Shown: positions 1-64,000 of the stretch, in pieces
Layout of the letters: each line of letters opens with the position of its first letter
Position numbering within the stretch: position 1 is the first letter of the stretch
DNA from: an uncultured Verrucomicrobia subdivision 3 bacterium
GTDB lineage: Bacteria; Verrucomicrobiota; Verrucomicrobiia; Limisphaerales; UBA11358
DNA length: 64,000 bases
Direction of reading: 5' to 3'
NCBI GenBank assembly: GCA_903870815.1
Contig: CAIQEI010000111.1
Coordinates: forward strand, 28 to 64,027
Made by a program: the position numbers and the translations under genes
The notes under the pieces: generated by a model
Told to the model about the DNA's origin: nothing
The model's database searches: none
What the model saw: the letters and a program-made list of their open reading frames with translations, nothing else

Positions 1-1
1 G

Positions 2-418
2 CTGGCCGCGCTGTCGCCGCTCTCGGAGATTGTTGCCATTCAGGATGCGGCCCGGCCTTGCACCACCGCCGATCTGATCGCCGCGACCATCTCCGCCGCG
101 CGGGAAACCGGCGCGGCCGTCGCCGCGCAGCCGGTCACGGACACCATCAAGGAAACAGCCGATGGCAAATTGATTTCCCGCACCGTGGACCGCTCCAAAC
201 TGTGGTCCGTGCAAACCCCGCAGACGTTTCGCGTGGAGATAATCCGCCGCGCCATTTTGGCCGCGCGGGAAAAGAACTGGATCCTCACGGATGACACCGC
301 GGCGTGCGAACTCATCGGCCAGTCCGTGCAGCTTGTTAAATCCACCGCCCCGAACCCCAAGGTGACGGTGCCGGCGGATTTGCCGTTCATTGAATCACTG
401 TTGCGGACGGCCCCGTAA
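2..418 (+). CDS. ispD: 2-C-methyl-D-erythritol 4-phosphate cytidylyltransferase, C-terminal part (5' end lies outside the window)
   Basis: The frame is open from base 2. The translation ..VAIQDAARPC..AQPVTDTIKE..LWSVQTPQTF.. matches conserved IspD blocks. Stop at 416-418. Confidence 0.85.
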   Translation: MAALSPLSEIVAIQDAARPCTTADLIAATISAARETGAAVAAQPVTDTIKETADGKLISRTVDRSKLWSVQTPQTFRVEIIRRAILAAREKNWILTDDTAACELIGQSVQLVKSTAPNPKVTVPADLPFIESLLRTAP

Positions 419-436
419 TTGCCGCAAGATGAGCGC

Positions 437-1774
437 ATGAAACGTCGGGTCATTTTCACCCTGGTCATTGTCACGCTGCTGCTCAATCTCGCGGTGGGGG
501 CAAAAATCTTTCTTTCGGCCGCCCGGCCCGCGACGGACGACGATAATTTGCAGGCCAACCTGGCGGTCTTCAATGATGCCATCCAGAAAATCCGCAGCGA
601 ATATGTCGACGGCAAAGGCTTGACCTATCAGCAATTGGTCTATGCCGCGCTCAAGGGCAGCGTCGGCCAGCTCGACCCGCACAGCGAATTTCTCGACGCT
701 GATTCTTTCCAGCAGTTGCAGGACGACACCGAGGGCCAGTTCGGCGGTCTTGGTCTCGTGGTGGCGATGCGCGACGGCCATGTCACTGTCATCGCGCCCA
801 TGGAGGACACGCCGGGGTTTCGCGCCGGCATCCTCACCGGCGACCGCATCACGCGGGTTGAGGGGCGGGGTGTGGACGGCCAGCCGCTGGCGGATGTCGT
901 CAAACAGTTGCGCGGCGATCCCGGTACGTCTGTCACCATTACCGTCGAGCGGCCCTCCAGCGGCCTGACGAAAAATTACACGCTGCAACGAGCCATTATC
1001 CAGATGCAGATGGTCAAGGATATCCACGGCAAAAAGAATTTTCCGCTCGATGAGAATCAGATTGGTTATGTCCGCATTACGCAGTTTGGTGACAACACCG
1101 CGGACGATCTGGAGGCGGCGCTGGTCAAACTCAAGCAGCAGGGCATCAAAGGGCTGATTCTGGATTTGCGCTGGAATCCCGGTGGGCTGCTGGAGCAGGC
1201 GGTGGCCGTTTGTCAAAAATTCCTGCCGCGCGGCCAGTTGGTGGTTTCCACCGAGGGCCGGCGGGTGGTGGATAAATATTTTGCGCAGGGCGGCGGCGAT
1301 GAATTGAAAAACATCCCCGTCGTCGTCTTGGTCAATCTCGGCAGTGCGAGTGCGGCGGAGATTGTCACCGGCTGCCTGCAGGATTTGCACCGCGCCGTGG
1401 TGCTGGGTGAAAAGACCTTCGGCAAGGGCTCTGTGCAGACGATTTTTCCGCTGGCGGACGGTTCGGCGTTGAAGCTCACCGTTGCGAAGTATTATACGCC
1501 CAGCCACAAAGTGATTCATCAGCACGGCATCACTCCGGATATCCTCGTGCCCGTCACGGACGCCGAGGAGGCGATGTTGCTCGCCGGGCATTCATCGGCG
1601 GAAATGGGTGGTGCGTTCGGAAATGAGCCGGCCAATGTGGCTGATATCAGCCCGGCGCCAGCCACTAATTCCCCCGCGGGCCGGGCCGGCATCCGCGACC
1701 AGCAACTGGATCGCGCTAAGGACTTGCTCAAGGGATTGCTGGTCTATCGCACCCTGAACGCCGCCGGCAAATGA
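437..1774 (+). CDS. S41-family C-terminal processing (tail-specific) peptidase with PDZ domain
   Basis: ORF 419-1774; the first ATG at 437 gives MKRRVIFTLVIVTLLL (N-terminal anchor/signal). PDZ-like block GLGLVVAMRDGHVTVIAPMEDTPGFRAGILTGDRI. S41 blocks LILDLRWNPGGLL and SASAAEIVTG..GEKTFGKGSVQT. Confidence 0.9.
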   Translation: MKRRVIFTLVIVTLLLNLAVGAKIFLSAARPATDDDNLQANLAVFNDAIQKIRSEYVDGKGLTYQQLVYAALKGSVGQLDPHSEFLDADSFQQLQDDTEGQFGGLGLVVAMRDGHVTVIAPMEDTPGFRAGILTGDRITRVEGRGVDGQPLADVVKQLRGDPGTSVTITVERPSSGLTKNYTLQRAIIQMQMVKDIHGKKNFPLDENQIGYVRITQFGDNTADDLEAALVKLKQQGIKGLILDLRWNPGGLLEQAVAVCQKFLPRGQLVVSTEGRRVVDKYFAQGGGDELKNIPVVVLVNLGSASAAEIVTGCLQDLHRAVVLGEKTFGKGSVQTIFPLADGSALKLTVAKYYTPSHKVIHQHGITPDILVPVTDAEEAMLLAGHSSAEMGGAFGNEPANVADISPAPATNSPAGRAGIRDQQLDRAKDLLKGLLVYRTLNAAGK

Positions 1775-2796
1775 CCTTGCTCGCCCTCGAAACTTCGTGC
1801 GACGAGACCAGCGCCGCGGTCGTTCGCGATGGGAAGATTCTGTCCAACGTCGTGTCTTCGCAAGTCGCCCTGCACGCGGAATACGGCGGTGTCGTCCCCG
1901 AACTCGCCGCGCGCGAACATCTGAAAAATCTGCTGCCCGTCACGCAGTCCGCGCTCCGCGAAGCCGGCGTGTCCATCGCGGAACTTGACGCCGTGGCCGC
2001 CACTCAGGGGCCTGGCCTGCCGACTGCGCTGGTCGTCGGCTTCAAGGCGGCGCAGGCTGTGGCCTTTGCGCTGCACAAGCCGTTTGTCGGTATCAACCAC
2101 CACGAGGCGCATCTGTATTCGCCTTGGATCGCCGGCGATACCATGACGGCGGATTTTTCAAAACTTCAGCCGAACGTAGCACTCATCGTCAGCGGCGGCC
2201 ACACGCTACTGGTGCTGGTGAAATCGGCGTTGGAACATCGCGTGCTCGGCGGGACCATCGACGACGCGGCGGGCGAATGTTTCGACAAGACCGGCAAGCT
2301 CATGGGTCTGCCGTATCCCGCCGGCCCGGTGATCGACCGGCTGGCGGAGCAGGGGAATCCCGCCGCCTTTGATTTTCCCCGCCCGTTGCTGCACGACGCG
2401 AATGATGATTTCAGTTTCAGTGGCCTGAAAACCTCCGTGCGCTACTTCATCCGTGACCATCCGACGCTGCTCGACGATCGGCAAAAAGTCTGTGATTTGT
2501 GCGCCAGCGTGCAGGCTGCCATCGTTGAGGTGCTGGTGCGGAAAACCGTTCGCGCCGCGAAGCGCCAGGGTGTCCGTTGCGTCACGGCTTCCGGCGGGGT
2601 CACGTCCAACCGGGCCTTGCGCCGCGAACTGGAAAAAGCCTGCCATAAAAATGGCCTGACGTTGCGGTTGGCCGAAAAATCCCTGTGCACCGACAACGCG
2701 GCAATGATCGGCATCCTCGCCGGACGAAAACTTCTGGCCCCCGCGCCGCTGCCGTCGCTCGACGAGGAAATCAACCCCGGCTGGGCGTTGGCATGA
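1771..2796 (+). CDS. tsaD: tRNA N6-adenosine threonylcarbamoyltransferase (Kae1/TsaD family)
   Basis: MTLLALETSCDETSAAVV N-terminus, INHHEAHLY metal-binding motif, GGVTSN block. Start overlaps the preceding stop. Confidence 0.95.
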   Translation: MTLLALETSCDETSAAVVRDGKILSNVVSSQVALHAEYGGVVPELAAREHLKNLLPVTQSALREAGVSIAELDAVAATQGPGLPTALVVGFKAAQAVAFALHKPFVGINHHEAHLYSPWIAGDTMTADFSKLQPNVALIVSGGHTLLVLVKSALEHRVLGGTIDDAAGECFDKTGKLMGLPYPAGPVIDRLAEQGNPAAFDFPRPLLHDANDDFSFSGLKTSVRYFIRDHPTLLDDRQKVCDLCASVQAAIVEVLVRKTVRAAKRQGVRCVTASGGVTSNRALRRELEKACHKNGLTLRLAEKSLCTDNAAMIGILAGRKLLAPAPLPSLDEEINPGWALA

Positions 2797-4892
2797 GCCG
2801 GCTTCGCAACCAAAATCTCGCCTCGCTTCCGTCGCTTCCGCCGCAGGAAATTCTTTACTCTGTTTTTCCAAATCCGCAGAGTATGCGCGTGTTGATTGAG
2901 AGTGATTCCCGGGCCAATCCGGCCGCGCGCGCGTCGGATGCCCCGAAGCCAAACGAGCCGGTCGCCGGTTTTCGGACTGCCTTGAAGCGGTCCCAGGATT
3001 TCCTTTTGTCGGAGCAAAAACCGGAAGGTTTCTGGGTCGGCGAATTGATGGTGGATTCCACGCTCGTCTCGGACATGGTTGCCTATCATCATTGGAACGG
3101 CAAAGTGGACCGGGAATGGCAGCGCAAGGCCGTCAACCACATCTTCTCCCTACAGTTGCCGGATGGCGGCTGGAACATCTACCACGGCGGCCCGTCGGAG
3201 GTGAACGCCACCATCAAGGCCTATCTCGCGCTCAAGCTTGCCGGGGTCCCTGTCACTGATCCGCGCCTGTTGAAGGCGCGCGAGGTCGCGCTGCACTTCG
3301 GCGGCGTGCCGCGCATGAACACGTTCTCCAAACTGTATCTCGCGCTCATCGGCTTATTTCCGTGGGAATATGTCCCGACCATCCCCTGTGAGGTGCTGCT
3401 CATCGGCAAATGGTTCCATGTGAACTTCTGGGACATGAGCAATTGGTCCCGCGGCATGATCGTGCCGCTCGCCATCATCAATCATTTCAAGCCTACCCGG
3501 CCCGTGCCGGTCACTCTGGACGAGCTTTTTCCGGACGGCATCCATGAGCGCGACCTCGCGCTCGCGCCGGATCCGGAAAGAATTTCGCTGCGAAACTTTT
3601 TCCTGTGGCTCGACCGCCTGCACAAGCTCGCGGAATGGTTCGCCGAGCACCACCTCCACCCGTTCCGCAAAATGGCGCTGCGGAAATGCGAAAACTGGAT
3701 GCTCGAGCGTTTCGAGGGCAGCGACGGCTTGGCCGCGATTTTTCCGGCGATGCTCAATTCTCTCATCGCGCTCAAGGTGCTGGGTTATCCCGACGACCAT
3801 CCGCAGGTCGTCCGCGCTGCGCGCGAGCTGAAAAGATTGGAGCACGAAACCGCCGACACCGTGCGCATCGAGCCGTGTTTCTCGCCGGTGTGGGACACCG
3901 CCATCGTCGCAATCTGCCTCCGTGAATCCGGCGTTCCCGCCGATCATCCCCAGCTCAAGCGCGCCGCCGGGTGGCTGATGGAAAAGGAAATCCGGTTCGC
4001 CGGCGACTGGACCCATAAGAATCCGGCGAAAGTCGAGCCGAGCGGCTGGGTGTTTGAATACAATAACCAATGGAATCCCGATGTGGATGATACCGCGATG
4101 GTGCTGCTCGCGCTCCGGCTGATTCCCACGGACAATCCCCGGAAACGTGACGAATGCTTCCAGCGCGGTCTCAAGTGGATGATGACCTTCCAGTGCAAGG
4201 ACGGCGGCTGGGCCGCCTTCGACAAGGATTGCACCAAGAACATCCTCGAAAAAGTGCCGTTCGCCGACCACAACGCCATGCTCGATCCCGAGTGCGCCGA
4301 TATCACCGCGCGCATCCTCGAACTGCTCGGCTACGAGGGTTGGAGCGATGGGCATCATCAGGTCCAGGACGCGCTCGACTACGTCAAGTCGCAGCAGGAA
4401 GCTGACGGCTCGTGGTATGGCCGCTGGGGCGTTAATTATATTTACGGCACTTGGCAGGTGTTGCGCGGAATTCGTGCGTTGAGCCTCAACATGAATGAAT
4501 CATGGCTCCAGCGTGGCCGCGCCTGGCTCGAAAGCGTTCAGCACGAGGACGGCGGCTGGGGCGAACGCTGCAACACTTACGATGATCCTGTTTTCAAGGG
4601 GCAGGGACCGAGCACCGCATCGCAGACCGCTTGGGCCGTGATGGGCCTCTGTGCGTTTGATGATCCCGAAAACCCCGCGCTCAAGCGCGGTATCGAATAT
4701 CTGGTGCGGACGCAAAACGCGGACGGCTCGTGGACCGAAAACGAGACGACCGGCACCGGTTTTCCGAAGGTGTTTTATCTGAAGTACGACATCTATCGCA
4801 ACGCCTGGCCGCTGCTCGCGCTCGGTACCTATCGGCAAATCTGCGAACGCGCGGCGGCAAAAAAGAATGGAGCATCTACCCCGCATGCTTGA
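2793..4892 (+). CDS. shc: Squalene-hopene cyclase
   Basis: DxDDTA catalytic motif (DVDDTAMV) and several QW repeats (QQEADGSWYGRWG, QHEDGGWGE, QNADGSWTE). ATG 2793 overlaps the tsaD stop as ATGA. The ORF-track start 2685 lies inside tsaD; ATG 2883 is an alternative start. Confidence 0.9.
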   Translation: MSRLRNQNLASLPSLPPQEILYSVFPNPQSMRVLIESDSRANPAARASDAPKPNEPVAGFRTALKRSQDFLLSEQKPEGFWVGELMVDSTLVSDMVAYHHWNGKVDREWQRKAVNHIFSLQLPDGGWNIYHGGPSEVNATIKAYLALKLAGVPVTDPRLLKAREVALHFGGVPRMNTFSKLYLALIGLFPWEYVPTIPCEVLLIGKWFHVNFWDMSNWSRGMIVPLAIINHFKPTRPVPVTLDELFPDGIHERDLALAPDPERISLRNFFLWLDRLHKLAEWFAEHHLHPFRKMALRKCENWMLERFEGSDGLAAIFPAMLNSLIALKVLGYPDDHPQVVRAARELKRLEHETADTVRIEPCFSPVWDTAIVAICLRESGVPADHPQLKRAAGWLMEKEIRFAGDWTHKNPAKVEPSGWVFEYNNQWNPDVDDTAMVLLALRLIPTDNPRKRDECFQRGLKWMMTFQCKDGGWAAFDKDCTKNILEKVPFADHNAMLDPECADITARILELLGYEGWSDGHHQVQDALDYVKSQQEADGSWYGRWGVNYIYGTWQVLRGIRALSLNMNESWLQRGRAWLESVQHEDGGWGERCNTYDDPVFKGQGPSTASQTAWAVMGLCAFDDPENPALKRGIEYLVRTQNADGSWTENETTGTGFPKVFYLKYDIYRNAWPLLALGTYRQICERAAAKKNGASTPHA

Positions 4893-5679
4893 GCAGACTG
4901 CCATCATCGTTTCCAACAAGCGCGACACGGATTCCTATTTTCGGCTTGTGCTGCGCGCGCCGCAAATCGCGCCGCTCATCCAGCCGGGGCAGTTCGCGCA
5001 CGTCCGTATTTTACCGCTTAAGGAAGCGCTGCTCCGCCGGCCGTTCAGTATTTTCCAGGTCGCGGGCGACACCTTTTCCATCCTCTATAAAACCGTCGGC
5101 AAAGGCACGGATGTCCTCTCTCGGATGTCTGCGGGCGAGGAGTTGAGTGTCATCGCGCCGTTGGGCCATGGCTTCACCGTGCCGCCGGTGGGCGGTGAAA
5201 TCCCTCTGCTCGTTGCCGGCGGTTACGGCATGGCGGCCATGTTTCTGCTGGCGCAACGCTCACCGCAAAAGGGCATCGTTTTCGTCGGCGGCCGCCGCCG
5301 CGTGGATATTTTGTGCGAGCAGGAATTCGCCGCGCTCGGATGGGAAGTCCGCGCCACCACTGAGGATGGCAGCCACGGTGAAAAAGGGCTGGTCACGCAG
5401 CCGCTGCTGGCGGAACTCCGCACTCCGCACTCCGCACTCCGCACTTTTAAGCTGTTCGCCTGCGGCCCAACGCCATTGCTCAAGGCCGTCGGCAAACTTG
5501 CGGAGGATTTCAATCTGCCGGCTGAGCTTTCGATGGACGAGCACATGTGCTGCGGCACGGGTGTCTGTCTGACGTGCGTGATTCCCGTCAAGGCCGGCGA
5601 AAGTTGGGAATATCAGCGCACCTGCACCGAAGGGCCCGTGTTTGATTCGCGCCAGATCTTTTGGGAGGGTGTGAAATGA
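4867..5679 (+). CDS. pyrK: Dihydroorotate dehydrogenase (class 1B) electron-transfer subunit
   Basis: Ferredoxin-reductase-type blocks (RRPFSI, VAGGYGMAAM) and a C-terminal 2Fe-2S motif CCGTGVCLTCV. It directly precedes and overlaps pyrD. Alternative start ATG 4885. Confidence 0.85.
   Translation: MEHLPRMLEQTAIIVSNKRDTDSYFRLVLRAPQIAPLIQPGQFAHVRILPLKEALLRRPFSIFQVAGDTFSILYKTVGKGTDVLSRMSAGEELSVIAPLGHGFTVPPVGGEIPLLVAGGYGMAAMFLLAQRSPQKGIVFVGGRRRVDILCEQEFAALGWEVRATTEDGSHGEKGLVTQPLLAELRTPHSALRTFKLFACGPTPLLKAVGKLAEDFNLPAELSMDEHMCCGTGVCLTCVIPVKAGESWEYQRTCTEGPVFDSRQIFWEGVK
5416..5445. repeat. Tandem heptanucleotide repeat (CTCCGCA x4 plus CT) inside pyrK
   Basis: Direct reading: ctccgca ctccgca ctccgca ctccgca ct. 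It translates in frame as part of ELRTPHSALRTFK. Confidence 0.95.
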
Positions 5680-6590
5680 ATTTATCCGTCAAGATCGGCA
5701 AGCTGACGATGCCGAACCCGGTGACGGTTGCCTCCGGCACCTTCGGCTATGGCGCGGAGTATGCCCGGTTAATCGACTTGAACCAGCTCGGCGCGGTCAC
5801 GGTCAAGGGTATCCGGCTCAATCCCGTTACCGGCAATCCCACGCCGCGCACCGCCGAAACCACCAGCGGCATGCTCAACGCCATTGGCCTGCAAGGACCG
5901 GGCGTGGATGGTTTCATCAAGAAATACTGGCCATTTCTCAAGTCGCTCGAGGTGCCGACCATCATCAATATCTGGGGCACCACCGTCGAGGAATATGCCG
6001 AGGTGGCCCGGCGCTTTGATGCGCTGGGCGGTGTCGGTGCCCTGGAACTCAACGTCTCCTGCCCGAACATCAAGGCCGGCGGCGCACAGTTTGGCACGGA
6101 TAGCACCCTGCTCGCGCAGGTCGTCACCGCTTGCCGTCAGGCCACGACGCTGCCGCTCATAACCAAGCTGAGTCCCAACGTGCCGAACATCGCCCTGTTC
6201 GCGAAGGTCGCCGAAGACGCCGGCAGCGATGCTTTGGCCATCACGAACAGTTTTCCTGCGATGGCGATCGATATCCAAACGCGCCGCCCCAAGCTCGCTA
6301 ACCTCACCGGCGGCCTTACCGGCCCCGCCATCAAGCCCATCGCCATCAAACTCGTCTGGGAGGCTGCCAAGGCGGTCAAGATTCCCATCATCGGCATGGG
6401 CGGGATCCAGCATGCGGACGACGCCATCGAATTTCTCATGGCGGGTGCGACGGCGGTGGCCGTCGGCACCGCGAATTTCTACGAACCGCAAACGCCGCTG
6501 CAGGTCATTGCCGGTCTCCGCGAATTCATGTTGCGGAAAAAAATCCATGACGTGCGTGAACTTACCGGCAGCGTGCAGACGGCCAAATGA
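5676..6590 (+). CDS. pyrD: Dihydroorotate dehydrogenase catalytic subunit (class 1B)
   Basis: MPNPVTVASGTFGYG, NVSCPN, GGLTGPAIKPIA and IIGMGGI blocks. ATG 5676 overlaps the pyrK stop (ATGA). Confidence 0.9.
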   Translation: MNLSVKIGKLTMPNPVTVASGTFGYGAEYARLIDLNQLGAVTVKGIRLNPVTGNPTPRTAETTSGMLNAIGLQGPGVDGFIKKYWPFLKSLEVPTIINIWGTTVEEYAEVARRFDALGGVGALELNVSCPNIKAGGAQFGTDSTLLAQVVTACRQATTLPLITKLSPNVPNIALFAKVAEDAGSDALAITNSFPAMAIDIQTRRPKLANLTGGLTGPAIKPIAIKLVWEAAKAVKIPIIGMGGIQHADDAIEFLMAGATAVAVGTANFYEPQTPLQVIAGLREFMLRKKIHDVRELTGSVQTAK

Positions 6591-6595
6591 TTTGA

Positions 6596-6630
6596 AAACG
6601 GCGTGATTTTTTCCCTGACATCCGCCGTTT
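6596..6630 (+). terminator. Possible weak intrinsic terminator after pyrD
   Basis: AAACGGCG (6596-6603) pairs with CGCCGTTT (6623-6630) around a 19-nt loop. Only a short T run follows. Confidence 0.35.
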
Positions 6631-6658
6631 CTCGGCCAGAATGTCGGTCCTATAACTT

Positions 6659-7093
6659 ATGCAAGCCACCCGCATTCTCCCTGATCTGCAATGTTCGCTC
6701 CTGTGCGAGGAAGTCCGCCAGGAAGTGAACGGGAACCTGTTCCTCATCGGCGTCGTTAATGTCGTCCGCGTCCCGCAAATCCCCATCGTGGCCGGCCGCA
6801 TTTGCGTATTCAATCGCTGGGCGGCGGGCATCGGCCAGTTTAACGAGACCGTGCGCCTCATCGCGCCGGACCAGACCTCGGTCATCAGCAAGAGCGAGCT
6901 GAAATTCGAGCTGCGCGACCCGGTGATGAGCGCGACCAACGTGACGTTCTTCGGCCAGGTCAAGTTTGAGTCCGCGGGCACCTACTACGTAGAAGTCCTC
7001 GTGGACGATGTGATGAAACTGCGCTATCCCGTGCCGGTCGTCCTCGCGCCGGTGCCGAACCAGAATCCGCCGGCGGGGAACCAACCGAGCTGA
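6659..7093 (+). CDS. Hypothetical protein, 144 aa (predicted beta-rich, Pro-rich tail)
   Basis: Clean ATG ORF in an otherwise empty interval with protein-like composition. I could not assign a family with confidence. Confidence 0.55.
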   Translation: MQATRILPDLQCSLLCEEVRQEVNGNLFLIGVVNVVRVPQIPIVAGRICVFNRWAAGIGQFNETVRLIAPDQTSVISKSELKFELRDPVMSATNVTFFGQVKFESAGTYYVEVLVDDVMKLRYPVPVVLAPVPNQNPPAGNQPS

Positions 7094-7210
7094 TAGATCT
7101 GCTTTCCGCTTTTCACAGCCACTAACCGGGGTTGCAATGGGTTGGGGTCATGATTTGGGCCGCACCGTCCGCTTCCACCATTCTTCATCCGCCGGATGCC
7201 ATGGTGTTTT

Positions 7211-7238
7211 ATCTGTGTTTCATCTGTGCCCATCTGTG
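7211..7238 (+). repeat. Three phased direct repeats of ATCTGTG (7211, 7222, 7232)
   Basis: Read directly: ATCTGTGtttcATCTGTGcccATCTGTG, spacing 11 and 10 bp, ending 15 bp before the GTG start at 7253. Confidence 0.9.
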
Positions 7239-7252
7239 GCTAGACTATCGCC

Positions 7253-8059
7253 GTGAACGCGCTTCGCGAACCGTCTTTTGCCTGGGAACCGCTCACGCCG
7301 CGCGGCGTGGCGGCGTTTGCCCGCGCCTCGTTTGAGCGCCTCTTCATCGTGCAGGCGGTTTTCGCACTTCTGGCTGCCGCGTCGGTGTCGTGGTGCCTGT
7401 CCGATGGTATATTTCCGGTGATTGATGCGGCCATCGGTCAGTTGCCCGACGCCGGCTCCATCCACGGCGGTAAACTCGACTGGCGCGACGATTCGCCGCT
7501 GATGCTCGCCGAGGGAAAAATTCTCGCTCTCAGCGTGGACTTGAATCATGGCGGAACGTTGCGATCGCCGGCGGATGTTCAACTTGAATTTGGCCGCGAT
7601 GACCTTGCCGTCTTTTCGCTTTTAGGCGAGGCGGATTTTGATTATCCGACCGGCTATGTTTTTGCCGCCAATCAGACCGAAGCCCGGCCCGCTTGGGGTG
7701 CCTGGGCGCCCAACCTGCTGGGTCTTGCGGCTATCGGCACTTTTTTCGGGTTGCTTTTGGTCTGGGCAATTCTGTCAACGGTGTATTGTCTGCCTGTCTG
7801 GCTCCTCTGTTTTTTTGCGAACCGGGATTTGAACTTCCGCGCTAGTTGGCGGCTCGCCGCCGCCGCGCTTATGCCCGGTGCGGCGCTGATGTCGCTTGCG
7901 TTGGTGTTCTACGAATGCGGCGGATTCGGCCTCGTGCAGCTTGGTTTCGCCTTGGGGATGCACCTGGTCATCGGGTGGATTTATCTATTCGTCAGCCCGT
8001 TGTTTCTTAACCGCATCCTGCCGGCGGAGAAAATAAATCCGTTTGTGCCTTCAAAATAA
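7253..8059 (+). CDS. Hypothetical integral membrane protein, 268 aa
   Basis: Several hydrophobic helices (FIVQAVFALLAAASVSWCL, LLGLAAIGTFFGLLLVWAILSTVYCLPVWLLCFF, LAAAALMPGAALMSLALVFY, MHLVIGWIYLFVSPLF). GTG start. Confidence 0.6.
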   Translation: MNALREPSFAWEPLTPRGVAAFARASFERLFIVQAVFALLAAASVSWCLSDGIFPVIDAAIGQLPDAGSIHGGKLDWRDDSPLMLAEGKILALSVDLNHGGTLRSPADVQLEFGRDDLAVFSLLGEADFDYPTGYVFAANQTEARPAWGAWAPNLLGLAAIGTFFGLLLVWAILSTVYCLPVWLLCFFANRDLNFRASWRLAAAALMPGAALMSLALVFYECGGFGLVQLGFALGMHLVIGWIYLFVSPLFLNRILPAEKINPFVPSK

Positions 8060-8114
8060 GGGGCTTCTTTTCGCGGCTTTGGTGATTTTGGCCGGCCTCC
8101 CGCGTCGGCGTAGT

Positions 8115-8339
8115 CTAAAACACAATCGGTTCGTTGAGCTTGCCGCATTGGGTGCAGCGGGAGCGGTCCACGTCCGCGTCGTCGGTGTAGACGAGGCCGC
8201 ATTTGGCGCAGCGGAACACGCGGTCTTCAGGATGCGCCGGGCCAAAGCGGCGCCGCTGTAGCTCGGAAAAAATTCCCACGCCGCACAAGGTGCCGAGCGC
8301 CAGCGCCACATAAAGCAGCAGGAGGGTGGCGATGCTCAT
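8115..8339 (-). CDS. Small membrane-anchored zinc-ribbon protein, 74 aa
   Basis: N-terminal TM helix IATLLLLYVALALGTLCGVGIF followed by CAKCG..(17 aa)..CTQCG. Its start overlaps the stop of the TonB-like gene, so it is the last gene of the exbB operon. Confidence 0.6.
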   Translation of the reverse strand: MSIATLLLLYVALALGTLCGVGIFSELQRRRFGPAHPEDRVFRCAKCGLVYTDDADVDRSRCTQCGKLNEPIVF

Positions 8340-9103
8340 GGCGCGTTGGTGGAGGTCATCGGCACGGTGTGCCAGTTGAAGATGAGTCTCCCGAACATGA
8401 TCCTGTCCGCCGGCGCAAACCGCAATGTCCGGGCCAGGTCCAGCGCCTGCTGATCGGCGGCATCGTATCCGCTGGATTCCAGCAATACGGCGGAAGCGAC
8501 GTTGCCATCCTGATCCACTAGCAACTGTACGTGGCTCGGCCCGATCACGTCGTTCAGGGTCAGGGTCGGCGCGTTATGCAGGTTCAATATCCTTCGTCCA
8601 GTGATTTGTCCGGCCAAACGCCAGGTGGAATGTTGCGGCATCGCCGATTCCATCGCCAGCCGGGGCATGACCAGTTGCGGTTCCGGTTTGAAACTCGGTC
8701 GGAAAGCCTCGCTGCGTTTGGTCTGCATGAACGCGTTGAACGCCGCTCCCCAGGCGGCGGGGTCGGGCATCAGGAACGCTGGTGGTTCGGTGTAGCCGAA
8801 CACGTTGGTCAAGACGGCGGGCAGTAGCGACTCGGCGGCGGCCAAATAATCCTCCGGATGCGGCAGCGCAAACAATGTCGGATCGGTCAGCCGGATTAGG
8901 TCGCTGCCCGGCTCCGTGAGTTGAAACACGGGAACATTCCTTACCGCCCGCGGCGCAACCGGTTTTTTCGTGCCCAGCAGAAATACAAACGCCAGGTGCG
9001 CGGCGAAGGCGAGGACGATGACCGCGCCGAACTTATTCCAGCCCCAGCCCGCCGCCGGGAGCGGTTCTGGCAGCCGCTGCAGTTCGGCGGACTCGGCGTT
9101 CAT
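8336..9103 (-). CDS. TonB-like energy transducer
   Basis: N-terminal TM anchor (FGAVIVLAFAAHLAFVFLLG). TonB-C-like end: VQLLVDQDGNVASAVLLESSGYDAADQQALDLARTLRFAP. Translationally coupled to exbD. Confidence 0.65.
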   Translation of the reverse strand: MNAESAELQRLPEPLPAAGWGWNKFGAVIVLAFAAHLAFVFLLGTKKPVAPRAVRNVPVFQLTEPGSDLIRLTDPTLFALPHPEDYLAAAESLLPAVLTNVFGYTEPPAFLMPDPAAWGAAFNAFMQTKRSEAFRPSFKPEPQLVMPRLAMESAMPQHSTWRLAGQITGRRILNLHNAPTLTLNDVIGPSHVQLLVDQDGNVASAVLLESSGYDAADQQALDLARTLRFAPADRIMFGRLIFNWHTVPMTSTNAP

Positions 9104-9552
9104 GGTTTGATCGGCGTGGCGCTGGCCGCCGGCAGTGTGGCGAGTACGATGCGGGTGATGCCGAGGTTGGTGTTGCCGGGCAGCGGTTCCCGCGCAAGCA
9201 GGGCGAGCCGTGCCAGTTCATCGTAGCTTACGGCCTTGTCGGCGTGGATGACGAGCGTGTGCGGTTTGTGCGCACCACGGAGGGCGGCGGCGAGCGAGGT
9301 CTTCAGCACCGCTTCGGTGATGATCTGATTTTCAAAATAAAGCCGGTTCGACGCGTCCACGGCCACGGCGATGACCGCCCCGTCCACGCCCGGCAGGTCG
9401 GCGACGGTCGGCGGCTGGAGGTTCATTTGCAATCCTGAAACCGGTATCAACGCGGCCTGGAGCAGAAAGATCAGCAAAACGAAAAAGACGGCCGCGAACG
9501 GCGCGACGTCAAATTGGCTGCGCAGGATTTTGGCGGTGCGCGGGAATTTCAT
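9100..9552 (-). CDS. exbD: Biopolymer transport protein ExbD/TolR
   Basis: Typical ExbD N-terminus (FDVAPFAAVFFVLLIFLL) and a periplasmic domain ending VIHADKAVSYDELARL. Confidence 0.85.
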   Translation of the reverse strand: MKFPRTAKILRSQFDVAPFAAVFFVLLIFLLQAALIPVSGLQMNLQPPTVADLPGVDGAVIAVAVDASNRLYFENQIITEAVLKTSLAAALRGAHKPHTLVIHADKAVSYDELARLALLAREPLPGNTNLGITRIVLATLPAASATPIKP

Positions 9553-10169
9553 TGGCCGTTGCCGTTTTCGGTGACGATGTTCACGATCTCGGCGGCGGCG
9601 CGTTCCATGTCCAGCACAATTTTGTTCACGCGGCTGACGAGATAGTTGTAGCCGGCATGCGCGGGGATGGCCACGGCGATACCGCCGGCAGCGCAGACCA
9701 GCGCCTTCCAGACGCCGTGCGAGAGCAGTTCGATGTTGGCATACAAACCGGCCTGTTCAATGTGGCCGAAAACATCAATAAAGCCGAGAATGGTGCCGAA
9801 CAGGCCGAGCAGCGGGGCGATCTGCGTGATGGTGGCCAGCAGGTTCAATTTTTCCTCCAGCCGCGGCACCTCGATGAGGCCGGCCTCCTCGACCGCCTCG
9901 CGCACCCGTTCGCGGCCAAGGTCGCGCGCAAGAATGGCCGCCTTCACGAGCCTTGCGACTGGCCCGGCCGTGGCGTCGCAGATGGCGATGGCTTCGACGA
10001 TGTTGCCGCGCTTGATGACGGTGCGGACGCCATTCAGAAACTCGGCGGAATTGATCTGGGAACGGTGGCAGAACAGCGCGCGTTCGATGAATACCACGGC
10101 GGCAGTGGCGGCGGCGATGAGAATCAGCCAGATGACCGGCCCGCCATTGGCTAAAAGTGTCGGCAACAT
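9549..10169 (-). CDS. exbB: MotA/TolQ/ExbB proton channel protein
   Basis: Signature LATITQIAPLLGLFGTILGFIDVF plus three TM segments. Confidence 0.9.
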   Translation of the reverse strand: MLPTLLANGGPVIWLILIAAATAAVVFIERALFCHRSQINSAEFLNGVRTVIKRGNIVEAIAICDATAGPVARLVKAAILARDLGRERVREAVEEAGLIEVPRLEEKLNLLATITQIAPLLGLFGTILGFIDVFGHIEQAGLYANIELLSHGVWKALVCAAGGIAVAIPAHAGYNYLVSRVNKIVLDMERAAAEIVNIVTENGNGQ

Positions 10170-10310
10170 GGCGTTGGTATAGGGCTTTGCGCACCAAGTT
10201 CAAAGTGCAAAATTCGCTGAACCAGATAAAGTGGTTTGCAAATGGCGGCTGCTCATTTCCCTTTCTAAATTCTGGCTTCTGATTTTTGCCTCCGCTATTC
10301 TTGAATCAAC

Positions 10311-10925
10311 ATGGCTATTGCAAACGAAAATGTGCTGGTTTTCTCGCGCTCACTTTTTGAGCAACTGGGAATTTTTCAGGGTTTCAGCGGGCAGGTGGAC
10401 CGCTATTTGTCGGCGATTCTCGATCCCAAAAACAACAGCTTCCTCGCCCGCGCAAACGCCGAGACCAATCCCGGCTTCAAGCAGGTCATTCCGTATGTGG
10501 TGATCACCGACGGGAAAAGTATCCTGCATTATGTGCGCGGAAAAAAGGCCGGTGAGCAGCGCCTCGTCGCCAAAGGCTCCATCGGTATCGGCGGGCACAT
10601 CAATGACGAGGATCACACGCTCTTTGCCTTCGGCGTGCAGGCGTTTCAGGATGCCGTGAAGCGCGAGGTCTGCGAGGAGCTTTCCCTTCAGGGCGAGTTT
10701 AACGCGCGCCCAGCCGGCCTGATCAATGACGATTCCACGGAGGTCGGGCAGGTTCACTTTGGTGTGGTGCATGTGCTGTTCCGTACACCGGACCAGGTAA
10801 AGAAAAACGAGCAGGTCATCACCCAGATGGAATTTATTGCCATTGACGAACTCAAGGCGAAGCGCGAACAGATGGAAACTTGGTCTCAGATTTGCCTCGA
10901 TAATATTGAGGCGATTTTAATGTAA
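10311..10925 (+). CDS. Nudix-like phosphoesterase (MutT superfamily)
   Basis: Nudix-box-like segment GIGGHINDEDH..(x)..AVKREVCEELSL. Confidence 0.65.
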   Translation: MAIANENVLVFSRSLFEQLGIFQGFSGQVDRYLSAILDPKNNSFLARANAETNPGFKQVIPYVVITDGKSILHYVRGKKAGEQRLVAKGSIGIGGHINDEDHTLFAFGVQAFQDAVKREVCEELSLQGEFNARPAGLINDDSTEVGQVHFGVVHVLFRTPDQVKKNEQVITQMEFIAIDELKAKREQMETWSQICLDNIEAILM

Positions 10926-10934
10926 TTACTTTTT

Positions 10935-12473
10935 ATGGAACCACCCGACCGGAAAAAGCGGATTCTCATTGCGGTCGCCGGGGCGGTAGTGGCGTTGGGT
11001 TTCATGGGGAATTTCTTCTGGGACTTTTTTAAGGACTTTCGCGGCACCCAACCCAACGGTCATCCTGGCTCCAATGTCCCACTGCTTGTGTTCGGCGGAT
11101 TTTTTCTCGTGATGGCGCTCGCTGTGGTCATCAGCGTGGTGCGCGGCATTCGTAAACTGTCAAACTCTGCTTCCACCGTCCCGCCGCCGCGCGAGGACAA
11201 GCCCTGGCTGAAGCGCGCCGACTGGGCGGCGGGTAAAATCAAGTCCACCGCCGGCGCGCAGGTAAAGGCTTTTGCCATCATGGCGCTGGCTTTCTGCGGC
11301 TTGGGCGGGCTGTTCACTTTTACCATGCTGCCGAAGGAGTTGCACAACGGAAATTATATGGCGCTCCTTGTGCTGATTTTCCCGGCCATTGGCATTGGCT
11401 TTGTCATCGCCATCGTGCGCGCCGTGCGGGCGCACCGCCGCTACGGCGACTGTTTTTTTGAGCTCGCTCAAATTCCCGCGCCGCTCGGCGGTTCGCTGGA
11501 CGGCATGATTCAAACCGGTGCGCGCCTCCGGCTGGAAAAGGGCTTGTACTTGAAACTTTCCTGCATTCGCCGCGTCGTCACCGGCTCCGGCAAAAATCAA
11601 AGTACTCAGGAAACCGTCCTCTGGCAGGGTGAAAAAGTTTTCAAGCCCGAAGCTAGCCTGCCCGAACCGGAACCGGGCCACACCGGTATCCCGGTTTTCT
11701 TCAAGCTGCCGGCGGACCAGCCGGAATGTTTCGCGCGCGGCAACGAGGCCGTCAACTGGCGGCTGGAGGCAAAGGCCAAAATGTCCGGCCCGGATTTTTC
11801 CGCATCGTTTGAAGTGCCGGTGTATCACGTCGCCGGCGCGGCCATTGCCGAACCAGCAGATGAGTCTGATCCGACTGCCGCGCTGCAAATGCCCGTCGAA
11901 GATCTGCGCCGTGACGAACATTCCAGGATCCAAATTACCGCCGGCCCCGCCGGCCGCGAATTCTATTTCCCGTCGGCGCGAAACCCCGGCATCGCGTTCT
12001 TCACGACGTTGGTCATGCTGGTATTTAACGGTGCAGCGGTGATCATGTATCGGGCGCATGCGCCAATAGTGTTTCCCATCGTGTTTGGTTTGATCGGCAT
12101 TCTATTAATCCTTGGTACATTCAACCTTTGGTTTAAATCCAGCCGGATCACCATCAATCCCACGCGAGTCCTCGCCATTAACCGCTGGCTCATTTTTTCG
12201 CGAACCCGGCAGTATGATGCCGGCGACATCGCCCGGTTTGAACTAAAAACTGGTATGACGAGCGGCACGCAAACTTTTCAAGATATCAAGCTGATCATAA
12301 GCGATTGCGCGGACGATTTTGCGACGCGAAAAGCCCGCTTCCAGCAAACCGGCGAACGTCCGGCGTTGAAATTCAAGGTCGGCAATCCAACCATCGCCAG
12401 TGGCCTCGCCAGCAAGCCGGAAGCCGACTGGCTTGTGCAGGAAATGACCAGGGCGCTCGGAAGGCATGCGTGA
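10935..12473 (+). CDS. Hypothetical polytopic membrane protein, 512 aa
   Basis: Alternating TM pairs and soluble beta-rich segments. No family recognised. Confidence 0.6.
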   Translation: MEPPDRKKRILIAVAGAVVALGFMGNFFWDFFKDFRGTQPNGHPGSNVPLLVFGGFFLVMALAVVISVVRGIRKLSNSASTVPPPREDKPWLKRADWAAGKIKSTAGAQVKAFAIMALAFCGLGGLFTFTMLPKELHNGNYMALLVLIFPAIGIGFVIAIVRAVRAHRRYGDCFFELAQIPAPLGGSLDGMIQTGARLRLEKGLYLKLSCIRRVVTGSGKNQSTQETVLWQGEKVFKPEASLPEPEPGHTGIPVFFKLPADQPECFARGNEAVNWRLEAKAKMSGPDFSASFEVPVYHVAGAAIAEPADESDPTAALQMPVEDLRRDEHSRIQITAGPAGREFYFPSARNPGIAFFTTLVMLVFNGAAVIMYRAHAPIVFPIVFGLIGILLILGTFNLWFKSSRITINPTRVLAINRWLIFSRTRQYDAGDIARFELKTGMTSGTQTFQDIKLIISDCADDFATRKARFQQTGERPALKFKVGNPTIASGLASKPEADWLVQEMTRALGRHA

Positions 12474-12482
12474 ATTTCCATC

Positions 12483-13079
12483 GTGAGCGTCCAACTAAAA
12501 ACTAATAACTCAAAACTCAAGACTTCTGTTCCCCTCCGCTGGCGCAAGGATGTTCAGCGCGTGCTCATCACGGAAGCGCATATTGCCGGGCGCCTCAAAA
12601 CCCTGGCGCGCGAGATTGAACAGGATTTTAATGGTCGCGAAACGGTCGTGGTTGGGCTGCTCAACGGCACTGTGGTTTTTCTCGCCGACCTGATCCGCCA
12701 TTTAAATTTGCCGTTGCGCCTCGATTTTATTGGCGTCTCCAGCTACGGCGCAGGCATAGAATCCAGCGACATCGTTTTCACCAAAGAACTGCGCTTTGAC
12801 GTGCGCGGCCGCGACGTGTTGCTGGTGGACGACATCCTCGACACCGGCAATACCTTGGCCCGTGTGTTGCCAAAACTTCGCGAGCTGAAACCGCGCCGCC
12901 TCAAAACCTGCGTGCTGCTGGATAAACCTGCCCGTCGCGTTGAAAACATTCGCGCCGATTACGTCGGCTTTACGGTTCCTGATGTTTTTGTCGTTGGCTA
13001 CGGTCTGGATTTCGCCGAACGTTATCGCAACCTGCCTTTCGTCGGCGTGCTGCACCCACACCTTTGCCGGAAGGCCTGA
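12483..13079 (+). CDS. hpt: Hypoxanthine phosphoribosyltransferase
   Basis: PRPP-binding motif VLLVDDILDTGNTL. VVGYGLDFAERYRNLPFVGVL matches the Hpt C-terminus. GTG start. Confidence 0.9.
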   Translation: MSVQLKTNNSKLKTSVPLRWRKDVQRVLITEAHIAGRLKTLAREIEQDFNGRETVVVGLLNGTVVFLADLIRHLNLPLRLDFIGVSSYGAGIESSDIVFTKELRFDVRGRDVLLVDDILDTGNTLARVLPKLRELKPRRLKTCVLLDKPARRVENIRADYVGFTVPDVFVVGYGLDFAERYRNLPFVGVLHPHLCRKA

Positions 13080-13082
13080 ATC

Positions 13083-13997
13083 ATGCCCTTCACTTTGCCG
13101 AAACTCTCGCGCCGCGATTTCTTGAAACGCGCCGCGCTGGCCGGGGCCACACTCACGCTCGTGCCGCCGAGCTACGCCAGCCCGTTCGGAAAATCGCGGG
13201 ACAAACACACGTTCGTCCTTTACTCGGACACGCACATTGCCGCCGATGCCTCCGCGAAATTCCTGAATGCCAGGATGGCAGACAACCTCGCCGCGGTTGT
13301 GCGCGAACTGTCCGCGTGGCCGGTCTGTCCCGCCGCCGTCATCGTCAACGGTGACCTGGCTTTCAAGTCCGGCCTGCCGGAGGATTATCCGACGTTCGGC
13401 AAATTGATTGAACCTGTCCGCGCGCTGGCGCCGGTTCACCTTTCCCTCGGCAACCACGACGAGCGCGAAAATTTCTGGCAAGCATTTCCGTTTGACGCGA
13501 CGCGGCTGAAATCCGTTCCGCAACGGCAGTCGTCGGTTTTTGCCAGCGACCGCGCGAACTGGTTTCTCCTTGATTCGTTGGAACTGACGGATCACACGCC
13601 GGGCGATCTTGGCGCAGCGGAGCTGGATTGGCTTCACCGCGAACTTGCCGCGCGGCCGGATCTGCCAGCCATCATTGTCTGCCACCACAATCTGCAGGTC
13701 CCCGGCGGCACGCCGGGTTTGAAGGATACAGCGGCGCTGGAAGATTTATTCGTCCGGCATCGGCAGGTGAAGGCATTCATCTTCGGCCACACGCATGACT
13801 GGCGCGTTTCGACCCATGTCAGTGGCGTCCACCTCATCAACCTGCCGCCGACCGGCTACGTGTTTCAAGCCGGCCGGCCGAGCGGCTGGGTGCGCTGCAC
13901 GCTCGCCCGCGACGGCGCGGAAATTGAATTGCGTTCACTCGACCCGAAACATCCCGAACACGCTCAGGTCAAAAAACTTTCCTGGCGGACGGCTTGA
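13083..13997 (+). CDS. Tat-exported metallophosphoesterase (calcineurin-like)
   Basis: Twin-arginine signal SRRDFLKRAALAGATL. Metallophosphoesterase motifs SDTHI, NGDL, GNHD, GHTH. Confidence 0.8.
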   Translation: MPFTLPKLSRRDFLKRAALAGATLTLVPPSYASPFGKSRDKHTFVLYSDTHIAADASAKFLNARMADNLAAVVRELSAWPVCPAAVIVNGDLAFKSGLPEDYPTFGKLIEPVRALAPVHLSLGNHDERENFWQAFPFDATRLKSVPQRQSSVFASDRANWFLLDSLELTDHTPGDLGAAELDWLHRELAARPDLPAIIVCHHNLQVPGGTPGLKDTAALEDLFVRHRQVKAFIFGHTHDWRVSTHVSGVHLINLPPTGYVFQAGRPSGWVRCTLARDGAEIELRSLDPKHPEHAQVKKLSWRTA

Positions 13998-14048
13998 ACC
14001 GCGCCTTGATTGACGCTGGCGGGTTGTCTATTCTCGGCGCTTAATTTT

Positions 14049-15287
14049 ATGGCCTTTCTCAACGACAACTATCTCAAGCTCAAAGCCGGTTACCTCTTTC
14101 CCGAAATCGGCCGCCGCGTTAAGACGTTTTGCGACGCGAATCCCGAGGCGGCGAAGCGTCTCATCCGCTGCGGCATCGGCGACGTGACCGAGCCGCTGCC
14201 GCCCGCCGCCATCGCTGCGCTGCACAAGGCCGTGGACGAAATGGCGGCCCGCGAGACGTTCAAAGGTTACGGCCCGGAGCAGGGCTATGACTGGCTGCGC
14301 CATGCCATCGCGCAAAATGATTTCCGCGACCGCGGCCTCGACGTGGCCGATGATGAGATTTTTATTAGCGACGGCTCGAAGTGCGATTGCGGCAACATCC
14401 TCGATATCCTCGGTGCGAAAAACAAAATCGCCATCAGCGATCCGGTTTATCCCGTCTATGTGGACACGAACGTGATGGCCGGCCACACCGGCGAATCGAA
14501 TGCCGCGGGCGCCTACGCCAAGCTCGTCTACCTGCCGTGCAAAGCCGGACAAGGCTTCATTCCGTTGCCGCCGAAAAAGCACGTGGACGTGATTTACCTC
14601 TGCTCGCCGAATAATCCGACCGGCGCGGCGGCCACGCGTGAGCAGCTCGAAGCGTGGGTCAAATACGCGCTGGAACACAAGGCCGTGATTCTATTTGACG
14701 CGGCTTACGAGGCTTACATCACCGAGCCGGGCCTTCCGCATTCCATATACGAAATCGCCGGTGCCCGTGACTGCGCCATCGAGTTTCGCAGTTTTTCCAA
14801 GAATGGTGGCTTCACTGGCACGCGCTGCGCGTTCACGGTGGTGCCCAAGTCGCTCAACGCGCAGACCAAGTCCGGCGGGTTCCAGCCGCTGCATCCGATC
14901 TGGAACCGGCGTTCGACCACCAAGTTCAACGGCGTCAGTTATATTGTCCAGCGCGCCGCGGAGGCGCTTTACACGCCGGAGGGCAAAGCGCAGGTGGCCG
15001 TGCTCATCCGGAATTATCTCGGCAACGCGGAGATTCTCCGCCGGGGCGTGAATCAGGCCGGGTTGAAAGTGTTCGGCGGCGTGAACGCGCCTTACCTCTG
15101 GGTCCGCACGCCGAAGGGGGTCACCAGCTGGCAGGCGTTTGACCAGATCTTGAATGGGGCGAACGTGGTCATCACGCCCGGTTCCGGCTTCGGCTCGAAG
15201 GGCGAGGGCTATTTCCGCATCAGCGCGTTCAACAGCCGCGCCAACGTCGAGGAAGTCGCGCGCCGGTTGCCGGAATTGAAGTGGTGA
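14049..15287 (+). CDS. dapL: LL-diaminopimelate aminotransferase
   Basis: Characteristic N-terminus [40 protein letters not shown] (PLP lysine). ATG 14049 chosen over ORF-track start 14010. Confidence 0.85.
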
Positions 15288-15365
15288 TTTTTCAGCATTG
15301 CGGGAGAAAACCTTTATGGTATTCTGAACCCTCGTTTTACAAAAAATCAACCGAAGATATAATTT

Positions 15366-15521
15366 ATGTCACAGCATCGCAGCCTCCGCGCGGCGTCCAC
15401 TTTGGGCGGCAAGCGCAATGTCCTGAAGCGTTTTGAACGCACGGCGCTCCTCGAAAAGCGCGGCCAGCGCAAAGCCGGCGATAAGATTACCGGCCTCCGC
15501 AAGACGAAGCCGGAAGCCTGA
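15366..15521 (+). CDS. Small basic protein, 51 aa (below the ORF-track cutoff)
   Basis: My own translation: MSQHRSLRAASTLGGKRNVLKRFERTALLEKRGQRKAGDKITGLRKTKPEA. It resembles the small basic protein family conserved in PVC bacteria (from memory). It sits in an otherwise non-coding gap. Confidence 0.6.
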   Translation: MSQHRSLRAASTLGGKRNVLKRFERTALLEKRGQRKAGDKITGLRKTKPEA

Positions 15522-15534
15522 TGAACGCGGATTT

Positions 15535-15606
15535 CGGAGTGCGAAGTGCGGATTGAAAGCCGCCGTTGATTTGCTTTTCCGCACTCCGCGTTCCGCACTC
15601 CGCACT
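15535..15606. repeat. Inverted arrangement of TCCGCAC-type heptamers (potential hairpin)
   Basis: Left arm cggagtgcgaagtgcgga (15535-15552). Right arm tccgcac tccgcgt tccgcac tccgcac t (15578-15606). 14 of 15 positions can pair between the left arm and 15592-15606. Confidence 0.85.
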
Positions 15607-16320
15607 TTGAGCGTTCGTTTGCAGAAATTTCTGGCTGATGCCGGCGTGGCTTCCCGCCGGGCCGGGGAGCGGATTATTTTGGAAGGGCGCGTGGCGGTCA
15701 ACGGCAAGGTTGTCCGGCTGCTGGGCACCAAGGTGGATCCGGACCACGATCAGGTGGCCGTGGATGGAAAATCGGTCCGCCCGATGAAGCTGGTATACGT
15801 CGCGCTGAATAAGCCGCCGGGCTGCGTCTGTTCGCGCCAGGACGAGCTGAACCGGCCGACGATATACGGCCTGTTGCCGCGGGAGTGGAAAACCGTCCAA
15901 TCCGTCGGGCGGCTGGACTACAACAGCGAAGGATTGATTTTTCTGACGAATGATGGACAATTCGCCTTGCGCCTGACCCATCCGCGTTATGGTGTCCGCA
16001 AGCGGTACCTGGTAAGTGTCGAGGGTGAAGTGACGCCGGCCATGCTCGAGCTTTTCCAGCGGGGCATTTTTCACGAGGGCGAAAAATTGCAGGCGCTGTC
16101 GGCGCGGATTCTTTCCGGCACCCGGCACAAAAGCGTTGTGGAATTGGAGCTCGGCGAGGGCAAGAACCGCGAGGTGCGGCGGCTGTTTGAGTCGCAGGCC
16201 ATCACGGTGAAAAAATTGCAGCGGACGCAGATCGGCAGGATCAAGCTCGGCGAATTGAAGCTGGGCAAATGGCGGACGCTGAACGCGGTGGAAATTAAAA
16301 CTTTGACGACTGATTTATGA
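15607..16320 (+). CDS. RluB/RsuA-family 23S/16S rRNA pseudouridine synthase with S4 domain
   Basis: S4 domain RLQKFLADAGVASRRAGERIILEGRVAVNG and catalytic block GRLDYNSEGLIFLTNDG. The start is uncertain: TTG 15607 is proposed, and ORF-track start 15433 overlaps the small basic gene and the repeat. Confidence 0.8.
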   Translation: MSVRLQKFLADAGVASRRAGERIILEGRVAVNGKVVRLLGTKVDPDHDQVAVDGKSVRPMKLVYVALNKPPGCVCSRQDELNRPTIYGLLPREWKTVQSVGRLDYNSEGLIFLTNDGQFALRLTHPRYGVRKRYLVSVEGEVTPAMLELFQRGIFHEGEKLQALSARILSGTRHKSVVELELGEGKNREVRRLFESQAITVKKLQRTQIGRIKLGELKLGKWRTLNAVEIKTLTTDL

Positions 16321-17435
16321 AAACGAACTACTGGTTGATTTTAGGAACGATGCTCGCCACGACGGCTGTGGCGCAGGTCAACACCAACACGCTCCCGGAA
16401 ATGCCCGCCCCGGCCACCGCCGCGCCTGCCCCGGCCGCCCTGGTCAGCACCAACCCGGTTGCGTCCGCCGAAACCAAGCCGGCCCCGGTAAAACACCGGA
16501 AGAAGAAGGTGGTGAAAAAGATTTCCGAGCCGACCGTCGCGCTCGTGCCCGGCCCGGCCACCGTCGCCGCCCCCAATCTCAACCTGCGCGGGCAGGCCGG
16601 TTTGAAGGGCGAAGTCGTCGGCCACTTGAAAAGTGGCGACGCGGTGACCGTGATTTCCCAGATCAACCTCGACAAGCACGCCGCCGATGAACCCGCGCAA
16701 TGGGCGAAGATTTTGCTCCCGACCGGCACCAAAGTCTGGGTCAATACCAAGTTTGTGGAGGCGGCGACCAAGACTGTTTCCGCTAAGAAGCTCAACCTTC
16801 GCGCCGGGCCCGGTGAAAATTACAGCGTGGTTGGTGTGCTTGAAAAAGGCGCGTCCGTCAATGAATTGACCAACCATGGCGATTGGGCGCAAATCGAGAC
16901 TCCGGCGAACGCTTTTGCGTTTGTCGCGGCGATGTATTTGATCCAGGCAGCTCCGCCAGTTGTCGAGCCGACCGCCGCTCCGGTTGAAACTCCGGTGGCC
17001 AACACGCCGCCGCCCACGACCAACAATTTGGTCGAAGCCCAACCCATCGTCACTGAGCCGGCCGCCGCCCCTCCGGCGGGCGCGGACACCAACGCACCGC
17101 CCTCGGTGGTGGACACCAATCCTCCGCCGCCCCGCGTGGCTACGCATGAAGGTTATGTGCGTTCGTCCGTCAGTCTGGTTGCCCCGACCTATTATGAGCT
17201 TTACGATGCGAACAGTGGCAACGCGATCAACTATCTTTACACGACGAGCACCAACCTCGATCTGGCCCGCTACAACAATTATGAGGTCATCGTCACGGGC
17301 GAGGAAGGCATGTCCGCCCGCTGGAAAGACACGCCGGTGCTGACTATCCAGAAAATTTACGTCCTCTCCACCAATCCGCCGGCGTCATTAAACAAACGCG
17401 TCTATAGCCCCCGTGCAAGCCAGCAACGTCGTTGA
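16317..17435 (+). CDS. Secreted protein with two bacterial SH3 domains and Pro/Ala-rich linkers
   Basis: Signal peptide MKTNYWLILGTMLATTAVAQ. SH3b-like LNLRGQAGLKGEVVGHLKSGDAVTV and LNLRAGPGENYSVVGVLEKGASV. Confidence 0.75.
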   Translation: MKTNYWLILGTMLATTAVAQVNTNTLPEMPAPATAAPAPAALVSTNPVASAETKPAPVKHRKKKVVKKISEPTVALVPGPATVAAPNLNLRGQAGLKGEVVGHLKSGDAVTVISQINLDKHAADEPAQWAKILLPTGTKVWVNTKFVEAATKTVSAKKLNLRAGPGENYSVVGVLEKGASVNELTNHGDWAQIETPANAFAFVAAMYLIQAAPPVVEPTAAPVETPVANTPPPTTNNLVEAQPIVTEPAAAPPAGADTNAPPSVVDTNPPPPRVATHEGYVRSSVSLVAPTYYELYDANSGNAINYLYTTSTNLDLARYNNYEVIVTGEEGMSARWKDTPVLTIQKIYVLSTNPPASLNKRVYSPRASQQRR

Positions 17436-18300
17436 TGGTCGCGCCATCGCGGCGCAAATCCAGCGGGAACTCACCGCGCGTGTGGCCGACTTGAAGCGGC
17501 GCGGTGTGGTTCCCGGTCTCGCTTTTGTGCGCGTGGGCGAAGACCCGGCGTCAAAGGTCTATGTCGGCCGCAAGGAAAAGGCCTGCGCCGAACTGGGCAT
17601 CGTTTCCGAAACGCACGTCCTGCCCGAGAAAACCTCCGAGGCCGAACTGTTGGCGCTGATAGGGAAGTTGAATTCCACCCCTCACCTGCACGGCATTCTC
17701 GTGCAGGCGCCGTTGCCCAGACCGATCCGTGAATCGGTGGTTTTCGCCACGGTGTTGCCGTCGAAGGACGTGGACGGTTTCCATCCCGTGAACGTCGGCA
17801 AGCTCATGCTCGGCGACGACACCGGCTTCAAGCCCTGCACGCCCGCCGGCGTGGTGGAATTGCTCGTGCGCTCCGGGGTGCAAATCGAAGGCGCGGAAGT
17901 TGTTATTCTGGGTCGCGGCAATATCGTCGGCAAGCCGATGACTGCGATGCTTTGTCAAAAAGGCAAAAATGCCAATGCCACCGTCACCCTTTGTCATTCG
18001 GCTACTCGTGATGTCCGGGCGCATTGCCGGCGCGCGGACATCATTGTCGCGGCGATGGGCGTGGCGGAATTTTTGAAGGCCGACATGGTCAAGCCCGGGG
18101 TCGTGGTGATGGACGTGGGGGTGAACCGCGTGCCGGACGCGGCTTCAAAGACCGGCACCAAGCTGGTCGGTGACGTGGATTTTGCGAACGTGCAGCCCAT
18201 TGCCGGCAAGATTACGCCCAACCCGGGCGGCGTTGGCCCGATGACTATTGCCCTGCTGCTGCAAAACACCGTGCGCGCAGCGGAACAAGCCCTCGGTTAA
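17413..18300 (+). CDS. folD: Bifunctional methylenetetrahydrofolate dehydrogenase/cyclohydrolase
   Basis: VDGRAIAAQI.., VGEDPASKVYV, DVDGFHP, GRGNIVGKP and PGGVGPMT blocks. Confidence 0.95.
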   Translation: MQASNVVDGRAIAAQIQRELTARVADLKRRGVVPGLAFVRVGEDPASKVYVGRKEKACAELGIVSETHVLPEKTSEAELLALIGKLNSTPHLHGILVQAPLPRPIRESVVFATVLPSKDVDGFHPVNVGKLMLGDDTGFKPCTPAGVVELLVRSGVQIEGAEVVILGRGNIVGKPMTAMLCQKGKNANATVTLCHSATRDVRAHCRRADIIVAAMGVAEFLKADMVKPGVVVMDVGVNRVPDAASKTGTKLVGDVDFANVQPIAGKITPNPGGVGPMTIALLLQNTVRAAEQALG

Positions 18301-18353
18301 TTTACTTCGTTTGCCGAAAGGGCTTTCCCCATCCCGTCGCTTTTCCCTGCGGT

Positions 18354-18986
18354 TCAGTCCTGAATGAAATAGCTCAGGTTTTCCAGTTCGATGGCTAGGT
18401 TGACGTTGTTGACCATCACATCTTCCGGCACGGCGAGGACGATCGGGGAAAAATTCAGGATGCCCGTCACGCCGGACTCAATCATCTGGTTGGAAACGGC
18501 CTGAGCCGCCGCGGCGGGCACGGAAAGGATGGCCATTTTTACGCCGTGCTCGCGGATGAAGGCCGGCATGCTGTCCATGCTCAGGATAGGCTGCTTGATT
18601 TCCTTGTCGCGCTTCCGCGTGGGAGCGGCATCAAACGCGGCGATGATCTCAAACCCCTCCTTCTCAAACCCGCGATAGGAGAGTAATGCCATGCCGAGGT
18701 TGCCGACCCCCACCAAGATGACCGGCTGGAGGCTTGACGTGCCCAGTTCATTGGCGATCTTCTGGGAAAGCTCCGTCACATCATAGCCTAGCCCGCGCGT
18801 GCCGAACGTCCCGAAGTAGGCGAGATCTTTGCGGAGTTGCGTCGGCTTGACCCCGGCCGCCTTCGCCAGCGCCTCGCTGGAAACGGTGCCGATGCTGTTC
18901 TCCCGCAGTCGCGCGAGACAGCGCAGATAAATCGAGAGCCGATAAATCGTCTTGCGCGGAATGACGGGGCGGCCGGTTTTCTTCAC
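18354..18986 (-). CDS. rex: Redox-sensing transcriptional repressor Rex
   Basis: IPRKTIYRLSIYLRCL winged-helix N-terminus and Rossmann block VGVGNLGMALL. Confidence 0.9.
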   Translation of the reverse strand: MKKTGRPVIPRKTIYRLSIYLRCLARLRENSIGTVSSEALAKAAGVKPTQLRKDLAYFGTFGTRGLGYDVTELSQKIANELGTSSLQPVILVGVGNLGMALLSYRGFEKEGFEIIAAFDAAPTRKRDKEIKQPILSMDSMPAFIREHGVKMAILSVPAAAAQAVSNQMIESGVTGILNFSPIVLAVPEDVMVNNVNLAIELENLSYFIQD

Positions 18987-19131
18987 GCGCGAAAACTAGA
19001 CCACGGTGCAGTTCAACGCAAGCCGATGCATGGATGGTTCGGCGGGTTTGATCGGCACGGACAAAAGTATTGGCTGGCGTGGACTTGGATTGGTTTCGCT
19101 GCTCGCAAACTTAACTGCGGAAGGGTTGTCG

Positions 19132-19806
19132 ATGTCAGAACCCACCTTTCCGCTTGTTTTGAAAGGCCGCTCTGTTATTCAAATCGCAGTGAATCATCCT
19201 TTTCGTATCGGCATACTCGGCTCCGGTCAGGGCTCCAATTTCGTGGCCATCGCGGACGCGGTGGCGGCCGGCAACATCCCGGCGCAAATCGCCGTCGTCC
19301 TGAGCGATGTCGAGTCGGCCGGAATTCTGGCGCACGCTCGGGCGCGACAGCTTCCGGCGCAGTTCATTCCGCCGGGTCAGTTCCGGACCAAGCTGGACGA
19401 GGCGGCGGAACGCGCGTTCGTGGCGGCGTTGAAGGCGGCGCAGGTGGATTTGGTGGTGCTGGCAGGTTTCATGCGCGTCTTGAAGGGCGATTTCCTGCGG
19501 GCTTTCGAGGGGCGCATCGTCAACATACATCCGTCGCTGCTGCCGTGTTTCCCCGGCTTGCAATCATGGAGGCAGGCGCTGGATCACGGCGTGAAGGTGG
19601 CGGGTTGTACGGTACATTTCGTCGACGCCGGCGTGGATTCCGGCGCGATCATCGGCCAAACGGCCGTGCCGGTGCTGGATCACGACACCGCGGAGACGTT
19701 GCACCAGCGCATCCACGCAGCCGAGCATGAGCTGTATCCCAAATGCGTTGCGGCGCTGGCGCGGAAAGAAATCTCGGTGGTGGGAAGGCGGGTCATCTGG
19801 AAGTGA
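19132..19806 (+). CDS. purN: Phosphoribosylglycinamide formyltransferase
   Basis: GILGSGQGSNF, VLAGFMRVL, NIHPSLLP and VHFVDAGVDSGAII blocks. ATG 19132 preferred over ORF-track start 19006. Confidence 0.9.
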   Translation: MSEPTFPLVLKGRSVIQIAVNHPFRIGILGSGQGSNFVAIADAVAAGNIPAQIAVVLSDVESAGILAHARARQLPAQFIPPGQFRTKLDEAAERAFVAALKAAQVDLVVLAGFMRVLKGDFLRAFEGRIVNIHPSLLPCFPGLQSWRQALDHGVKVAGCTVHFVDAGVDSGAIIGQTAVPVLDHDTAETLHQRIHAAEHELYPKCVAALARKEISVVGRRVIWK

Positions 19807-19809
19807 ACC

Positions 19810-20334
19810 ATGAAAACAAGACTTATCATTTTTGGCGCGGCTATGTGCGTTTTGCTGGGTGCCGGCTGCGGCACGGATAATGAAAAAATTTATTTCGCCA
19901 GCGAGGTCAAGCTGCCGGCGGCAGTCGGGGTCATGTCGCCGGTCGCCCCGACCTTGTCCAAGGTGGATGAGGAGAATATTGACCTGGTGGTCCTGAGCAA
20001 CTTGATGGAGCGGCATTTTTGGGAAGGCGGTGAGTACACGGCGCTGTTCCTGCAGGCGGATGACACGGTCGTGGACGCGATGATCCGGAAATTTCCCAAT
20101 CACATTCCACCCATCAAGCAGAGCTATCACATTGATCTGCGCGCGAACCAGTCGCCGCTCGACAAGGACACCGGTAAGCCGGTGATGATTCTCGGCGCGG
20201 ACGTGAGCGACCCGGATGCGGATGGCACCGTGAACGTCATCGGCCGTTGGTATGCCGGAGGCGCGGTTCAGGGCTTTTACACGTACAAGTTGAAAAAGAC
20301 CGGCGCGGACTGGACGATTGACAGCGTGAAATGA
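19810..20334 (+). CDS. Hypothetical lipoprotein, 174 aa
   Basis: Lipobox VLLGAGC after MKTRLIIFGAAMC. Confidence 0.6.
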   Translation: MKTRLIIFGAAMCVLLGAGCGTDNEKIYFASEVKLPAAVGVMSPVAPTLSKVDEENIDLVVLSNLMERHFWEGGEYTALFLQADDTVVDAMIRKFPNHIPPIKQSYHIDLRANQSPLDKDTGKPVMILGADVSDPDADGTVNVIGRWYAGGAVQGFYTYKLKKTGADWTIDSVK

Positions 20335-20492
20335 AAACGGGCGAAGAAGAAAGTGGCGTTGCCTCCTCGGAATTGGCAAATTAGCCCGTAAAGCGCATGA
20401 AACCGGATAATGCCAAGACGCAAAGGAACGAAGGTGCAAAATGTTTTTTCGTTGCGGCTTCGACGTGTTTTCGCCTTTGTGTTTAATTTTTA

Positions 20493-21377
20493 ATGATTGA
20501 AATGAGCAAGAAACTGAAATTCGGCCTGCCCAAGGGCAGTTTGCAGGAAGCCACCATTGAGAAGCTGGCCAAGGCCGGCTACAACATCCAGGTCAGTAGC
20601 CGTTCGTATGTCCCCTATGTGGACGACGATGAGCTGGAAATCCGGCTCATTCGCGCGCAGGAGATCAGCCGCTACGTGGAGCACGGCTATCTGGATTGCG
20701 GCATCACCGGCCACGACTGGATCATGGAAAATGGCTCGAAGGTCCACGAGGTCGGCGAATTTATATTTAGCAAAGTTTCGCGCCGGCCGGCGCGCTGGGT
20801 GTTGTGCGTGCCGGAAAATTCCCCGGTAAAATCCGTGAAGGATCTCCAGGGCAAACGCATCGCCACCGAGGTCGTCAACCTCACAAAAAAATATCTGAAG
20901 AAAAACGGCGTGAAGGCCGAGGTGGAATTTTCCTGGGGCGCGACCGAGGTGAAGGCGCACGAGCTGGTGGACGCCATCGTGGAAGTCACCGAGACCGGCT
21001 CGTCGCTCAAGGCGAACAAGCTGCGCATAGTGGACGAAATCTTGATTTCCACGCCGCGCCTGATCGCCAACGTGGACGCTTGGAATAATTCGTGGAAGCG
21101 CAAAAAAATTGAGACGCTGGCGATGCTGCTCAAGGGCGCGCTGGACGCCGAGACGAAAGTCGGTTTGAAGATGAACATTGCGGAGCAGAATCTCGCGAAA
21201 CTGCTGGCGGACCTGCCGGCGCTGCGCAACCCGACCATCTCCAGTCTGAGCCTCAAAGGCTGGGTCGCCGTGGAGACCATCATCGATGAAAAGGTCGTGC
21301 GCGAACTGATTCCGCAGCTCAAGGCCGCCGGCGCGGAAGGCATCATCGAGTATCCGCTGAACAAGGTGGTTTACTAA
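20493..21377 (+). CDS. hisG: ATP phosphoribosyltransferase (long form)
   Basis: [24 protein letters not shown]-terminus and length consistent with the C-terminal regulatory domain. Alternative ATG at 20502. Confidence 0.9.
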
Positions 21378-21437
21378 ACGCGAAAAATTGATTGGCGTTT
21401 TCCGCCGTCATTTGCTACATAATCTGCACATCCAATT

Positions 21438-21539
21438 ATGGGATCACTGAAAAAACGCCGTAAGGCAAAAATCAACAAGCATAAACGGCGCAAGAAGCTG
21501 CGCTTGAATCGTCACAAGAAGCGCACTTGGCAGAAGTAA
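21438..21539 (+). CDS. Lys/Arg-rich 33-aa peptide (below the ORF-track cutoff)
   Basis: My own translation: [33 protein letters not shown]. It resembles the widespread ~30-aa bacterial peptides annotated AURKAIP1/COX24-domain (from memory). A strong terminator follows. Confidence 0.55.
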
Positions 21540-21565
21540 TCTGCTGTCGCCATGTGATTTCACAG

Positions 21566-21612
21566 CCGTTCGCGGCGGTTGCCCGGCAGCCTTCGCGAAC
21601 GGTCTTTTTTTT
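21566..21612 (+). terminator. Rho-independent terminator
   Basis: CCGTTCGCG (21566-21574) pairs with CGCGAACGG (21594-21602), followed by a run of 8 T (21605-21612). Confidence 0.7.
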
Positions 21613-21999
21613 ATGCCCCACCGTTTTGCCCGACACTACACTCGCGACGAGGCGCAGGCCCTCGTGCCCCAGCTGCGTGAGTGGCTGGCGGAACTGAATC
21701 GCCTGCGCGCGGAGGAGGAGCGGTTTGATCAGCGCCTGGGTGGTCTCAACACCGAGGGCCAGGACACCGGCGGCGAGACGGTCAACCACTGGATCCGCGC
21801 GCTGGCTGGGATGCAGCGGATTCTGGCGGAGTTTCAACGGCGTGAAATATTCATCAAGGACCTTTCGCGCGGACTGGTGGATTTCCCGGCGCTCATCGGC
21901 GGACGGGAAGTGTTCCTCTGCTGGGAGGCCGATGAGGACAAGATCGAGTTTTGGCACGATCTTGACACCGGTTTTGGCGGTCGCGAGCGGCTCGGGTGA
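21613..21999 (+). CDS. DUF2203-like protein
   Basis: FIKDLSRGLVDFPALIGGREVFLCWEADEDKIEFWHDLDTGFGGRERL matches my recollection of the DUF2203 pattern. Confidence 0.65.
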   Translation: MPHRFARHYTRDEAQALVPQLREWLAELNRLRAEEERFDQRLGGLNTEGQDTGGETVNHWIRALAGMQRILAEFQRREIFIKDLSRGLVDFPALIGGREVFLCWEADEDKIEFWHDLDTGFGGRERLG

Positions 22000-22102
22000 A
22001 CTTGGTTTACTTCCTGCGGAGATTGGCCAAAGGTCGCCGGCTAAATAAAATATTTTTCAACCGGCTTGTCAGCGTCACCCTGACGGATTACCTTTCGCGC
22101 CT

Positions 22103-23032
22103 ATGGAAAAAGTTGTCATCATCGGTTCCGGCCCGGCGGGTTGGACCGCCGCCCTCTACACGGCCCGCGCCCAGCTCGCGCCGCTCGTGCTCACCGGCAA
22201 ACAGCCCGGCGGCCTGCTTACCACCACCAGCATCGTCGAGAATTTCCCCGGTTTTCCCGAAGGCGTGGACGGCTATGAACTCATGACCCGGATGCAGAAA
22301 CAGGCTGAGCGCTTCGGTGCCAGGACCAGTTTCGGCGTCGTCGAGTCGGTGGATTTTTCGTCGCGGCCCTTCACGCTCATCGTGGACGGCGAAAAAGTGG
22401 TGGCGGAAACCGTCATCATCGCCACCGGCGCGAGCCACAAGCACCTCGGCGTGCCGGGCGAACATGAATTGGAGACCAAGGGCGTGACCTATTGCGCGAC
22501 TTGCGACGGCGCTTTGCCGGCGTTTCGCAACCAGCCGCTCGTCGTCGTGGGCGGCGGTGATTCCGCCTGTGAAGAAGCCATGTATCTGACGCGCTTTGGT
22601 TCCGTCGTGCATCTCGTGCACCGGCGCGATAGCCTGCGCGCCTCGAAGATCATGGCTGAGCGCACTCTGGCGCATCCCAAGATCAAGCCCATTTGGGATT
22701 CGGCCGTCACCGAGGTGCTCGACCTTAAGGCCGACAATGTGACTGCCGTGAAGTTGAAAAATCTCAAAACCGGCGCGGAAAGCATCTTGCCCGTCGCCGG
22801 CGTTTTCATCGCCATCGGCCATGTGCCGAACACGGACTTGTTCAAGGGCAAAATCACCCTGGATGAAAACGGCTTCGTCGTTCCGCAAAATGGCACCATG
22901 ACCGATATCCCCGGCGTCTTCGTGGCCGGCGACTGTGCGGATCACATTTATCGTCAGGCTATTACGGCGGCGGGCGCGGGCTGCGCGGCGGCGATCGACG
23001 CCGAACGCTTCCTCGCGGCAGAGAACCAATGA
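22103..23032 (+). CDS. trxB: Thioredoxin-disulfide reductase
   Basis: GSGPAGWTAALY FAD site, redox-active CATCDG, GGGDSACEEA NADPH site. Confidence 0.95.
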   Translation: MEKVVIIGSGPAGWTAALYTARAQLAPLVLTGKQPGGLLTTTSIVENFPGFPEGVDGYELMTRMQKQAERFGARTSFGVVESVDFSSRPFTLIVDGEKVVAETVIIATGASHKHLGVPGEHELETKGVTYCATCDGALPAFRNQPLVVVGGGDSACEEAMYLTRFGSVVHLVHRRDSLRASKIMAERTLAHPKIKPIWDSAVTEVLDLKADNVTAVKLKNLKTGAESILPVAGVFIAIGHVPNTDLFKGKITLDENGFVVPQNGTMTDIPGVFVAGDCADHIYRQAITAAGAGCAAAIDAERFLAAENQ

Positions 23033-23228
23033 GGGCAGCGGTAGGCGCGCAATGAGGTTTCGGCCATAACGAAGCGCAGTGTGTATTTTATTGACGGAGT
23101 TCGTGGGGTTTTTATCTAGTCGTTGCGTCGCCACAAACCTTACCCCTTACCCAGCTACGGGTTGGCAAGGGATTTCAACCAAGACAAGAATTGGCAAGGT
23201 TTTGCCAAGATTAGACGGGAATAATTCA

Positions 23229-23256
23229 TTGACCCGCGGGCGGTCCGCGTTAAAAT
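23229..23256 (+). promoter_or_regulatory. Candidate sigma-70-type promoter of gap
   Basis: TTGACC (23229-23234), 16-nt spacer, TAAAAT (23251-23256), about 57 nt upstream of the gap ATG. Confidence 0.4.
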
Positions 23257-23271
23257 CTCTTATCGGTTTGA

Positions 23272-24381
<1,110 letters not shown>

Positions 24382-24397
24382 TCGAGCGGCATCATTC

Positions 24398-24432
24398 AAA
24401 ACGGCGACCGGTAACCCGGCGCCGTTTTTTTT
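24398..24432 (+). terminator. Rho-independent terminator of gap
   Basis: AAAACGGCG (24398-24406) pairs with CGCCGTTTT (24420-24428). The T run extends to 24432. Confidence 0.7.
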
Positions 24433-24820
24433 GCTTGGATTTTCCGTGGGAATTCCAGCTGGATTGGCAATTCCGTGGACTGTCCGGAATTTTTTCAACC
24501 AGCCGAAGTTGCCTCGTCGGTTTCGATTGATAATTTTTCGTCCGAAAAAAATCCTAATCAGCCAGCCTCCCCGTGGAGGACCAGTCGGTAACGGACAAAA
24601 GCTATGACGCGCCCGCCGCCACTCCCAGCCGAGCGCTCGCAAAATTTGTGCGGCAACATCGCCGCAACCATCCGGACGGAAGCTGGATCGAAATGAGGCC
24701 GCGTTGACCGCTCCCCCTCCAATAATTGGAAGGTTGACGCCCGCCAGGTTGCTTTACCAGCAGGTCAGCCCGTTGATGAAAACTGCTGTAGTTTGAAGGT
24801 GGGATCAGGCAGGCAGCTGC

Positions 24821-24857
24821 AAATAAAAAAGAGCGCCCCGTAATCGGAGCGCTCTTT
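24821..24857 (-). terminator. Rho-independent terminator of the HU gene
   Basis: Minus strand reads AAAGAGCGC-13 nt loop-GCGCTCTTT followed by TTTATTT, 18 nt after the stop. Confidence 0.65.
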
Positions 24858-24874
24858 CCTGAAAGCGATAAAAA

Positions 24875-25162
24875 TTACTTGGCGCCGAGAATCGCGTCCT
24901 TCGCGGCCTTGGCGACGCGGAACTTCACCACGCGCTTGGCTTTGATCTGGATGGCTTCTCCGGTCTTGGGATTTCGGCCCATGCGGGCGGCCCGGTTCTT
25001 CAGGACGAGCTTGCCGATGCCAGGCAGGGTGAAGGTGTCCTTCGCGTGCTTGTAGGCGAGCGCGGCAATGGAGTCGAGAATCTCGACCGCTTGTTTTTTG
25101 GAAAGACCGTTCTTCTCGGCGACGAGCGAGGCGATCTGGGCTTTGGAGAGTGCTTTTGCCAT
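24875..25162 (-). CDS. hup: HU-family DNA-binding protein
   Basis: 95 aa. GIGKLVLKNRAARMGRNPKTGEAIQIKAKRVVKFR is the HU/IHF beta-arm signature. Confidence 0.9.
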   Translation of the reverse strand: MAKALSKAQIASLVAEKNGLSKKQAVEILDSIAALAYKHAKDTFTLPGIGKLVLKNRAARMGRNPKTGEAIQIKAKRVVKFRVAKAAKDAILGAK

Positions 25163-25348
25163 ATTTGTTCTCTTGGTTGTAGTTGTTGTTGTTTGTTTGT
25201 TGTGTTGTCCGAAAAGTCACTAGACTTGACTCGAATTAAAATCCAAAGGGCGCTCCGCGCAAGCGAAAAAGTAAAAAAAAACAAAGTTTTTTCAGGGCTT
25301 CGTGTGCGTGGGGCTTGACATCGGGGGGCAATTTCCGACCATTCGCGC

Positions 25349-26359
25349 GTGGCGCTCTTCACCATCCAGAACGAATTTCGCTATGAAATCACCCGGAAAA
25401 TTTTCGAGGGTGGCATGGGCATTGTGTATGAGGCCGAGCAACACGGCGCCCGCGATTTCGTCAAGCGCGTTGCCATCAAGGTCATCCGGCCCAATTTCGG
25501 CAGCCAGAAGATGTTTATCGAGAATTTCATCGGCGAGGCCAAGCTGGTTGCCGATTTGATCCACACGAACATCGTTCAGACCTACCACCTCGGCGAGGCC
25601 AATGGTCTTTGTTTCATCGCCATGGAATTGATCCGGGGCGTGAATCTCGAGCAGTTCACCCACCAGCTCGCCGATAAGAAACGCGTGCTGCCCCGCGAAC
25701 TGGCCGTCTTTATCACCAGCCGCGTAGCGCGCGGGCTGGCCTACGCGCACAACAAGGTCGACAAGGATAACCGGCCGCTCGGCATCGTTCACCGCGATGT
25801 CAGCTTCAAGAACATCATGATCGCTTTCGAGGGCGATGTGAAACTGACGGATTTCGGCATCGCCAAGGCGCGGGGTTTTCTGACCGACCAGGAGGGCGAA
25901 GTCGTCGCCGGCAAGCCCGATTACATGAGTCCGGAGCAGGCGGATTTTCAGGTCACCGACCAGCGCTCGGATATTTTCTCCACCGGCGTGGTCCTCGCCC
26001 ATCTGCTGCTGGGCCGGAATATTTTCAAGGGCGCGAACGCCGACGAATCGCGCAACCGCATCATGCAGCAGCCGATTCCCGATTTCCGCTCGCTCGACTC
26101 GCGCATTGATGACCAGCTGAACGACATCCTGCATCATTGCCTGGCGCGTGATTTGAGCCATCGTTACGCCACCGCCGGCCAGTTGATGACCGAGCTGGAG
26201 TATTACATTTATCACGAAGGCTACGGCCCGACCAACGAGACGGTCGGAAAGTTCATTCGCGAACTCTTCGGTCAGGAACCGGTCAAACCCGTGCCCGCCG
26301 TCGCCAGCGATACCCTCCTGCTGCCCGGGACCCCGCGGCCGCAGTCGTCCAAAAAATGA
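25349..26359 (+). CDS. Serine/threonine protein kinase (kinase domain only, 336 aa)
   Basis: Gly-loop GGMGIVY, VAIK lysine, HRDVSFKN catalytic loop, DFGIAKA, PDYMSPEQ. Confidence 0.85.
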   Translation: MALFTIQNEFRYEITRKIFEGGMGIVYEAEQHGARDFVKRVAIKVIRPNFGSQKMFIENFIGEAKLVADLIHTNIVQTYHLGEANGLCFIAMELIRGVNLEQFTHQLADKKRVLPRELAVFITSRVARGLAYAHNKVDKDNRPLGIVHRDVSFKNIMIAFEGDVKLTDFGIAKARGFLTDQEGEVVAGKPDYMSPEQADFQVTDQRSDIFSTGVVLAHLLLGRNIFKGANADESRNRIMQQPIPDFRSLDSRIDDQLNDILHHCLARDLSHRYATAGQLMTELEYYIYHEGYGPTNETVGKFIRELFGQEPVKPVPAVASDTLLLPGTPRPQSSKK

Positions 26360-27264
26360 CCGCCATGAAACGCTCCCCTGCGTCTGTGATCAAGCTCGGC
26401 CTCCTCCAAACCAGCGTCTCTGCGAATCCGGCTGCGAACCTGAAAAAAACGGTTGCGCTGATTGAACGTGCCGCCCGGGCGGGCGCCAAAATTATCTGCA
26501 CCCAGGAATTGTTCCGCACGCAGTATTTCTGTCAGAGCGAGGACCACGCGAATTTCAAGCTCGCCGAAAAGATCCCCGGCCCCGGCACCGACATCTTTTG
26601 CAAACTGGCGAAGAAGCATCAGGTCGTCATCATCGCCTCGCTGTTCGAGAAGCGTGCGTCTGGCGTCTATCACAATACCGCCGCCGTTATTGACGCCGAC
26701 GGCTCGCTGCTCGGTATCTACCGCAAGATGCACATTCCCGACGATCCGCTGTACTACGAGAAGTTTTATTTCACGCCCGGCGACCTCGGCTTCAAAGCGT
26801 GGTCGACTCGGTATGGGAAAATCGGCGTGCTGATTTGCTGGGATCAATGGTATCCCGAGGCGGCGCGCCTGACCGCGATGCAGGGCGCCGAAATCCTTTT
26901 TTACCCGACCGCCATCGGCTGGCATCCCGGCGAAAAAAAAGCCTACGGCGTCAAGCAGCACGGCGCGTGGGAAACTATCCAGCGCGCGCACGCCGTCGCC
27001 AACGGTTGCTACGTCGCCGTGGCCAACCGCATCGGCCACGAAATTCTTGACGGCGTGGGCGGGCCGGGCATTGAATTCTGGGGTCAGAGTTTTGTTGCCG
27101 GCCCTTCCGGCGAACTGATTGCCAAGGCCGGCTCGTCCAAAGAAGCGGTTTTGATCGTGCCCGTTGATTTCGCCAGCGTGGATACCACGCGGACGCACTG
27201 GCCGTTCCTGCGCGACCGCCGGATTGACGCCTACGGCAACCTGATGAAGCGTCTGGTGGATTGA
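26356..27264 (+). CDS. Carbon-nitrogen hydrolase (N-carbamoylputrescine amidase-like)
   Basis: E-K-C triad contexts CTQELF, YRKMHIP, ICWDQWYPE. ATGA overlap with the kinase gene. Confidence 0.8.
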   Translation: MTAMKRSPASVIKLGLLQTSVSANPAANLKKTVALIERAARAGAKIICTQELFRTQYFCQSEDHANFKLAEKIPGPGTDIFCKLAKKHQVVIIASLFEKRASGVYHNTAAVIDADGSLLGIYRKMHIPDDPLYYEKFYFTPGDLGFKAWSTRYGKIGVLICWDQWYPEAARLTAMQGAEILFYPTAIGWHPGEKKAYGVKQHGAWETIQRAHAVANGCYVAVANRIGHEILDGVGGPGIEFWGQSFVAGPSGELIAKAGSSKEAVLIVPVDFASVDTTRTHWPFLRDRRIDAYGNLMKRLVD

Positions 27265-27267
27265 GCC

Positions 27268-28749
27268 ATGAACCTCTCCTCGGTAAAGCGTTACCTTCCC
27301 CTGGCGGTCTGGGTTGTCGCCATCGCTACCCTGATCTTGGTGCCCTTGAAAATTATCGGCTATGGGTTTTTGCCCATGGACGATGCCCTTCGCCATGCGG
27401 CCAAGGCGGTTTCCGGCAAAAGCTGGTCGGAGATCCTCATCCTGCGCGGCGATTTCCCCATTGATCCCAGTCCGGGGTGGCAGGCCATCCTGGCGGGCCT
27501 TCATCAGCTTCAAAACTGTGGTGCGGAAACGCTGGTGATTTATTCCGTTGCCGGTCTGATGCTGCTGGTGACTATGGTTGCTTTGTTTTGGCTGCGGCGA
27601 CCCGAGGCTTGGCTGGGCGCCCTGCTGCTGGCGGCGGTTTTCATTCCGGCCTGCACGACGAGGTTCATGCGCGGACGGCCGTATATTTTGACCGACGCCG
27701 TTCTGATCGCGGTTTTGTTTCTCTGGTCGCGGACGGAAAAGGATACTCCGGGCCGGCGGGCCTTGATTTTCACTCCCTTGCTGGTCGCCAGTTCGGCTTG
27801 GATTCATGGTTCTTGGTATATGCTGGTGCTGCCGGCCGCGGCGATTTTGTTCGCCGGCTACTGGCGTTCGGCCCTGGCTTATGGCCTGTGCTGGCTCGCG
27901 GGCAGTTTTCTGGGGTGTGCGTTGACGGGGCATCCGTGGGGTTTTCTTATCCAGTCCGTGCGGCACATGTTTGGTGTGTTCGGAAATATCGTGGTCAACC
28001 GCCAGCTTGAGCCGGAATTTTATCCCTCGGATGGCGCCCCGACCGCTGTGCTTGTGGTGGCCGCTTTGCTCTTGTGGCGGACGGTTTCCTCCGGCTGGAA
28101 TCCACGTGCCGTGTTGAATCCCGTTTTCATGATGATGGCGCTGGGCTGGGTGCTCGGGCTGAAAATGCAACGGTTTTGGTGGGACTGGGGTCTGCCCGCC
28201 TTTCTCGTCTGGTGCGCGCTGGAATTGCAGGACCACTTCGAGCTGCGGCTGCCGTTGGATTCCACCCGGCGCCTCTTGGTCACGCTGGCGCTGGCGGGTG
28301 GCGTCTATCTCGGCTTTACCAGCGATCGGGACGGCCGTTGGACCGAACATCTCACTACCGAATATTTGACGCCCGATAATCCCGCGTTGGCCGGCTGGCT
28401 GCCTGAGCCGGGCGGAATCATTTACAACTCCGACATGGACGTGTTTTTCCAGACCTTCTACAAAAACCCCACCGCTCCGTGGCGTTACATCCTGGGTTTT
28501 GAATCCGGTCTCATGCTGCCGGAAAATCAAGCCGTGCTGCGCCAGGCCCAGTGGAATTTCGGCGATGTCCGCGCGTATGTCCCGTGGGTGAAAAAGATGC
28601 GTCCCGAAGACCGCATGATCATCCATGCCACGCATGGCGGCGTGCCGAACCTGCCTGAATTGGAATGGAACTACGCCGCCACCGAATTATGGATCGGTCG
28701 CCTGCCCCGCGCGGCCAACCAATCGCTGGTTCCGGCCCCGGCCCGTTAG
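27268..28749 (+). CDS. Hypothetical polytopic membrane protein, 493 aa
   Basis: About 10 hydrophobic helices followed by a soluble C-terminal region. No family recognised. Confidence 0.6.
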   Translation: MNLSSVKRYLPLAVWVVAIATLILVPLKIIGYGFLPMDDALRHAAKAVSGKSWSEILILRGDFPIDPSPGWQAILAGLHQLQNCGAETLVIYSVAGLMLLVTMVALFWLRRPEAWLGALLLAAVFIPACTTRFMRGRPYILTDAVLIAVLFLWSRTEKDTPGRRALIFTPLLVASSAWIHGSWYMLVLPAAAILFAGYWRSALAYGLCWLAGSFLGCALTGHPWGFLIQSVRHMFGVFGNIVVNRQLEPEFYPSDGAPTAVLVVAALLLWRTVSSGWNPRAVLNPVFMMMALGWVLGLKMQRFWWDWGLPAFLVWCALELQDHFELRLPLDSTRRLLVTLALAGGVYLGFTSDRDGRWTEHLTTEYLTPDNPALAGWLPEPGGIIYNSDMDVFFQTFYKNPTAPWRYILGFESGLMLPENQAVLRQAQWNFGDVRAYVPWVKKMRPEDRMIIHATHGGVPNLPELEWNYAATELWIGRLPRAANQSLVPAPAR

Positions 28750-28757
28750 CAACTCCG

Positions 28758-29621
28758 ATGCCCTGCCGGCAACCAACCGTTTGGATCACCGGCACCAGCG
28801 GGCTCATCGGGAATTATCTCGTCCAGACCGCGCCGAAATGCGCCCCCGGCTGGCGTGTGCGGGCGCTTAAGCGTGCGGATTTTGATCTGCTCGACTTTGC
28901 CGCCGTCGAACGCGAATTCGCCAAAGAACAGCCCCGGCTTGTCATCCATTGCGCGGCGATAACCGCCGTCAACGAAGCTCAGAAAAATCCGGCGCTGGCA
29001 CGGCGCGTGAATGTGGAGGTAACGCAGCGGCTCGCGGAATTGTCCGCCCATATCCCATTCATTTTCTTTTCGACGGATTTGGTTTACGATGGTCGTCAGG
29101 GCCATTATTCTGAGACCGACGCCGCGAATCCGCTGCATGTTTACGGCGAGACCAAATTGGCGGCGGAGGAAATTGTCCTGAAAAATCCGCGTCATCTGGT
29201 CGTGCGCACCTCCCTCAACGGCGGCACATCGCCGTCCGGCACCCGCGCTTTCAACGAGCAGTTGCGCTGTTTGCTGCAATCGGCCGGGCAGGGGATGAAA
29301 CTGTTCACGGACGAATTTCGCTGTCCGGTTCCCGCCGTGGAAACGGCGCGGGCGGTCTGGGAACTGGCGCAAAAAAACTGCGCGGGAATCTATCATGTCG
29401 CCGGCGCTGAAAAGCTGTCGCGACTGCAAATAGGTGAATTACTGGTGAAACGCTGGCCGGAAGTAACGGCGAAAATCGAAGCTGGCTCGGCCCGCGATTT
29501 TCCCGGCCCGCCGCGGCCGCTGGACGCCTCGCTAGACATTTCCAAGGTGCAAAAAGTATTATCCCAACCGTTGCCGAAATTCAGCGACTGGCTGGCCAAG
29601 AATCCCCGCGAACTTTTCTAG
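28758..29621 (+). CDS. SDR-family NAD(P)-dependent sugar-nucleotide reductase (RmlD-like)
   Basis: ITGTSGLIGNYL Rossmann motif and YGETK (YxxxK). ATG 28758 chosen; ORF-track start 28665 overlaps the previous gene. Confidence 0.75.
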   Translation: MPCRQPTVWITGTSGLIGNYLVQTAPKCAPGWRVRALKRADFDLLDFAAVEREFAKEQPRLVIHCAAITAVNEAQKNPALARRVNVEVTQRLAELSAHIPFIFFSTDLVYDGRQGHYSETDAANPLHVYGETKLAAEEIVLKNPRHLVVRTSLNGGTSPSGTRAFNEQLRCLLQSAGQGMKLFTDEFRCPVPAVETARAVWELAQKNCAGIYHVAGAEKLSRLQIGELLVKRWPEVTAKIEAGSARDFPGPPRPLDASLDISKVQKVLSQPLPKFSDWLAKNPRELF

Positions 29622-29717
29622 AATACGGCGCTAAAGACTGTTTCGAGCCCGATTTTTACCAATTATTCGAATGTTGAATGTAGGGCGTTTCGATTTTTAA
29701 TCCGCGTTCATCGGTGG

Positions 29718-32114
29718 TTAAAAAGCGATTTCCTGCACCATCGGCTGTTGGTTGCGAAGTAATGTCAGTTTGGCCTTCTGCCCGGCGGAATTGACGATTA
29801 CCTTCAGAAAATCATTCACCCCTCTTACCTCGCGGCCGTTCCATCGCGTGATGAAGTCACCCGTTCGCAATCCGTCCGCGAACGCGGTCGCCGTGGCCGG
29901 GACATCCACCAGCAGGATTCCCTGCGAACCGGCGTGCACGCCCACGACGGAATACTCCTCGCCAATTAATCCGCGGATCGTCGCGCCGAGCCAGATCGTT
30001 TGGGCACCCGGGGCAGGTTGACCTCCGGTAACCATGGTGACGACAGGGATTGCCGTGGTGCGCGCCAGCGCCTTTAAGCGGGGCGATTGCACGCCGAACT
30101 GATCTATTGGAAAATTCACGAAGCCCAGTTTCAACGCGGGCGACTCGGGCCGAACCCGAAAATCACCGGCGGCGGCGTTCACAAATAGTGCATCGCCCGC
30201 GAGCGAATGCGCATCGCACCCTTGCGCGGCATATTTTAGTCGGTCTGCCTCCGAACCTGTAAAAAGGTTGTAATCAATTTTCGCTCCCCATTTGGGGATG
30301 GTCATGTAGATCGGGCGATACTCCGTCATCACGATGTTGTGGGCAAAGACATCGCCGCTGTTCTCATACCAGACGTGCAGATGCAGGCTGTTGTTCACGA
30401 TGACGTTGTTCGTGGCAATCCGCTGGAACCCTTCGCGCAATTTCAGCCCGCCGTTCAGCAGCAGGTTATTGTAGATCACGTAATGGCTGGAGCCGTCATC
30501 CAGGTCAATGTCCCAGCCGTGGTCGCAGCGCCAGCGGTTGTTCCGCAGGGTGTTGGGCTGCACCACATCCAAGAGGGCCAGTTTGGGCAGTTCCCCGGCC
30601 GGTACGCCGCCCAGGTTCCAATAGCGGTCGCGGCCCCAGGAATTGAAACTGCCGTGGTCGCCCGTTTCTTTCACCGTGTCAAAGACGTCGCAGAACTCGA
30701 TGACATGCCCGCCCCAGCAGCCGTCGCCGATGTTGATGCCCGCGCGGGGCACGTCGTAGATGGAGCAATGGCGGACGGTGATCTGCTGCGCCATATCGAT
30801 CTCCACCGGCGCGGTTTGTTTCTCGAATCTTCCCGTCCGGGTGATAAGGCAGTCTTCAACCACGCAGTCGGCGGGAAAGTTGTCCGTCAGCGGGCCGGGT
30901 GTCTGGTCGATGGTTAAGAAGTTGTTCTGCGCCTGCCAGCCGATGCCGTTGCGAACGGCTTTGGGATCGCCGACAAACGCGATGCCGTTCGCGCCGCCCT
31001 CGCGAATGAGGCAGCTGCGGATGGTCAGGCGGCGGTTATAGTCGTTGACGAAAATACTGTTGCCGCCCAGTTGGTCAAAGTCGCAGTCCGCGATGGCGCA
31101 ATCCGTCGCGCCGTTGAACAGCACCGCGCCGCCGCGATAAATGGTCCAGTCCGTGCGCAGCATCGGCTCGCGGTTTTCCATAAAAGTCCGCGCCGCGTGC
31201 TGGAAAGTGATTCCGCGCAGGGTGACGAATTTCACCGGCTGCCCCTCGGTGCCGGTGAATTCCACCAGGTTTCGGAGACCCACGACTTCGATGGTTGCCG
31301 TCTTCAAATCCAGGCCCGCTGGCGGGATGAACAGGAGCGTGTTGGATTTCGCATCATGAAACCATTCGCCGGGGGCATCCAGTTCTTCGCGGAGGTTTTC
31401 CACGAAACGAAATTCCTTGTGCATCCCGCTGGGCCGGTTGTTCTGCCAGCCGCCTTCGTACATAAGCGAACCATCGGCATTTTTGCCCAGTATGCGCCAG
31501 TGCATGTCGCCCCAGAGCAACTCGTGCATCGCGTGGATATAGCCGCCGGTGGGATCGCTCCAGTGCGCGACGCGCTCCGGCGAAATGGCGTCTGCCGCCG
31601 TGCCGTTATAGATCGCCGCGTTGGGATCGTAATTGGGGTAACGCGCCATTGATTGGCGCTCGCCGTTCACAAATAACTGGTCCATTACGAGCCCGGCGGG
31701 CGTTGGGGCCTGAAAAATGCCGTTTCGCAGTGGCGTCCATTCTAGCTTGAGCCGCCGGCCCCCGCTGATGACGGGCGTTTCGCCCTGGGCCGCCGCATAA
31801 ACTACGGGCCATTTTTTAGTGCCGGAATCCGCCGCCGTGAACCGGAGCGGTTCGGGCAAATAATAGACGCCCGTATGCAACCACACCGTCACCGGTCGGT
31901 GCCCGGCAAACGGGCGGGCCATCTGTTGCGCGGCGGCGAGCGTGGCTAGCGGTCGGGCTGCGGTCCCGGGATTGGAATCGTTGCCGGCCGGCGAAACGTG
32001 GATTTCCGCGGCTAAACCTTTCATCGCCAGCAAGACAGACGAAAACCAGATGAAAAAAAGGTGTCTCAACTGGACTGCGTTTGGGCCGCGATGGAGGGCT
32101 GTTGCTGGATGCAT
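29718..32114 (-). CDS. Secreted right-handed parallel beta-helix protein with C-terminal PDZ domain
   Basis: Signal-like FFIWFSSVLLAMKGLAA, then IHVSPAGNDSNPGTAARPLATL (typical pectate-lyase-fold N-cap). Repeated G/N-rich beta-helix turns. C-terminal PDZ-like GILLVDVPATATAFADGLRTGDFITRWNGREV. ATG 32114 chosen over ORF-track start 32276. Confidence 0.7.
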   Translation of the reverse strand: MHPATALHRGPNAVQLRHLFFIWFSSVLLAMKGLAAEIHVSPAGNDSNPGTAARPLATLAAAQQMARPFAGHRPVTVWLHTGVYYLPEPLRFTAADSGTKKWPVVYAAAQGETPVISGGRRLKLEWTPLRNGIFQAPTPAGLVMDQLFVNGERQSMARYPNYDPNAAIYNGTAADAISPERVAHWSDPTGGYIHAMHELLWGDMHWRILGKNADGSLMYEGGWQNNRPSGMHKEFRFVENLREELDAPGEWFHDAKSNTLLFIPPAGLDLKTATIEVVGLRNLVEFTGTEGQPVKFVTLRGITFQHAARTFMENREPMLRTDWTIYRGGAVLFNGATDCAIADCDFDQLGGNSIFVNDYNRRLTIRSCLIREGGANGIAFVGDPKAVRNGIGWQAQNNFLTIDQTPGPLTDNFPADCVVEDCLITRTGRFEKQTAPVEIDMAQQITVRHCSIYDVPRAGINIGDGCWGGHVIEFCDVFDTVKETGDHGSFNSWGRDRYWNLGGVPAGELPKLALLDVVQPNTLRNNRWRCDHGWDIDLDDGSSHYVIYNNLLLNGGLKLREGFQRIATNNVIVNNSLHLHVWYENSGDVFAHNIVMTEYRPIYMTIPKWGAKIDYNLFTGSEADRLKYAAQGCDAHSLAGDALFVNAAAGDFRVRPESPALKLGFVNFPIDQFGVQSPRLKALARTTAIPVVTMVTGGQPAPGAQTIWLGATIRGLIGEEYSVVGVHAGSQGILLVDVPATATAFADGLRTGDFITRWNGREVRGVNDFLKVIVNSAGQKAKLTLLRNQQPMVQEIAF

Positions 32115-32280
32115 ATGATGAAGGTAGTGAATCCGTAGCGATGCGTCATGTAAATATCGGTTTGCCCGTGGCCAAAGTGCAGGGATCTCAATTGTTTTAG
32201 TAACGAATATTTTGCGTATTGATCTGGCCTCTCGTATATTATTAAAAATCCATATATAACCCTTAAAATACTGCATGACA

Positions 32281-32313
32281 AACCAACGTTTTACCCTGCT
32301 AAAAACGTTGGTT
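32281..32313. repeat. Perfect 12-bp inverted repeat with 9-nt spacer in the divergent intergenic region
   Basis: AACCAACGTTTT (32281-32292), accctgcta, AAAACGTTGGTT (32302-32313), 33 bp upstream of the GTG start of the first giant gene. Confidence 0.9.
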
Positions 32314-32345
32314 CTGGCTACGCATCAAGTATTTATTTAAATCTA

Positions 32346-35300
32346 GTGAAAATCAAACTTCCCCTCCTCACCCTTGCTGCCGCCCTGTTGTTGGCGGACG
32401 CCGGTTCGGCTGTCAGCCAGACCTCGCTGTCCATCAGCAATAATTCATTTGAACTCCCTGCGTCCGGCGGTCAGCAAATTTACATTTCCGGCACCGGGGC
32501 AACCTCCACTTTCGTGAATGGTTGGACCACTGCTACCACTGCCGGCTATTGGGACCTGCAGTACACCAACAATACCGCCGGCGTAACGAATAAAGATGGC
32601 TTGCAATTACTCGAGTCCTACGATGTGGGAGGGGGTCTTGCCGGTGTTGTTTACCAGGAATTGACCAACAAGTGGGTGGCGGGTGCCACCTACACACTCA
32701 CCGCCCGGGCGGGACAGGCCCCCGGGTCTGGTAATACCCCGAATACGGGTGACACCTTTTCGATTGACGCCAACAATGGCGGCACGCTTACCCAATTGAG
32801 TTCCACCACCATAGCCAATACCAAGGTTGGATTGCTCAATTACACGGTCACCTATACCGCGACCGGCAGTGAGCCTGGTGATGGACATGTTGTGGTTGCT
32901 TTCCATGTCCCCAGTCAGGCGAACACGGGCGGGATGTGGATTGATGATTTCGCCCTTACCTCTGCCCTGACACCGGATCCCTCTGTTACCACCCCCGCTT
33001 CGCAGACAGAACAGCCCGGCCAGACGGCTACGTTTAGTGTGACTGCTATTGGAACAGCGCCGTTGAGCTACCAGTGGCAGGCGACGAACAGCGCTGGTGG
33101 CGGATTTACGAATTTGCTGAATGGCGGCCCGTTTTCGGGGGCCAACACCAACGTGCTGACGATTTCCAATGTGTCCAGCAACAATCCGCTGCTGTATCAG
33201 GTGATTGTGACGAACGGTCTCGGTGCCTCCGTCACCAGCAGCGTGGCCAGATTGTCGTTGGTTGCGCCGGTTCTCATTGATGTCGACATCAACACCGGGA
33301 GCACGCCCACGCAAACCGGCGCGGCGGTTTTTGGCACTGCGGGTGATACCTGGAACGGCGTCACCGGTAACACCGGCAATCTTAAGGGTTCTGGCAATAA
33401 CACCTTGTCCGGCGTCGGGTTCTTCATTTCAGGCAACACCGGCCTCAATGACAACACCGGTGGCGTCGCACTCATGGATGCGGCCACCACGCCCTTGATG
33501 CGGGATACCGCCTATGGTGGTCCCAGCGTCACCTTCACAACCGGCATCAACGGGCTAAACAGTTATTTAAATCTTCCATTTACCTTGGTGGTTTATGCTA
33601 GCATCGGTGATACCAACCAGGGTGCCAAGCTGAACCTGGCGGGGGCCACGGGTGGAAATTCGGCCAGCCAATTGACCACCACCGGATACTCTCGATCGCT
33701 CACCAATACGCCTCCGGTCGGCGGGCTGGGCGCTGCCTACCAGACGTTCACGGGCATTATCACCAATAGCACGCTGACGATCACCTGCGCCAACGACCTC
33801 AGTAGCTATAGCGGCGTGAATGGCTTCCAACTTCAGATTCAAGTTCCGAATCCGGGGATTACGACCCAGCCGGTTTCGCAGACGGATCCGGCGGGAACCA
33901 CGGTGGTATTCAGCGTGGTGCCTTCAGGGAACTCTCCTTTTGGTTATCAATGGCAGGCCAACGGCGGCACGGGCTATACCAACTTGAGCGACGGCGGGCA
34001 GCTTGCGGGTTCTTCAAGCAACGTCCTGACCTTGGCCGGCATCACGACCAACCAGGCGCTGGCCTATCAGGTGATTGTGACCAACAGCAGCGGCTCAGTC
34101 ACCAGTTCCCCGGCCAGCCTGACGGTGCTTACCGTTCCGGTCATCACGACCCAGCCGGTGTCGCAAACGACCATCGCCGGCGGTCAGGTGTTGTTCAGTG
34201 TGGCCGCCGTGGGGGCGGTGCCATTGAATTACCAATGGCAGGCGACCAACAGCGCCACGGGCGGCTTCACCAACCTCGCCGATGGCGGCCCGATTGTGGG
34301 GTCGCAAAGCAATCTCCTGACCCTGACCGGCGTAAGCACAAATTGGCCTTTGGCCTATCAGGTGATTGTGGCCAATAGTTATGGTTCCGTCACGAGCAGC
34401 GTGGCGAATCTTACCGTGCTGCCCTTCGTAGCGCCGCCCGTCGTACCCAACCCGGGAGCAATGGGGCCGTCGCTGGCGGCCAATGTTTCAGGAAATTGCT
34501 CCGCGCCGCCGCCGAATCTGGTCTCCTCCAAGGTGACCGGCGGGCTTGTGGCCGGCAACGGTGACCTGGGCATCACGGTGGGCGGGCCTTCGTCCGCGTT
34601 GAAATTTTACGTGGGCAAGGCGGATTTCTTCGGCGTGTTGCGCGGGGCAATCACGCCGGTGGGTTCGCTGACCCTAAGCGCGCCCGCTTTGAATGGCAGT
34701 TCGTATTCGCTGAATGAAAACATCGGGTCAGCCACTCTGACGGGCGCATTTGCGAATGGGGCCTCCAGTTTGACGGTGACTTCCTGGGTGGCGGCGGCGG
34801 AGAACACGGCCGTGATCCAGTTGAACAACAGCGGATCGCAACCGCTGGCCCTGACCAGCCAGTTGCTGGACGGTCTGGCCTTGAGTGCCGGTAATCCGGC
34901 GACCTACGGTTCCACGAACAACTCGACTTGGCTGTACGTGTCGCCGGATACGGTGTATGTCGAACTGGGTAACCAATTGCACAACAATCTGGGCACGGCG
35001 CCATTCACCGGGAAGATCGCCGACTTCCGGCTGTTCACCCAGGCGTTATCGGGCGCGACGTTGGCGGCGTTGGACAATGTGGGTGCGCCGACACCGTTGC
35101 TGCGCTGGTCACCGACGAACTCGGGGACGGCGACGCTGGTGGGGAATGCGAGCCTGAACGGTGGGGATCCGCATGGCGGGTCGGTGTCGGTGAACGGCGG
35201 GTCGGACGAGGTGGCGGTGGGGGACATGCCGCTGCCGGAGAACCAGTTCACCTTCTCCACTTGGATCAACGTGGCGAGCACGGGCGTGAACGGGAACATT

Positions 35301-38300
35301 GTGACCGCGCAGATTCCCTTTGCTCCATTGTATGGCTATCCATATCCCTATCCGCGCGGCTTGACCTTGAGATTGGTGAACGGGGCGTTGAGCGCCTCAC
35401 TGAACCAGAGCGGCGTTTATATGATCCATAGCGGCGCTGATACCCAGGGCAACGATCAGTTCAATGCCGACGCCGTGAACAAATTCGCGACTACGGCCGG
35501 CAGTCCGATTCCGGCCAACCAGTGGGTGCAGGCCGCAGTGACGTATGACGGCAATGTGTTGAGGATTTATACGAATGGCGTCCAGGTGGGAGTCACGGCG
35601 CCCTTTCCCACCGGCATAAACGGGATGCTGGGTTGGAACAAATTGGCGGTCCATATCGGTGACACGAATGTACCTTACAACGGATGCGCGCCGCAGGCCG
35701 TGCTGGTGCAAAATATTTTAGGCGCCACGACCACGACGAATAGTCAGGGCGCGCTGGCGTTCATGATCTCGGCAGGCGGGCAGGTGACGATCGCTTTGGC
35801 GGCGGTCACGGACCGGAACAAAACGAATTATTTTGCGGCGGCGCAGCAGCAGACGCAGGCGGCCACAACCGGTTCCTTGAGCAATTTGTTTTTGGCGCAC
35901 AACGCGTGGTGGAGCAACTTTTGGACGAAGTCGTTCGTGCAGATCCCGAATCAACGGATTCAGGACAGTTGGTATGCGTCGCTCTATCTGCTGGCCTGCT
36001 GTAGCGTTTCCAACGCGCCCGCGCCGGGTTTGTGGGGCAATTTCGTTACGGCCACCACACCGGAATGGTTGGGCGACTACACGCTCAACTACAACTACCA
36101 ATCGCCATTTCTTGGAGCGTTGGCGTGTAATCACACAGAATTGGCCGAGAATTATGACCAACCGTTGCTCGACCAGATGGGGCGTGGGCGTGCGGCGGCG
36201 CAGGATATTTTTGGGGGTAACAACAACGGCCTTTATTTCCTTTGCCACCTCATTCCTTTCCCGGGACCGAGTGATGATATTTTTGGTTTTGAAGGCATGA
36301 AATCCAGTTCTGTCTTTGCGGCGGTCGATTGTGTGACGCGCTGGCGCTACACGCGGGACCCGAACTACGCGTCGAAAATCTACCCGTTTCTTAAAGGCGT
36401 TGCCGATTTTTGGGACAACTATCTGGTGGACACCGGCGGTTACTATGTGGATTACAACGATTCCTGGAGTGAATTTACCGGCAATGACACCAATCCAGCC
36501 ATGACGCTGGCCTTCATCCGGCACGTCTATCCGTCGCTGGTGGAGATCTCCCAACTATTGAACCAAGATGCCGGTCGCCGGGCGAAATGGAACGACATCA
36601 TTGCGCGGTTGTCGCCATTGCCGATCGTGCCAGCCAGCAGTATTGCCAGCTTGAACGCATTAGGCGCTCCTTACAACGCGCCCGGCGTCAATGTCATCCG
36701 CGCCACCTCATCTGGCGGAGCCTTTTACCCTAATCCTGCGGTTACATTATATCAGGATCATGCTATACGCGGAAACGTTGGTCAGGGTCCAATGACGGCC
36801 ATCTATCCGGGCTGGAACATCGGGCTGGAAAGCGATCCCTACACATTGCAAGCCGCATACAACACTGTCTGGCTCACGGGCTCTTGGTTTGATTACAATG
36901 CCAATAACTTTTCTTACCCCAGCGCGGCTTGCGTGGGTTTCGACCCCATTCAAATCCTGACAAACCTTGATACGTTACTGGCGCTCTACCGCAACAGTAA
37001 TTTCATGATTGATGTCGGCGGTGGCGGGACGGAACAATTTTCCGTCGTGCCCGGCACGTTGGCCGCGATGTTTGTGCAGAGCTACCAGACGAACATTCAC
37101 GTGTTTCCCAACTGGCCTACAAACCAGTCGGCCACCTTCGGCAATCTGAATGCCTGCGGCGGGTTCTTGGTGTCTGGGGCGATCACGTTGGGGTCAGCGA
37201 ATTACCTCCAGATCCAAAGCACCGCCGGGCAAATGCTCAAGCTGGTCAATCCCTGGCCGGGCGCAGCCGTGCAATGCGTCTCGAGTCTGACTGGCATCAG
37301 CACTCTGTCTGGGACAGTTCTCTATTATCAAACCCAGGTGGGCGAAGTGCTGACCTTGACGTCTACTTTGGCCACGAACCTGCCGGCACCTGCGAACCTG
37401 ACGGCCAGCCTGAGCGGCGGTTCAGCATTGCTGACGTGGAATGGCGTGCCGGGGGCGGGCGGTTACAACGTGAAACGGGCGACCAGCATTGGCGGCCCTT
37501 ATTTGAACGTGACCAGCGGGATCACGGCTACCAATTTCAACGATGGCAGTCTGACGGGACACACGACTTATTATTATGCGGTCACGGCATTGGCACCGGG
37601 TTTTGAGAGCACCAACTCTGCCGTGGTTACGGTCGCGCCGCCGGTCATCGCCAACGGGTCGTTCGAGGCCAACAACGTGCCGATTCCCCCTGGCTATGAA
37701 ACGAGTGCCTTCCCGACCAGTTGGAGTTCGGCCAATGCTTCTGGTCCCGTGATTACCGCAGTCGTCACACCTTATTCAGGTGATGGCCGGTTCGCTTCGT
37801 ATCCCGTCCCCGGCATGGATGGCACCAATTATTGCCAGATTTTTATGAACGGTGGTAGTGGTGGAGAAATGATTTACCAAGACTTGGGCGCGGCCAATAA
37901 ATATCAGGCTGGCACAACTTACACGTTGACGGCAGCGTTCGGGCTGGAGCGGGGGATTTTCCCGACGGGGACGCTGGTGCTGTGCAATTCGGCGCTGACG
38001 CCCATCGCCACGAAGACCATCACCTCGGCGATGCTCAACTCGAACGCATTCACCAGCTATAGCGTGACCTACACGGCGACGGGCAGTGAAGGGGGCAACG
38101 GGGACATCGTGGTCGGGTTCAGCACCACCGGCGCGGCTGCCGGTAACTCCTTCGATGTGGACAACGTGCGCCTGACCGCGCTCGCTCCGGTCAGCACCAA
38201 TGCGTATTTGACCTCACTGGTTTTGAATCCGGCGGGAGCCTTGACGCCTGCCTTTGCCTCCAACGTGCTGAGCTACGTAGCGACCGAGGCGTATGGCAGC

Positions 38301-38747
38301 AGCCCCACCGTGACGGTGGTCAATGCCAATGGGAACGCGACAAATCAATTGGTCTACAACGGCGTGACGAACGTGTTGGCTTCCGGGGTGGCCAGTGCCG
38401 CCTTGACCTTGAACCCGAATCCGCCGGTGACGAACGTGGTGCAGGTTCAGGTGACGGCTCAGAATGGGGTGACGATGCAGACCTACACGGTGAACGTGAC
38501 CCGATTGCCGAACCAGGCAACCCAGCCGAATCTAACCAATAGCGTAACGGGCGGGACATTGAACTTGAGCTGGGGATCGGATCGAATGGGCTACCGATTG
38601 CTGGTTCAGACCAATAACCTGAACCAGGGGGTGAGCAGCAACCCGAACGATTGGGCGACCGTGATCGGTTCGACCGCGACCAATGCGTTGGCCATTCCCA
38701 TCGTCACGACCAACTTTGATGAATATTACCGGCTGGTATATCCCTGA
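32346..38747 (+). CDS. Giant secreted multidomain protein 1 (2133 aa). Order: signal peptide, DUF642-like CBM, Ig-like, unknown X module, 2 Ig-like, GH95-like core with inserted LamG, FN3, DUF642-like CBM, cadherin-like beta-sandwich, 79-aa C-terminal domain
   Basis: Signal MKIKLPLLTLAAALLLADAGSA. NNSFELP..IDDFAL module. Ig-like repeats with YQWQA..YQVIVTN. GH95-like GNGDLG N-domain and GLWGNF..W.GDYTLNYNYQSPF. LamG FTFSTWIN..WVQAAVTYDGNVLRIYTNG. FN3 LTWNGVPGAGGYNVKR..TYYYAVTA. The uninterrupted 6.4-kb frame has protein-like composition. Confidence 0.85.
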   Translation: MKIKLPLLTLAAALLLADAGSAVSQTSLSISNNSFELPASGGQQIYISGTGATSTFVNGWTTATTAGYWDLQYTNNTAGVTNKDGLQLLESYDVGGGLAGVVYQELTNKWVAGATYTLTARAGQAPGSGNTPNTGDTFSIDANNGGTLTQLSSTTIANTKVGLLNYTVTYTATGSEPGDGHVVVAFHVPSQANTGGMWIDDFALTSALTPDPSVTTPASQTEQPGQTATFSVTAIGTAPLSYQWQATNSAGGGFTNLLNGGPFSGANTNVLTISNVSSNNPLLYQVIVTNGLGASVTSSVARLSLVAPVLIDVDINTGSTPTQTGAAVFGTAGDTWNGVTGNTGNLKGSGNNTLSGVGFFISGNTGLNDNTGGVALMDAATTPLMRDTAYGGPSVTFTTGINGLNSYLNLPFTLVVYASIGDTNQGAKLNLAGATGGNSASQLTTTGYSRSLTNTPPVGGLGAAYQTFTGIITNSTLTITCANDLSSYSGVNGFQLQIQVPNPGITTQPVSQTDPAGTTVVFSVVPSGNSPFGYQWQANGGTGYTNLSDGGQLAGSSSNVLTLAGITTNQALAYQVIVTNSSGSVTSSPASLTVLTVPVITTQPVSQTTIAGGQVLFSVAAVGAVPLNYQWQATNSATGGFTNLADGGPIVGSQSNLLTLTGVSTNWPLAYQVIVANSYGSVTSSVANLTVLPFVAPPVVPNPGAMGPSLAANVSGNCSAPPPNLVSSKVTGGLVAGNGDLGITVGGPSSALKFYVGKADFFGVLRGAITPVGSLTLSAPALNGSSYSLNENIGSATLTGAFANGASSLTVTSWVAAAENTAVIQLNNSGSQPLALTSQLLDGLALSAGNPATYGSTNNSTWLYVSPDTVYVELGNQLHNNLGTAPFTGKIADFRLFTQALSGATLAALDNVGAPTPLLRWSPTNSGTATLVGNASLNGGDPHGGSVSVNGGSDEVAVGDMPLPENQFTFSTWINVASTGVNGNIVTAQIPFAPLYGYPYPYPRGLTLRLVNGALSASLNQSGVYMIHSGADTQGNDQFNADAVNKFATTAGSPIPANQWVQAAVTYDGNVLRIYTNGVQVGVTAPFPTGINGMLGWNKLAVHIGDTNVPYNGCAPQAVLVQNILGATTTTNSQGALAFMISAGGQVTIALAAVTDRNKTNYFAAAQQQTQAATTGSLSNLFLAHNAWWSNFWTKSFVQIPNQRIQDSWYASLYLLACCSVSNAPAPGLWGNFVTATTPEWLGDYTLNYNYQSPFLGALACNHTELAENYDQPLLDQMGRGRAAAQDIFGGNNNGLYFLCHLIPFPGPSDDIFGFEGMKSSSVFAAVDCVTRWRYTRDPNYASKIYPFLKGVADFWDNYLVDTGGYYVDYNDSWSEFTGNDTNPAMTLAFIRHVYPSLVEISQLLNQDAGRRAKWNDIIARLSPLPIVPASSIASLNALGAPYNAPGVNVIRATSSGGAFYPNPAVTLYQDHAIRGNVGQGPMTAIYPGWNIGLESDPYTLQAAYNTVWLTGSWFDYNANNFSYPSAACVGFDPIQILTNLDTLLALYRNSNFMIDVGGGGTEQFSVVPGTLAAMFVQSYQTNIHVFPNWPTNQSATFGNLNACGGFLVSGAITLGSANYLQIQSTAGQMLKLVNPWPGAAVQCVSSLTGISTLSGTVLYYQTQVGEVLTLTSTLATNLPAPANLTASLSGGSALLTWNGVPGAGGYNVKRATSIGGPYLNVTSGITATNFNDGSLTGHTTYYYAVTALAPGFESTNSAVVTVAPPVIANGSFEANNVPIPPGYETSAFPTSWSSANASGPVITAVVTPYSGDGRFASYPVPGMDGTNYCQIFMNGGSGGEMIYQDLGAANKYQAGTTYTLTAAFGLERGIFPTGTLVLCNSALTPIATKTITSAMLNSNAFTSYSVTYTATGSEGGNGDIVVGFSTTGAAAGNSFDVDNVRLTALAPVSTNAYLTSLVLNPAGALTPAFASNVLSYVATEAYGSSPTVTVVNANGNATNQLVYNGVTNVLASGVASAALTLNPNPPVTNVVQVQVTAQNGVTMQTYTVNVTRLPNQATQPNLTNSVTGGTLNLSWGSDRMGYRLLVQTNNLNQGVSSNPNDWATVIGSTATNALAIPIVTTNFDEYYRLVYP
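38191..38747 (+). repeat. Copy 1 of the ~557-bp shared 3' module (cadherin-like domain plus C-terminal domain)
   Basis: Aligns by eye at the nucleotide level with 43135-43692 and 47611-48167. Confidence 0.85.
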
Positions 38748-38871
38748 TCGGCAAATCCAGATTGTTACCAAATGCCCAGAAGCGGTTGGTCCTCCGCACA
38801 CACAGCGGACGTCAAATGCGTGGCTGGGATGGTTTAAATGCGCCCATTATCCCGAAAATATAGACTGAAAT

Positions 38872-41800
38872 ATGAACGATAGAAACCGTCGGGTGTTTGT
38901 TGACCCAGTAATTCATCCATTAATGGACTCATTCATGATCTGTGCTTGTAATCTTCCGCCTGGACGCCACATTCGAATCGTTCGAACCATCGTTGCTTCA
39001 GCAATTTTGTGGATGGGCTTGACGGCGGCATTCGCGTTTACGCCTTACACTACGAACCAGTTGGTGTTCGTTAACGTGGATCATGCGCCGGTGGGGGCGC
39101 TCTCGACATTTGCCTATGGTTATAAGGGTGCGAACTGTGGTCTGGGCATGTCCAGCGCGGCCATTCCCTATAGCGCCGGCGGGGGCGGCGTGATTGTGGC
39201 CTTGTCCGGAAATTCGGGTTTGCAGGCACTGCCGTTTGTCGCGTCCCCCGCGAGCATCGGCTCCAGTGCCACTTTCTTTGCCGACGCCAATGTCCAGCGG
39301 AATCTGACCCCCTGCACCGACCAGTGGAATGTGCCCGCCGCCGGCTTGTCCTTTACGCATTTCACTCCGGCTTGGTCTATGCCGGACATCAATACGGCGA
39401 GCCAGACCGAAAAAAAACGGTTCTTCCTGCCGGCGACCTGGATGACTTTCATCGTCACCAACAATACCGGCGCTGCCGAGGATTTTTATTTCGGTCTGCC
39501 GGCGGCGGCGACGCCGACAAGCTTCGCCAATGGTGCCTATCAGGGTTTTGCCCTCGGCGAGGCGGCCTTGGCTGTGCCGGCCGGCAGTTGCGATTTGTTG
39601 ACTGGCAGCAGCCTGACGGCGGTGTTGAACGGGGTCACCAGCGGTTTCGCCTTTCACCTCGGCGTGCCGGCGGGTCAGACCAGGTCGCTCACCGTCGTGG
39701 TCGCCTACTATCGCAGCACCGCCGTGGATACGCGAATTAACGCCGCCTATTATTACACGAAGCTGTTCAGTTCGAGGGATGATGTGATTGATGGCGCGTT
39801 CGCGGAATTCCCCGATGCCCGGGCTCGCTGTTTGCAATTGGCTAATGCTCTGCAAAATGCCGGCCTCAACCCCTACCGCCAGTTTCTTGCCAGCGACGCG
39901 CTGCACAGTTACCAGTGTAACGTCGCGTGCCTGGTGGACCCCGGCAACGGCGTCTATTGGCGGGAAGTCGAAGGCGCTTACGGGAACATAAACACCTGTG
40001 ACCTGATGGTGGATCACGCTTTCTATGAAGTGATGATGCATCCGTGGGCGTTGCGCAACGTGCTGGATGCGTTTTCCGGCGCGTCGAATGCCGGCATTGG
40101 GTACACGTTCACCCATCCGCTTTACAATGAGACCACGGGCAGCCAGGTGTCCGCCAACGGCTTTTCCTTCCAGCACGAGATGGGTGGCAATACCAGCAAC
40201 GGCCAGGTTTCCAACGATCCCACCACTGACCCGACCGAATACGAAACCGTGTTTTCCTACATGGGGCAGGAGGAACTGGACAATTGGATCACCTGCGCCG
40301 GACTTTATTGGACGCATACGGGCGATAACGCCTGGCTCACCAACAATGCCGCCTTGCTGCGGTCGTGCCTGAATTCCCAACTGTTGCGGGACGACACCAA
40401 TTCTGCGGCTCGCGATGGCGTCACGACGTATGTCAACTACTCGACTCAATCCGGTAAATACGAGATAACCACCTACGATTCGCTGGATCCCTCGCTCCAG
40501 GATCCCCGTGGCGGCGCCTACACCGCCATGAAAAACTGGGCGGCTTACCTTGCGCTTCAGGCCATGTTCAACCAGTTGGGTGACACCGCCGATGCTTTAA
40601 TTTCCAGCAATCAGGCGGTGGTGTGTTCTCATTCGATCACGAATGGATGGAATGCCACGCTCGGTTTCGTTCCGGCGTCGTTGACCGGCGCCAACCCGTC
40701 GGCGACGCTCCCCATTCTGGAGGGGCTGGCTTTGGCGCAGTGGATGGGTTTCACCAACGCCACCGACCGGCAGGCTGGTCCTTATGCCGCCATGCTGCAG
40801 ACGCTGCGCAATCATGCGCTCGCGGTGCTGGTGCCAGGCAAATGTCTGGATGCGACCAGCGGCGGTTTGAAGATCACCAGCGCCAACGACAATACCTTTC
40901 CGAGCAAAGTGTTTATCGCCCAATACGCCGCCGAGACGGTGCTGGGTCTGACCGGCAACTCGGTGGATGGAACCGTGGACCAGGTGAATGCCACTTTCCA
41001 AATGCAGCAAGCCCCCTGGCAGGGGTTGTCAGATCAGATCAACACCCCCGGCGGCACCACGCCCGCGAACTCGAGCCTGCATTATCCCCGCGGCATCACC
41101 AGTGCGCTCTGGTGGTTGACGCCCACCAACAACCCGGCCTATCCGCTTCCGGCTTCCGCGCCATCATCTCCCACCGGCCTGACCGCTCTTGCTGGCAACG
41201 GCCAGGTGGTGTTGGTCTGGAATGCCTCGGCGCAAGCCGCGGGCTATAATGTCAAGCGCGGAACGTCCAGCGGCGGGCCCTACTTTCCGGTGGCGGCCTC
41301 TGTCAACGGGGTCAGTTACACCGACCTAGGCGGCGCCAACGGCGCCACTTATTATTATGTTGTTACCGCCACCAACCAGATTGGCGAAAGTTTGCCTTCC
41401 GCTGAAGCCAGCGTGACTCTGGTTCCGGTTTTGGAGCAGTTGAATATCCAAAATAATTCCTTCGAGGCCCAGAGTGTGAACGCCGGCACCTATGTGGTTG
41501 AGAATCCGACTGGCTGGAGTGTATCCGGGCCGTCGCTTGGGGTGGTGGCGCTCGTGCATCCCAATGCGACCGATGGCCGGGGCTTTGGCAGCATTCCCGT
41601 TTCCAGCCTGAATGGCAGCAATTATTGTCAGATTTACAGCACCGGCAATAACGACAGCGGTATCGTCTATCAGGACACGGGATTCAAGTATCGGGCGGGC
41701 ATGACCTACACGTTGACGGCGGCTTTCGGCCGGGAAAACAACCCATTCCCCGGGGGCTCGCTGGTTTTTTATAACTCTGCGCTCGTCGCCATCGCCTCCA

Positions 41801-43692
41801 ACCAAATCAGCTCCGCCAATCTCACTTTGGGTTCGTTCAAGGATTTCAGTGTCACCTATAGTGGTACTGGCAGCGAGGGTGGCAACGGCGATATCGTCGT
41901 CGGTTTCAACCTCGTAGGCGCCGCCTCGGGCAGCGCTTTTGACTTCGACAACGTGCGCCTGGTCTCCCCGCCCGTCATTACGGGCCAGCCGGTTTCCCAA
42001 ACGATCGCGGCCGGTGGCAGCGTTTCGTTCAGAATCGGGGCATCGGGAACGGCGTCGTTGAGCTGCCGCTGGCAGGCCGGTCCGCTGGGTGGACCCTATA
42101 CCAACTTGCTCAATGGCGGCCAGATTTCAGGAGCCAATTCCAATGTCCTTACTCTTACCGGCGTGAACACCAATTGGGCGCTGGCTTATCAGGTGATCGT
42201 GACCAACAGTTATGGCTCCGTCACCAGCACGCCGCCCGCGACCTTGACTGTATTGGACCTCCCGATCATCACCGTTTCGCCTGCCTCCCAAGTTGTCGTC
42301 GCCGGCAGCTCGGTTTCATTTGGGGTCAACGCTTCGGGAACCGGACCGTTCGGCTATCAGTGGCAGGCTAATGGCGGGACAGGTTTCACCAATTTATTGA
42401 ACGGCGGCTTGGTCTCGGGTGCGAACAGCAACGTCCTGTCTATTGCCAGCGTGACGACCAACTGGGCTTTGGCCTACCAGGTGATCGTCACCAACTACTT
42501 CGGAGTTGTCACCAGCAGTCCGGCGGCGATGCTGACGGTAACGACGGTCAGCCAGACAATCAACCTGCTGATTGATGTCAACTTTGTCACCTCCGGTGCC
42601 ACCACGCAAACGGGGGCGGCGGTGCTCGGTTTCTCGAATGATGTTTGGAACGCTCTCAGTGCCTCGACCAGTAGCATCACCAACAGCGCCGGCAGCCTTC
42701 TGGGCGGAGTCGGATTGACTTTGAGCAACCAGGGGGTTTTTAAAAACTCCGGTGGTACCGCCATGGATGCCGCCACCACGCCCTTGATGCAGGATTATGC
42801 CTATGGCACCACCGCCCCGGCCTCGGTCACCGTGAGTCTCACCGGGCTGGTGCCCTACACGAACTGTGCTTTTACCCTCGTGGTCTATGGTGCGGGGGAC
42901 ACGAGTGGGCAGGGGACTGCGCTCCGGCTCACCGGCGGCGCCACGGGCGGGAATACGGCCGGCAACCTGACCACCAGCGCCGCCTCGCGGCAGATTTCAG
43001 CGGGGATTGGCATCGCCTACCAGACCTTCACGGGCACTCTGACCAATGGCACCCTGACCTTTGTCGCCACCAACAACGGGTCAATCTACACCATCGTGAA
43101 CGGGTTCCAGCTTCAGTTTGTACCACCGCCGACGGTCAGCAGCAATGCCTGGCTGACGTCGCTGGCTTTGAGCCCGGCTGGCATCCCGTCCCCGGCCTTT
43201 GCCTCCAACACGTTCGTGTATTTTGACACGACCACTTACGGAGCCACGCCTGTCGTGACGGTCACCAACGCCGACCTGACCGCGACCAACCAGTTGATTT
43301 TCAACGGCACGACCAATTTGCTCGTATCGGGTGTGGCGAGCGCTGCCCTGGCCCTGAACCCGAATTTAGGAGTGACGAACGTCGTTCAGGTGCAGGTGAC
43401 GGCGCAGAACGGTGTGACGATGCAGACCTACACGGTGAACTTGACCCAATTGCCGAATCAGGCAACCCAGCCTGTTTTGATGAACAGCATGAGCAATGGG
43501 ATGTTAAATTTGAGTTGGGGACTGGATCGGCTGGGCTACCGGTTGATAATGCAAGCTAACAATCTAAACCTGGGCGTTAGCAGCAACCCGAACGATTGGG
43601 CGACTGTGTCCGGTTCGACCGTGATCAACGCGTTGGCCATTCCCATCGTCACGACCAACTTGGATAAGTATTACCGGCTGATTTATCCGTGA
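38872..43692 (+). CDS. Giant secreted multidomain protein 2 (1606 aa). Order: signal peptide, GH52-like domain, FN3, DUF642-like CBM, 2 Ig-like, X module, cadherin-like beta-sandwich, C-terminal domain
   Basis: GH52-like blocks recalled from Geobacillus XynB2: NVDHAPVGALSTFAYG, EGAYGNINTCDLMVDHAFYEVMMHPWALRNVLDAF, GFSFQHEMG, EITTYDSLDPSL, HYPRGITSALWWL. FN3 VLVWNASAQAAGYNVKR. The start may be ATG 38935 (MICAC..), which gives a normal-length signal peptide. Confidence 0.85.
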   Translation: MNDRNRRVFVDPVIHPLMDSFMICACNLPPGRHIRIVRTIVASAILWMGLTAAFAFTPYTTNQLVFVNVDHAPVGALSTFAYGYKGANCGLGMSSAAIPYSAGGGGVIVALSGNSGLQALPFVASPASIGSSATFFADANVQRNLTPCTDQWNVPAAGLSFTHFTPAWSMPDINTASQTEKKRFFLPATWMTFIVTNNTGAAEDFYFGLPAAATPTSFANGAYQGFALGEAALAVPAGSCDLLTGSSLTAVLNGVTSGFAFHLGVPAGQTRSLTVVVAYYRSTAVDTRINAAYYYTKLFSSRDDVIDGAFAEFPDARARCLQLANALQNAGLNPYRQFLASDALHSYQCNVACLVDPGNGVYWREVEGAYGNINTCDLMVDHAFYEVMMHPWALRNVLDAFSGASNAGIGYTFTHPLYNETTGSQVSANGFSFQHEMGGNTSNGQVSNDPTTDPTEYETVFSYMGQEELDNWITCAGLYWTHTGDNAWLTNNAALLRSCLNSQLLRDDTNSAARDGVTTYVNYSTQSGKYEITTYDSLDPSLQDPRGGAYTAMKNWAAYLALQAMFNQLGDTADALISSNQAVVCSHSITNGWNATLGFVPASLTGANPSATLPILEGLALAQWMGFTNATDRQAGPYAAMLQTLRNHALAVLVPGKCLDATSGGLKITSANDNTFPSKVFIAQYAAETVLGLTGNSVDGTVDQVNATFQMQQAPWQGLSDQINTPGGTTPANSSLHYPRGITSALWWLTPTNNPAYPLPASAPSSPTGLTALAGNGQVVLVWNASAQAAGYNVKRGTSSGGPYFPVAASVNGVSYTDLGGANGATYYYVVTATNQIGESLPSAEASVTLVPVLEQLNIQNNSFEAQSVNAGTYVVENPTGWSVSGPSLGVVALVHPNATDGRGFGSIPVSSLNGSNYCQIYSTGNNDSGIVYQDTGFKYRAGMTYTLTAAFGRENNPFPGGSLVFYNSALVAIASNQISSANLTLGSFKDFSVTYSGTGSEGGNGDIVVGFNLVGAASGSAFDFDNVRLVSPPVITGQPVSQTIAAGGSVSFRIGASGTASLSCRWQAGPLGGPYTNLLNGGQISGANSNVLTLTGVNTNWALAYQVIVTNSYGSVTSTPPATLTVLDLPIITVSPASQVVVAGSSVSFGVNASGTGPFGYQWQANGGTGFTNLLNGGLVSGANSNVLSIASVTTNWALAYQVIVTNYFGVVTSSPAAMLTVTTVSQTINLLIDVNFVTSGATTQTGAAVLGFSNDVWNALSASTSSITNSAGSLLGGVGLTLSNQGVFKNSGGTAMDAATTPLMQDYAYGTTAPASVTVSLTGLVPYTNCAFTLVVYGAGDTSGQGTALRLTGGATGGNTAGNLTTSAASRQISAGIGIAYQTFTGTLTNGTLTFVATNNGSIYTIVNGFQLQFVPPPTVSSNAWLTSLALSPAGIPSPAFASNTFVYFDTTTYGATPVVTVTNADLTATNQLIFNGTTNLLVSGVASAALALNPNLGVTNVVQVQVTAQNGVTMQTYTVNLTQLPNQATQPVLMNSMSNGMLNLSWGLDRLGYRLIMQANNLNLGVSSNPNDWATVSGSTVINALAIPIVTTNLDKYYRLIYP
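43135..43692 (+). repeat. Copy 2 of the shared 3' module
   Basis: The stretch beginning aatgcctggctgacgtcgctgg differs from copy 3 at 6 of 84 positions counted by eye. Confidence 0.85.
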
Positions 43693-43769
43693 TCGGATGA
43701 GCAATAAACTTTTATATATTATCGACGACCTTGTTTTTTTGAGTGTTTTAACGTAACTTTAATCATCAT

Positions 43770-46700
43770 ATGCCCGCCATTGTCTCCTTTAAAATTCTGT
43801 ATCAGTCGGCTCTCGCAATTGTAATCGGCAGCATGTTGGCCTCGCCTGTCCTGGCCGCAAACTTGATCTCCAACGGCACGTTTGAGACTCCCAATGTCGG
43901 CGCCGGCAATTACCCGCAATACGCCTCTGGCAGTACCGCCATAACGGGCTGGACGGTGGATTCCACGCCTGCGGACGGGGTTTCGCTCATGGCGAGCGGG
44001 GTCATTACCGTCAACGATGGCACCCAGATCCTGCAACTGACGGGTGGCGCTGGTAATGTCTATTCCGCTGGGGGTGGTATCCATCAAACCATCACCACCA
44101 CGTCGAACCAGGTCTACAACCTCAGCATTGATGTCGCCTCGCGCCAAAACAATTCCGTCACCGGCAAGTTCAGTTTCGGTGGGCAAAACCATGCCCTCAC
44201 CGTCAGCAGCGCCACCTTTACTACCCTGACGTGGACGGTCACGGCGACGAATACCAATCCGGTGATTGATATCACCGGCAGTTCTTCCTCGAGCAGCGCC
44301 CAATTGATCATTGATAATGTGAGCGTGACGGTGCCGGCGGGGCCGGTGAATGCCGGAACTTCAACCGTTGCGGTGGCCCCAAACTCAATCCCGGCAGACG
44401 GTTCGACCACTTCCACTATCACGGTCAGCTTACAGGATGCCGGCGGCAATCCGGTCCCCGGCAAGACCGTCACCCTGGCTTCCAGCCGGGGAGCCGCCGA
44501 TACAATATCGGCGTCGTCGGGAGCTTCCAGTGCCTCGGGGACGGTGACCTTTACTGTGCGATCCTCCACGACCGGTACGGCGGTTTTTAGTGCCACCGAT
44601 GCAACCGACAGTCTTCCCTTAACTCAAACCGCCGCCGTGTTCGTGTATGCCGTCGGTTCAAAAGGTCCGCAGGCATCGCCCGTCCCCATCGTGTTCGACC
44701 AGACCGCCACGAACGACAACTTGATCGTCCTGATGGCCGCCGCCTCCGAATACAGTTCCAATCTAACCTTGTATCAAGACGGGCCCTCGGCGTATCCAAA
44801 ACATTTCTGGATCAATAATTGGAGCAATGGCACCAATGACTACTTCAAGTGGAACGTGGCGCTGGCCACTGGCGCGGTTTATCACGTGTATGCCAAGCTC
44901 AGCGCCGGGGCGACCGTGCCGGTCCAGTTGAGCATCACAGGCACCAACACGGTGCTGAATTTCACGACGCGCCCCATCGGTTGGGACAAGCTGGATTGCG
45001 GCACCATCAGCCTTCCGGCCGGCACGAAACAGTTGGTGCTGCGGAAAAACACCACCGATACTACGCAGGTCATTTCCATCAAATCCCTGGAACTGATCCG
45101 GCAATCCGACCTGCCGGCCTATCAGCAGCGCGTGGCCAGTTTCCGGGCCGATACGACTTGGATGAGCCAGGCCAAGTATGGCTTGATGACCCAGTTCGGT
45201 CCGTGGGGCTATCCCCCCACCGGACCGCAACCGTCCTTGCAGAACATGGCCAATGGCTTCAGTGTGAGCAATTTTGTCAATCTGGTCACGAACACCGGTT
45301 GCAAATACGTCATCTTTTCGCTGACGTGGTGGAACTATCAGATGCTGGCCCCCATTCAAGCCGTGACCAACATTGTTCCGGGCAACCCCAACCTCACCTC
45401 GACGCGGGACGTGATCGGGGAACTTTCCACTGCTCTGCATGTCGCCGGTGTCCGGTTCACACTGTATTATCATTGTGGCTCGGATAGTCAGAGTCCCGGT
45501 GGCTATGGCAGCACGCCTTGGTGGCAGGCGCAACAGTTTCCCGAGCCGGGCTATACGGAGCGGGGAGTCGCAGATCGGAGCATCTTCTTCACCAATTGGT
45601 TCAATGTGATCTCCGATATCGGGAACCGTTACGGTACCAATCTGGACGGCTGGTTCATTGACGATGGTCTCGTGTATTACCCGGCGCCTTTCGAGCATTT
45701 GGGCCAGGCCGCCCGGGCGGGGAACCCCAACCGGCTGCTGTGCTATAATTCCTGGATTGCCACCGAATATACCGATTTTCAGGATGTGTTTATGGGCGAA
45801 AATTCGCAGGGTCAGAGCCAGTTTGGTAGCGCTCCCAACGGCGGTAATGGGGTTTTTACTGATGGGCCGCAGGTCGGGTTGTTGCAGCACGGGATGTTCA
45901 CGATGGAACAGGATTGGGGGATACACCAGGCGAACCAGCCGATCACCACCCAGATTACCGCCAGTCAGGCCATCGGGTGGGTGCAAAGCGCTAGCGCGCT
46001 CGGCGTGCCGCTTTCGTTTAACATGATGCTGTGGTCAGACATGACCTACTCGACTAATTCCTTGAACGTGTTGTTGAACCTGAAAAGCGCCATCTATGGC
46101 GGCAGTAGTGCCAGTTTATCAACTAATAATCTGGTGGTGAATGGCACCTTTGAATCCCCGACCGTTGCCTCCGGCGCCACCTTGCTTTCAGCCGGCAGCA
46201 CCGCCTTGACCGGTTGGACGGTGGATACCACGCCTTCGGACGGGATCCAGTTTGGCGCCGCGGGTACCTTCGGCCCCAACAACGGCTCTCAGAACGTGCA
46301 ACTCTCGGGTGGCAGCACCTATGCAGTGGGGGGCGGAATTTCGCAGACGATTGCCACGATCCCGGGCGCAACCTACACCATCATCATTGACGTCGCTTCC
46401 CGCCAGGGTAATGCCATCGCCGGTAATTTCAGTTTTGGCGTCAGTAACTACGTCCTCAACGCCAGTAGTGCGTTTTTCACGACCCTGACCTGGAAAGTCG
46501 TCGCCACTGGATCCAATACGCTCATCAATATCACGGGCTGTACCAACTCGGTCGGCAGTCAACTGCTGATTGATAACGTGAGTGTGACGCTGTTTTCAGA
46601 TCCAAACTTTAAGACCCAGCCCGGATCGCAAACGACCACCATTGGCGGCACGGCATCGTTCAGTGTGACTGCTGGGGGGACCGCCCCCTTCAGTTATCAA

Positions 46701-48167
46701 TGGCAGGCGACGAACAGCGCCAGCGGCGGCTTCACCAACCTGATGAACGGCGGCAATATTTCAGGCGTGACCAGCAACGTCCTGACCATCGCTTATGTGG
46801 CGGCTAATTCGCCGCTGGCCTATCAGGTGATTGTGACCAACAGTGTCGGTGCCATCACCAGCAGCGTGGCCGCTCTGATAATTCTGCCCTCCAGTTTCCT
46901 AGTGAATGTTCAGTATCTCGGCAGCCCCAACAACCCGGACAACCCAACCAATGCTTTTAGCGGGACCAGCGGGACTTGGGTCGGCCCGGGCACCGCGTAT
47001 TCCGGGTCGGCGGTTTTGGGTTCTCCGGGCGACACTTGGAACCAGGAACCGATTGGGTATTATAATTTTTCCGGAAATGGAGCACCGAACCCCATCATCA
47101 GCGGGGCAACTCTGGTTAATTCCGCCAACAGCGCGAGCGGCCTCACGCTCACCCTGGGTTACCAGAGCATCATTCAGGGCGCCGCCCTGGCCGGCACGGC
47201 CACGGATGCCGCCACCACCAATTTGATGCAATCCTCGATTTTCATCTACACCTGGTCCGGCGGATCCGGCGCCGGCAATGCTCAGACCACGCACACCATC
47301 GGCGGCTTGTCCGGCTATGCCGGATCCAAGGCCAGTCTGGTCGTCTATGCCGGGGCCCCCAGCGCCCGGCCCGAACAAATCGCCATCACGGGGGGGGCCT
47401 CGGGCGGAAACTCGGGCACCACCCTGACCACCAGCTCCGCTTCGCGCTCGATTAGCGCCGGGGCCGGGGTGGCCTGCCAGATCTTCACGAACCTCACCCT
47501 CACCGGCAGCAATCTGGTTTTTACCGTCAACGAGACCGGTTCGGCGGTGGGTGCAAATGCGGGTTATGTGAATGGTTTTCAACTGCAGGTGAGCGCCCCG
47601 ACCCCGCCCGCCAGCACCAATGCCTGGCTGACGTCGCTGGCCTTGAGCCCGGCTGGCATCCTGTCCCCGGCCTTTGCCTCGAACACATTCGTGTATTATG
47701 CCACAAACGCCTACGGCTCCACCCCTTCCGTGACGGTTAGCAACGCTGACCTGACCGCGACCAACCAGTTGATTTACAACGGCACGACCAATTTGCTCGC
47801 GTCGGGCGTGGCGAGTGCTGCCTTGGTCTTGAATCCGAATCCGGGTGTGACGAACGTGGTGCAGGTGCAGGTTACGGCCCAGGACGGGGTGACCGCGAAA
47901 ACCTACACCGTGAACGTGACCCAGTTGCCAAATCAATCAGCCCAGCCCAGCCTGACGAACAGCTTGAGTAACGGAATGTTGAATTTGACTTGGGGTATGG
48001 ATCGTTTGGGCTACCGGTTGTTGATGCAGACCAACAACCTGAACCTGGGCTTGAGCACCGATCAAAATGACTGGGTGACCGTAACCGGTTCGACCGTGAC
48101 AAACATGATGGCCATCCCCATCGTCACGACCAACTTGAATGAATATTACCGTCTGGTTTATCCGTGA
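43770..48167 (+). CDS. Giant secreted multidomain protein 3 (1465 aa). Order: signal peptide, DUF642-like CBM, Big_1 Ig-like, CBM-like, divergent GH29-like TIM barrel, DUF642-like CBM, Ig-like, X module, cadherin-like beta-sandwich, C-terminal domain
   Basis: Signal ..IGSMLASPVLAANL. NGTFETP..ITGWTV..IDNVSV (DUF642 pattern, present twice). Big_1-like VAPNSIPADGSTTSTITVSLQDAGGNPVPGKTVTL. GH29-like AKYGLMTQFGPWGY..GCKYVIFS..RDVIGELSTALHVAGVRFTLYYH. Confidence 0.85.
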   Translation: MPAIVSFKILYQSALAIVIGSMLASPVLAANLISNGTFETPNVGAGNYPQYASGSTAITGWTVDSTPADGVSLMASGVITVNDGTQILQLTGGAGNVYSAGGGIHQTITTTSNQVYNLSIDVASRQNNSVTGKFSFGGQNHALTVSSATFTTLTWTVTATNTNPVIDITGSSSSSSAQLIIDNVSVTVPAGPVNAGTSTVAVAPNSIPADGSTTSTITVSLQDAGGNPVPGKTVTLASSRGAADTISASSGASSASGTVTFTVRSSTTGTAVFSATDATDSLPLTQTAAVFVYAVGSKGPQASPVPIVFDQTATNDNLIVLMAAASEYSSNLTLYQDGPSAYPKHFWINNWSNGTNDYFKWNVALATGAVYHVYAKLSAGATVPVQLSITGTNTVLNFTTRPIGWDKLDCGTISLPAGTKQLVLRKNTTDTTQVISIKSLELIRQSDLPAYQQRVASFRADTTWMSQAKYGLMTQFGPWGYPPTGPQPSLQNMANGFSVSNFVNLVTNTGCKYVIFSLTWWNYQMLAPIQAVTNIVPGNPNLTSTRDVIGELSTALHVAGVRFTLYYHCGSDSQSPGGYGSTPWWQAQQFPEPGYTERGVADRSIFFTNWFNVISDIGNRYGTNLDGWFIDDGLVYYPAPFEHLGQAARAGNPNRLLCYNSWIATEYTDFQDVFMGENSQGQSQFGSAPNGGNGVFTDGPQVGLLQHGMFTMEQDWGIHQANQPITTQITASQAIGWVQSASALGVPLSFNMMLWSDMTYSTNSLNVLLNLKSAIYGGSSASLSTNNLVVNGTFESPTVASGATLLSAGSTALTGWTVDTTPSDGIQFGAAGTFGPNNGSQNVQLSGGSTYAVGGGISQTIATIPGATYTIIIDVASRQGNAIAGNFSFGVSNYVLNASSAFFTTLTWKVVATGSNTLINITGCTNSVGSQLLIDNVSVTLFSDPNFKTQPGSQTTTIGGTASFSVTAGGTAPFSYQWQATNSASGGFTNLMNGGNISGVTSNVLTIAYVAANSPLAYQVIVTNSVGAITSSVAALIILPSSFLVNVQYLGSPNNPDNPTNAFSGTSGTWVGPGTAYSGSAVLGSPGDTWNQEPIGYYNFSGNGAPNPIISGATLVNSANSASGLTLTLGYQSIIQGAALAGTATDAATTNLMQSSIFIYTWSGGSGAGNAQTTHTIGGLSGYAGSKASLVVYAGAPSARPEQIAITGGASGGNSGTTLTTSSASRSISAGAGVACQIFTNLTLTGSNLVFTVNETGSAVGANAGYVNGFQLQVSAPTPPASTNAWLTSLALSPAGILSPAFASNTFVYYATNAYGSTPSVTVSNADLTATNQLIYNGTTNLLASGVASAALVLNPNPGVTNVVQVQVTAQDGVTAKTYTVNVTQLPNQSAQPSLTNSLSNGMLNLTWGMDRLGYRLLMQTNNLNLGLSTDQNDWVTVTGSTVTNMMAIPIVTTNLNEYYRLVYP
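47611..48167 (+). repeat. Copy 3 of the shared 3' module
   Basis: Same as copies 1 and 2. All three end with the identical-length 240-nt segment encoding PNQ..YYRL(V/I)YP plus the stop. Confidence 0.85.
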
Positions 48168-48296
48168 AATACCCGGCCAACCGGTTTTTCCCGTCTTAAG
48201 GTCTATGGCGGTTTTTCCACTGTCTCATTTTCTTATGTGGGTGTCCAATATCAGGGCATTCCCGAAACTGGAATTACTTCCTTGGTTCATGCTGTT

Positions 48297-48668
48297 TTAC
48301 TGGAGTTTATGACCCGGCGTGGCCGTGCTGTAAGTGCATAGCGGATTGCTGCCGACCGTGCTGAGCGAGTAGGTACCATTGGCCGGACAAGCCGGGAGGC
48401 TGCCCGCCGAATTCATCTTGATGTAGGGGGTCAGGTCTCTGGACAGGATGATGGCGTTTCCGGTTGCTTGGCCCTTTTCCAACGCCCATTGGTTCGCCGC
48501 CGCGTCAATCTGGCGGAGGTTGTTGATGCAGGCATTGGCCTGCGCGGTGGCACGGGCTTTCACAAAGTTCGGAATCGCGATGGCCGCCAAAAGGCCGATA
48601 ATGGCCACAACAATCATGATTTCCACCAGGGTGAAACCTCCGCTTCGGAGTTTTTTGCTCTGTTTCAT
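48297..48668 (-). CDS. Prepilin-type N-terminal cleavage/methylation domain protein (T2SS pseudopilin-like), 123 aa
   Basis: GFTLVEIMIVVAIIGLLAAIAIPNF class III signal. CINNLRQIDAAANQWALEKG is typical of short PVC pseudopilin-like proteins. Confidence 0.85.
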   Translation of the reverse strand: MKQSKKLRSGGFTLVEIMIVVAIIGLLAAIAIPNFVKARATAQANACINNLRQIDAAANQWALEKGQATGNAIILSRDLTPYIKMNSAGSLPACPANGTYSLSTVGSNPLCTYSTATPGHKLQ

Positions 48669-48826
48669 AATATTTGCTTTCAGTGTGCGCGGCGGAACTG
48701 CGCATCAGGCGGGTTATATAATTACTTTTGGGTTCCGTTATTGCCTGACACAACCGCTTCGCCTACAACAGTAGCAATGATAAATCCATATGCACTAAAC
48801 TATGCGTATAGCCTTGGCTAATTATG

Positions 48827-48847
48827 TTGTAGGAATAATTCCTACAA
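48827..48847. repeat. Perfect palindrome TTGTAGGAAT-A-ATTCCTACAA
   Basis: 10-bp arms read directly, about 160 bp upstream of the pseudopilin-like gene start. Confidence 0.9.
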
Positions 48848-48914
48848 ATCGGAATTATCGCTGGTCACCAAATCGCGGACCGGCGTTTTGGAGTGCGGCC
48901 GCCCTTCGCCACTT

Positions 48915-49155
48915 TAGAGCGTTTGAAGAAATACTGTAGCCGTTCGGAGCGAGGATTTTTGTGTGTTGGAGAGGCTTTTGCGAAGGAGCAGGTTCAATGG
49001 AACCCTTCCCATGAACTACCCTGTTCAAGGGCCGTGAGCAGTTTCAAATTGAAACTGGAAGCTGTGACTGAGCCGAAACGAAGCAAAAACCCAAAAAAAC
49101 CGCCCTCTTACTTCGGTCAAACCGAACCGGCTACAGTATTTTTGAACATGCTCTA
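48915..49155. repeat. MITE-like or structured element (~240 bp) bounded by ~33-nt imperfect inverted repeats
   Basis: Left arm tagagcgtttgaagaaatactgtagccgttcgg. Right arm ccgaaccggctacagtatttttgaacatgctcta. The 14-nt core AAATACTGTAGCCG/CGGCTACAGTATTT is a perfect complement. Central perfect palindrome CAGTTTCAA-A-TTGAAACTG at 49039-49057. Confidence 0.6.
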
Positions 49156-49231
49156 GCTGATGCGAGGACAAACAGATGCTTTGGTCGGCTCGTGCTCATT
49201 TACTGGACGCTGTGCGGTAAATGAATGCTGA

Positions 49232-50233
49232 TTACTTCGGATTGTGCTGTTTCAGGATCTCGTTCAGCCAATCCGGGTAAGCGATGTTGCGCAGAACGGC
49301 ATCGCAGATCACCGCCTTTTTCCCGCTCCGGGCGAAGGGCACCTTGACGATTGCGGAGCGGGAATCATCCCGTTCTAGGTACCAGGTACCTTCGTGATAA
49401 TTTTTCAGCGGAATCACGTATTTGCTGAAAAACGAGTAGGGCGGCAGCGGTTGGGCCGGAATGGCGGTGCCCTCGATTTCGTTGTCATTGACGAAAGTGC
49501 GCGGGGACTGGGCCGATGCCGCATTCGTTTCGGACAAAAATCCGAAGCTGATATCATCGAAATAGACCGCGGCCGGGCTTTGCTCGTTGCCGCCGATGCT
49601 CTTTCCATACATCGACCAGACATAATACGACATGGCGCGACCATCGAAAGGTATGGCGTTGGGGTAATCGAGGGTAATCCCTCTCAAGTCGATTGTTTTA
49701 TGCAGGTCGGGGCCTTCCACTGTAAAGCGAACGAATTCCCGCCGGTTGAAATCAGCCACGCTTTGCAAGCGGTACCAGGTGTCGGATTTCAGCGGCACAC
49801 CCAGCGATAGAATTTTCCATGTCCGCTCTTTACTGGGCTTGCCGGCCATGGTCCCTATCGTTCCCGTAGCGACCCAGACGGTCCCATTGCGCTGTAATCC
49901 AGTCAGCGCCATCCAATCTCCGCCTTTGAAATAAAGCGGCTGGTTGATGCCCTCCACAAATTCCTGGTCGATGCCAAAAATTACTCCCTCTGCGAGCTCC
50001 GATGGAAAGCGCACGTAGGCCTCAACGGTTGCCAAACCGGGTTTGGCCAGCCAGTTCGAGGCGCCTTTGTCTTGGGTCACCAGGGCCACCACCCCGCTCA
50101 ATCGAGCCTCGGCCGCGTTCATGGTGACGGCTCCGTTTAAGAGCAGAAGCCATAAAGCGATAAGGGTGGCGTTGATCAACCCATCCAGGCCATGGACCAG
50201 ACGGCCAAACGGCAATGGCATTTTCACGGGCAC
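49232..50233 (-). CDS. Hypothetical exported/anchored protein, 333 aa
   Basis: N-terminal hydrophobic segment ATLIALWLLLLNGAV. The beta-rich body ends ..AAVYFDDISFGF (lectin/jelly-roll-like, unconfirmed). It begins 12 nt downstream of the GH29 gene stop. Confidence 0.6.
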   Translation of the reverse strand: MPVKMPLPFGRLVHGLDGLINATLIALWLLLLNGAVTMNAAEARLSGVVALVTQDKGASNWLAKPGLATVEAYVRFPSELAEGVIFGIDQEFVEGINQPLYFKGGDWMALTGLQRNGTVWVATGTIGTMAGKPSKERTWKILSLGVPLKSDTWYRLQSVADFNRREFVRFTVEGPDLHKTIDLRGITLDYPNAIPFDGRAMSYYVWSMYGKSIGGNEQSPAAVYFDDISFGFLSETNAASAQSPRTFVNDNEIEGTAIPAQPLPPYSFFSKYVIPLKNYHEGTWYLERDDSRSAIVKVPFARSGKKAVICDAVLRNIAYPDWLNEILKQHNPK

Positions 50234-50244
50234 TTCAGTAGATT

Positions 50245-52071
50245 TTAAAATCCGTGGATTTGCACGCTGCGCAGCGTGTAATCCGCCATGGCGCCGGGTA
50301 TTTTGATCTTCACATACCGGGCGTTACGTCCGGGCAGGAGCGCGCCCACGGCTTCGCTGTCCACCGTCACTTCCCACCGGGCCGGTGGCTGTTCGCTCGC
50401 GGCGACCCGGGTCCATTTGCGGTTGTCCTCGGAGAGCCAGAGGCTCACCGGCGGGCTGCCTGCGGCCGGTTCCACCACCACCCCGGTAACTTTCCGCAGG
50501 GTTTTAAGGTCGAAGCTGGCCGCTTCGCCGGAGACGGGCACGTTGGTTTGAACCGAAATCATCTTCCCATAGGCCACGGGGTCGTCGAAGGGGCGGGCGG
50601 ATGTCCCGGAGCGTACGGTCGTGGTGTCGGCCTGGTTCAATTGTAGCACTACCACCGTGTCGGCCGGGTCTCGCCCTTGGGGCGCTAGCTCCAGTGTAAG
50701 GCCGCGGCCGGATTGCGTGAAGGCGACCTTCGCCCCGCCATTCAGCAGGGTGGCGGATTCAACCTTGGCGGGAATCGGGGGGAGTGCGAGCGTGGTGATA
50801 TTCGGATCGAGCACATGGAGATAGACGGTATTGCCCCGGCGGGTGCTCCCACCCCAGCTGGCCGGCAGCCACGGCCCGCCCCGCGTGCCGTAAATACTGA
50901 CACCATTCTGCTTCAGCCAGTCGCCAACTTCGAGCAGTCGTGCAATTTCTTTTTCGTCAAAGGCGCCATCCCAGTGTGGCCCCCAGCTTACGAGGGCGTT
51001 GCCATTCGCGCAGGCCGTTGAAGCTAGAATGCGCACCAGTGTATCCCGGCTTTTCGGCGGGGAGCCGGTCCATGACCATGATTCCGTCAGCGAGAGACAG
51101 GCTTCCCAGGGCCGTTCCTGATAAAAACCGGATCGCTGTTCCGGTGTGTCAAAATCCCCCGGCAGGCTGGCGCGATTGTTGATGAGCATGTGCGGCTGGA
51201 GTTGGCGCATCATGCGTGTGAGCGATTCGGCGTCCCACATGTCCGCCGTGAACATGCCGCCCCACCATGCGGCGTCGAACCAGAAGAAATCCACGCGCCC
51301 GTATTTGGTGCAAAGCTCGCGGATGGCGTTGCGGTTGTAGGCGAGATAGCGCTGGTGGCTGGCGCCGAGCGGGTGCCCGGGATCGTAATCGGGGTTATGC
51401 CACTCCCGCTGGGCATAATAGATGCCGAACGGCATCCCCGCCTCGTGGCAGGCGTCGGCCAGTTCCTTGAGATAGTCGCGGCCAAACGGGGTTTTGGTGA
51501 TTTTGAAATCCGAATAAGCCGTGTCCCACAAATGAAACCCTTCGTGGTGTTTGGCCACGGCGACGATGTAATGGAACCCGGCGGCCCGGGCGATGCGCAC
51601 CCACTCCTTGGCGTCGAATTTTTCGAACCGGAACTGCGCCGCCCATTGGAGATAATCATCGTGAATCGGACCCACCGGCGCGCAAGTGCCGTCCGCCCGA
51701 TGGTCCGGCCACTTGATGCTCTGGACGGTTCCCCAGCTAAGCTCCTTGCCTTGGTAAGTGGATAGCCCGAAATGGATGAACATGCCGTAGCGCAAGTCCT
51801 GAAAATGCGCCGCGTCCGCCGCCGGTGCGAAGTTGCTGGCCTCCCATTCCGCGGTCGTGAAGGGCTGGAACAGGTAATCGGGCAGATTCCGGCGCGGATC
51901 ATCCGCCCCAAACATCTCCTTCGGCGTCTTGCCCTCATCCACCCGGACGGACCATTGGGCCCGTGCCGGAACTGTTTGAATTAGGAGTGCGCCGGCGACC
52001 AACATTGTCATCGGCATGTTTCTGCGGAGGAAATTTGTCATAATGGATAAATTAAAATTGCGGGCTCTCAT
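50245..52071 (-). CDS. Alpha-L-fucosidase (GH29) with C-terminal discoidin-like domain
   Basis: RYGMFIHFGLSTYQG and VAVAKHHEGFHLWDT are GH29 motifs. Signal MLVAGALLIQTVPARA. C-terminal ~130 aa beta-sandwich. Confidence 0.9.
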   Translation of the reverse strand: MRARNFNLSIMTNFLRRNMPMTMLVAGALLIQTVPARAQWSVRVDEGKTPKEMFGADDPRRNLPDYLFQPFTTAEWEASNFAPAADAAHFQDLRYGMFIHFGLSTYQGKELSWGTVQSIKWPDHRADGTCAPVGPIHDDYLQWAAQFRFEKFDAKEWVRIARAAGFHYIVAVAKHHEGFHLWDTAYSDFKITKTPFGRDYLKELADACHEAGMPFGIYYAQREWHNPDYDPGHPLGASHQRYLAYNRNAIRELCTKYGRVDFFWFDAAWWGGMFTADMWDAESLTRMMRQLQPHMLINNRASLPGDFDTPEQRSGFYQERPWEACLSLTESWSWTGSPPKSRDTLVRILASTACANGNALVSWGPHWDGAFDEKEIARLLEVGDWLKQNGVSIYGTRGGPWLPASWGGSTRRGNTVYLHVLDPNITTLALPPIPAKVESATLLNGGAKVAFTQSGRGLTLELAPQGRDPADTVVVLQLNQADTTTVRSGTSARPFDDPVAYGKMISVQTNVPVSGEAASFDLKTLRKVTGVVVEPAAGSPPVSLWLSEDNRKWTRVAASEQPPARWEVTVDSEAVGALLPGRNARYVKIKIPGAMADYTLRSVQIHGF

Positions 52072-52101
52072 ATACGTGACGCCGCGTGTAGGCGAAAAAT
52101 A

Positions 52102-52758
52102 TCATCGGGGCTGCTGGCTCTCGTGCCAGCGCACCGCGTTGAAAACCAGTTCATTGATGTTGGCCAGGTTGAGCTTGTCTTTGATGCGGGCGCAGTAGAC
52201 ATGCACCGTCTTGAACCCGATATTCATCTGTTCGGAAACCTGCCGGGTGTTGTAGCCCCGCCCGAGCAATTGAAACACCTCCAGTTCACGGTCGCTCAAG
52301 GCGGCGGTGATGTTCTCGTGGCCTGTGGCACCTTGAACGAGTTTTTGCGCCAGCATGGCGTTGACGGCATTGCTGAAAAATGTCTGGCCCGCCAGCACCG
52401 CGCGGATCGCGTCCATCACCTTGTTGCTGGCTTCCCGTTTCATGATGTAACCGGCCGCCCCCGCGCGCATCGCCCGCTCGGCGTAGTCCATCTCATCGTG
52501 CATGGATAGCACAATCGCGTCGGTTTGTTCATGCAGCGCTTTGATATCCTTGATGAGTTCCAAACCGGAGCTGCCCTCCAGTGAAATATCCACCACGACG
52601 ATCCGTGGCAACAGCGTCCCGATCAGGCTGAGGGCTTCGCGGGCATTTCCCGCCTGACCGCAGACTTCCAAATCCGGCTCCTCGTTGATCAGGTTGGCGA
52701 GCAGTTCGCGCATCAGCGAATGATCATCCACCAAAACGATTTTTGTTTTAGGGTTCAT
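52102..52758 (-). CDS. NarL/FixJ-family response regulator
   Basis: Receiver VLVDDH..VVVDISL and LuxR-type HTH LSDRELEVFQLLGRGYNTRQVSEQMNIGFKTVHVYCARI. Confidence 0.9.
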   Translation of the reverse strand: MNPKTKIVLVDDHSLMRELLANLINEEPDLEVCGQAGNAREALSLIGTLLPRIVVVDISLEGSSGLELIKDIKALHEQTDAIVLSMHDEMDYAERAMRAGAAGYIMKREASNKVMDAIRAVLAGQTFFSNAVNAMLAQKLVQGATGHENITAALSDRELEVFQLLGRGYNTRQVSEQMNIGFKTVHVYCARIKDKLNLANINELVFNAVRWHESQQPR

Positions 52759-53792
52759 AGAGATTCCGGCGGTGGCGGATTATGGTTCAAAATGCAGACC
52801 GCCTTGGCGCCCCCGGACGGCAGATTTTGGATGTCAAAGGTCGCGCCAATGATGCGCGCGCGATAACTCATTATCCGTAACCCCATGCCTTTTGGGGTTT
52901 GGCCCGCCGCCGGCAACCCGGTGCCATCATCGGTGACCGTGAGCATCACGCTGTTTTTGACCGCATCCAGCGAAATGACCAGGTTGCGCACCTGGCCGTG
53001 CCGGACGGCATTGGTCGCCGCCTCCTGGGCAATGCGATAAAGATGGATGCCCGCCTGGGAATCATTCAAAACCACCGTTCCGGAATGTTGAAAGCGGCAG
53101 GACACGTTAAACGATTTGGTGATGCTGCCGGAAAGATTTTGCAAGGCGACTTCCAATCCATCCGCACCCAGTTCGAGGGGGTGCAAATTGCGGGCGATTC
53201 TTCGGGTCATTTCAATGGAGTCTTCCGCCATGCTGACTAGGCGGTCGGCTGCGGCGGGTTCCACGCTGGATTTGTTGGCCAGTCTATTTGATAAAATCTT
53301 GGCCCCGAAGGCGATGGCGGTCAGATGTTGACCGAGGCTGTCATGTAAATCCCGCCCGATTCTTCGTTGCTCGGATTCCACTATTCCCAGCAACTCTCTT
53401 TCCAGGCGGACGCGTTCTTGGATTTCCTCCCGCAAACTTTCCGTTCTGATTTCGACCATCCGACGCAATTGCTCCCGCGTGGAAAACAAAATCACGACCA
53501 GGAGGAAAATCGAAAGACGAATGCCGGTGTTCCAGACCGGAGTCCAATAATCGGTGTATTTATCCCCGGCCCCGATGTCGGCGGCCAGCCACACCAGTGC
53601 GGCCAGAATTGAGATCGCAAAGGCAAAACCCAGCCCCGCCCGTTTCAGGACATAAAGGATGGGTATAAAATAAAAAATCAGCAGCGACAGCTTGTATCCC
53701 GTGGCCAGGTCGGCAAAACCAACCGCCGCCAGCAATGCCAAACCGCATAGCACCACGGTGAATCTTGATTTTAATTTCAGGCCGGTTGGCAT
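52755..53792 (-). CDS. Membrane sensor histidine kinase (HisKA_3 type)
   Basis: Four N-terminal TM helices, H-box RRIGRDLHDSLGQHLTAI, ATPase blocks EAATNAVRHG and DDGTGL. Overlaps the regulator gene by 4 nt. Confidence 0.85.
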   Translation of the reverse strand: MPTGLKLKSRFTVVLCGLALLAAVGFADLATGYKLSLLIFYFIPILYVLKRAGLGFAFAISILAALVWLAADIGAGDKYTDYWTPVWNTGIRLSIFLLVVILFSTREQLRRMVEIRTESLREEIQERVRLERELLGIVESEQRRIGRDLHDSLGQHLTAIAFGAKILSNRLANKSSVEPAAADRLVSMAEDSIEMTRRIARNLHPLELGADGLEVALQNLSGSITKSFNVSCRFQHSGTVVLNDSQAGIHLYRIAQEAATNAVRHGQVRNLVISLDAVKNSVMLTVTDDGTGLPAAGQTPKGMGLRIMSYRARIIGATFDIQNLPSGGAKAVCILNHNPPPPESL

Positions 53793-53960
53793 TTCAGCAA
53801 AAATGTGGCGCGTTTAAACGCCGTGGACAAGCGAAAGAAAAAGCAAAATGTTCCTTTCCGATATCCTTCAGGCTCTCGTGATGTCGGGGTCACCGGCGGT
53901 GCCAAAATCAGCCCCCCACGTTTTTATACTATCAGGGGTTTGATGTTGCACCATTTTCAG

Positions 53961-54035
53961 ATTGCTGTAGCGGCGCTCTGTCAGCGCCGTTGGATAATCA
54001 ATTTGGCGGTCGCGGATCGCCGCTGCCGTGCAATT
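53961..54035. repeat. Long imperfect inverted repeat in the pqiC/kinase intergenic region
   Basis: attgctgtagcggcg .. cgccgctgccgtgcaat form the outer arms. An inner hairpin CGGCGCT-ctgtc-AGCGCCG lies within. Confidence 0.6.
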
Positions 54036-54137
54036 TCATACTGAAACTGTTGTTAGGTCTTGGACGGCCACCGCCCCTGCCCGAAGGAATGGAATAAAAA
54101 GATCTGCCGATTTGCCGCCCACGGGGGGCTGACCGGT

Positions 54138-54725
54138 TCACTTCGTCCCGGCTTCCGTGCGGATGGCGGCGGCAAGGTCGCGGCCGAGTTTCGCGAGCGC
54201 GCGGCTGTGCGCGGCGGCCAGCGCGTCATAACTGTTGCCGGTTACCGGCTCGGTCGCTGTCGTCCGGCCGGACAAAGTGACGTTCCCCTCCGTCTGGCGC
54301 ACCACCCACACGGCATCCAGCTGCGCGGATTGGCCGGGCAGGGAGGCGAACTTCTGGATGTCAATCGTTACGCGGTACTCGGGCGTGAAGCCGGCGGGCG
54401 CCGCCGGGGTCACGCGCGGCGAGCCGAGCAGCGCGCCCAGGTCGGCGGCAACGGCGCGGGCGATGCCGTCGTTGAGCGGCTCGGCCCAGCGGTTGAACTC
54501 ATCAATGGCCACGCGGTTCGGCGCGACCGTCACGGTGAACTGCGGCCGGTCCACCTCCGCCGGCACGCTGACTGGCCCGACGGCAACGGCGTATTGCGCG
54601 GCGGACGTGCCGTCGCCCGTCGCCGTGGCGCTGAGCGTGTAAAACTTCGACGGTGCGGACGCGCAGCCGGCGGCGAGCGCGATGACCGCCGCGAGGAACA
54701 GGGAATGTTGGAAATGTTTTTTCAT
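54138..54725 (-). CDS. pqiC: PqiC-like lipoprotein (ABC-type transport auxiliary component)
   Basis: Lipobox ALAAGC, then KFYTLS. Position immediately after pqiB. Confidence 0.75.
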   Translation of the reverse strand: MKKHFQHSLFLAAVIALAAGCASAPSKFYTLSATATGDGTSAAQYAVAVGPVSVPAEVDRPQFTVTVAPNRVAIDEFNRWAEPLNDGIARAVAADLGALLGSPRVTPAAPAGFTPEYRVTIDIQKFASLPGQSAQLDAVWVVRQTEGNVTLSGRTTATEPVTGNSYDALAAAHSRALAKLGRDLAAAIRTEAGTK

Positions 54726-56255
54726 TTATTTTGCCTCTCCGGTTTTGCCGCGAATCAGTGCCTCGGGATGCCGCTCCAGATAGTCGGCCAGCACGCGCAG
54801 GGCTTGCGCCGCGCCGCCGCCCTGCTTGAGCAGGTTGTCGAGCTGGGCGTTGAACGGGGAGTCGGGCGCAATGAGGGTGCCGGCGTTCCCCAGCACCTTG
54901 TCGGCGTTGGTGAGCGTGCCGCGCACGCTGCCCAGCGTGGTGTCGAGCGACTTCATGAGGTTGAGCGCGGTGTCCTCAACGGCCTCGATCTGGCCGGGCA
55001 TGGCCGGGAGTTCCACGGGGCTTTTCGTCCAGTCCAAGGTCACGGGCGCCGCGTCGGGATGCAAATCAATCGCCACATACAGCGAGCCGCTGATGAGGTT
55101 GCCGGTCTTGAGCTGCGCGCGTAGCCCGTGCGCCACCATGGCGTCCATGACGCGGCGGTTGCTGGTGTCGGCGTCCTCGCCGCCCGGGAGATTGAGAATC
55201 TTCACGCCGTAGCGCCCCGCATCCATTGTGATGGTGACGGGCACGGTGAACTCCACCTTCTGCGCGTCGAACTGCGGGTTGATGGCGGTGACCTCGCCGA
55301 TGGTGATGCCGTTGACGTTGACCGGCGCGCCGATCTGAAGTCCCCGCACGGACTGTTTGAACACGATGAGATAGGTGTGCGGATTGTGCGGCGGTGGGCG
55401 GAAAGCCTCGGCGCGGTCGTTGAACAAATTATACGTGGTGCCGGCGTCGGCGGGCGGCAGCGGCGAATCGCTGGCGGGCGTCTCGAAGGCGATGCCGCCG
55501 GCAAGGATGGACATGAGGGATTCCGTCTGGACGCGCAGGCCGCTGGCGGAGAGCGAAAGATCCACGCCGCTGGCCGACCAGAAGCGCGTGTCCGGATTGA
55601 CGTATTGGTCGTAGGGCGCCTGCACGAAAATTTTCAGATTCAGGAATTTTCCATCCTTGTCCAGCGCGTAGGAGACCACCTGGCCGGCGGGCAGCTTGCG
55701 GAAAAAGATGGGCGTTCCTTCGCCGAGCGAGCCCAGCTCATCGGTCTTCAGGGTGAAGAAGCGGCCGGCTAGGTTGCCCGAGAACGGCGGCGTTTCCAGC
55801 GCGGTAAAGCTGCGCTCGCTCACTTTCGACTCGCCGAGCTGGACGCCGATGTAATAGCCGAAAATCAGCGTGCCCAGTCCGGAAATGTTCAGGCCGGACA
55901 TCCGGGGCCTGACGACCCAGAACCGGGTGTCTTTCACGAGAAAATCCTTCGCCTTGGGGCTCATCTGCGCGGTGGCGATCACGCGTTTGTGGTCGTTCAT
56001 CAGCCGGATGGCGGTGAGCGTGCCGACATCCAGGCCGTTGTAGTTGATCTTGGTCTTGTTGGCGGTCAGGCCGTCGGCGGACTGGAAAATAATCGTGATC
56101 TCCGGCCCGCGCTCCATGATTTTTGTCACGGCGATCCACACGCCGGCCACCGCGGCCACGATGGGGATGACCCATACGAGCGAAACCCGCGTGCGTTTCT
56201 TGGGAACGGCCTTGGCCTCGGGAACCGGCGGTAATGATTTGTCGTTGTCAGGCAT
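54726..56255 (-). CDS. pqiB: PqiB-like multi-MCE (MlaD) domain intermembrane transport protein
   Basis: N-terminal TM VSLVWVIPIVAAVAGVWIAV followed by repeated MCE-like blocks (GLDVGTL.., GAPVNVNGITIGEV..). Confidence 0.85.
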   Translation of the reverse strand: MPDNDKSLPPVPEAKAVPKKRTRVSLVWVIPIVAAVAGVWIAVTKIMERGPEITIIFQSADGLTANKTKINYNGLDVGTLTAIRLMNDHKRVIATAQMSPKAKDFLVKDTRFWVVRPRMSGLNISGLGTLIFGYYIGVQLGESKVSERSFTALETPPFSGNLAGRFFTLKTDELGSLGEGTPIFFRKLPAGQVVSYALDKDGKFLNLKIFVQAPYDQYVNPDTRFWSASGVDLSLSASGLRVQTESLMSILAGGIAFETPASDSPLPPADAGTTYNLFNDRAEAFRPPPHNPHTYLIVFKQSVRGLQIGAPVNVNGITIGEVTAINPQFDAQKVEFTVPVTITMDAGRYGVKILNLPGGEDADTSNRRVMDAMVAHGLRAQLKTGNLISGSLYVAIDLHPDAAPVTLDWTKSPVELPAMPGQIEAVEDTALNLMKSLDTTLGSVRGTLTNADKVLGNAGTLIAPDSPFNAQLDNLLKQGGGAAQALRVLADYLERHPEALIRGKTGEAK

Positions 56256-56901
56256 TTTGAACCTCGTCTTGAATCTCCTTCGCGTTGGCGGAATCCCAGA
56301 TGAGCCGCGGGTCGAAGGACTCGACCGCCAGCATAGTCAGCACCACCACCGCCGCAAAGAAGAATAATCCCGGTCCCGGCGTCACCGCCATGAGCGGCTG
56401 CAACTGGATCAGCGCCACCGTGAACGTGTCCACGAACACGTCCACCATGCTCCAGCGCCCGATGATTTCCACCGTGCGATAAAGCCGGACCCGCTGGGCG
56501 TTGTTCTTGATGGAGCCGCGCTTCACGGTGATGACGAGATACAGCAGCGCGAGTATCTTGGCGCTCGGGATCATGATGCTCGCGAACAGCACAATGAGCG
56601 ACAGCGGCCAGCCCGTCGGCGACCACAGCAGGACGACGCCCTGCATGATCGTGTCGGATTCGCTGCCGCCGGCGGTGGTGGTTGTCATCACCGGCAGGAT
56701 ATTGGCGGGTATGTAGCAGACCGCCGCCGCGATGAGATAGGCCAGCGTCTTTTCCAAACTTCCCGGCTTGCGGAAGTGCAAATCCTCGTCGCAGCGCGGG
56801 CAGCGCCCTTCCTCGGCACCCGCCGCCGGCCGCGAGAGCAAACCGCAGCCGTGGCATGTTTGCAAGCCTTGTTCCATCGCGGTCGGATTCAGCGCGCTCA
56901 C
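56248..56901 (-). CDS. pqiA: PqiA-family membrane protein (half-size, copy 2)
   Basis: CHGCG..CPRCD zinc-finger-like pairs and IGRWSMVDVFV signature. Confidence 0.85.
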   Translation of the reverse strand: MSALNPTAMEQGLQTCHGCGLLSRPAAGAEEGRCPRCDEDLHFRKPGSLEKTLAYLIAAAVCYIPANILPVMTTTTAGGSESDTIMQGVVLLWSPTGWPLSLIVLFASIMIPSAKILALLYLVITVKRGSIKNNAQRVRLYRTVEIIGRWSMVDVFVDTFTVALIQLQPLMAVTPGPGLFFFAAVVVLTMLAVESFDPRLIWDSANAKEIQDEVQNA

Positions 56902-57602
56902 GGCGTCACCTCCGAAATTGTTTTTCCGCCGGCCGGCGGGCGCGCTTCGGACTCCGCCCAGGCCACGCGTTCCCAGACTTCGCGCAGATCAAAGCAGGAC
57001 TGGATGGCCGCCAGCAAAATCACCAGTGCGAACAGCGCGAAAAACGCCGTGCCGATGATGACCGTGGCGTAGTCGGCGATCTTCGTCAGCGCCACCAGCA
57101 CGCCGAGCAGCATCACCTCGATCATGCTCCACGTGCGGGTGAATTCCAGATGGCGCAGGAACAGCCCCACCCAGAACGGTGGCCGCGCGCGGCTGCAGCC
57201 GATCAGGATCACCAGCAGAATGCTGATTTGTAGCGCGGGCGAAATCACGGCGGCGAACAGCACCAGCACCGCGACCGCCTGCTGCTCGTTGTTCCAGAGT
57301 TGCTCCGCGCCGCCGATGACGGTGGTGAACGCCTCGCGCCCGACCGCGTGCAGCCCGAGCATCGGCACGGTGTTGGCGATGAGATAAAGCACCAGCGCCG
57401 CGAGCGTCAGCGCCAGCGTGCGGTTGAAGGAGTCCGTGCGATGCCGCCACAGCTCGTGGTCGCAGCGCGGGCAGCGCACCGACGCGCCCGGCTGGACTTC
57501 GGGCATGCGCTGCAGCAGGTCGCAGTCGGGACAGGCGATGACCCCGGCGTCGGCCAGCGGCCGGTTGCAGTCGGGGTGATGGTTGGGTTCCGGCAAAATC
57601 AT
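56898..57602 (-). CDS. pqiA: PqiA-family membrane protein (half-size, copy 1)
   Basis: CPDCD..CPRCD pairs and TRTWSMIEVMLLGVLVAL. ATG 57602 chosen; ORF-track start 57776 overlaps the upstream barrel gene. Confidence 0.85.
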   Translation of the reverse strand: MILPEPNHHPDCNRPLADAGVIACPDCDLLQRMPEVQPGASVRCPRCDHELWRHRTDSFNRTLALTLAALVLYLIANTVPMLGLHAVGREAFTTVIGGAEQLWNNEQQAVAVLVLFAAVISPALQISILLVILIGCSRARPPFWVGLFLRHLEFTRTWSMIEVMLLGVLVALTKIADYATVIIGTAFFALFALVILLAAIQSCFDLREVWERVAWAESEARPPAGGKTISEVTP

Positions 57603-57636
57603 GGGCGTAGGCGCAATCGGGATTTTGCCGGGCCGG

Positions 57637-58647
57637 TCAGAACCGGAAGGCGACGTCGATGCCGTAGGACACGCCGGTGAAATTGCTGCCCCACAGGTAG
57701 GAATAGCCGAGGCCGATCCACTGGCACTTCCAGAGCTGGCCGAGGAAATCCAGTACCACCCGCCCGTGGGCCTCATACATATGCTCCGTGTTCAACCCGG
57801 TCTCGAGGTCACCGTAGAAATCGGACCGGCTGAAATAGCCGCCGGTGCGCAGTTCGTGGTTGTAAATCTGCACGCCGAGCGGGACGTCCACGTCAATTTT
57901 GTTCTGCCACATTTCGGCATTGCCGTTGATGCTGAAATTGGGGTTGGAACTTTTGAAGCTTTCCGTGTGGTAATACGTGCCATCCGAGGTCAGCGTGAAT
58001 ATCGTCCGGCGCCAGGTGTAAACATAGGCCAGTTCGCACGCCGGCCGGATGGTCCAGGTGTCCACGTTCCAGTCGATCAGGCCGGCGTTCTTTAATGCCT
58101 CATAATGACCTTGAGTGAACGCGTTGTTGGCCGTGTAACTGTCCGAGGTATGGCCATACATGCCCATGATGGTGGGCGCGAGGCTCAAATTGTCGTTCAG
58201 CCAGAAGCGGGCGCCGCCGCCGAATTGGATGGCAAAGGTGTCAAACTCGTTGATGTCGTTGACGATGTTCGTTGCCGCCGGGTTCGTGAAACTTTTGCGG
58301 GTCGTCAAATAGCCCATGCTGCCTTGCAAGCGCGGTTGCCAGGCGATTCCCGTGGTGCCCAGCGGAATTGGGTCGCCCACGTCGCCGCTGCCGCCGAATT
58401 TGCTGGAGTTCACCTTCGTGTTGCTGTCGGCATTGTGGTCGGAGTTGAAGGTGCCGCCCGTCAGGCCATAGTCGCAGCCGTAAATATCCAGGGCCACCAC
58501 CCGGCTCGCGGCGATGTTCTTGATGTCGTTTTCCTCGGCGGGGGTGAATAATTGCGCCTGCAGGGAGCGCGCCGGGAGCAGGGCCAGCGCCATCGCTGCC
58601 AGCGGCGCTGCGCGAAAACCAAATTTCCAGGATGACTGTTTGATCAT
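57637..58647 (-). CDS. Outer-membrane beta-barrel protein
   Basis: Signal FRAAPLAAMALALLPARSLQAQ, alternating amphipathic beta strands, and terminal ..GIDVAFRF (aromatic C-terminus). ATG 58647 chosen over 58788. Confidence 0.7.
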   Translation of the reverse strand: MIKQSSWKFGFRAAPLAAMALALLPARSLQAQLFTPAEENDIKNIAASRVVALDIYGCDYGLTGGTFNSDHNADSNTKVNSSKFGGSGDVGDPIPLGTTGIAWQPRLQGSMGYLTTRKSFTNPAATNIVNDINEFDTFAIQFGGGARFWLNDNLSLAPTIMGMYGHTSDSYTANNAFTQGHYEALKNAGLIDWNVDTWTIRPACELAYVYTWRRTIFTLTSDGTYYHTESFKSSNPNFSINGNAEMWQNKIDVDVPLGVQIYNHELRTGGYFSRSDFYGDLETGLNTEHMYEAHGRVVLDFLGQLWKCQWIGLGYSYLWGSNFTGVSYGIDVAFRF

Positions 58648-58676
58648 AATTTTTATTTTTGAATGCCGCCTGGGGC

Positions 58677-60023
58677 TCAAGGCGACTTGCCCGCCGGCCG
58701 TTCTTTGATTCTGTTTACTAGCCGTCGGTAAGTATAACCAGCCAAAACCGCGCCGGCCAGCAGGATTAAAATCAGGATCACTCCGCATCGGAATGCGTGA
58801 TCCACAATTTGTTTTGCGTCCGCCGCCGTCTGCCCGCTGACGCGCGCCAGTTCCGGCGTTGACTGGTTCAACGTTTGCAGCGCCGCGTTCAGGTCGCGCG
58901 CCGCCGCGCCGATCTGCGCCGCCGCCGTGCCGTAGTCCAGCACGTTGAACGGCTTGCCGCCGGTGGTCGCTGCCGGCGCGGCATTCGTCGGCGAGACGTA
59001 TTGCACAAAGGCCGTAAGGGACTGGATGGCGGCATTAAGATTGGTCGCCGCGCCGCTGACTGCGTCGAGCGTCGTGCGCGAGTCGGCCACCAGCTGCGGG
59101 ATTTGCTGCGTGGATTTTGTGAACGCTTCGGCGGAGTTGGCGAGCCGGCTGGCGTCGTTCAGGATCTGCTGTGATTCCGGCTGGCCGGCAAGCTGATAGG
59201 CCAGCAGCTCCACCTGCCAGCTCAAAAGCTGCGGCATCCGCTGGCTGTAATACATGGCGCGCTCGCCCAGCTCGCGCGTCTCTGTGATGGCGGCGGCGGT
59301 GGGGTCCAGCCCCGCCAGCGGGTCCAGGTAGAGCAGGCTGAAAATGCTCGTGGGCACGGCTGACGCCTGCGTCGGCGCGCGGCCGAGCGCTGTTACAAAT
59401 TCACTGAATCGGATCGGCCCGATGTAGCGTTGGTGGGGATTTTTCGCGCGCCACTCGGCGATCAGGGTCCGCAATTCCTGCTCTTGTTCCGGCTTGAGCA
59501 CGCCGCTCGCAAGCGTCCAGACGTTCGTTTCCAGCCCGCGCTGGGTTTCGAGCAGCGGCCGGATGGCGTCGCCGTAGGTCTCCACCCCGTAGTCTTCCAC
59601 GACGATGCGCGCCATGCTGACCAGCACGAGCAGGTCCAGCGCGTTGACCGCTGGGTTCTGGCCGGAGGCGTCCGTGTAGGCGGACGTGGCCTGGCCGAGT
59701 TTCCAGCGCAGCAGCGCGGTGCGCATCTCCGTGTTGGTGGCCTTGCCCATGGTATCGTCGCAGGCCTGGGCGACCGTGGCGACATAGGTGTCGGCAAACC
59801 GCATGACCTGAGCCTGCAATACCTCGAGCGTGACCGGCCCCGTCGGGCGGTTGGTGAGTTGCAGCGAATCCACCTGCGCCTTGGGTTGCGAGCTGGGAAA
59901 CTTCAGCATCGAGCAGCCCGCCGCCGCCAGCGTGAGCAGCGCCAGGCCGAGCAGGGCGGGCCGGCACCAAATGCGGGGGCCTGTCTTGTTCGCGCGTCGG
60001 TGCGGCTGGGTCGGTTGGTTCAT
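58677..60023 (-). CDS. Hypothetical lipoprotein with helical body and C-terminal TM helix
   Basis: Lipobox LAAAGC and C-terminal GVILILILLAGAVLAGY. ATG 60023 chosen over 60062. Confidence 0.55.
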   Translation of the reverse strand: MNQPTQPHRRANKTGPRIWCRPALLGLALLTLAAAGCSMLKFPSSQPKAQVDSLQLTNRPTGPVTLEVLQAQVMRFADTYVATVAQACDDTMGKATNTEMRTALLRWKLGQATSAYTDASGQNPAVNALDLLVLVSMARIVVEDYGVETYGDAIRPLLETQRGLETNVWTLASGVLKPEQEQELRTLIAEWRAKNPHQRYIGPIRFSEFVTALGRAPTQASAVPTSIFSLLYLDPLAGLDPTAAAITETRELGERAMYYSQRMPQLLSWQVELLAYQLAGQPESQQILNDASRLANSAEAFTKSTQQIPQLVADSRTTLDAVSGAATNLNAAIQSLTAFVQYVSPTNAAPAATTGGKPFNVLDYGTAAAQIGAAARDLNAALQTLNQSTPELARVSGQTAADAKQIVDHAFRCGVILILILLAGAVLAGYTYRRLVNRIKERPAGKSP

Positions 60024-60155
60024 TTGGATTTCTTCGGCGCGAATTTTTTGGGGGTTCACCACGGCTTCAATCGGGCGGCAGCTTAATGCAAAGACGCCGG
60101 TCTGGGAAAACTTTTCCGCAGACCGGCGTCGCGATAATTTAGACTGGCCGTCAGC

Positions 60156-60893
60156 TTAGAGCTTGCTGTCGTTGTCCGTCCCGGTGCGGAAGTCGATCAA
60201 CTGGGCTTCCAGCCGGAACGCCCAGTAGGCAAAGGCCAGCTTCACGTCGCCCCAGGAGCCGTCGAATTTGGTGCGGAGCGCCTTGGTGCCGACGCGGCGG
60301 TCCACGGCGGCGGCGAGCCGCTGGTTGGTTTGGCCGTCCAGCAATTCGCCCTCAACCTGCACTTGGCCGACCCCGATGCCGGAGCCGAAGGCGGCGGTGA
60401 CGAGAATGTTGGCGGCGATGCCAAACGGCACAATCGTCGTCAACAGATTCCGCACGGGCGCGGATTTCTCGGCCTCGGTAATGGCCGTGTGTACGACCAG
60501 CGTGTTCGGGCCCGGGGCGGTGACGATCGTGAAGCTCTTTTGCAGCTCGTTGTTCAGCTCGGTATAGAACAGGCTGGTCAGCAGGTCCTGATTCTCCTTG
60601 GAGAGCTTGCCGAGCGGGGAATCCTTGTCGTCGCCCTTCCACAATTCCACCGGCTCAATATAGACCTTGGTGTATTTCTTCCAGTCCACGTTGGGGGCGA
60701 TATATCGGAGCTGGGCCTGGTCGCCGGTTCCTTTCGTCAGCTGCGAGTAGTCGCCGAGGAAGCCGGAGTCCGTCACGCTGCGAGCCTGACGGGTGGTGCT
60801 GCACGCGGTGAGGCCGAGCATCATGGCGCCGGCGAGGGTGATGGCCGCCAGCAACGGCAGGCGGCGGGAGTTGGTTTGATTCATGGTCTTCAT
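60156..60893 (-). CDS. DUF3313-like lipoprotein
   Basis: Lipobox GLTAC followed by SGFLGDYSQL, the hallmark I recall for DUF3313. Confidence 0.6.
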   Translation of the reverse strand: MKTMNQTNSRRLPLLAAITLAGAMMLGLTACSTTRQARSVTDSGFLGDYSQLTKGTGDQAQLRYIAPNVDWKKYTKVYIEPVELWKGDDKDSPLGKLSKENQDLLTSLFYTELNNELQKSFTIVTAPGPNTLVVHTAITEAEKSAPVRNLLTTIVPFGIAANILVTAAFGSGIGVGQVQVEGELLDGQTNQRLAAAVDRRVGTKALRTKFDGSWGDVKLAFAYWAFRLEAQLIDFRTGTDNDSKL

Positions 60894-60930
60894 TTTGTTT
60901 TCTTTCTTTTGTTGGTTGGTTTGCGATTGA

Positions 60931-61025
60931 TCAAAATTTGAACGTGAGGTCGGCGGCCACGCCGCTGAAGATGAGGTTCAGGCTGTTTTGGTTATTGCCG
61001 CTACCGGTGGATTTGTGCGACCAAG
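60931..61025 (-). pseudogene. 3' remnant of an outer-membrane beta-barrel gene truncated by an IS insertion
   Basis: The frame reads ..WSHKSTGSGNNQNSLNLIFSGVAADLTFKF-stop, a typical OMP C-terminal strand ending in Phe. The upstream part of the frame runs directly into the end of the transposase gene. Confidence 0.5.
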
Positions 61026-62069
61026 TTAATTGTGAGACCAACATTTGGTAAAAGTGGTTGACACATTTGGTTTCTGGTTTTGACGGACGGTAATCAGACC
61101 CTGGCAGCGGAGCCAGGCTTCCACAGTGACCCGCCACGCCGTGGCGGGTTTGAGGTGACGGCCATTCGTCGTTTTCCCGATCATCGCTCCGAACTGGGCG
61201 AGCAGCAACCGGAAAATGGTTTGGCGCTGCCGTTTGGTACAGCGCAGTTTCAGGGCGTCGTCATGGAAGACGGCGCAAGCGGTGCGGCCATTGAGGCAGC
61301 GCCGGGAACGGTGATTGAGCTCATGGGCGGTGACTTCCACCAGCAGGGCAAAATCTTTTGGGACTTGGCCGGCGGTCTGCCGGCGTTGATCCAACGCCGC
61401 TTTCAAGTCGCGGATGCTTTTTTCCTCCGCGCCATTGTAACGCGGATAACGGGGTGGATTGTTCAAGGCCAGCACGCCGAAGCGGGCCAGGACCGCATCC
61501 ACCTGCTCATTATTGAAGGGCGAGCCGTTGTCCCGTTTGAGGAACAACGGCGGGCCGTGTTGACGAAACAGGCGTTCGAGGTGGGCGGCGATCTGGCCGC
61601 CATTGAGCCGGTCAGTGACCAGCGGCCGGAACCGGTGGCGAGAGGCGAGGTCTTGAACGGGGATGATTTGCCCGCCGTCACCGTATTCGGTGGCATCAAT
61701 GGACCAGGCCAGTCCCGGCTTGAGCCAGTGGATGTGTTTCATGGTCAGCAGGAGATCCCGCCGATAATCCTGCACCAGCGACCGGAGTTGACGCCGGGAC
61801 AGGCGATCGGCGAACTGTTTTAACAGTTCACCGGTGCCTTTTGTCCGCAACCGGCCGGGGTTCAACTCGCGTAGGAGCGGATAAAACTCCGTCCAGTCCA
61901 GCGGCACTGATTTTTTCGGACCGGGAGCCTGCCACACGGGCAGGCCCTGCCGTTGCCGCTGACGCCAGCGCATGACGCTGGCGTAAGGCAGCTCGTCGCA
62001 CAACTGGCGCCACGGGGTCTGACTTTTCATTTTCATGGAGTCGAGCTGGTGCAGGATTTGGCGGATCAT
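61026..62069 (-). CDS. DDE-type integrase/transposase (rve core)
   Basis: WSIDATEY..(D).., FLKRDNGSPFNN (D), NNPPRYPRYNGAEEKSI (E) pattern. ATGA overlap with the upstream HTH gene. Confidence 0.8.
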   Translation of the reverse strand: MIRQILHQLDSMKMKSQTPWRQLCDELPYASVMRWRQRQRQGLPVWQAPGPKKSVPLDWTEFYPLLRELNPGRLRTKGTGELLKQFADRLSRRQLRSLVQDYRRDLLLTMKHIHWLKPGLAWSIDATEYGDGGQIIPVQDLASRHRFRPLVTDRLNGGQIAAHLERLFRQHGPPLFLKRDNGSPFNNEQVDAVLARFGVLALNNPPRYPRYNGAEEKSIRDLKAALDQRRQTAGQVPKDFALLVEVTAHELNHRSRRCLNGRTACAVFHDDALKLRCTKRQRQTIFRLLLAQFGAMIGKTTNGRHLKPATAWRVTVEAWLRCQGLITVRQNQKPNVSTTFTKCWSHN

Positions 62070-62401
62070 CTGGGGTTTTTTTTAGCGGGTGGGAGATCCG
62101 TCCGCTGTTCCCATTGGTTCAAGAGCTGGCGCAACTGTTCGCGTTCCTGCTGGCGTTGCACCTGTTGCTCCAGTTGTTGCACCCGGCGTTGGAGCGATTC
62201 CTTCTCCGGGTCCGTTGGCGTCTTGGGCCGTCCCGTCGGCTGATCCTCCAGTGCTGATAACAGGGCCTGTAACGCCCGTTGTTCCCACTGGTAGTATTGC
62301 TGGCGGGAGATGCCCAGCGTCTGTGCTGCCTCGGTCGCCGTCATTTGGTCGGAGCGAACCTTGAAGATCAGCTCCGCCCGCTGCCTGGCTTTGGCATTCA
62401 T
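62066..62401 (-). CDS. Transposase accessory HTH/leucine-zipper protein, 111 aa
   Basis: MTATEAAQTLGISRQQYYQWEQRAL HTH followed by a Q/E/L-rich coiled coil. Confidence 0.7.
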   Translation of the reverse strand: MNAKARQRAELIFKVRSDQMTATEAAQTLGISRQQYYQWEQRALQALLSALEDQPTGRPKTPTDPEKESLQRRVQQLEQQVQRQQEREQLRQLLNQWEQRTDLPPAKKNPR

Positions 62402-63941
62402 TTACTCCGTTTTTGCCGGAGTCGAGGCGGGGTTGGCAAGCTTGTTTATCTGGTCCAGCCGACTGGTGAACTTGGTCACTGTCGCCGACCGGTGCTGGTT
62501 TTGAAGCAAAGCCTGTAGGCGTGGGCTCAAGGCTTCGCCCTTGGTCAGATTGACCCGACTTTCCAAGGCTTGCAGCATCCCCTCCATCGCCCGGCGTTGC
62601 CAGTGGTTGAACGTAATCCAGTTGATGTTCAACTGGCGGCAGACTTCCGCCGGTTTGCACCGTTCCGTCCACACTGCCAACACGGCCTGCACTTTGTCCT
62701 GGGCCGGGTAAGCCGGCGGACTGGTTCGCTTTTTCCGTTCCTTCTTTTCGCTGTTCATTATTTTGGTTGAGGTCATAAGTAAGTTCTTGTTCGTTGTTTT
62801 GTTGATCGCTGACACTGAGTTTGAGTTTGCCCTTCTCGGCCCGGAGCACGACGGACTGGCCGTCCATGCGTCCGACCATGTAGAACGGCGCCTGGGGTTT
62901 GCCGCGCAAGGCCAGCTCCAGAAGATTTTCCTGGATGCCGGTTTCGATGGTCTTCCGTAGTTCAGCTTGGATCTCAAAGAAGCGGTCCGCCGGACACAGG
63001 CCTTCGATACCCTGATTGGGCCGCTTGTGGTTGTAGTATTTGATCCAGAGTTTAATCCGTTCCCGGGCCGATTCGAAGCTGTCGAACTGGGCCCGGACGA
63101 GGAACTCCTGCCAGATGGTGGACCAGAAGCGTTCCACTTTGCCGAGCGTCATCGGATGTTGCGGCCGCGATTTGAAGTGCGCGACCCGGTCTTTTTGTAG
63201 TTCGGCCTCGAACCGGCTGGTGCCCCGCCATGAGGTATATTGCCGACCATTGTCGGTGAGCATCTCCTTGGGTGGTTGGAACTCGCCGGCCGCCACGCGA
63301 TAGACTTCGATCACCGCCTGCGCCGTGGGACTGCGGAAAAGGTCCGCCCCCACGATGAACCGCGAGTAATCGTCCATGAAGGCGATGACATAGGCGTAAC
63401 GTCCGCCCAGCCGGAAGGTGAAGATATCCGTCTGCCACATCTGGTTGGGCGTGGCCCGCTCGAAGAAGCGGGGACGAACCATGTTGCGCTGCTTGCGCGG
63501 CGGACGCTCGGTCATCAACTCCGCCTCGTGTAACCGTTGCCGCACGGTCTCCGGGCTGGCCGGTAAAAAGAAACACCGGCGTAATACCTGGCTGATGCGT
63601 TTGATGCCGAACGTGGGGTTCTCCTGTTTGAGCTCGATGATCTTTTCGGTGATGGGGGCTGGCAACCGGGCCTTGCGTCTGCCTCCCATCTTCGATTGCA
63701 GGCCCGCCTCACCGCCGAGCTCATACGCTTTGATCCAATGCTCCACGCTGCCCTTGCTGATCCCCAATTCCTGGCTGACCAAGGCCATGCTAAACCCTTC
63801 CTCCCGATACAACCGGACGGCTTTAAGCTTTTCGGCCGGGGTGAAACGGCGCGATTTTTTCGCGCCGCCAGCCCCCCTCGGGGGGCTGTTCCTCTTCTTC
63901 TCTACTATAACTTCTGACGTGACTTCACTTTTTCGGGCCAC
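62082..63941 (-). CDS. IS481-like DDE transposase; only the N-terminal ~400 aa look genuine
   Basis: HTH FTPAEKLKAVRLY..LGISKGSVEHWIKAY. DDE core WQTDIFTF.., FMDDYSRF, MLTDNGRQYTS, HPMTLGKVERFW, YNHKRPNQG. GTG 63941 proposed. The frame has no stop until 62082, but from about 62750 onward it is G/P/S/T-rich and overlaps two better ORFs. Confidence 0.7.
   Translation of the reverse strand: MARKSEVTSEVIVEKKRNSPPRGAGGAKKSRRFTPAEKLKAVRLYREEGFSMALVSQELGISKGSVEHWIKAYELGGEAGLQSKMGGRRKARLPAPITEKIIELKQENPTFGIKRISQVLRRCFFLPASPETVRQRLHEAELMTERPPRKQRNMVRPRFFERATPNQMWQTDIFTFRLGGRYAYVIAFMDDYSRFIVGADLFRSPTAQAVIEVYRVAAGEFQPPKEMLTDNGRQYTSWRGTSRFEAELQKDRVAHFKSRPQHPMTLGKVERFWSTIWQEFLVRAQFDSFESARERIKLWIKYYNHKRPNQGIEGLCPADRFFEIQAELRKTIETGIQENLLELALRGKPQAPFYMVGRMDGQSVVLRAEKGKLKLSVSDQQNNEQELTYDLNQNNEQRKEGTEKANQSAGLPGPGQSAGRVGSVDGTVQTGGSLPPVEHQLDYVQPLATPGDGGDAASLGKSGQSDQGRSLEPTPTGFASKPAPVGDSDQVHQSAGPDKQACQPRLDSGKNGVNECQSQAAGGADLQGSLRPNDGDRGSTDAGHLPPAILPVGTTGVTGPVISTGGSADGTAQDANGPGEGIAPTPGATTGATGATPAGTRTVAPALEPMGTADGSPTR
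62402..62758 (-). CDS. Second HTH protein, 118 aa, paralogous to 62066-62401
   Basis: CKPAEVCRQLNINWITFNHWQRRAMEGMLQAL. Its stop TAA is immediately followed by the next ATG. ATG 62758 chosen over ORF-track start 62977. Confidence 0.6.
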   Translation of the reverse strand: MNSEKKERKKRTSPPAYPAQDKVQAVLAVWTERCKPAEVCRQLNINWITFNHWQRRAMEGMLQALESRVNLTKGEALSPRLQALLQNQHRSATVTKFTSRLDQINKLANPASTPAKTE

Positions 63942-64000
63942 CTGATGTGTTAGTCTGAGACGCAAGAAAGGACCAGACGCATGAAAGGCAAACGATACAC

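Follow-up and report, generated by a model that had tools for sequence, protein, structure and literature searches.

Three consecutive giant open reading frames (ORFs) of an uncultured Verrucomicrobia subdivision 3 bacterium, located in a 64,000-nucleotide stretch of DNA (the window), raise the question of whether their products form a cellulosome-like complex, act as adhesins, are neighbours by chance, or constitute a set of self-contained secreted enzymes. The ORF coordinates agreed with the initial sequence-only reading of three ORFs on one strand:

32346..38747, + strand: P1, 2133 aa, GTG start
38872..43692, + strand: P2, 1606 aa
43770..48167, + strand: P3, 1465 aa

The P1/P2 and P2/P3 gaps are short and lie within the same strand. 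No terminator-like site was seen in these two gaps, in a promoter/terminator scan that performed no better than chance. The locus is probably a co-transcribed tandem set of three autonomous secreted exo-glycosidases.

Catalytic heads of the three proteins

P1 is composed of the following modules, in order:

32346..32411, + strand: signal peptide, aa 1-22, hydrophobic core LPLLTLAAALLL, hydropathy 2.48
32424..32963, + strand: jelly-roll a, aa 27-206, 31% identity to the P2 jelly-roll and P1 jelly-roll b
32964..34424, + strand: three Ig modules (I-set/Ig_3), aa 207-307, 502-596 and 597-693, with X between the first and second (Pfam Ig_3 6e-17, I-set 2e-12)
33267..33848, + strand: X module, aa 308-501, 47% identity to P2 X
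34425..37382, + strand: GH95/GH139-fold catalytic unit with LamG insertion, aa 694-1679
37383..37643, + strand: FN3, aa 1680-1766
37644..38180, + strand: HpiC1-like jelly-roll b, aa 1767-1945 (PF22825 E 7.5e-9), 53% identity to the P2 module
38181..38507, + strand: cadherin-like beta-sandwich (Cad), aa 1946-2054 (PF12733 8.5e-6), 71-76% identity to P2 and P3
38508..38744, + strand: C-terminal domain (CTD), 79 aa, C-terminal YYRLVYP

The P1 catalytic unit was recognised from Pfam, 45 homologues, a GH95 structure profile and AF2/Foldseek, and consists of an N-terminal beta-sandwich, the LamG insertion (aa 950-1089), an (alpha/alpha)6 domain and a C-terminal beta-sandwich. GH95_cat matched with an E value of 4e-21 over profile positions 61-287 of 408 only, together with a LamG_3 insertion, and the AF2 model of the core gave GH139 and GH95 as its best PDB matches (~1e-22, Foldseek). 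The catalytic blueprint of the GH95/GH139 fold has been described (PMC12282258). In P1, the candidate residues are N1250 (base), E1376 (acid), E1563 (activator) and N1248, and across the 45 homologues the columns that match the base, acid and activator of GH95 hold invariant N, E and E. The identity of P1 to any characterised enzyme is 10-14% at most, the P1 family consensus has Asp where the GH95 N-x-N motif has its first Asn, and Glu takes the place of Asp as activator; the P1 substrate is therefore a guess. P1 is most likely an inverting GH95/GH139-fold enzyme acting on alpha-L-fucoside-type sugars.

P2 carries a signal peptide only when translation starts at an internal codon (Met18 or Met22), whereas the signal peptides expected for P1 and P3 were present. 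The remaining P2 modules follow in order:

39037..41160, + strand: GH52 catalytic unit, aa 56-763 (PDB 8qme, 4rhh, 4c1o)
41161..43128, + strand: FN3 (aa 764-852), HpiC1-like jelly-roll (853-1032), Ig (1033-1129), Ig (1130-1225), X (1226-1419)
43129..43689, + strand: Cad (aa 1420-1527) and CTD (aa 1528-1606)

The Pfam GH52 match had an E value of 1.4e-50, and the three structures aligned over their full length at E 3e-75. The putative nucleophile E367 (nt 39970) corresponds to E335, the residue replaced by Gly in the 4rhh mutant, and the putative acid/base D536 (nt 40477) aligns with D495. P2 is thus predicted to be a retaining GH52 beta-xylosidase, having the nucleophile Glu and acid/base Asp in common with the Geobacillus XynB2-type enzymes represented by these structures, but adding a signal peptide and ~840 aa of FN3, jelly-roll, Ig, X, Cad and CTD. 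Characterised GH52 enzymes are, to our knowledge, single-module intracellular proteins of ~700 aa that degrade xylooligosaccharides; an extracellular GH52 role would therefore be without precedent.

In P3, the signal peptide is followed, in order, by:

43857..44651, + strand: DUF642/choice-of-anchor-C module a (aa 30-189) and Big_1 (aa 190-294) (Pfam DUF642 1.6e-12, Big_1 3.8e-14)
44652..46103, + strand: catalytic unit, with the CBM6-like module U (aa 295-447) and a GH29-related TIM barrel (aa 448-778)
46104..47600, + strand: DUF642 b (aa 779-942), Ig (943-1040), X of the long subtype (1041-1277)
47601..48164, + strand: Cad (aa 1278-1386) and CTD (aa 1387-1465)

The P3 core scored 25.0 bits against Pfam Alpha_L_fucos (cut-off 25.2). 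The P3 family profile matched 9pnj, a structure labelled 'alpha-L-fucosidase', with an E value of 2e-45 and with both U and the barrel covered, and 131 homologues span U and the core jointly, indicating that U belongs to the catalytic unit. D336, E347 and E382 are invariant in the homologue alignment. The candidate nucleophile D631 (nt 45660) is invariant and aligned to the AlfC nucleophile D200. The candidate acid/base E677 (nt 45798) was assigned by invariance and spacing only; it does not align to the acid/base of AlfC, and 9pnj has Asp in its place. P3 is accordingly classed here, by profile and alignment, as a putative GH29-related 9pnj-type alpha-L-fucosidase.

Pfam and structure matches bore out the proposal of GH95-like, GH52-like and GH29-like cores, and with candidate residues conserved in each, all three cores look catalytically competent. 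Since the cores have unrelated folds, the description of the proteins as paralogous holds for their accessory modules only.

Accessory modules and the C-terminal tail

Between P1, P2 and P3, identities are 71-84% for Cad, 71-77% for CTD and 33-47% for X, and the six Ig copies share 49-68%; the shared-module BLAST E values (1e-12 to 1e-50) are far beyond chance. No copies of these modules were found outside P1-P3 within the window. Ig, X, Cad and CTD recur in all three proteins, and the CTD is 79 aa long in each, as first read. DUF642, in contrast, was matched only by the two jelly-rolls of P3 (for module a, TIGR04362 gave 82 bits, under its cut-off). The C-terminal jelly-roll of P1 and that of P2 matched the HpiC1-like family, a remote relation of DUF642 (hhalign E 8e-5, probability 61%), and P1 jelly-roll a had no Pfam match and no family. 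P2, for which the cassette order DUF642-Ig-X-cadherin-CTD had been proposed as for P3, has an HpiC1-like jelly-roll and two Ig modules. FN3 is carried by P1 and P2, and Big_1 and U by P3. X and CTD had no relatives in Pfam, NCBIfam or PDB. The N-terminal half of X gave a poor AF2 model, and the AF2 model of P2 Cad-CTD showed two beta-sandwiches with pLDDT above 90.

Among cluster representatives at 50% identity, the CTD search returned 4,830 matches, for which ...YRLVYP is the usual ending. The CTD formed the C-terminal end in 123/129 and 93/94 matches, with LVYP as the usual ending, and the named proteins with Cad-CTD came from Verrucomicrobiota MAGs. Cad-CTD is a lineage-wide, strictly C-terminal cassette; the survey across relatives that had been suggested found the tail on thousands of large secreted proteins, so that it is not special to this locus. 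Moreover, because 18/30 full-length Cad-CTD members were PATR adhesin-like proteins, with esterases and lyases also present, the tail is not CAZyme-specific. The tails of P1-P3 contain no Cys and no C-terminal TM segment, and no known sorting signal was found in the three proteins. From its position and distribution, the shared tail could be a signal for export or anchoring that has not been described before.

The prevalence of PATR adhesin-like cargo would also fit giant surface adhesins whose cores bind carbohydrate but are catalytically inactive, as would a relative (L015) with no recognisable catalytic domain and the P3 score just under the GH29 cut-off. However, each of the three cores has its catalytic residues, which do not vary within the respective family, and P1 keeps the acid Glu, without which a GH139 member was inactive (PMC12282258). 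We consider the adhesin explanation extremely unlikely.

The same modules bear on the cellulosome-like system originally envisaged, in which X, Cad or CTD would serve as cohesin/dockerin-type connectors at the cell surface. X and CTD are indeed common to three adjacent genes and lack known relatives. However, no cohesin, dockerin or scaffoldin-like protein was found in P1-P3 or the neighbours examined, each protein is self-contained, Cad-CTD is mostly borne by PATR adhesin-like proteins that occur singly, and X is missing from the majority of proteins with a CTD. Furthermore, related arrays carry 1 to 3 X modules per protein, N- or C-terminal of the head, and this free variation in number and position fits a binding or spacer role better than a connector. 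Such a complex is very unlikely.

Neighbouring genes and related arrays

The following genes flank the array:

29718..32276, - strand: GH141-like right-handed beta-helix with C-terminal PDZ, 852 aa, divergent upstream (Pfam Beta_helix, PDZ_2)
48297..48668, - strand: prepilin-type N-methyl protein, 123 aa (pilin or pseudopilin); the N-terminal methylation domain alone passes the cut-off
50245..52071, - strand: canonical GH29 alpha-L-fucosidase with F5/8 type C (Pfam Alpha_L_fucos 7e-65)
52102..53792, - strand: NarL/LuxR-type response regulator and HisKA_3 histidine kinase

The GH141-like gene matched BT_1002 (GH141, E 2.3e-24) and 9rx2 (E 2e-26) in the PDB. Together with P1-P3 and the GH29 gene, it makes five fucosidase/xylosidase-type genes in ~22 kb, and the suggested fucose/xylose theme fits both the cores and these flanking genes. 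The GH29, two-component and pseudopilin-like genes had been described as converging on the system. They are present, but the flanking CAZyme and regulator genes, like the pseudopilin-like gene, were not found beside any related array examined, and thus nothing so far ties them to it.

The same kit recurs in related metagenome loci, where its heads are GH43, SASA and GDSL and the genes often stand in tandem. In the close relative L007, the P1 upstream region and N-terminus are kept, no GH52 gene is present, the breakpoint falling within the Cad-CTD repeat (the switch lies at P2 Cad-CTD), and a P2-type tail bears a SASA/GH43 head. Recombination within this repeat has deleted or inserted the body of the GH52 gene. 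The L007 arrangement, the different head combinations of other arrays and the non-conserved flanking genes would also be expected if independent genes had been gathered by a recombination hotspot of Cad-CTD, Ig and X repeats. However, the P1-P3 heads and both flanking CAZyme genes are members of fucosidase- or xylosidase-type families, the gaps are short and same-strand, and the P2-tail-to-P3 junction is kept at 83% in L011. Chance assembly is therefore an unlikely explanation.

Overall, we regard it as likely that P1-P3 are tandem secreted exo-glycosidases with swappable heads and a shared kit and tail. Each combines a predicted Sec signal peptide, one catalytic head, modules from a lineage-specific kit of CBM-like jelly-rolls (DUF642 or HpiC1-like), I-set Ig spacers, FN3 and beta-rich X, and the Cad-CTD tail. 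The proteins would be exported and would bind a decorated glycan through the jelly-rolls and perhaps X, with Ig, FN3 and Cad as spacers, while the CTD would direct outer-membrane export or cell-surface retention; P1-P3 may thereby be displayed on the cell surface. With the GH141-like and GH29 enzymes, they would remove L-fucose-type and beta-xylose end groups from a complex polysaccharide of plant, algal or microbial origin that is probably acetylated. The repeated tails would act as recombination substrates by which the lineage swaps catalytic heads.

Comparison with known systems

No published description of the P1-P3 architecture was found, consistent with the early impression that it was undescribed. 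In the rhamnogalacturonan-II degradome of Bacteroides thetaiotaomicron, which includes GH95, GH139 BT0984 and GH141 BT1002, the GH95/GH139-fold and GH141 enzymes remove L-fucose, L-galactose or 2-O-methyl-fucose (PMC12282258). P1 resembles GH139/GH95 and the upstream gene resembles BT1002, with the Asn and Glu positions kept. In contrast to the giant multimodular P1-P3, the degradome enzymes are single-domain, periplasmic or surface proteins of a SusC/D-type PUL; GH52 and 9pnj-type GH29 are absent from it, and identity to P1 is 10-14%.

As in the cellulosomes of Clostridia, different GH heads encoded side by side share non-catalytic modules, whereas P1-P3 lack dockerin, cohesin and scaffoldin, carry their own CBM-like modules and are apparently autonomous. 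The CelA-type CAZymes of Caldicellulosiruptor are multifunctional and multimodular. They show similar head swapping among paralogues with near-identical linker and CBM cassettes in recombination-shaped tandem clusters, but use CBM3 and GH9/GH48 modules in a Gram-positive host and have no conserved terminal tail.

The T9SS-CTD CAZymes of Bacteroidota reportedly include the cellulases of 'Ca. Paraporphyromonas polyenzymogenes' and Flavobacterium johnsoniae ChiA. Like P1-P3, they are large and secreted and have an N-terminal signal peptide, one or more GH heads, and CBM and Ig/FN3 spacers; a beta-sandwich of ~80 aa lies strictly at the C-terminus and recurs on many unrelated cargoes, adhesins included. 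However, none of the T9SS CTD models (TIGR04183 and related) was matched by the CTD of P1-P3, a cadherin-like domain almost always precedes that CTD, and we know of no T9SS in Verrucomicrobiota. P1-P3 can be regarded as multimodular secreted CAZymes whose tail is possibly a new sorting domain.

Three tandem genes and their common module kit

The ORF scan recovered three consecutive genes on one strand, with exactly the coordinates and lengths assigned to them by the sequence-only reading:

32346-38747, + strand: P1, giant predicted secreted protein of 2133 aa with a GTG start
38872-43692, + strand: P2, giant predicted secreted protein of 1606 aa
43770-48167, + strand: P3, giant predicted secreted protein of 1465 aa

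The genes are separated by 124 nt (P1/P2) and 77 nt (P2/P3); a terminator-like site was absent from both gaps, and the whole promoter/terminator scan did not exceed shuffled expectation. The signal peptide proposed for each protein was clearly predicted (Sec type) for P1 and P3, whereas for P2 this depends on a start at Met18 or Met22. Translation from the first P2 ATG (38872-38934) would put 17-21 extra residues before these two starts, from which a normal signal peptide would result. A library entry with the same module map as P2 (P0353, 1559 aa) begins with MGLTAAFAF, corresponding to P2 Met48, a start that would abolish the signal peptide. Long antisense ORFs (345-483 aa) were also observed within the three genes (38998-40449, 44763-45986 and 46899-47936, all on the − strand); they are most likely artefacts of coding sequence with ~58% GC and not genes.

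Pfam searches matched GH95_cat (4e-21, partial), LamG_3, three Ig domains and Cadherin-like in P1; GH52 (1.4e-50), two Ig domains and Cadherin-like in P2; and two DUF642, Big_1, a borderline Alpha_L_fucos, Ig and Cadherin-like in P3. FN3 is additionally present in P1 and P2. All-against-all BLAST of hand-cut modules, the boundaries of which were refined later, bore out the proposed accessory kit common to all three proteins. In this comparison, identity was 71-84% among copies of the cadherin-like beta-sandwich (Cad), 71-77% among copies of the C-terminal domain (CTD), which measures exactly 79 aa in each protein, 49-68% among the six Ig copies, and 33-47% among copies of X, a module without family assignment. 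DUF642-like carbohydrate-binding modules had been expected in all three proteins; Pfam/NCBIfam place those of P3 in the DUF642 / choice-of-anchor-C subtype, whereas jelly-roll modules of the HpiC1-like subtype are present in P1 and P2, and the two subtypes show only remote kinship (hhalign E 8e-5). No further copies of the kit modules were found elsewhere in the 64-kb window. The tail DNA of the three genes is 69-85% identical, indicating that the tails are not very recent duplicates.

X has thousands of copies in metagenomes. Fifteen copies searched against Pfam gave no match, the X profile found no relative in the PDB, and hhalign did not match X to the jelly-roll modules. When X-Cad-CTD was modelled with AF2, pLDDT stayed below 50 across the N-terminal half of X.

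Catalytic cores of P1, P2 and P3

The GH52-like core ascribed to P2 was upheld in full. P2 scored 173 bits against PF03512 (GH52; cut-off 25) and aligned with the GH52 beta-xylosidase structure PDB 8qme over the whole catalytic unit (E 3e-75, query 10-693, chain 5-701). In the alignment, E367 falls on E335, the nucleophile of XynB2-type enzymes that is replaced by Gly in the mutant structure 4rhh, while D536 falls on their acid/base D495. P2 is a full-length GH52 homologue that keeps both catalytic residues, and to our knowledge its predicted extracellular format is without precedent for GH52.

For P1, the match to the GH95 catalytic domain (PF22124) was above cut-off at 75.8 bits but covered only profile positions 61-287 of 408. 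A profile of the P1 family aligned to GH95 structures in three separate pieces: one in the N-terminal sandwich, one in the (alpha/alpha)6 domain and one in the 'MLLQS' region at the C-terminal end. The AF2 model of the core (pLDDT 74.5, pTM 0.73) was closest by Foldseek to GH139 and GH95 structures (~1e-22, 10-14% identity), followed by GH65 phosphorylases; the best match was GH139 9hmb (1.5e-22, 13% identity). Membership of P1 in GH139 was rejected: DUF5703_N reached 21.9 bits against a cut-off of 26.7, over its last 50 profile positions only, and 13% identity to 9hmb denotes the same fold in a different family. The 45 homologues of the core (28-83% identity) come from Verrucomicrobiota, Phycisphaerae and Acidobacteriota MAGs, and all combine LamG_3 with GH95_cat, while their accessory modules vary. 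As judged by sequence, the P1 core is a member of this conserved, uncharacterised family.

GH95 and GH139 enzymes share a catalytic blueprint in which Asn acts as base, Glu as acid and Asp as activator (PMC12282258). By alignment, P1 N1250 corresponds to the base N423 of AfcA and E1376 to its acid E566, both invariant in the P1 family. The position of the AfcA activator D766 is occupied in the alignment by an invariant Glu (E1563 in P1), and that of the helper N421 by Asn in P1 and Asp in the family consensus. The P1 core, GH95-like in the sequence-only reading, may represent a GH95 subfamily or a new family.

The Alpha_L_fucos match of P3, at 25.0 bits, fell just below the gathering score of 25.2 and spanned profile positions 90-211 of 345. 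The core and the CBM6-like domain that precedes it constitute one conserved two-domain unit with 131 homologues in many phyla, usually annotated as alpha-L-fucosidase or GH29, and many precomputed as PF01120. P3 as a single sequence matched PDB 9pnj, a structure named 'alpha-L-fucosidase', with E 3e-17, and the family profile matched it with E 2.2e-45, covering beta-sandwich and barrel end to end (profile 42-492, chain 40-521); our literature search found no paper on that structure. In the alignment with AlfC, the nucleophile D200 corresponds to the invariant D631, and the acid/base E274 to a Gln in P3. Another invariant residue, E677, lies 46 residues after D631 and corresponds to an Asp in 9pnj; it is the best acid/base candidate, although this assignment is not secure. 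The core described earlier as GH29-like is a putative GH29-related fucosidase unit of the 9pnj type with a candidate nucleophile.

Candidate catalytic residues are conserved in all three cores, which, as predicted from these residues, look like active enzymes. The locus offers three candidate enzymes in unusual formats: a multimodular GH52 protein (predicted to be extracellular), an uncharacterised GH95/GH139 relative that bears a LamG domain, and a fucosidase of the 9pnj type.

The Cad-CTD tail and its recombination among relatives

P1, P2 and P3 all terminate in ...YYRL(V/I)YP. Their CTDs matched nothing in Pfam and NCBIfam even at E = 5, and the possibility that the CTD is a diverged FN3 copy was rejected (hhalign probability 1.7%). 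AF2 modelled Cad and CTD as a pair of soluble beta-sandwiches (pLDDT >90), for which Foldseek returned only generic Ig/FN3/cadherin tandems. X and the CTD are two conserved modules without known relatives.

A search with the Cad+CTD profile matched many metagenomic fragments. Among 129 matches collected, the CTD lay no more than three residues from the C-terminus in 123, 89 of them with an LVYP end. Against 1.84 billion cluster representatives, the CTD profile gave 4,830 matches at E ≤1e-3, some of which are multi-Cad repeat proteins drawn in through ~23 Cad-tail positions in the profile, and 1,906 at E ≤1e-10. Among 135 further matches listed, a near-complete CTD was situated exactly at the C-terminus in 93 and elsewhere in one; Cad directly preceded it in 86 of these 93, and just 14-18 also contained X or Ig. 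The full-length CTD proteins open with signal peptides. A Pfam census of 30 such proteins identified 18 as adhesin-like proteins with autotransporter-associated beta-strand repeats (PATR), and the others included SASA, GDSL, polysaccharide-lyase and pectate-lyase-like proteins. Few CTD proteins carry organism names, all from Verrucomicrobiota MAGs.

A conserved terminal domain of ~80 aa on otherwise unrelated large secreted proteins is the pattern expected of a sorting or anchoring signal, and we infer such a role for the CTD. Verrucomicrobiota are major degraders of fucose-rich complex glycans in freshwater, soil and peat, and most of them have not been cultured. A broader proposal, which we regard as speculative and on balance improbable, is that Cad-CTD (or the CTD) would be the recognition signal of an undescribed Verrucomicrobiota export or surface-attachment route with thousands of PATR proteins and multimodular CAZymes, including P1-P3, as cargo, and that the LamG-bearing P1 core and X would represent a new GH family and a new carbohydrate-binding family, respectively. 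If this were true, the CTD would be a functional counterpart of the C-terminal domain that marks T9SS cargo in Bacteroidota.

In related metagenome contigs these modules recur, differently ordered and in tandem genes. L012-14 has three CTD-terminated genes in succession, two with a GH95-like core; L017 is a 2972-aa protein combining a GH95-like core with a GDSL esterase; L022 has two GDSL esterases and one SASA esterase; and L021 is a PATR protein. L015, a family member of 2561 aa in which no catalytic domain was recognised, comprises only binding modules and ~320 residues without family; these residues (6695-7650, aa ~1-318 of the unassigned segment) were left after removal of CBM35-like and FN3 parts, at the place where relatives hold a catalytic head.

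In the close relative L007 (core identity 83% for P1 and 96% for P3), the P3 ortholog comes immediately after the P1 ortholog. The tail in L007 resembles that of P1 until ~nt 5200 and that of P2 thereafter, and its post-stop intergenic region is 60-80% identical to the region downstream of P2, compared with 15-30% for that downstream of P1. The tail switch together with the P2-type downstream region marks this locus as the footprint of homologous recombination between Cad-CTD repeats, by which the GH52 gene body was lost there or gained in the lineage of the window. L007 also has a P2-type Ig-X-Cad-CTD tail (84% identity) whose head is SASA + GH43 and not GH52; gene borders in this contig are uncertain owing to many frameshifts, which are probably assembly errors. 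The colinearity of L011 with the window (83%) extends from the P2 tail through P3; reading L011 as P1 followed by P3 without GH52 was rejected, since its upstream fragment is P2-tail-like by DNA colinearity, and the absence of GH52 is seen in L007 only. The repeated tail probably acts as a recombination handle for swapping catalytic heads between close relatives, which would explain quick diversification of CAZyme arsenals.

Also in L007, Cad and approximately the first half of a CTD (10303-10748) directly precede a GH43 domain inside one long reading frame. This looks like the remnant of a fusion that deleted the CTD end, the stop codon and the next signal peptide, in a contig rich in frameshifts.

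Genomic surroundings and comparison with known systems

Two neighboring genes are described here individually:

29718-32276, − strand: GH141-like beta-helix gene, 852 aa, divergent from P1 (BT_1002, E 2e-24; 9rx2, E 2e-26)
49232-50233, − strand: 333-aa ORF between a pilin-like gene and a canonical GH29 gene, no match in Pfam, NCBIfam or PDB

BT1002 is the founding GH141 fucosidase. The 29718-32276 product has a C-terminal PDZ domain fused to its GH141-like right-handed beta-helix, which is unusual for a CAZyme. Downstream of P3 lie a pilin/pseudopilin-like gene, the 333-aa ORF, a canonical GH29 gene with F5/8C and a NarL-type two-component pair, so that the neighbors named by the sequence-only reading are present. 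Five fucosidase/xylosidase-type genes occur within ~22 kb, supporting a fucose/xylose theme, and the GH43 and acetyl-esterase heads in relatives point to removal of side chains from a decorated glycan that is acetylated. None of the window's flanking genes was seen beside the related arrays, within their short flanks.

Further away, a cluster at 54726-60893 (− strand) encodes an MlaD-domain (PqiB-like) protein, PqiA and a DUF3313 lipoprotein, together with a protein of 383 aa that weakly matches 'solitary outer-membrane autotransporter beta-barrel' (Omp_AT). This weakly matched stand-alone barrel is situated ~10 kb from the barrel-less CTD proteins P1-P3. At the window end, near the locus, lie IS elements in the form of two neighboring transposase ORFs of 347 and 627 aa with an integrase core (rve; 61026-63965, − strand). 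At 2685-4892 (+ strand) lies a squalene-hopene cyclase gene (E 1e-140) with S41 peptidase and TsaD genes upstream and a dihydroorotate dehydrogenase B pair downstream; this region is ordinary chromosomal context with no plasmid or island signature. The 64-kb window gave no rRNA, tRNA or Rfam match; its probable phylum, Verrucomicrobiota, was taken from homologues that carry names.

The suggestion of a cellulosome-like system was not borne out: P1-P3 and 30 neighboring ORFs contained no dockerin or cohesin Pfam match and no scaffoldin signature. The three CTDs gave no NCBIfam/Pfam match to the T9SS Por_Secre_tail or type A or B CTD up to E 5. Signals of PEP-CTERM, LPXTG or MYXO-CTERM type were absent from P1-P3 (hydropathy over 18 aa peaks at 1.2-1.45 within the final 120 aa); no hydrophobic segment is present in the tails, and the last 183 aa of each protein contain no Cys. 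Moreover, Pfam identified no classical autotransporter (T5SS) C-terminal beta-barrel in P1-P3, and no SusC/SusD pair was present among the ORFs scanned, which lay between 23 and 64 kb or were among the ten largest of the 0-23 kb part. Because the defining features tested were absent, the locus is not a cellulosome, T9SS, PEP-CTERM, classical autotransporter or Sus-type PUL system.

T9SS CTDs are terminal signal domains on unrelated secreted cargo, and they are the obvious analogue of the CTD in its terminal position on unrelated large secreted proteins. The sequence-only reading was aware of no described system with such an architecture, and our literature search found none either; for a described Verrucomicrobial system, 9PNJ and DUF5703, it returned nothing relevant except the GH139 paper (PMC12282258). 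In its way of working, the locus comes closest to two known kinds of system: the secreted CAZymes of Bacteroidota, which are multimodular and bear a CTD, and the clusters of multifunctional CAZymes that recombine in Caldicellulosiruptor. In contrast to both, the present locus has a different tail without family assignment, the X module, a predicted extracellular GH52 format and an uncharacterised family with the GH95/GH139 fold.

Follow-up and report, generated by a model that had tools for sequence, protein, structure and literature searches.

The last 79 residues encoded by each of three adjacent genes in a 64-kb stretch of DNA (hereafter the window) belong to a large family of C-terminal domains (CTD) that occupies the very end of exported proteins in Verrucomicrobia subdivision 3 and is undescribed in Pfam, NCBIfam, PDB sequences and the full-text literature. 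To judge from their sequences, the carriers of the domain are unrelated to each other. We tentatively propose that the CTD is a sorting or retention tag, which would be analogous in function, and not homologous, to the CTD of the T9SS; this reading is quite possible, if short of probable. The original prediction of a sorting or anchoring signal stands insofar as the domain has the terminal, portable and beta-rich signature of C-terminal sorting domains, while for the function itself a passive binding module is a live alternative. If the CTD is a sorting signal, it would represent a second, independently evolved folded beta-sandwich export signal of the CTD kind, outside Bacteroidota. Even if it does no more than bind, it would constitute a new domain family of very large size that deserves entries in Pfam and NCBIfam.

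Three adjacent genes with a common C-terminal cassette

Genes A (32346-38747, 2133 aa), B (38872-43692, 1606 aa) and C (43770-48167, 1465 aa) follow each other on the + strand, and all three are predicted to encode exported proteins. According to Pfam, the multidomain protein A consists of a signal peptide (judged by eye from the N-terminus, VKIKLPLLTLAAALLLADAGSAVS), Ig_3/I-set and Laminin_G_3 domains, a GH95-like catalytic domain, a cadherin-like domain and the CTD. Protein B combines GH52-like, Ig_3/I-set, cadherin-like and CTD modules in the Pfam analysis; as its sequence suggests, translation probably starts at an internal Met, and TIVASAILWMGLTAAFA would be the h-region. In protein C, Pfam and NCBIfam place a signal peptide, DUF642/choice-of-anchor C, Big_1, GH29-like, CBM_4_9, Ig and cadherin-like domains ahead of the CTD.

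The CTD copies of A (38508-38747), B (43453-43692) and C (47928-48167), all on the + strand, comprise 79 codons each plus the stop codon and end in YYRLVYP, YYRLIYP and YYRLVYP, respectively. Their translations are exactly the sequences and the consensus that had been given for three segments of equal length in the original prediction; for copy A, the HMM family and the AF2 model described below add to the translation. Pairwise identities among the copies are 71-77% at the amino acid and 76-78% at the nucleotide level, with a dS of 0.76-1.02 and a dN/dS of 0.17-0.20. This likeness is far above chance, and the copies are paralogues of considerable age on which purifying selection acts. Recent gene conversion among them was ruled out because dS is 0.8-1.0. 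No fourth copy occurs within the 64-kb window.

Immediately N-terminal to each CTD lies a cadherin-like beta-sandwich of ~100 aa (PF12733 in protein A), located at 38208-38504 (+ strand) in gene A (Pfam aa 1955-2053, and the A/B/C alignment), at 43156-43446 (+) in gene B (aa 1429-1525) and at 47628-47921 (+) in gene C (aa 1287-1384). The match in protein B is below the gathering score (E 4.8e-4) and aligns with those in A and C. This sandwich is as conserved as the CTD itself (A versus B, 70% over 198 aa), and a cassette of both domains (~185 aa) was found in 82 of the 150 database representatives retrieved, so that the terminal position of the CTD may be largely inherited with this cassette. 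Thus, in A, B and C the conserved block is longer than the 79-aa domain that had been proposed. The 79 aa nonetheless form a domain in their own right, given that in other proteins they follow no fewer than three types of module besides the cadherin-like one (at least four different ones).

Terminal position, carriers and hosts

An exhaustive search with the CTD HMM matched 2,624 protein clusters. Position was inspected in the best 150 of these, as 50%-identity representatives, and far from lying internally as often as terminally, a possibility raised with the original prediction, the match reaches the last residue in 148 of these 150 diverse proteins. A stop codon directly follows 65 of 70 copies in reference genomes and 114 of 119 copies on metagenome contigs, and a looser subfamily is C-terminal in 108 of 118 cases. 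Among the exceptions, one (P0130) looks like a stop-to-Trp read-through and another (P0024) like a degenerate internal copy without the terminal motif. The CTD has been shuffled behind several different modules, yet nothing was ever gained C-terminal to it. With a median identity of 56% among the representatives it is much more conserved than its carriers, and W22, G28, Q34, G41, S43, D48, W49 and P79 are invariant. The terminus follows the consensus ...[FY][FY]R[LM][VI]YP-COOH with an invariant YP end, and exactly three residues follow [FY][FY]R[LM], in the looser subfamily too. Related loci were retrieved with a hand-made degenerate DNA pattern; word-indexed protein searches yielded nearly exclusively short contig-edge fragments of the 'hypothetical protein' kind, which are informative on termini and not on architecture.

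Full-length carriers contain PATR (20 of 40) or cadherin-like domains (14 of 40), and also Ig, LamG, GH95, BNR and polysaccharide lyase domains. All three window proteins have a hydrophobic, signal-like N-terminus, as do 54 of the 103 representatives that are 400 aa or longer; many of the others are evident 5'-truncated fragments. The CTD occurs at 55-80% identity on enzymes of differing specificity and on PATR-repeat proteins that are not enzymes. Genomes contain several copies, with up to seven loci in one MAG as a lower bound, and copies are more similar within a genome (66% identity) than between genomes (55%; 0 of 1000 permutations). The expectation of an extreme C-terminal domain on several secreted proteins was thus borne out by unrelated carriers with putative Sec signals and by multiple copies per genome. 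PATR proteins elsewhere usually end in an autotransporter barrel or in PEP-CTERM.

Nearly all hosts are uncultured members of Verrucomicrobia subdivision 3 (Limisphaerales) and come from peat or humic lakes. Subdivision 3 is abundant in peat bogs and humic lakes, where it degrades polysaccharides, and hardly any of its members have been cultured; polysaccharide-degrading enzymes (GH95, GH29, GH2, GH28, sulfatases and lyases) dominate both the carriers and their gene neighbours. Protein C itself had no database record, and the contig of a relative (L076) contributed local synteny only. As a practical consequence, the CTD HMM predicts the exoproteome of subdivision 3.

Predicted fold and comparison with known C-terminal signals

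The AF2 model of the CTD (pLDDT 85) is a small FN3-like beta-sandwich with 5-6 called strands, in agreement with the beta-rich domain anticipated from the sequence. In Foldseek searches against the PDB, the best matches (Tencon, collagen XX FN3, CDO FN3 and the PelI N-terminal domain) are FN3 domains but weak, with E about 0.03 and a TM of only 0.45-0.53; the weak matches include the FN3-like N-terminal domain of the pectate lyases PelI and Pel3. The top 50 matches are FN3 domains, none of which is described as a T9SS cargo or CTD. FN3 domains of bacterial glycoside hydrolases are thus the best structural match of the model, but the CTD has no hit to Pfam fn3 (PF00041) even with the E limit raised to 10. 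Ordinary FN3 domains act as spacers inside proteins, frequently as tandem copies, and are not confined to termini; in glycosidases, FN3-like domains are commonly passive, whether as spacers or as binders. The CTD sequence maps to FN3 strands A, B (LxLSW), C (GYRL), C', E and F (YYRLVY). Because of this mapping and the strand count of the model, the domain appears to end after the F-like strand, with the G strand missing. A short P/Q/S/T linker joins the preceding to the terminal beta-sandwich. In a tandem model of both, the cadherin-like domain reaches a pLDDT above 90 and the CTD only 58-79, and Foldseek retrieves only generic Ig/FN3/cadherin tandems.

Neither the CTD tails nor the looser subfamily matched any family in Pfam or NCBIfam (for the tails, E up to 10 and up to 1, respectively). 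A sequence-profile search of the PDB returned nothing (best E 0.78), and the full-text literature contained nothing relevant on the CTD motif, DUF1559, H-X9-DG, secretion in Limisphaerales or sorting signals of Verrucomicrobia.

Several features recall the T9SS CTD (PF18962/TIGR04183 for type A, TIGR04131 for type B), likewise a beta-sandwich of ~80 aa, which forms the very end of multidomain secreted or surface proteins exported by Sec and is carried by many unrelated cargos per genome. In the T9SS, PorU cuts off the CTD and the cargo is attached to A-LPS. However, the T9SS hosts are Bacteroidota or FCB relatives and not Verrucomicrobiota, in which no T9SS is known, and the window contains no Por or Spr genes. 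PF18962, TIGR04183 and TIGR04131 match neither the verrucomicrobial tails nor the looser subfamily, and the verrucomicrobial terminus with its invariant ...VYP-COOH is far more sharply conserved. The T9SS CTD of RgpB has a seven-stranded, Ig-like fold in an IgSF-linker-CTD layout, where an Ig-like domain and a short flexible linker precede it in a similar manner (PMC4804311), whereas the verrucomicrobial model has 5-6 strands and is FN3-like. With no sequence match and with FN3 domains as the best fold matches, membership in the T9SS CTD family was rejected.

In the PEP-CTERM/exosortase, LPXTG, GlyGly-CTERM and MYXO-CTERM systems, too, numerous exported proteins of one genome share a tag at the C-terminus. 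PEP-CTERM is typically found on PATR proteins and with choice-of-anchor domains in other Verrucomicrobia, so that the CTD takes the same place in the architecture. In PEP-CTERM-type signals, however, a short motif is combined with a transmembrane helix and a basic cluster, whereas the CTD is predicted to be a folded, all-beta domain of 79 aa. Membership in this class was rejected, as the tails (...TTNxxEYYRLVYP) have no hydrophobic helix and no TIGR02595 match, and the window encodes no exosortase. A small C-terminal module on many polysaccharide-degrading enzymes, which could dock them to a common partner, is also a feature of the dockerin-cohesin and SLH systems of Gram-positive cellulolytic bacteria. 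Helices make up both the Ca-binding repeats of dockerins and the SLH domains. The all-beta model and the lack of a Pfam match led to the rejection of dockerin membership, and no scaffoldin-like partner of the CTD was found. An autotransporter beta-domain, which is a 12-strand barrel of 250-300 aa, was also discarded for a domain of 79 aa whose carriers match no autotransporter family.

Gene neighbourhood and possible roles

The first gene downstream of a CTD gene codes for a same-strand, prepilin-type H-x9-DG pseudopilin in 14 of 55 cases in genomes and in 19 of 101 cases in metagenomes (19-25%). In a comparison restricted to ORFs of 400 aa or more from these loci, 17 of 73 CTD genes and 1 of 109 others are linked to a pseudopilin (OR 33, p 6e-7). 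The other recurrent neighbours of CTD genes are catabolic or regulatory only. In line with the original prediction, the 64-kb window contains no exosortase, sortase, rhombosortase or T9SS component, and a pseudopilin-like ORF is the only secretion-related gene that had been noted near the CTD copies; at other loci, pseudopilins turn out to be statistically linked to the CTD. The T9SS core genes (PorK/L/M/N, Sov/SprA, PorU/V) are absent from the window and from the recurrent neighbours. The ORF itself (48297-48668, - strand, convergent to gene C) encodes a prepilin-type (GFTLVE) pilin or pseudopilin of 123 aa. It is of the same broad class as the CTD-linked H-x9-DG pseudopilins, but its link to the CTD is uncertain because it is shorter and on the opposite strand. 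Two further window proteins were considered as readers of C-terminal peptides, the adjacent beta-helix protein with a PDZ domain (29718-32276) and an S41/PDZ protease (419-1774). Both were dropped as specific partners because neither recurs next to CTD genes in 176 other loci.

If the CTD serves as a sorting or retention tag, Sec would take the tagged protein through the inner membrane; once it had folded in the periplasm, one shared envelope component would recognise the CTD including its invariant free end. This component would then deliver the cargo across the outer membrane, or hold it there. As the apparatus, a T2SS/type-IV-pilus-like system is the foremost candidate, since genes for H-x9-DG pseudopilins share operons specifically with CTD genes. 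Coupling of a C-terminal signal to T2SS has a precedent in the GlyGly-CTERM cargo of Vibrio. The N-terminal choice-of-anchor C domain of protein C was also counted in favour of a sorting or retention tag; NCBIfam defines this family as occurring on proteins with varied C-terminal anchors. Also in favour of a tag is the parallel between the layout of the terminal cassette and the IgSF-linker-CTD arrangement of RgpB. Counted against a tag are the lack of a machinery gene in the window and among the recurrent neighbours, the low share (19-25%) of CTD genes with a neighbouring pseudopilin, the lack of co-variation described below, the generic fold match and the low pLDDT of the CTD in the tandem model. 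The CTD offers a clean phylogenetic-profiling query for the machinery and is also a testable tag.

A bolder version, which we regard as unlikely, would make the CTD the cargo tag of an undescribed surface-display or secretion pathway specific to Verrucomicrobia, or perhaps reaching into the wider PVC group, with the H-x9-DG (DUF1559-class) pseudopilins acting as adaptors or as the receiving fibre. In such a pathway the pseudopilin might, for instance, provide the G strand that the CTD appears to lack, or it might read the free ...VYP-COOH end. A one-to-one recognition pair is not supported, because the sequences of CTDs and pseudopilins do not co-vary (rho 0.02; Mantel 904/2000) and the pseudopilin-paired CTDs form no separate clade. 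The operon linkage provides a first functional clue to this very large pseudopilin family. If the adaptor pathway were true, it would give a function to the hugely expanded H-x9-DG family and explain how uncultured peat and lake bacteria deploy their giant glycosidases.

The failure to find machinery genes in the window or among the recurrent neighbours would also fit a passive cell-surface anchor, a lectin-like or protein-binding module that retains secreted enzymes and adhesin-like proteins on the envelope of the producer. Its ligand might be LPS, capsule or an S-layer-like protein, and its role would be that of SLH or dockerin-cohesin modules, without a translocation machinery of its own. 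Diderm polysaccharide degraders have to retain their large glycosidases at the surface, and a single conserved ligand would explain both the conservation of the CTD across unrelated carriers and its similarity within genomes. The conserved aromatic and polar residues W22, Y/W29, R30, Q34, N36, D48, W49, Y74 and Y78 are compatible with a binding face. However, several of the conserved aromatics occupy canonical FN3 core positions, as deduced from the sequence mapping, and therefore need not form a binding site. Nor is it obvious why a binding module should so regularly, in over 95% of cases, end exactly at the last residue, and the operonic pseudopilins would be left unexplained. Altogether, a passive anchor appears a serious, though rather less likely, alternative to a sorting or retention tag. 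Binding could instead be directed at the substrate, with the CTD as an unclassified CBM or adhesion module for plant- or peat-derived polymers that is C-terminal by chance. The predominance of polysaccharide-degrading enzymes among carriers and neighbours points in this direction, as do the weak Foldseek matches to PelI and Pel3; CBMs, too, are small beta-sandwiches and often terminal. Substrate targeting is nonetheless improbable for a domain common to enzymes of different specificities and to PATR proteins that are not enzymes (half of the full-length carriers). Moreover, CBMs are also found N-terminally, internally and in tandem, whereas the CTD is single and terminal, and CBM membership was rejected as the tail matches no Pfam CBM family at E up to 10.

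The cassette shared by 82 of the 150 retrieved representatives raises the further question of whether the position of the CTD is selected at all. An FN3-like end-cap or spacer without a specific role might have spread with the duplicating cassette in one lineage, its position being merely historical. The generic fold and the weak internal FN3-like relatives in two loci (L045 and L025, E about 2e-4) are consistent with this scenario, to which we nevertheless give little credence. The copies are old and under strong purifying selection, and the domain has recombined behind several modules without ever being followed by anything. The invariant YP and the exact three-residue spacing would be difficult to account for unless the free C-terminus is under selection, and the linkage to pseudopilins is specific.

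Genes A, B, and C and their surroundings

Three genes run in the same direction on the forward strand, A (32346-38747, 2133 aa), B (38872-43692, 1606 aa), and C (43770-48167, 1465 aa). Translation of these ORFs confirmed the three predicted terminal segments of equal length: each protein ends in a tail of 79 codons followed directly by a stop, at 38508-38747, 43453-43692, and 47928-48167, respectively, and the window contains no fourth copy of this C-terminal domain (CTD). The original prediction of a conserved 79-aa unit stands insofar as the tails share 71-77% protein identity (76-78% at the DNA level), but the conserved block is longer, as the preceding cadherin-like domain (PF12733) is conserved as strongly as the CTD in all three proteins (combined cassettes at 38208-38747, 43156-43692, and 47628-48167). 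With dS of 0.76-1.02 and dN/dS of 0.17-0.20 (Nei-Gojobori), the CTD copies are old paralogues under purifying selection, and recent duplication or gene conversion is ruled out.

Upstream of the cassette, protein A contains Ig, LamG, and GH95-like catalytic domains, protein B GH52-like and Ig domains, and protein C a DUF642/choice-of-anchor C domain, Big_1, a GH29-like region, CBM_4_9, and Ig. The match of protein B to Pfam GH52 (E 1.4e-50) covers model positions 64-413 only. Signal-peptide-like N-termini were read by eye in 3/3 proteins; since translation of B from the listed ATG places a 35-aa leader ahead of the signal-like h-region, its true start is probably an internal Met. Some metagenome and metatranscriptome contigs connect 32900-34200, 42100-42250, and 46700-46850 (34056 with 46813, for instance, or 42236 with the earlier position 34137); chimeric assembly across the Ig/CBM-like repeats paralogous among the three genes probably explains these joins.

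The surroundings are a fucose-type polysaccharide-utilisation cluster with a further GH29 fucosidase; its histidine kinase and LuxR-type response regulator are encoded on the other strand. Housekeeping genes make up the remainder of the window (TsaD, squalene-hopene cyclase, DHODH, GAPDH, TonB/ExbB, Pqi/MlaD, an S41/PDZ protease, and IS transposases), and two integrase-core (rve) transposase ORFs on the reverse strand (61026-63965), one of them containing HTH domains, point to an IS element at the right end. As predicted, the 64-kb window lacks sortase, exosortase, and T9SS genes, and rhombosortase genes are likewise absent. Free C-termini are read by PDZ domains, and two window proteins carry such a domain: a beta-helix protein of 852 aa encoded divergently from gene A (29718-32276, reverse strand), whose C-terminal PDZ domain is DegP-like, and an S41 C-terminal-processing protease (419-1774, forward strand). 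Neither family recurs beside CTD genes in other loci.

Distribution and terminal position of the CTD

No description of the CTD was found in Pfam (2025 copy), in NCBIfam (June 2026), among PDB sequences, or by full-text literature searches, and all named database relatives are annotated as 'hypothetical protein'. The tail alone gave no Pfam match at E up to 10 and no meaningful NCBIfam match at E up to 1. When 1.84 billion cluster representatives were searched exhaustively with HMMER, a 12-sequence profile retrieved 2,624 clusters at an E cut-off of 1e-3 and 666 at 1e-10. Genomes and metagenomes were searched, independently of gene calling, with a degenerate DNA pattern encoding G-[YW]-R-L-L-x-Q-T-N-[NH]-L, and verification by HMM left 64 true loci of 75 pattern hits in reference genomes and 112 of 120 in metagenome contigs.

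The CTD was far from being internal as often as C-terminal, and the predicted terminal position survived this examination in every set. It ends on the last residue in 148 of the best 150 among the 2,624 matches, and a stop follows directly in 65/70 copies in reference genomes and 114/119 in metagenome contigs. A looser subfamily (consensus WPADHTGWRLQxQTNxLxxGLGTNWxDVxGS...FYRL(V/R)(Y/H)P), matched by no Pfam or NCBIfam family, ends terminally in 108/118, with exactly three residues past [FY][FY]R[LM] in 93/118. The terminal heptad in the best 150 of the 2,624 matches is [FY][FY][RKQ][LM][VI]YP. The two exceptions among them have one extra residue and a 34-aa extension starting with Trp, which looks like stop-codon read-through. 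The sole second copy within a protein, in the database representative P0024, is N-terminal and without the terminal motif. In two genome loci (L045, 5867-7471; L025, 6797-7999), the gene past the pseudopilin encodes a protein with a CTD-like beta-sandwich at an internal position (aa 267-333), a weak match (E about 2e-4); remote relatives of the fold can thus be internal.

True matches occur in 38 MAGs (as many as seven loci in one MAG under the strict pattern), and none in cultured isolates. MAG labels are imperfect, and nearly all of these read Verrucomicrobia subdivision 3, Limisphaerales, or Verrucomicrobiia. The other labels (Bifidobacteriaceae 'binchicken' bins, an 'Akkermansia muciniphila' MAG, Thermoguttaceae, Tepidisphaeraceae, and Acidiferrales; loci L003, L033, L038, L041, L053, L025, L034, L036, and L058) probably reflect mislabelled, mis-binned, or contaminated bins with verrucomicrobial contigs. 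Near-identical pre-CTD sequence was seen in two differently labelled SPRUCE bins (L036 and L058). According to contig and run metadata, the source metagenomes are from peat, bog, and humic lakes.

Conservation, carriers, and predicted fold

Median pairwise identity among 145 CTD representatives is 56%, on unrelated carrier proteins; W22, G28, Q34, G41, S43, D48, W49, and P79 are invariant, and R30, L31, T35, N36, L38, and Y78 nearly so. Identity is higher within than between genomes (66% vs 55%; 0/1000 permutations). Among 40 full-length representatives, PATR repeats occur in 20/40 and cadherin-like domains in 14/40, besides Ig, LamG, GH95, BNR sialidase-like domains, polysaccharide lyases, and others; carrier signal peptides were called by a hydrophobicity heuristic and by eye. 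At least four different module types lie directly upstream of the CTD, most commonly the cadherin-like domain. This terminal cassette of ~185 aa, with a short L-P-(N/S)-Q-x-x-x-P linker, shows 58-78% identity across 82 database representatives.

The predicted beta-rich character is borne out by a confident all-beta AlphaFold2 model (pLDDT 85) with strands at 10-14, 17-21, 30-37, 60-64, and 70-77 and a short bridge near 50. FN3 domains give its best, albeit weak, fold matches in the PDB (E about 0.03, TM 0.45-0.53), and the descriptions of the top 50 include no T9SS cargo or CTD. Along the sequence, FN3 strands A, B (LNLSW), C (GYRLL), C' (NDWATV), E (AIPIV), and F (EYYRLVYP) can be assigned, which suggests that the domain would stop after the F strand. 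When the two domains are modelled in tandem, confidence is very high for the cadherin-like domain and lower for the CTD (pLDDT 58-79); the model matches generic Ig/FN3 tandems only and is consistent with two beads on a P/Q/S/T linker.

Putative function and candidate partner

The CTD looks like a C-terminal sorting or retention tag, because the terminal position is strict and the free end sharply conserved, and because the domain is portable across unrelated Sec-exported cargos, present in several copies per genome, conserved far above its cargo, and lineage-restricted. Elsewhere, PATR and choice-of-anchor proteins usually end in PEP-CTERM or autotransporter barrels, and the CTD fills this slot. 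The layout of beta-sandwich, linker, and CTD parallels the IgSF-linker-CTD architecture of T9SS cargo (PMC4804311). Sequence, best fold match, and host argue against identity with the T9SS CTD, and the putative role would be that of a folded C-terminal beta-sandwich tag outside T9SS.

ORFs around the 64 genome and 112 metagenome loci were clustered in search of a partner. Of the non-catabolic families, a single one recurs there: its members are prepilin-type, 230-317 aa long, and carry a 25-residue N-terminal sequence (not shown) and an H-x9-DG(H) motif at the C-terminus. Of the CTD genes, 14/55 in genomes (L008, L009, L010, L025, L030, L038, L040, L042, L045, L057, L059, L061, L064, and L068) and 19/101 in metagenomes (19-25%) are followed immediately by a same-strand pseudopilin gene, 94-502 bp downstream; in genome loci, 18/18 pseudopilins lie on the carrier's strand. 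Among ORFs of at least 400 aa in the same loci, a pseudopilin follows 17/73 with a CTD vs 1/109 others (odds ratio 33, p 6e-7), ORF choice in GC-rich DNA being imperfect. Because homologous pseudopilins follow different carrier types, the pairing does not come down to one conserved syntenic block. PATR proteins, GH2, GH27/36, GH28, sulfatase, GDSL esterase, and two-component regulators also recur as neighbours.

A pseudopilin-type apparatus would thus be the leading, though unproven, candidate partner of the CTD. A direct one-to-one interaction is not supported, as paired CTDs form no distinct clade (5/17 nearest neighbours vs about 3 expected) and there is no co-variation between the identities of CTDs and those of pseudopilins (rho 0.02). 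Alternatively, the CTD might passively anchor its carriers by binding the envelope, a rather unlikely alternative to which we still give the most weight among the rivals. That it is an unclassified CBM is improbable, and that it is a historical end-cap more improbable still; both are weakened by the diversity of carriers, the exactness of the terminus, and the pseudopilin linkage.

The window's own prepilin-type gene (48297-48668, reverse strand) is convergent to gene C and shorter (123 aa), and may therefore be of a different kind, possibly a major pilin. Over its 5' part (48443-49000), a peat metatranscriptome (run X18) shows a pile-up of RNA contigs that are at least 90% alike, with a word depth of about 3,400 for this bin and about 10,800 at 48564, from 17 contigs; depth over the three CTD genes is 0-36. 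This suggests that pilin-like transcripts sharing its N-terminal sequence are very highly expressed in peat communities.
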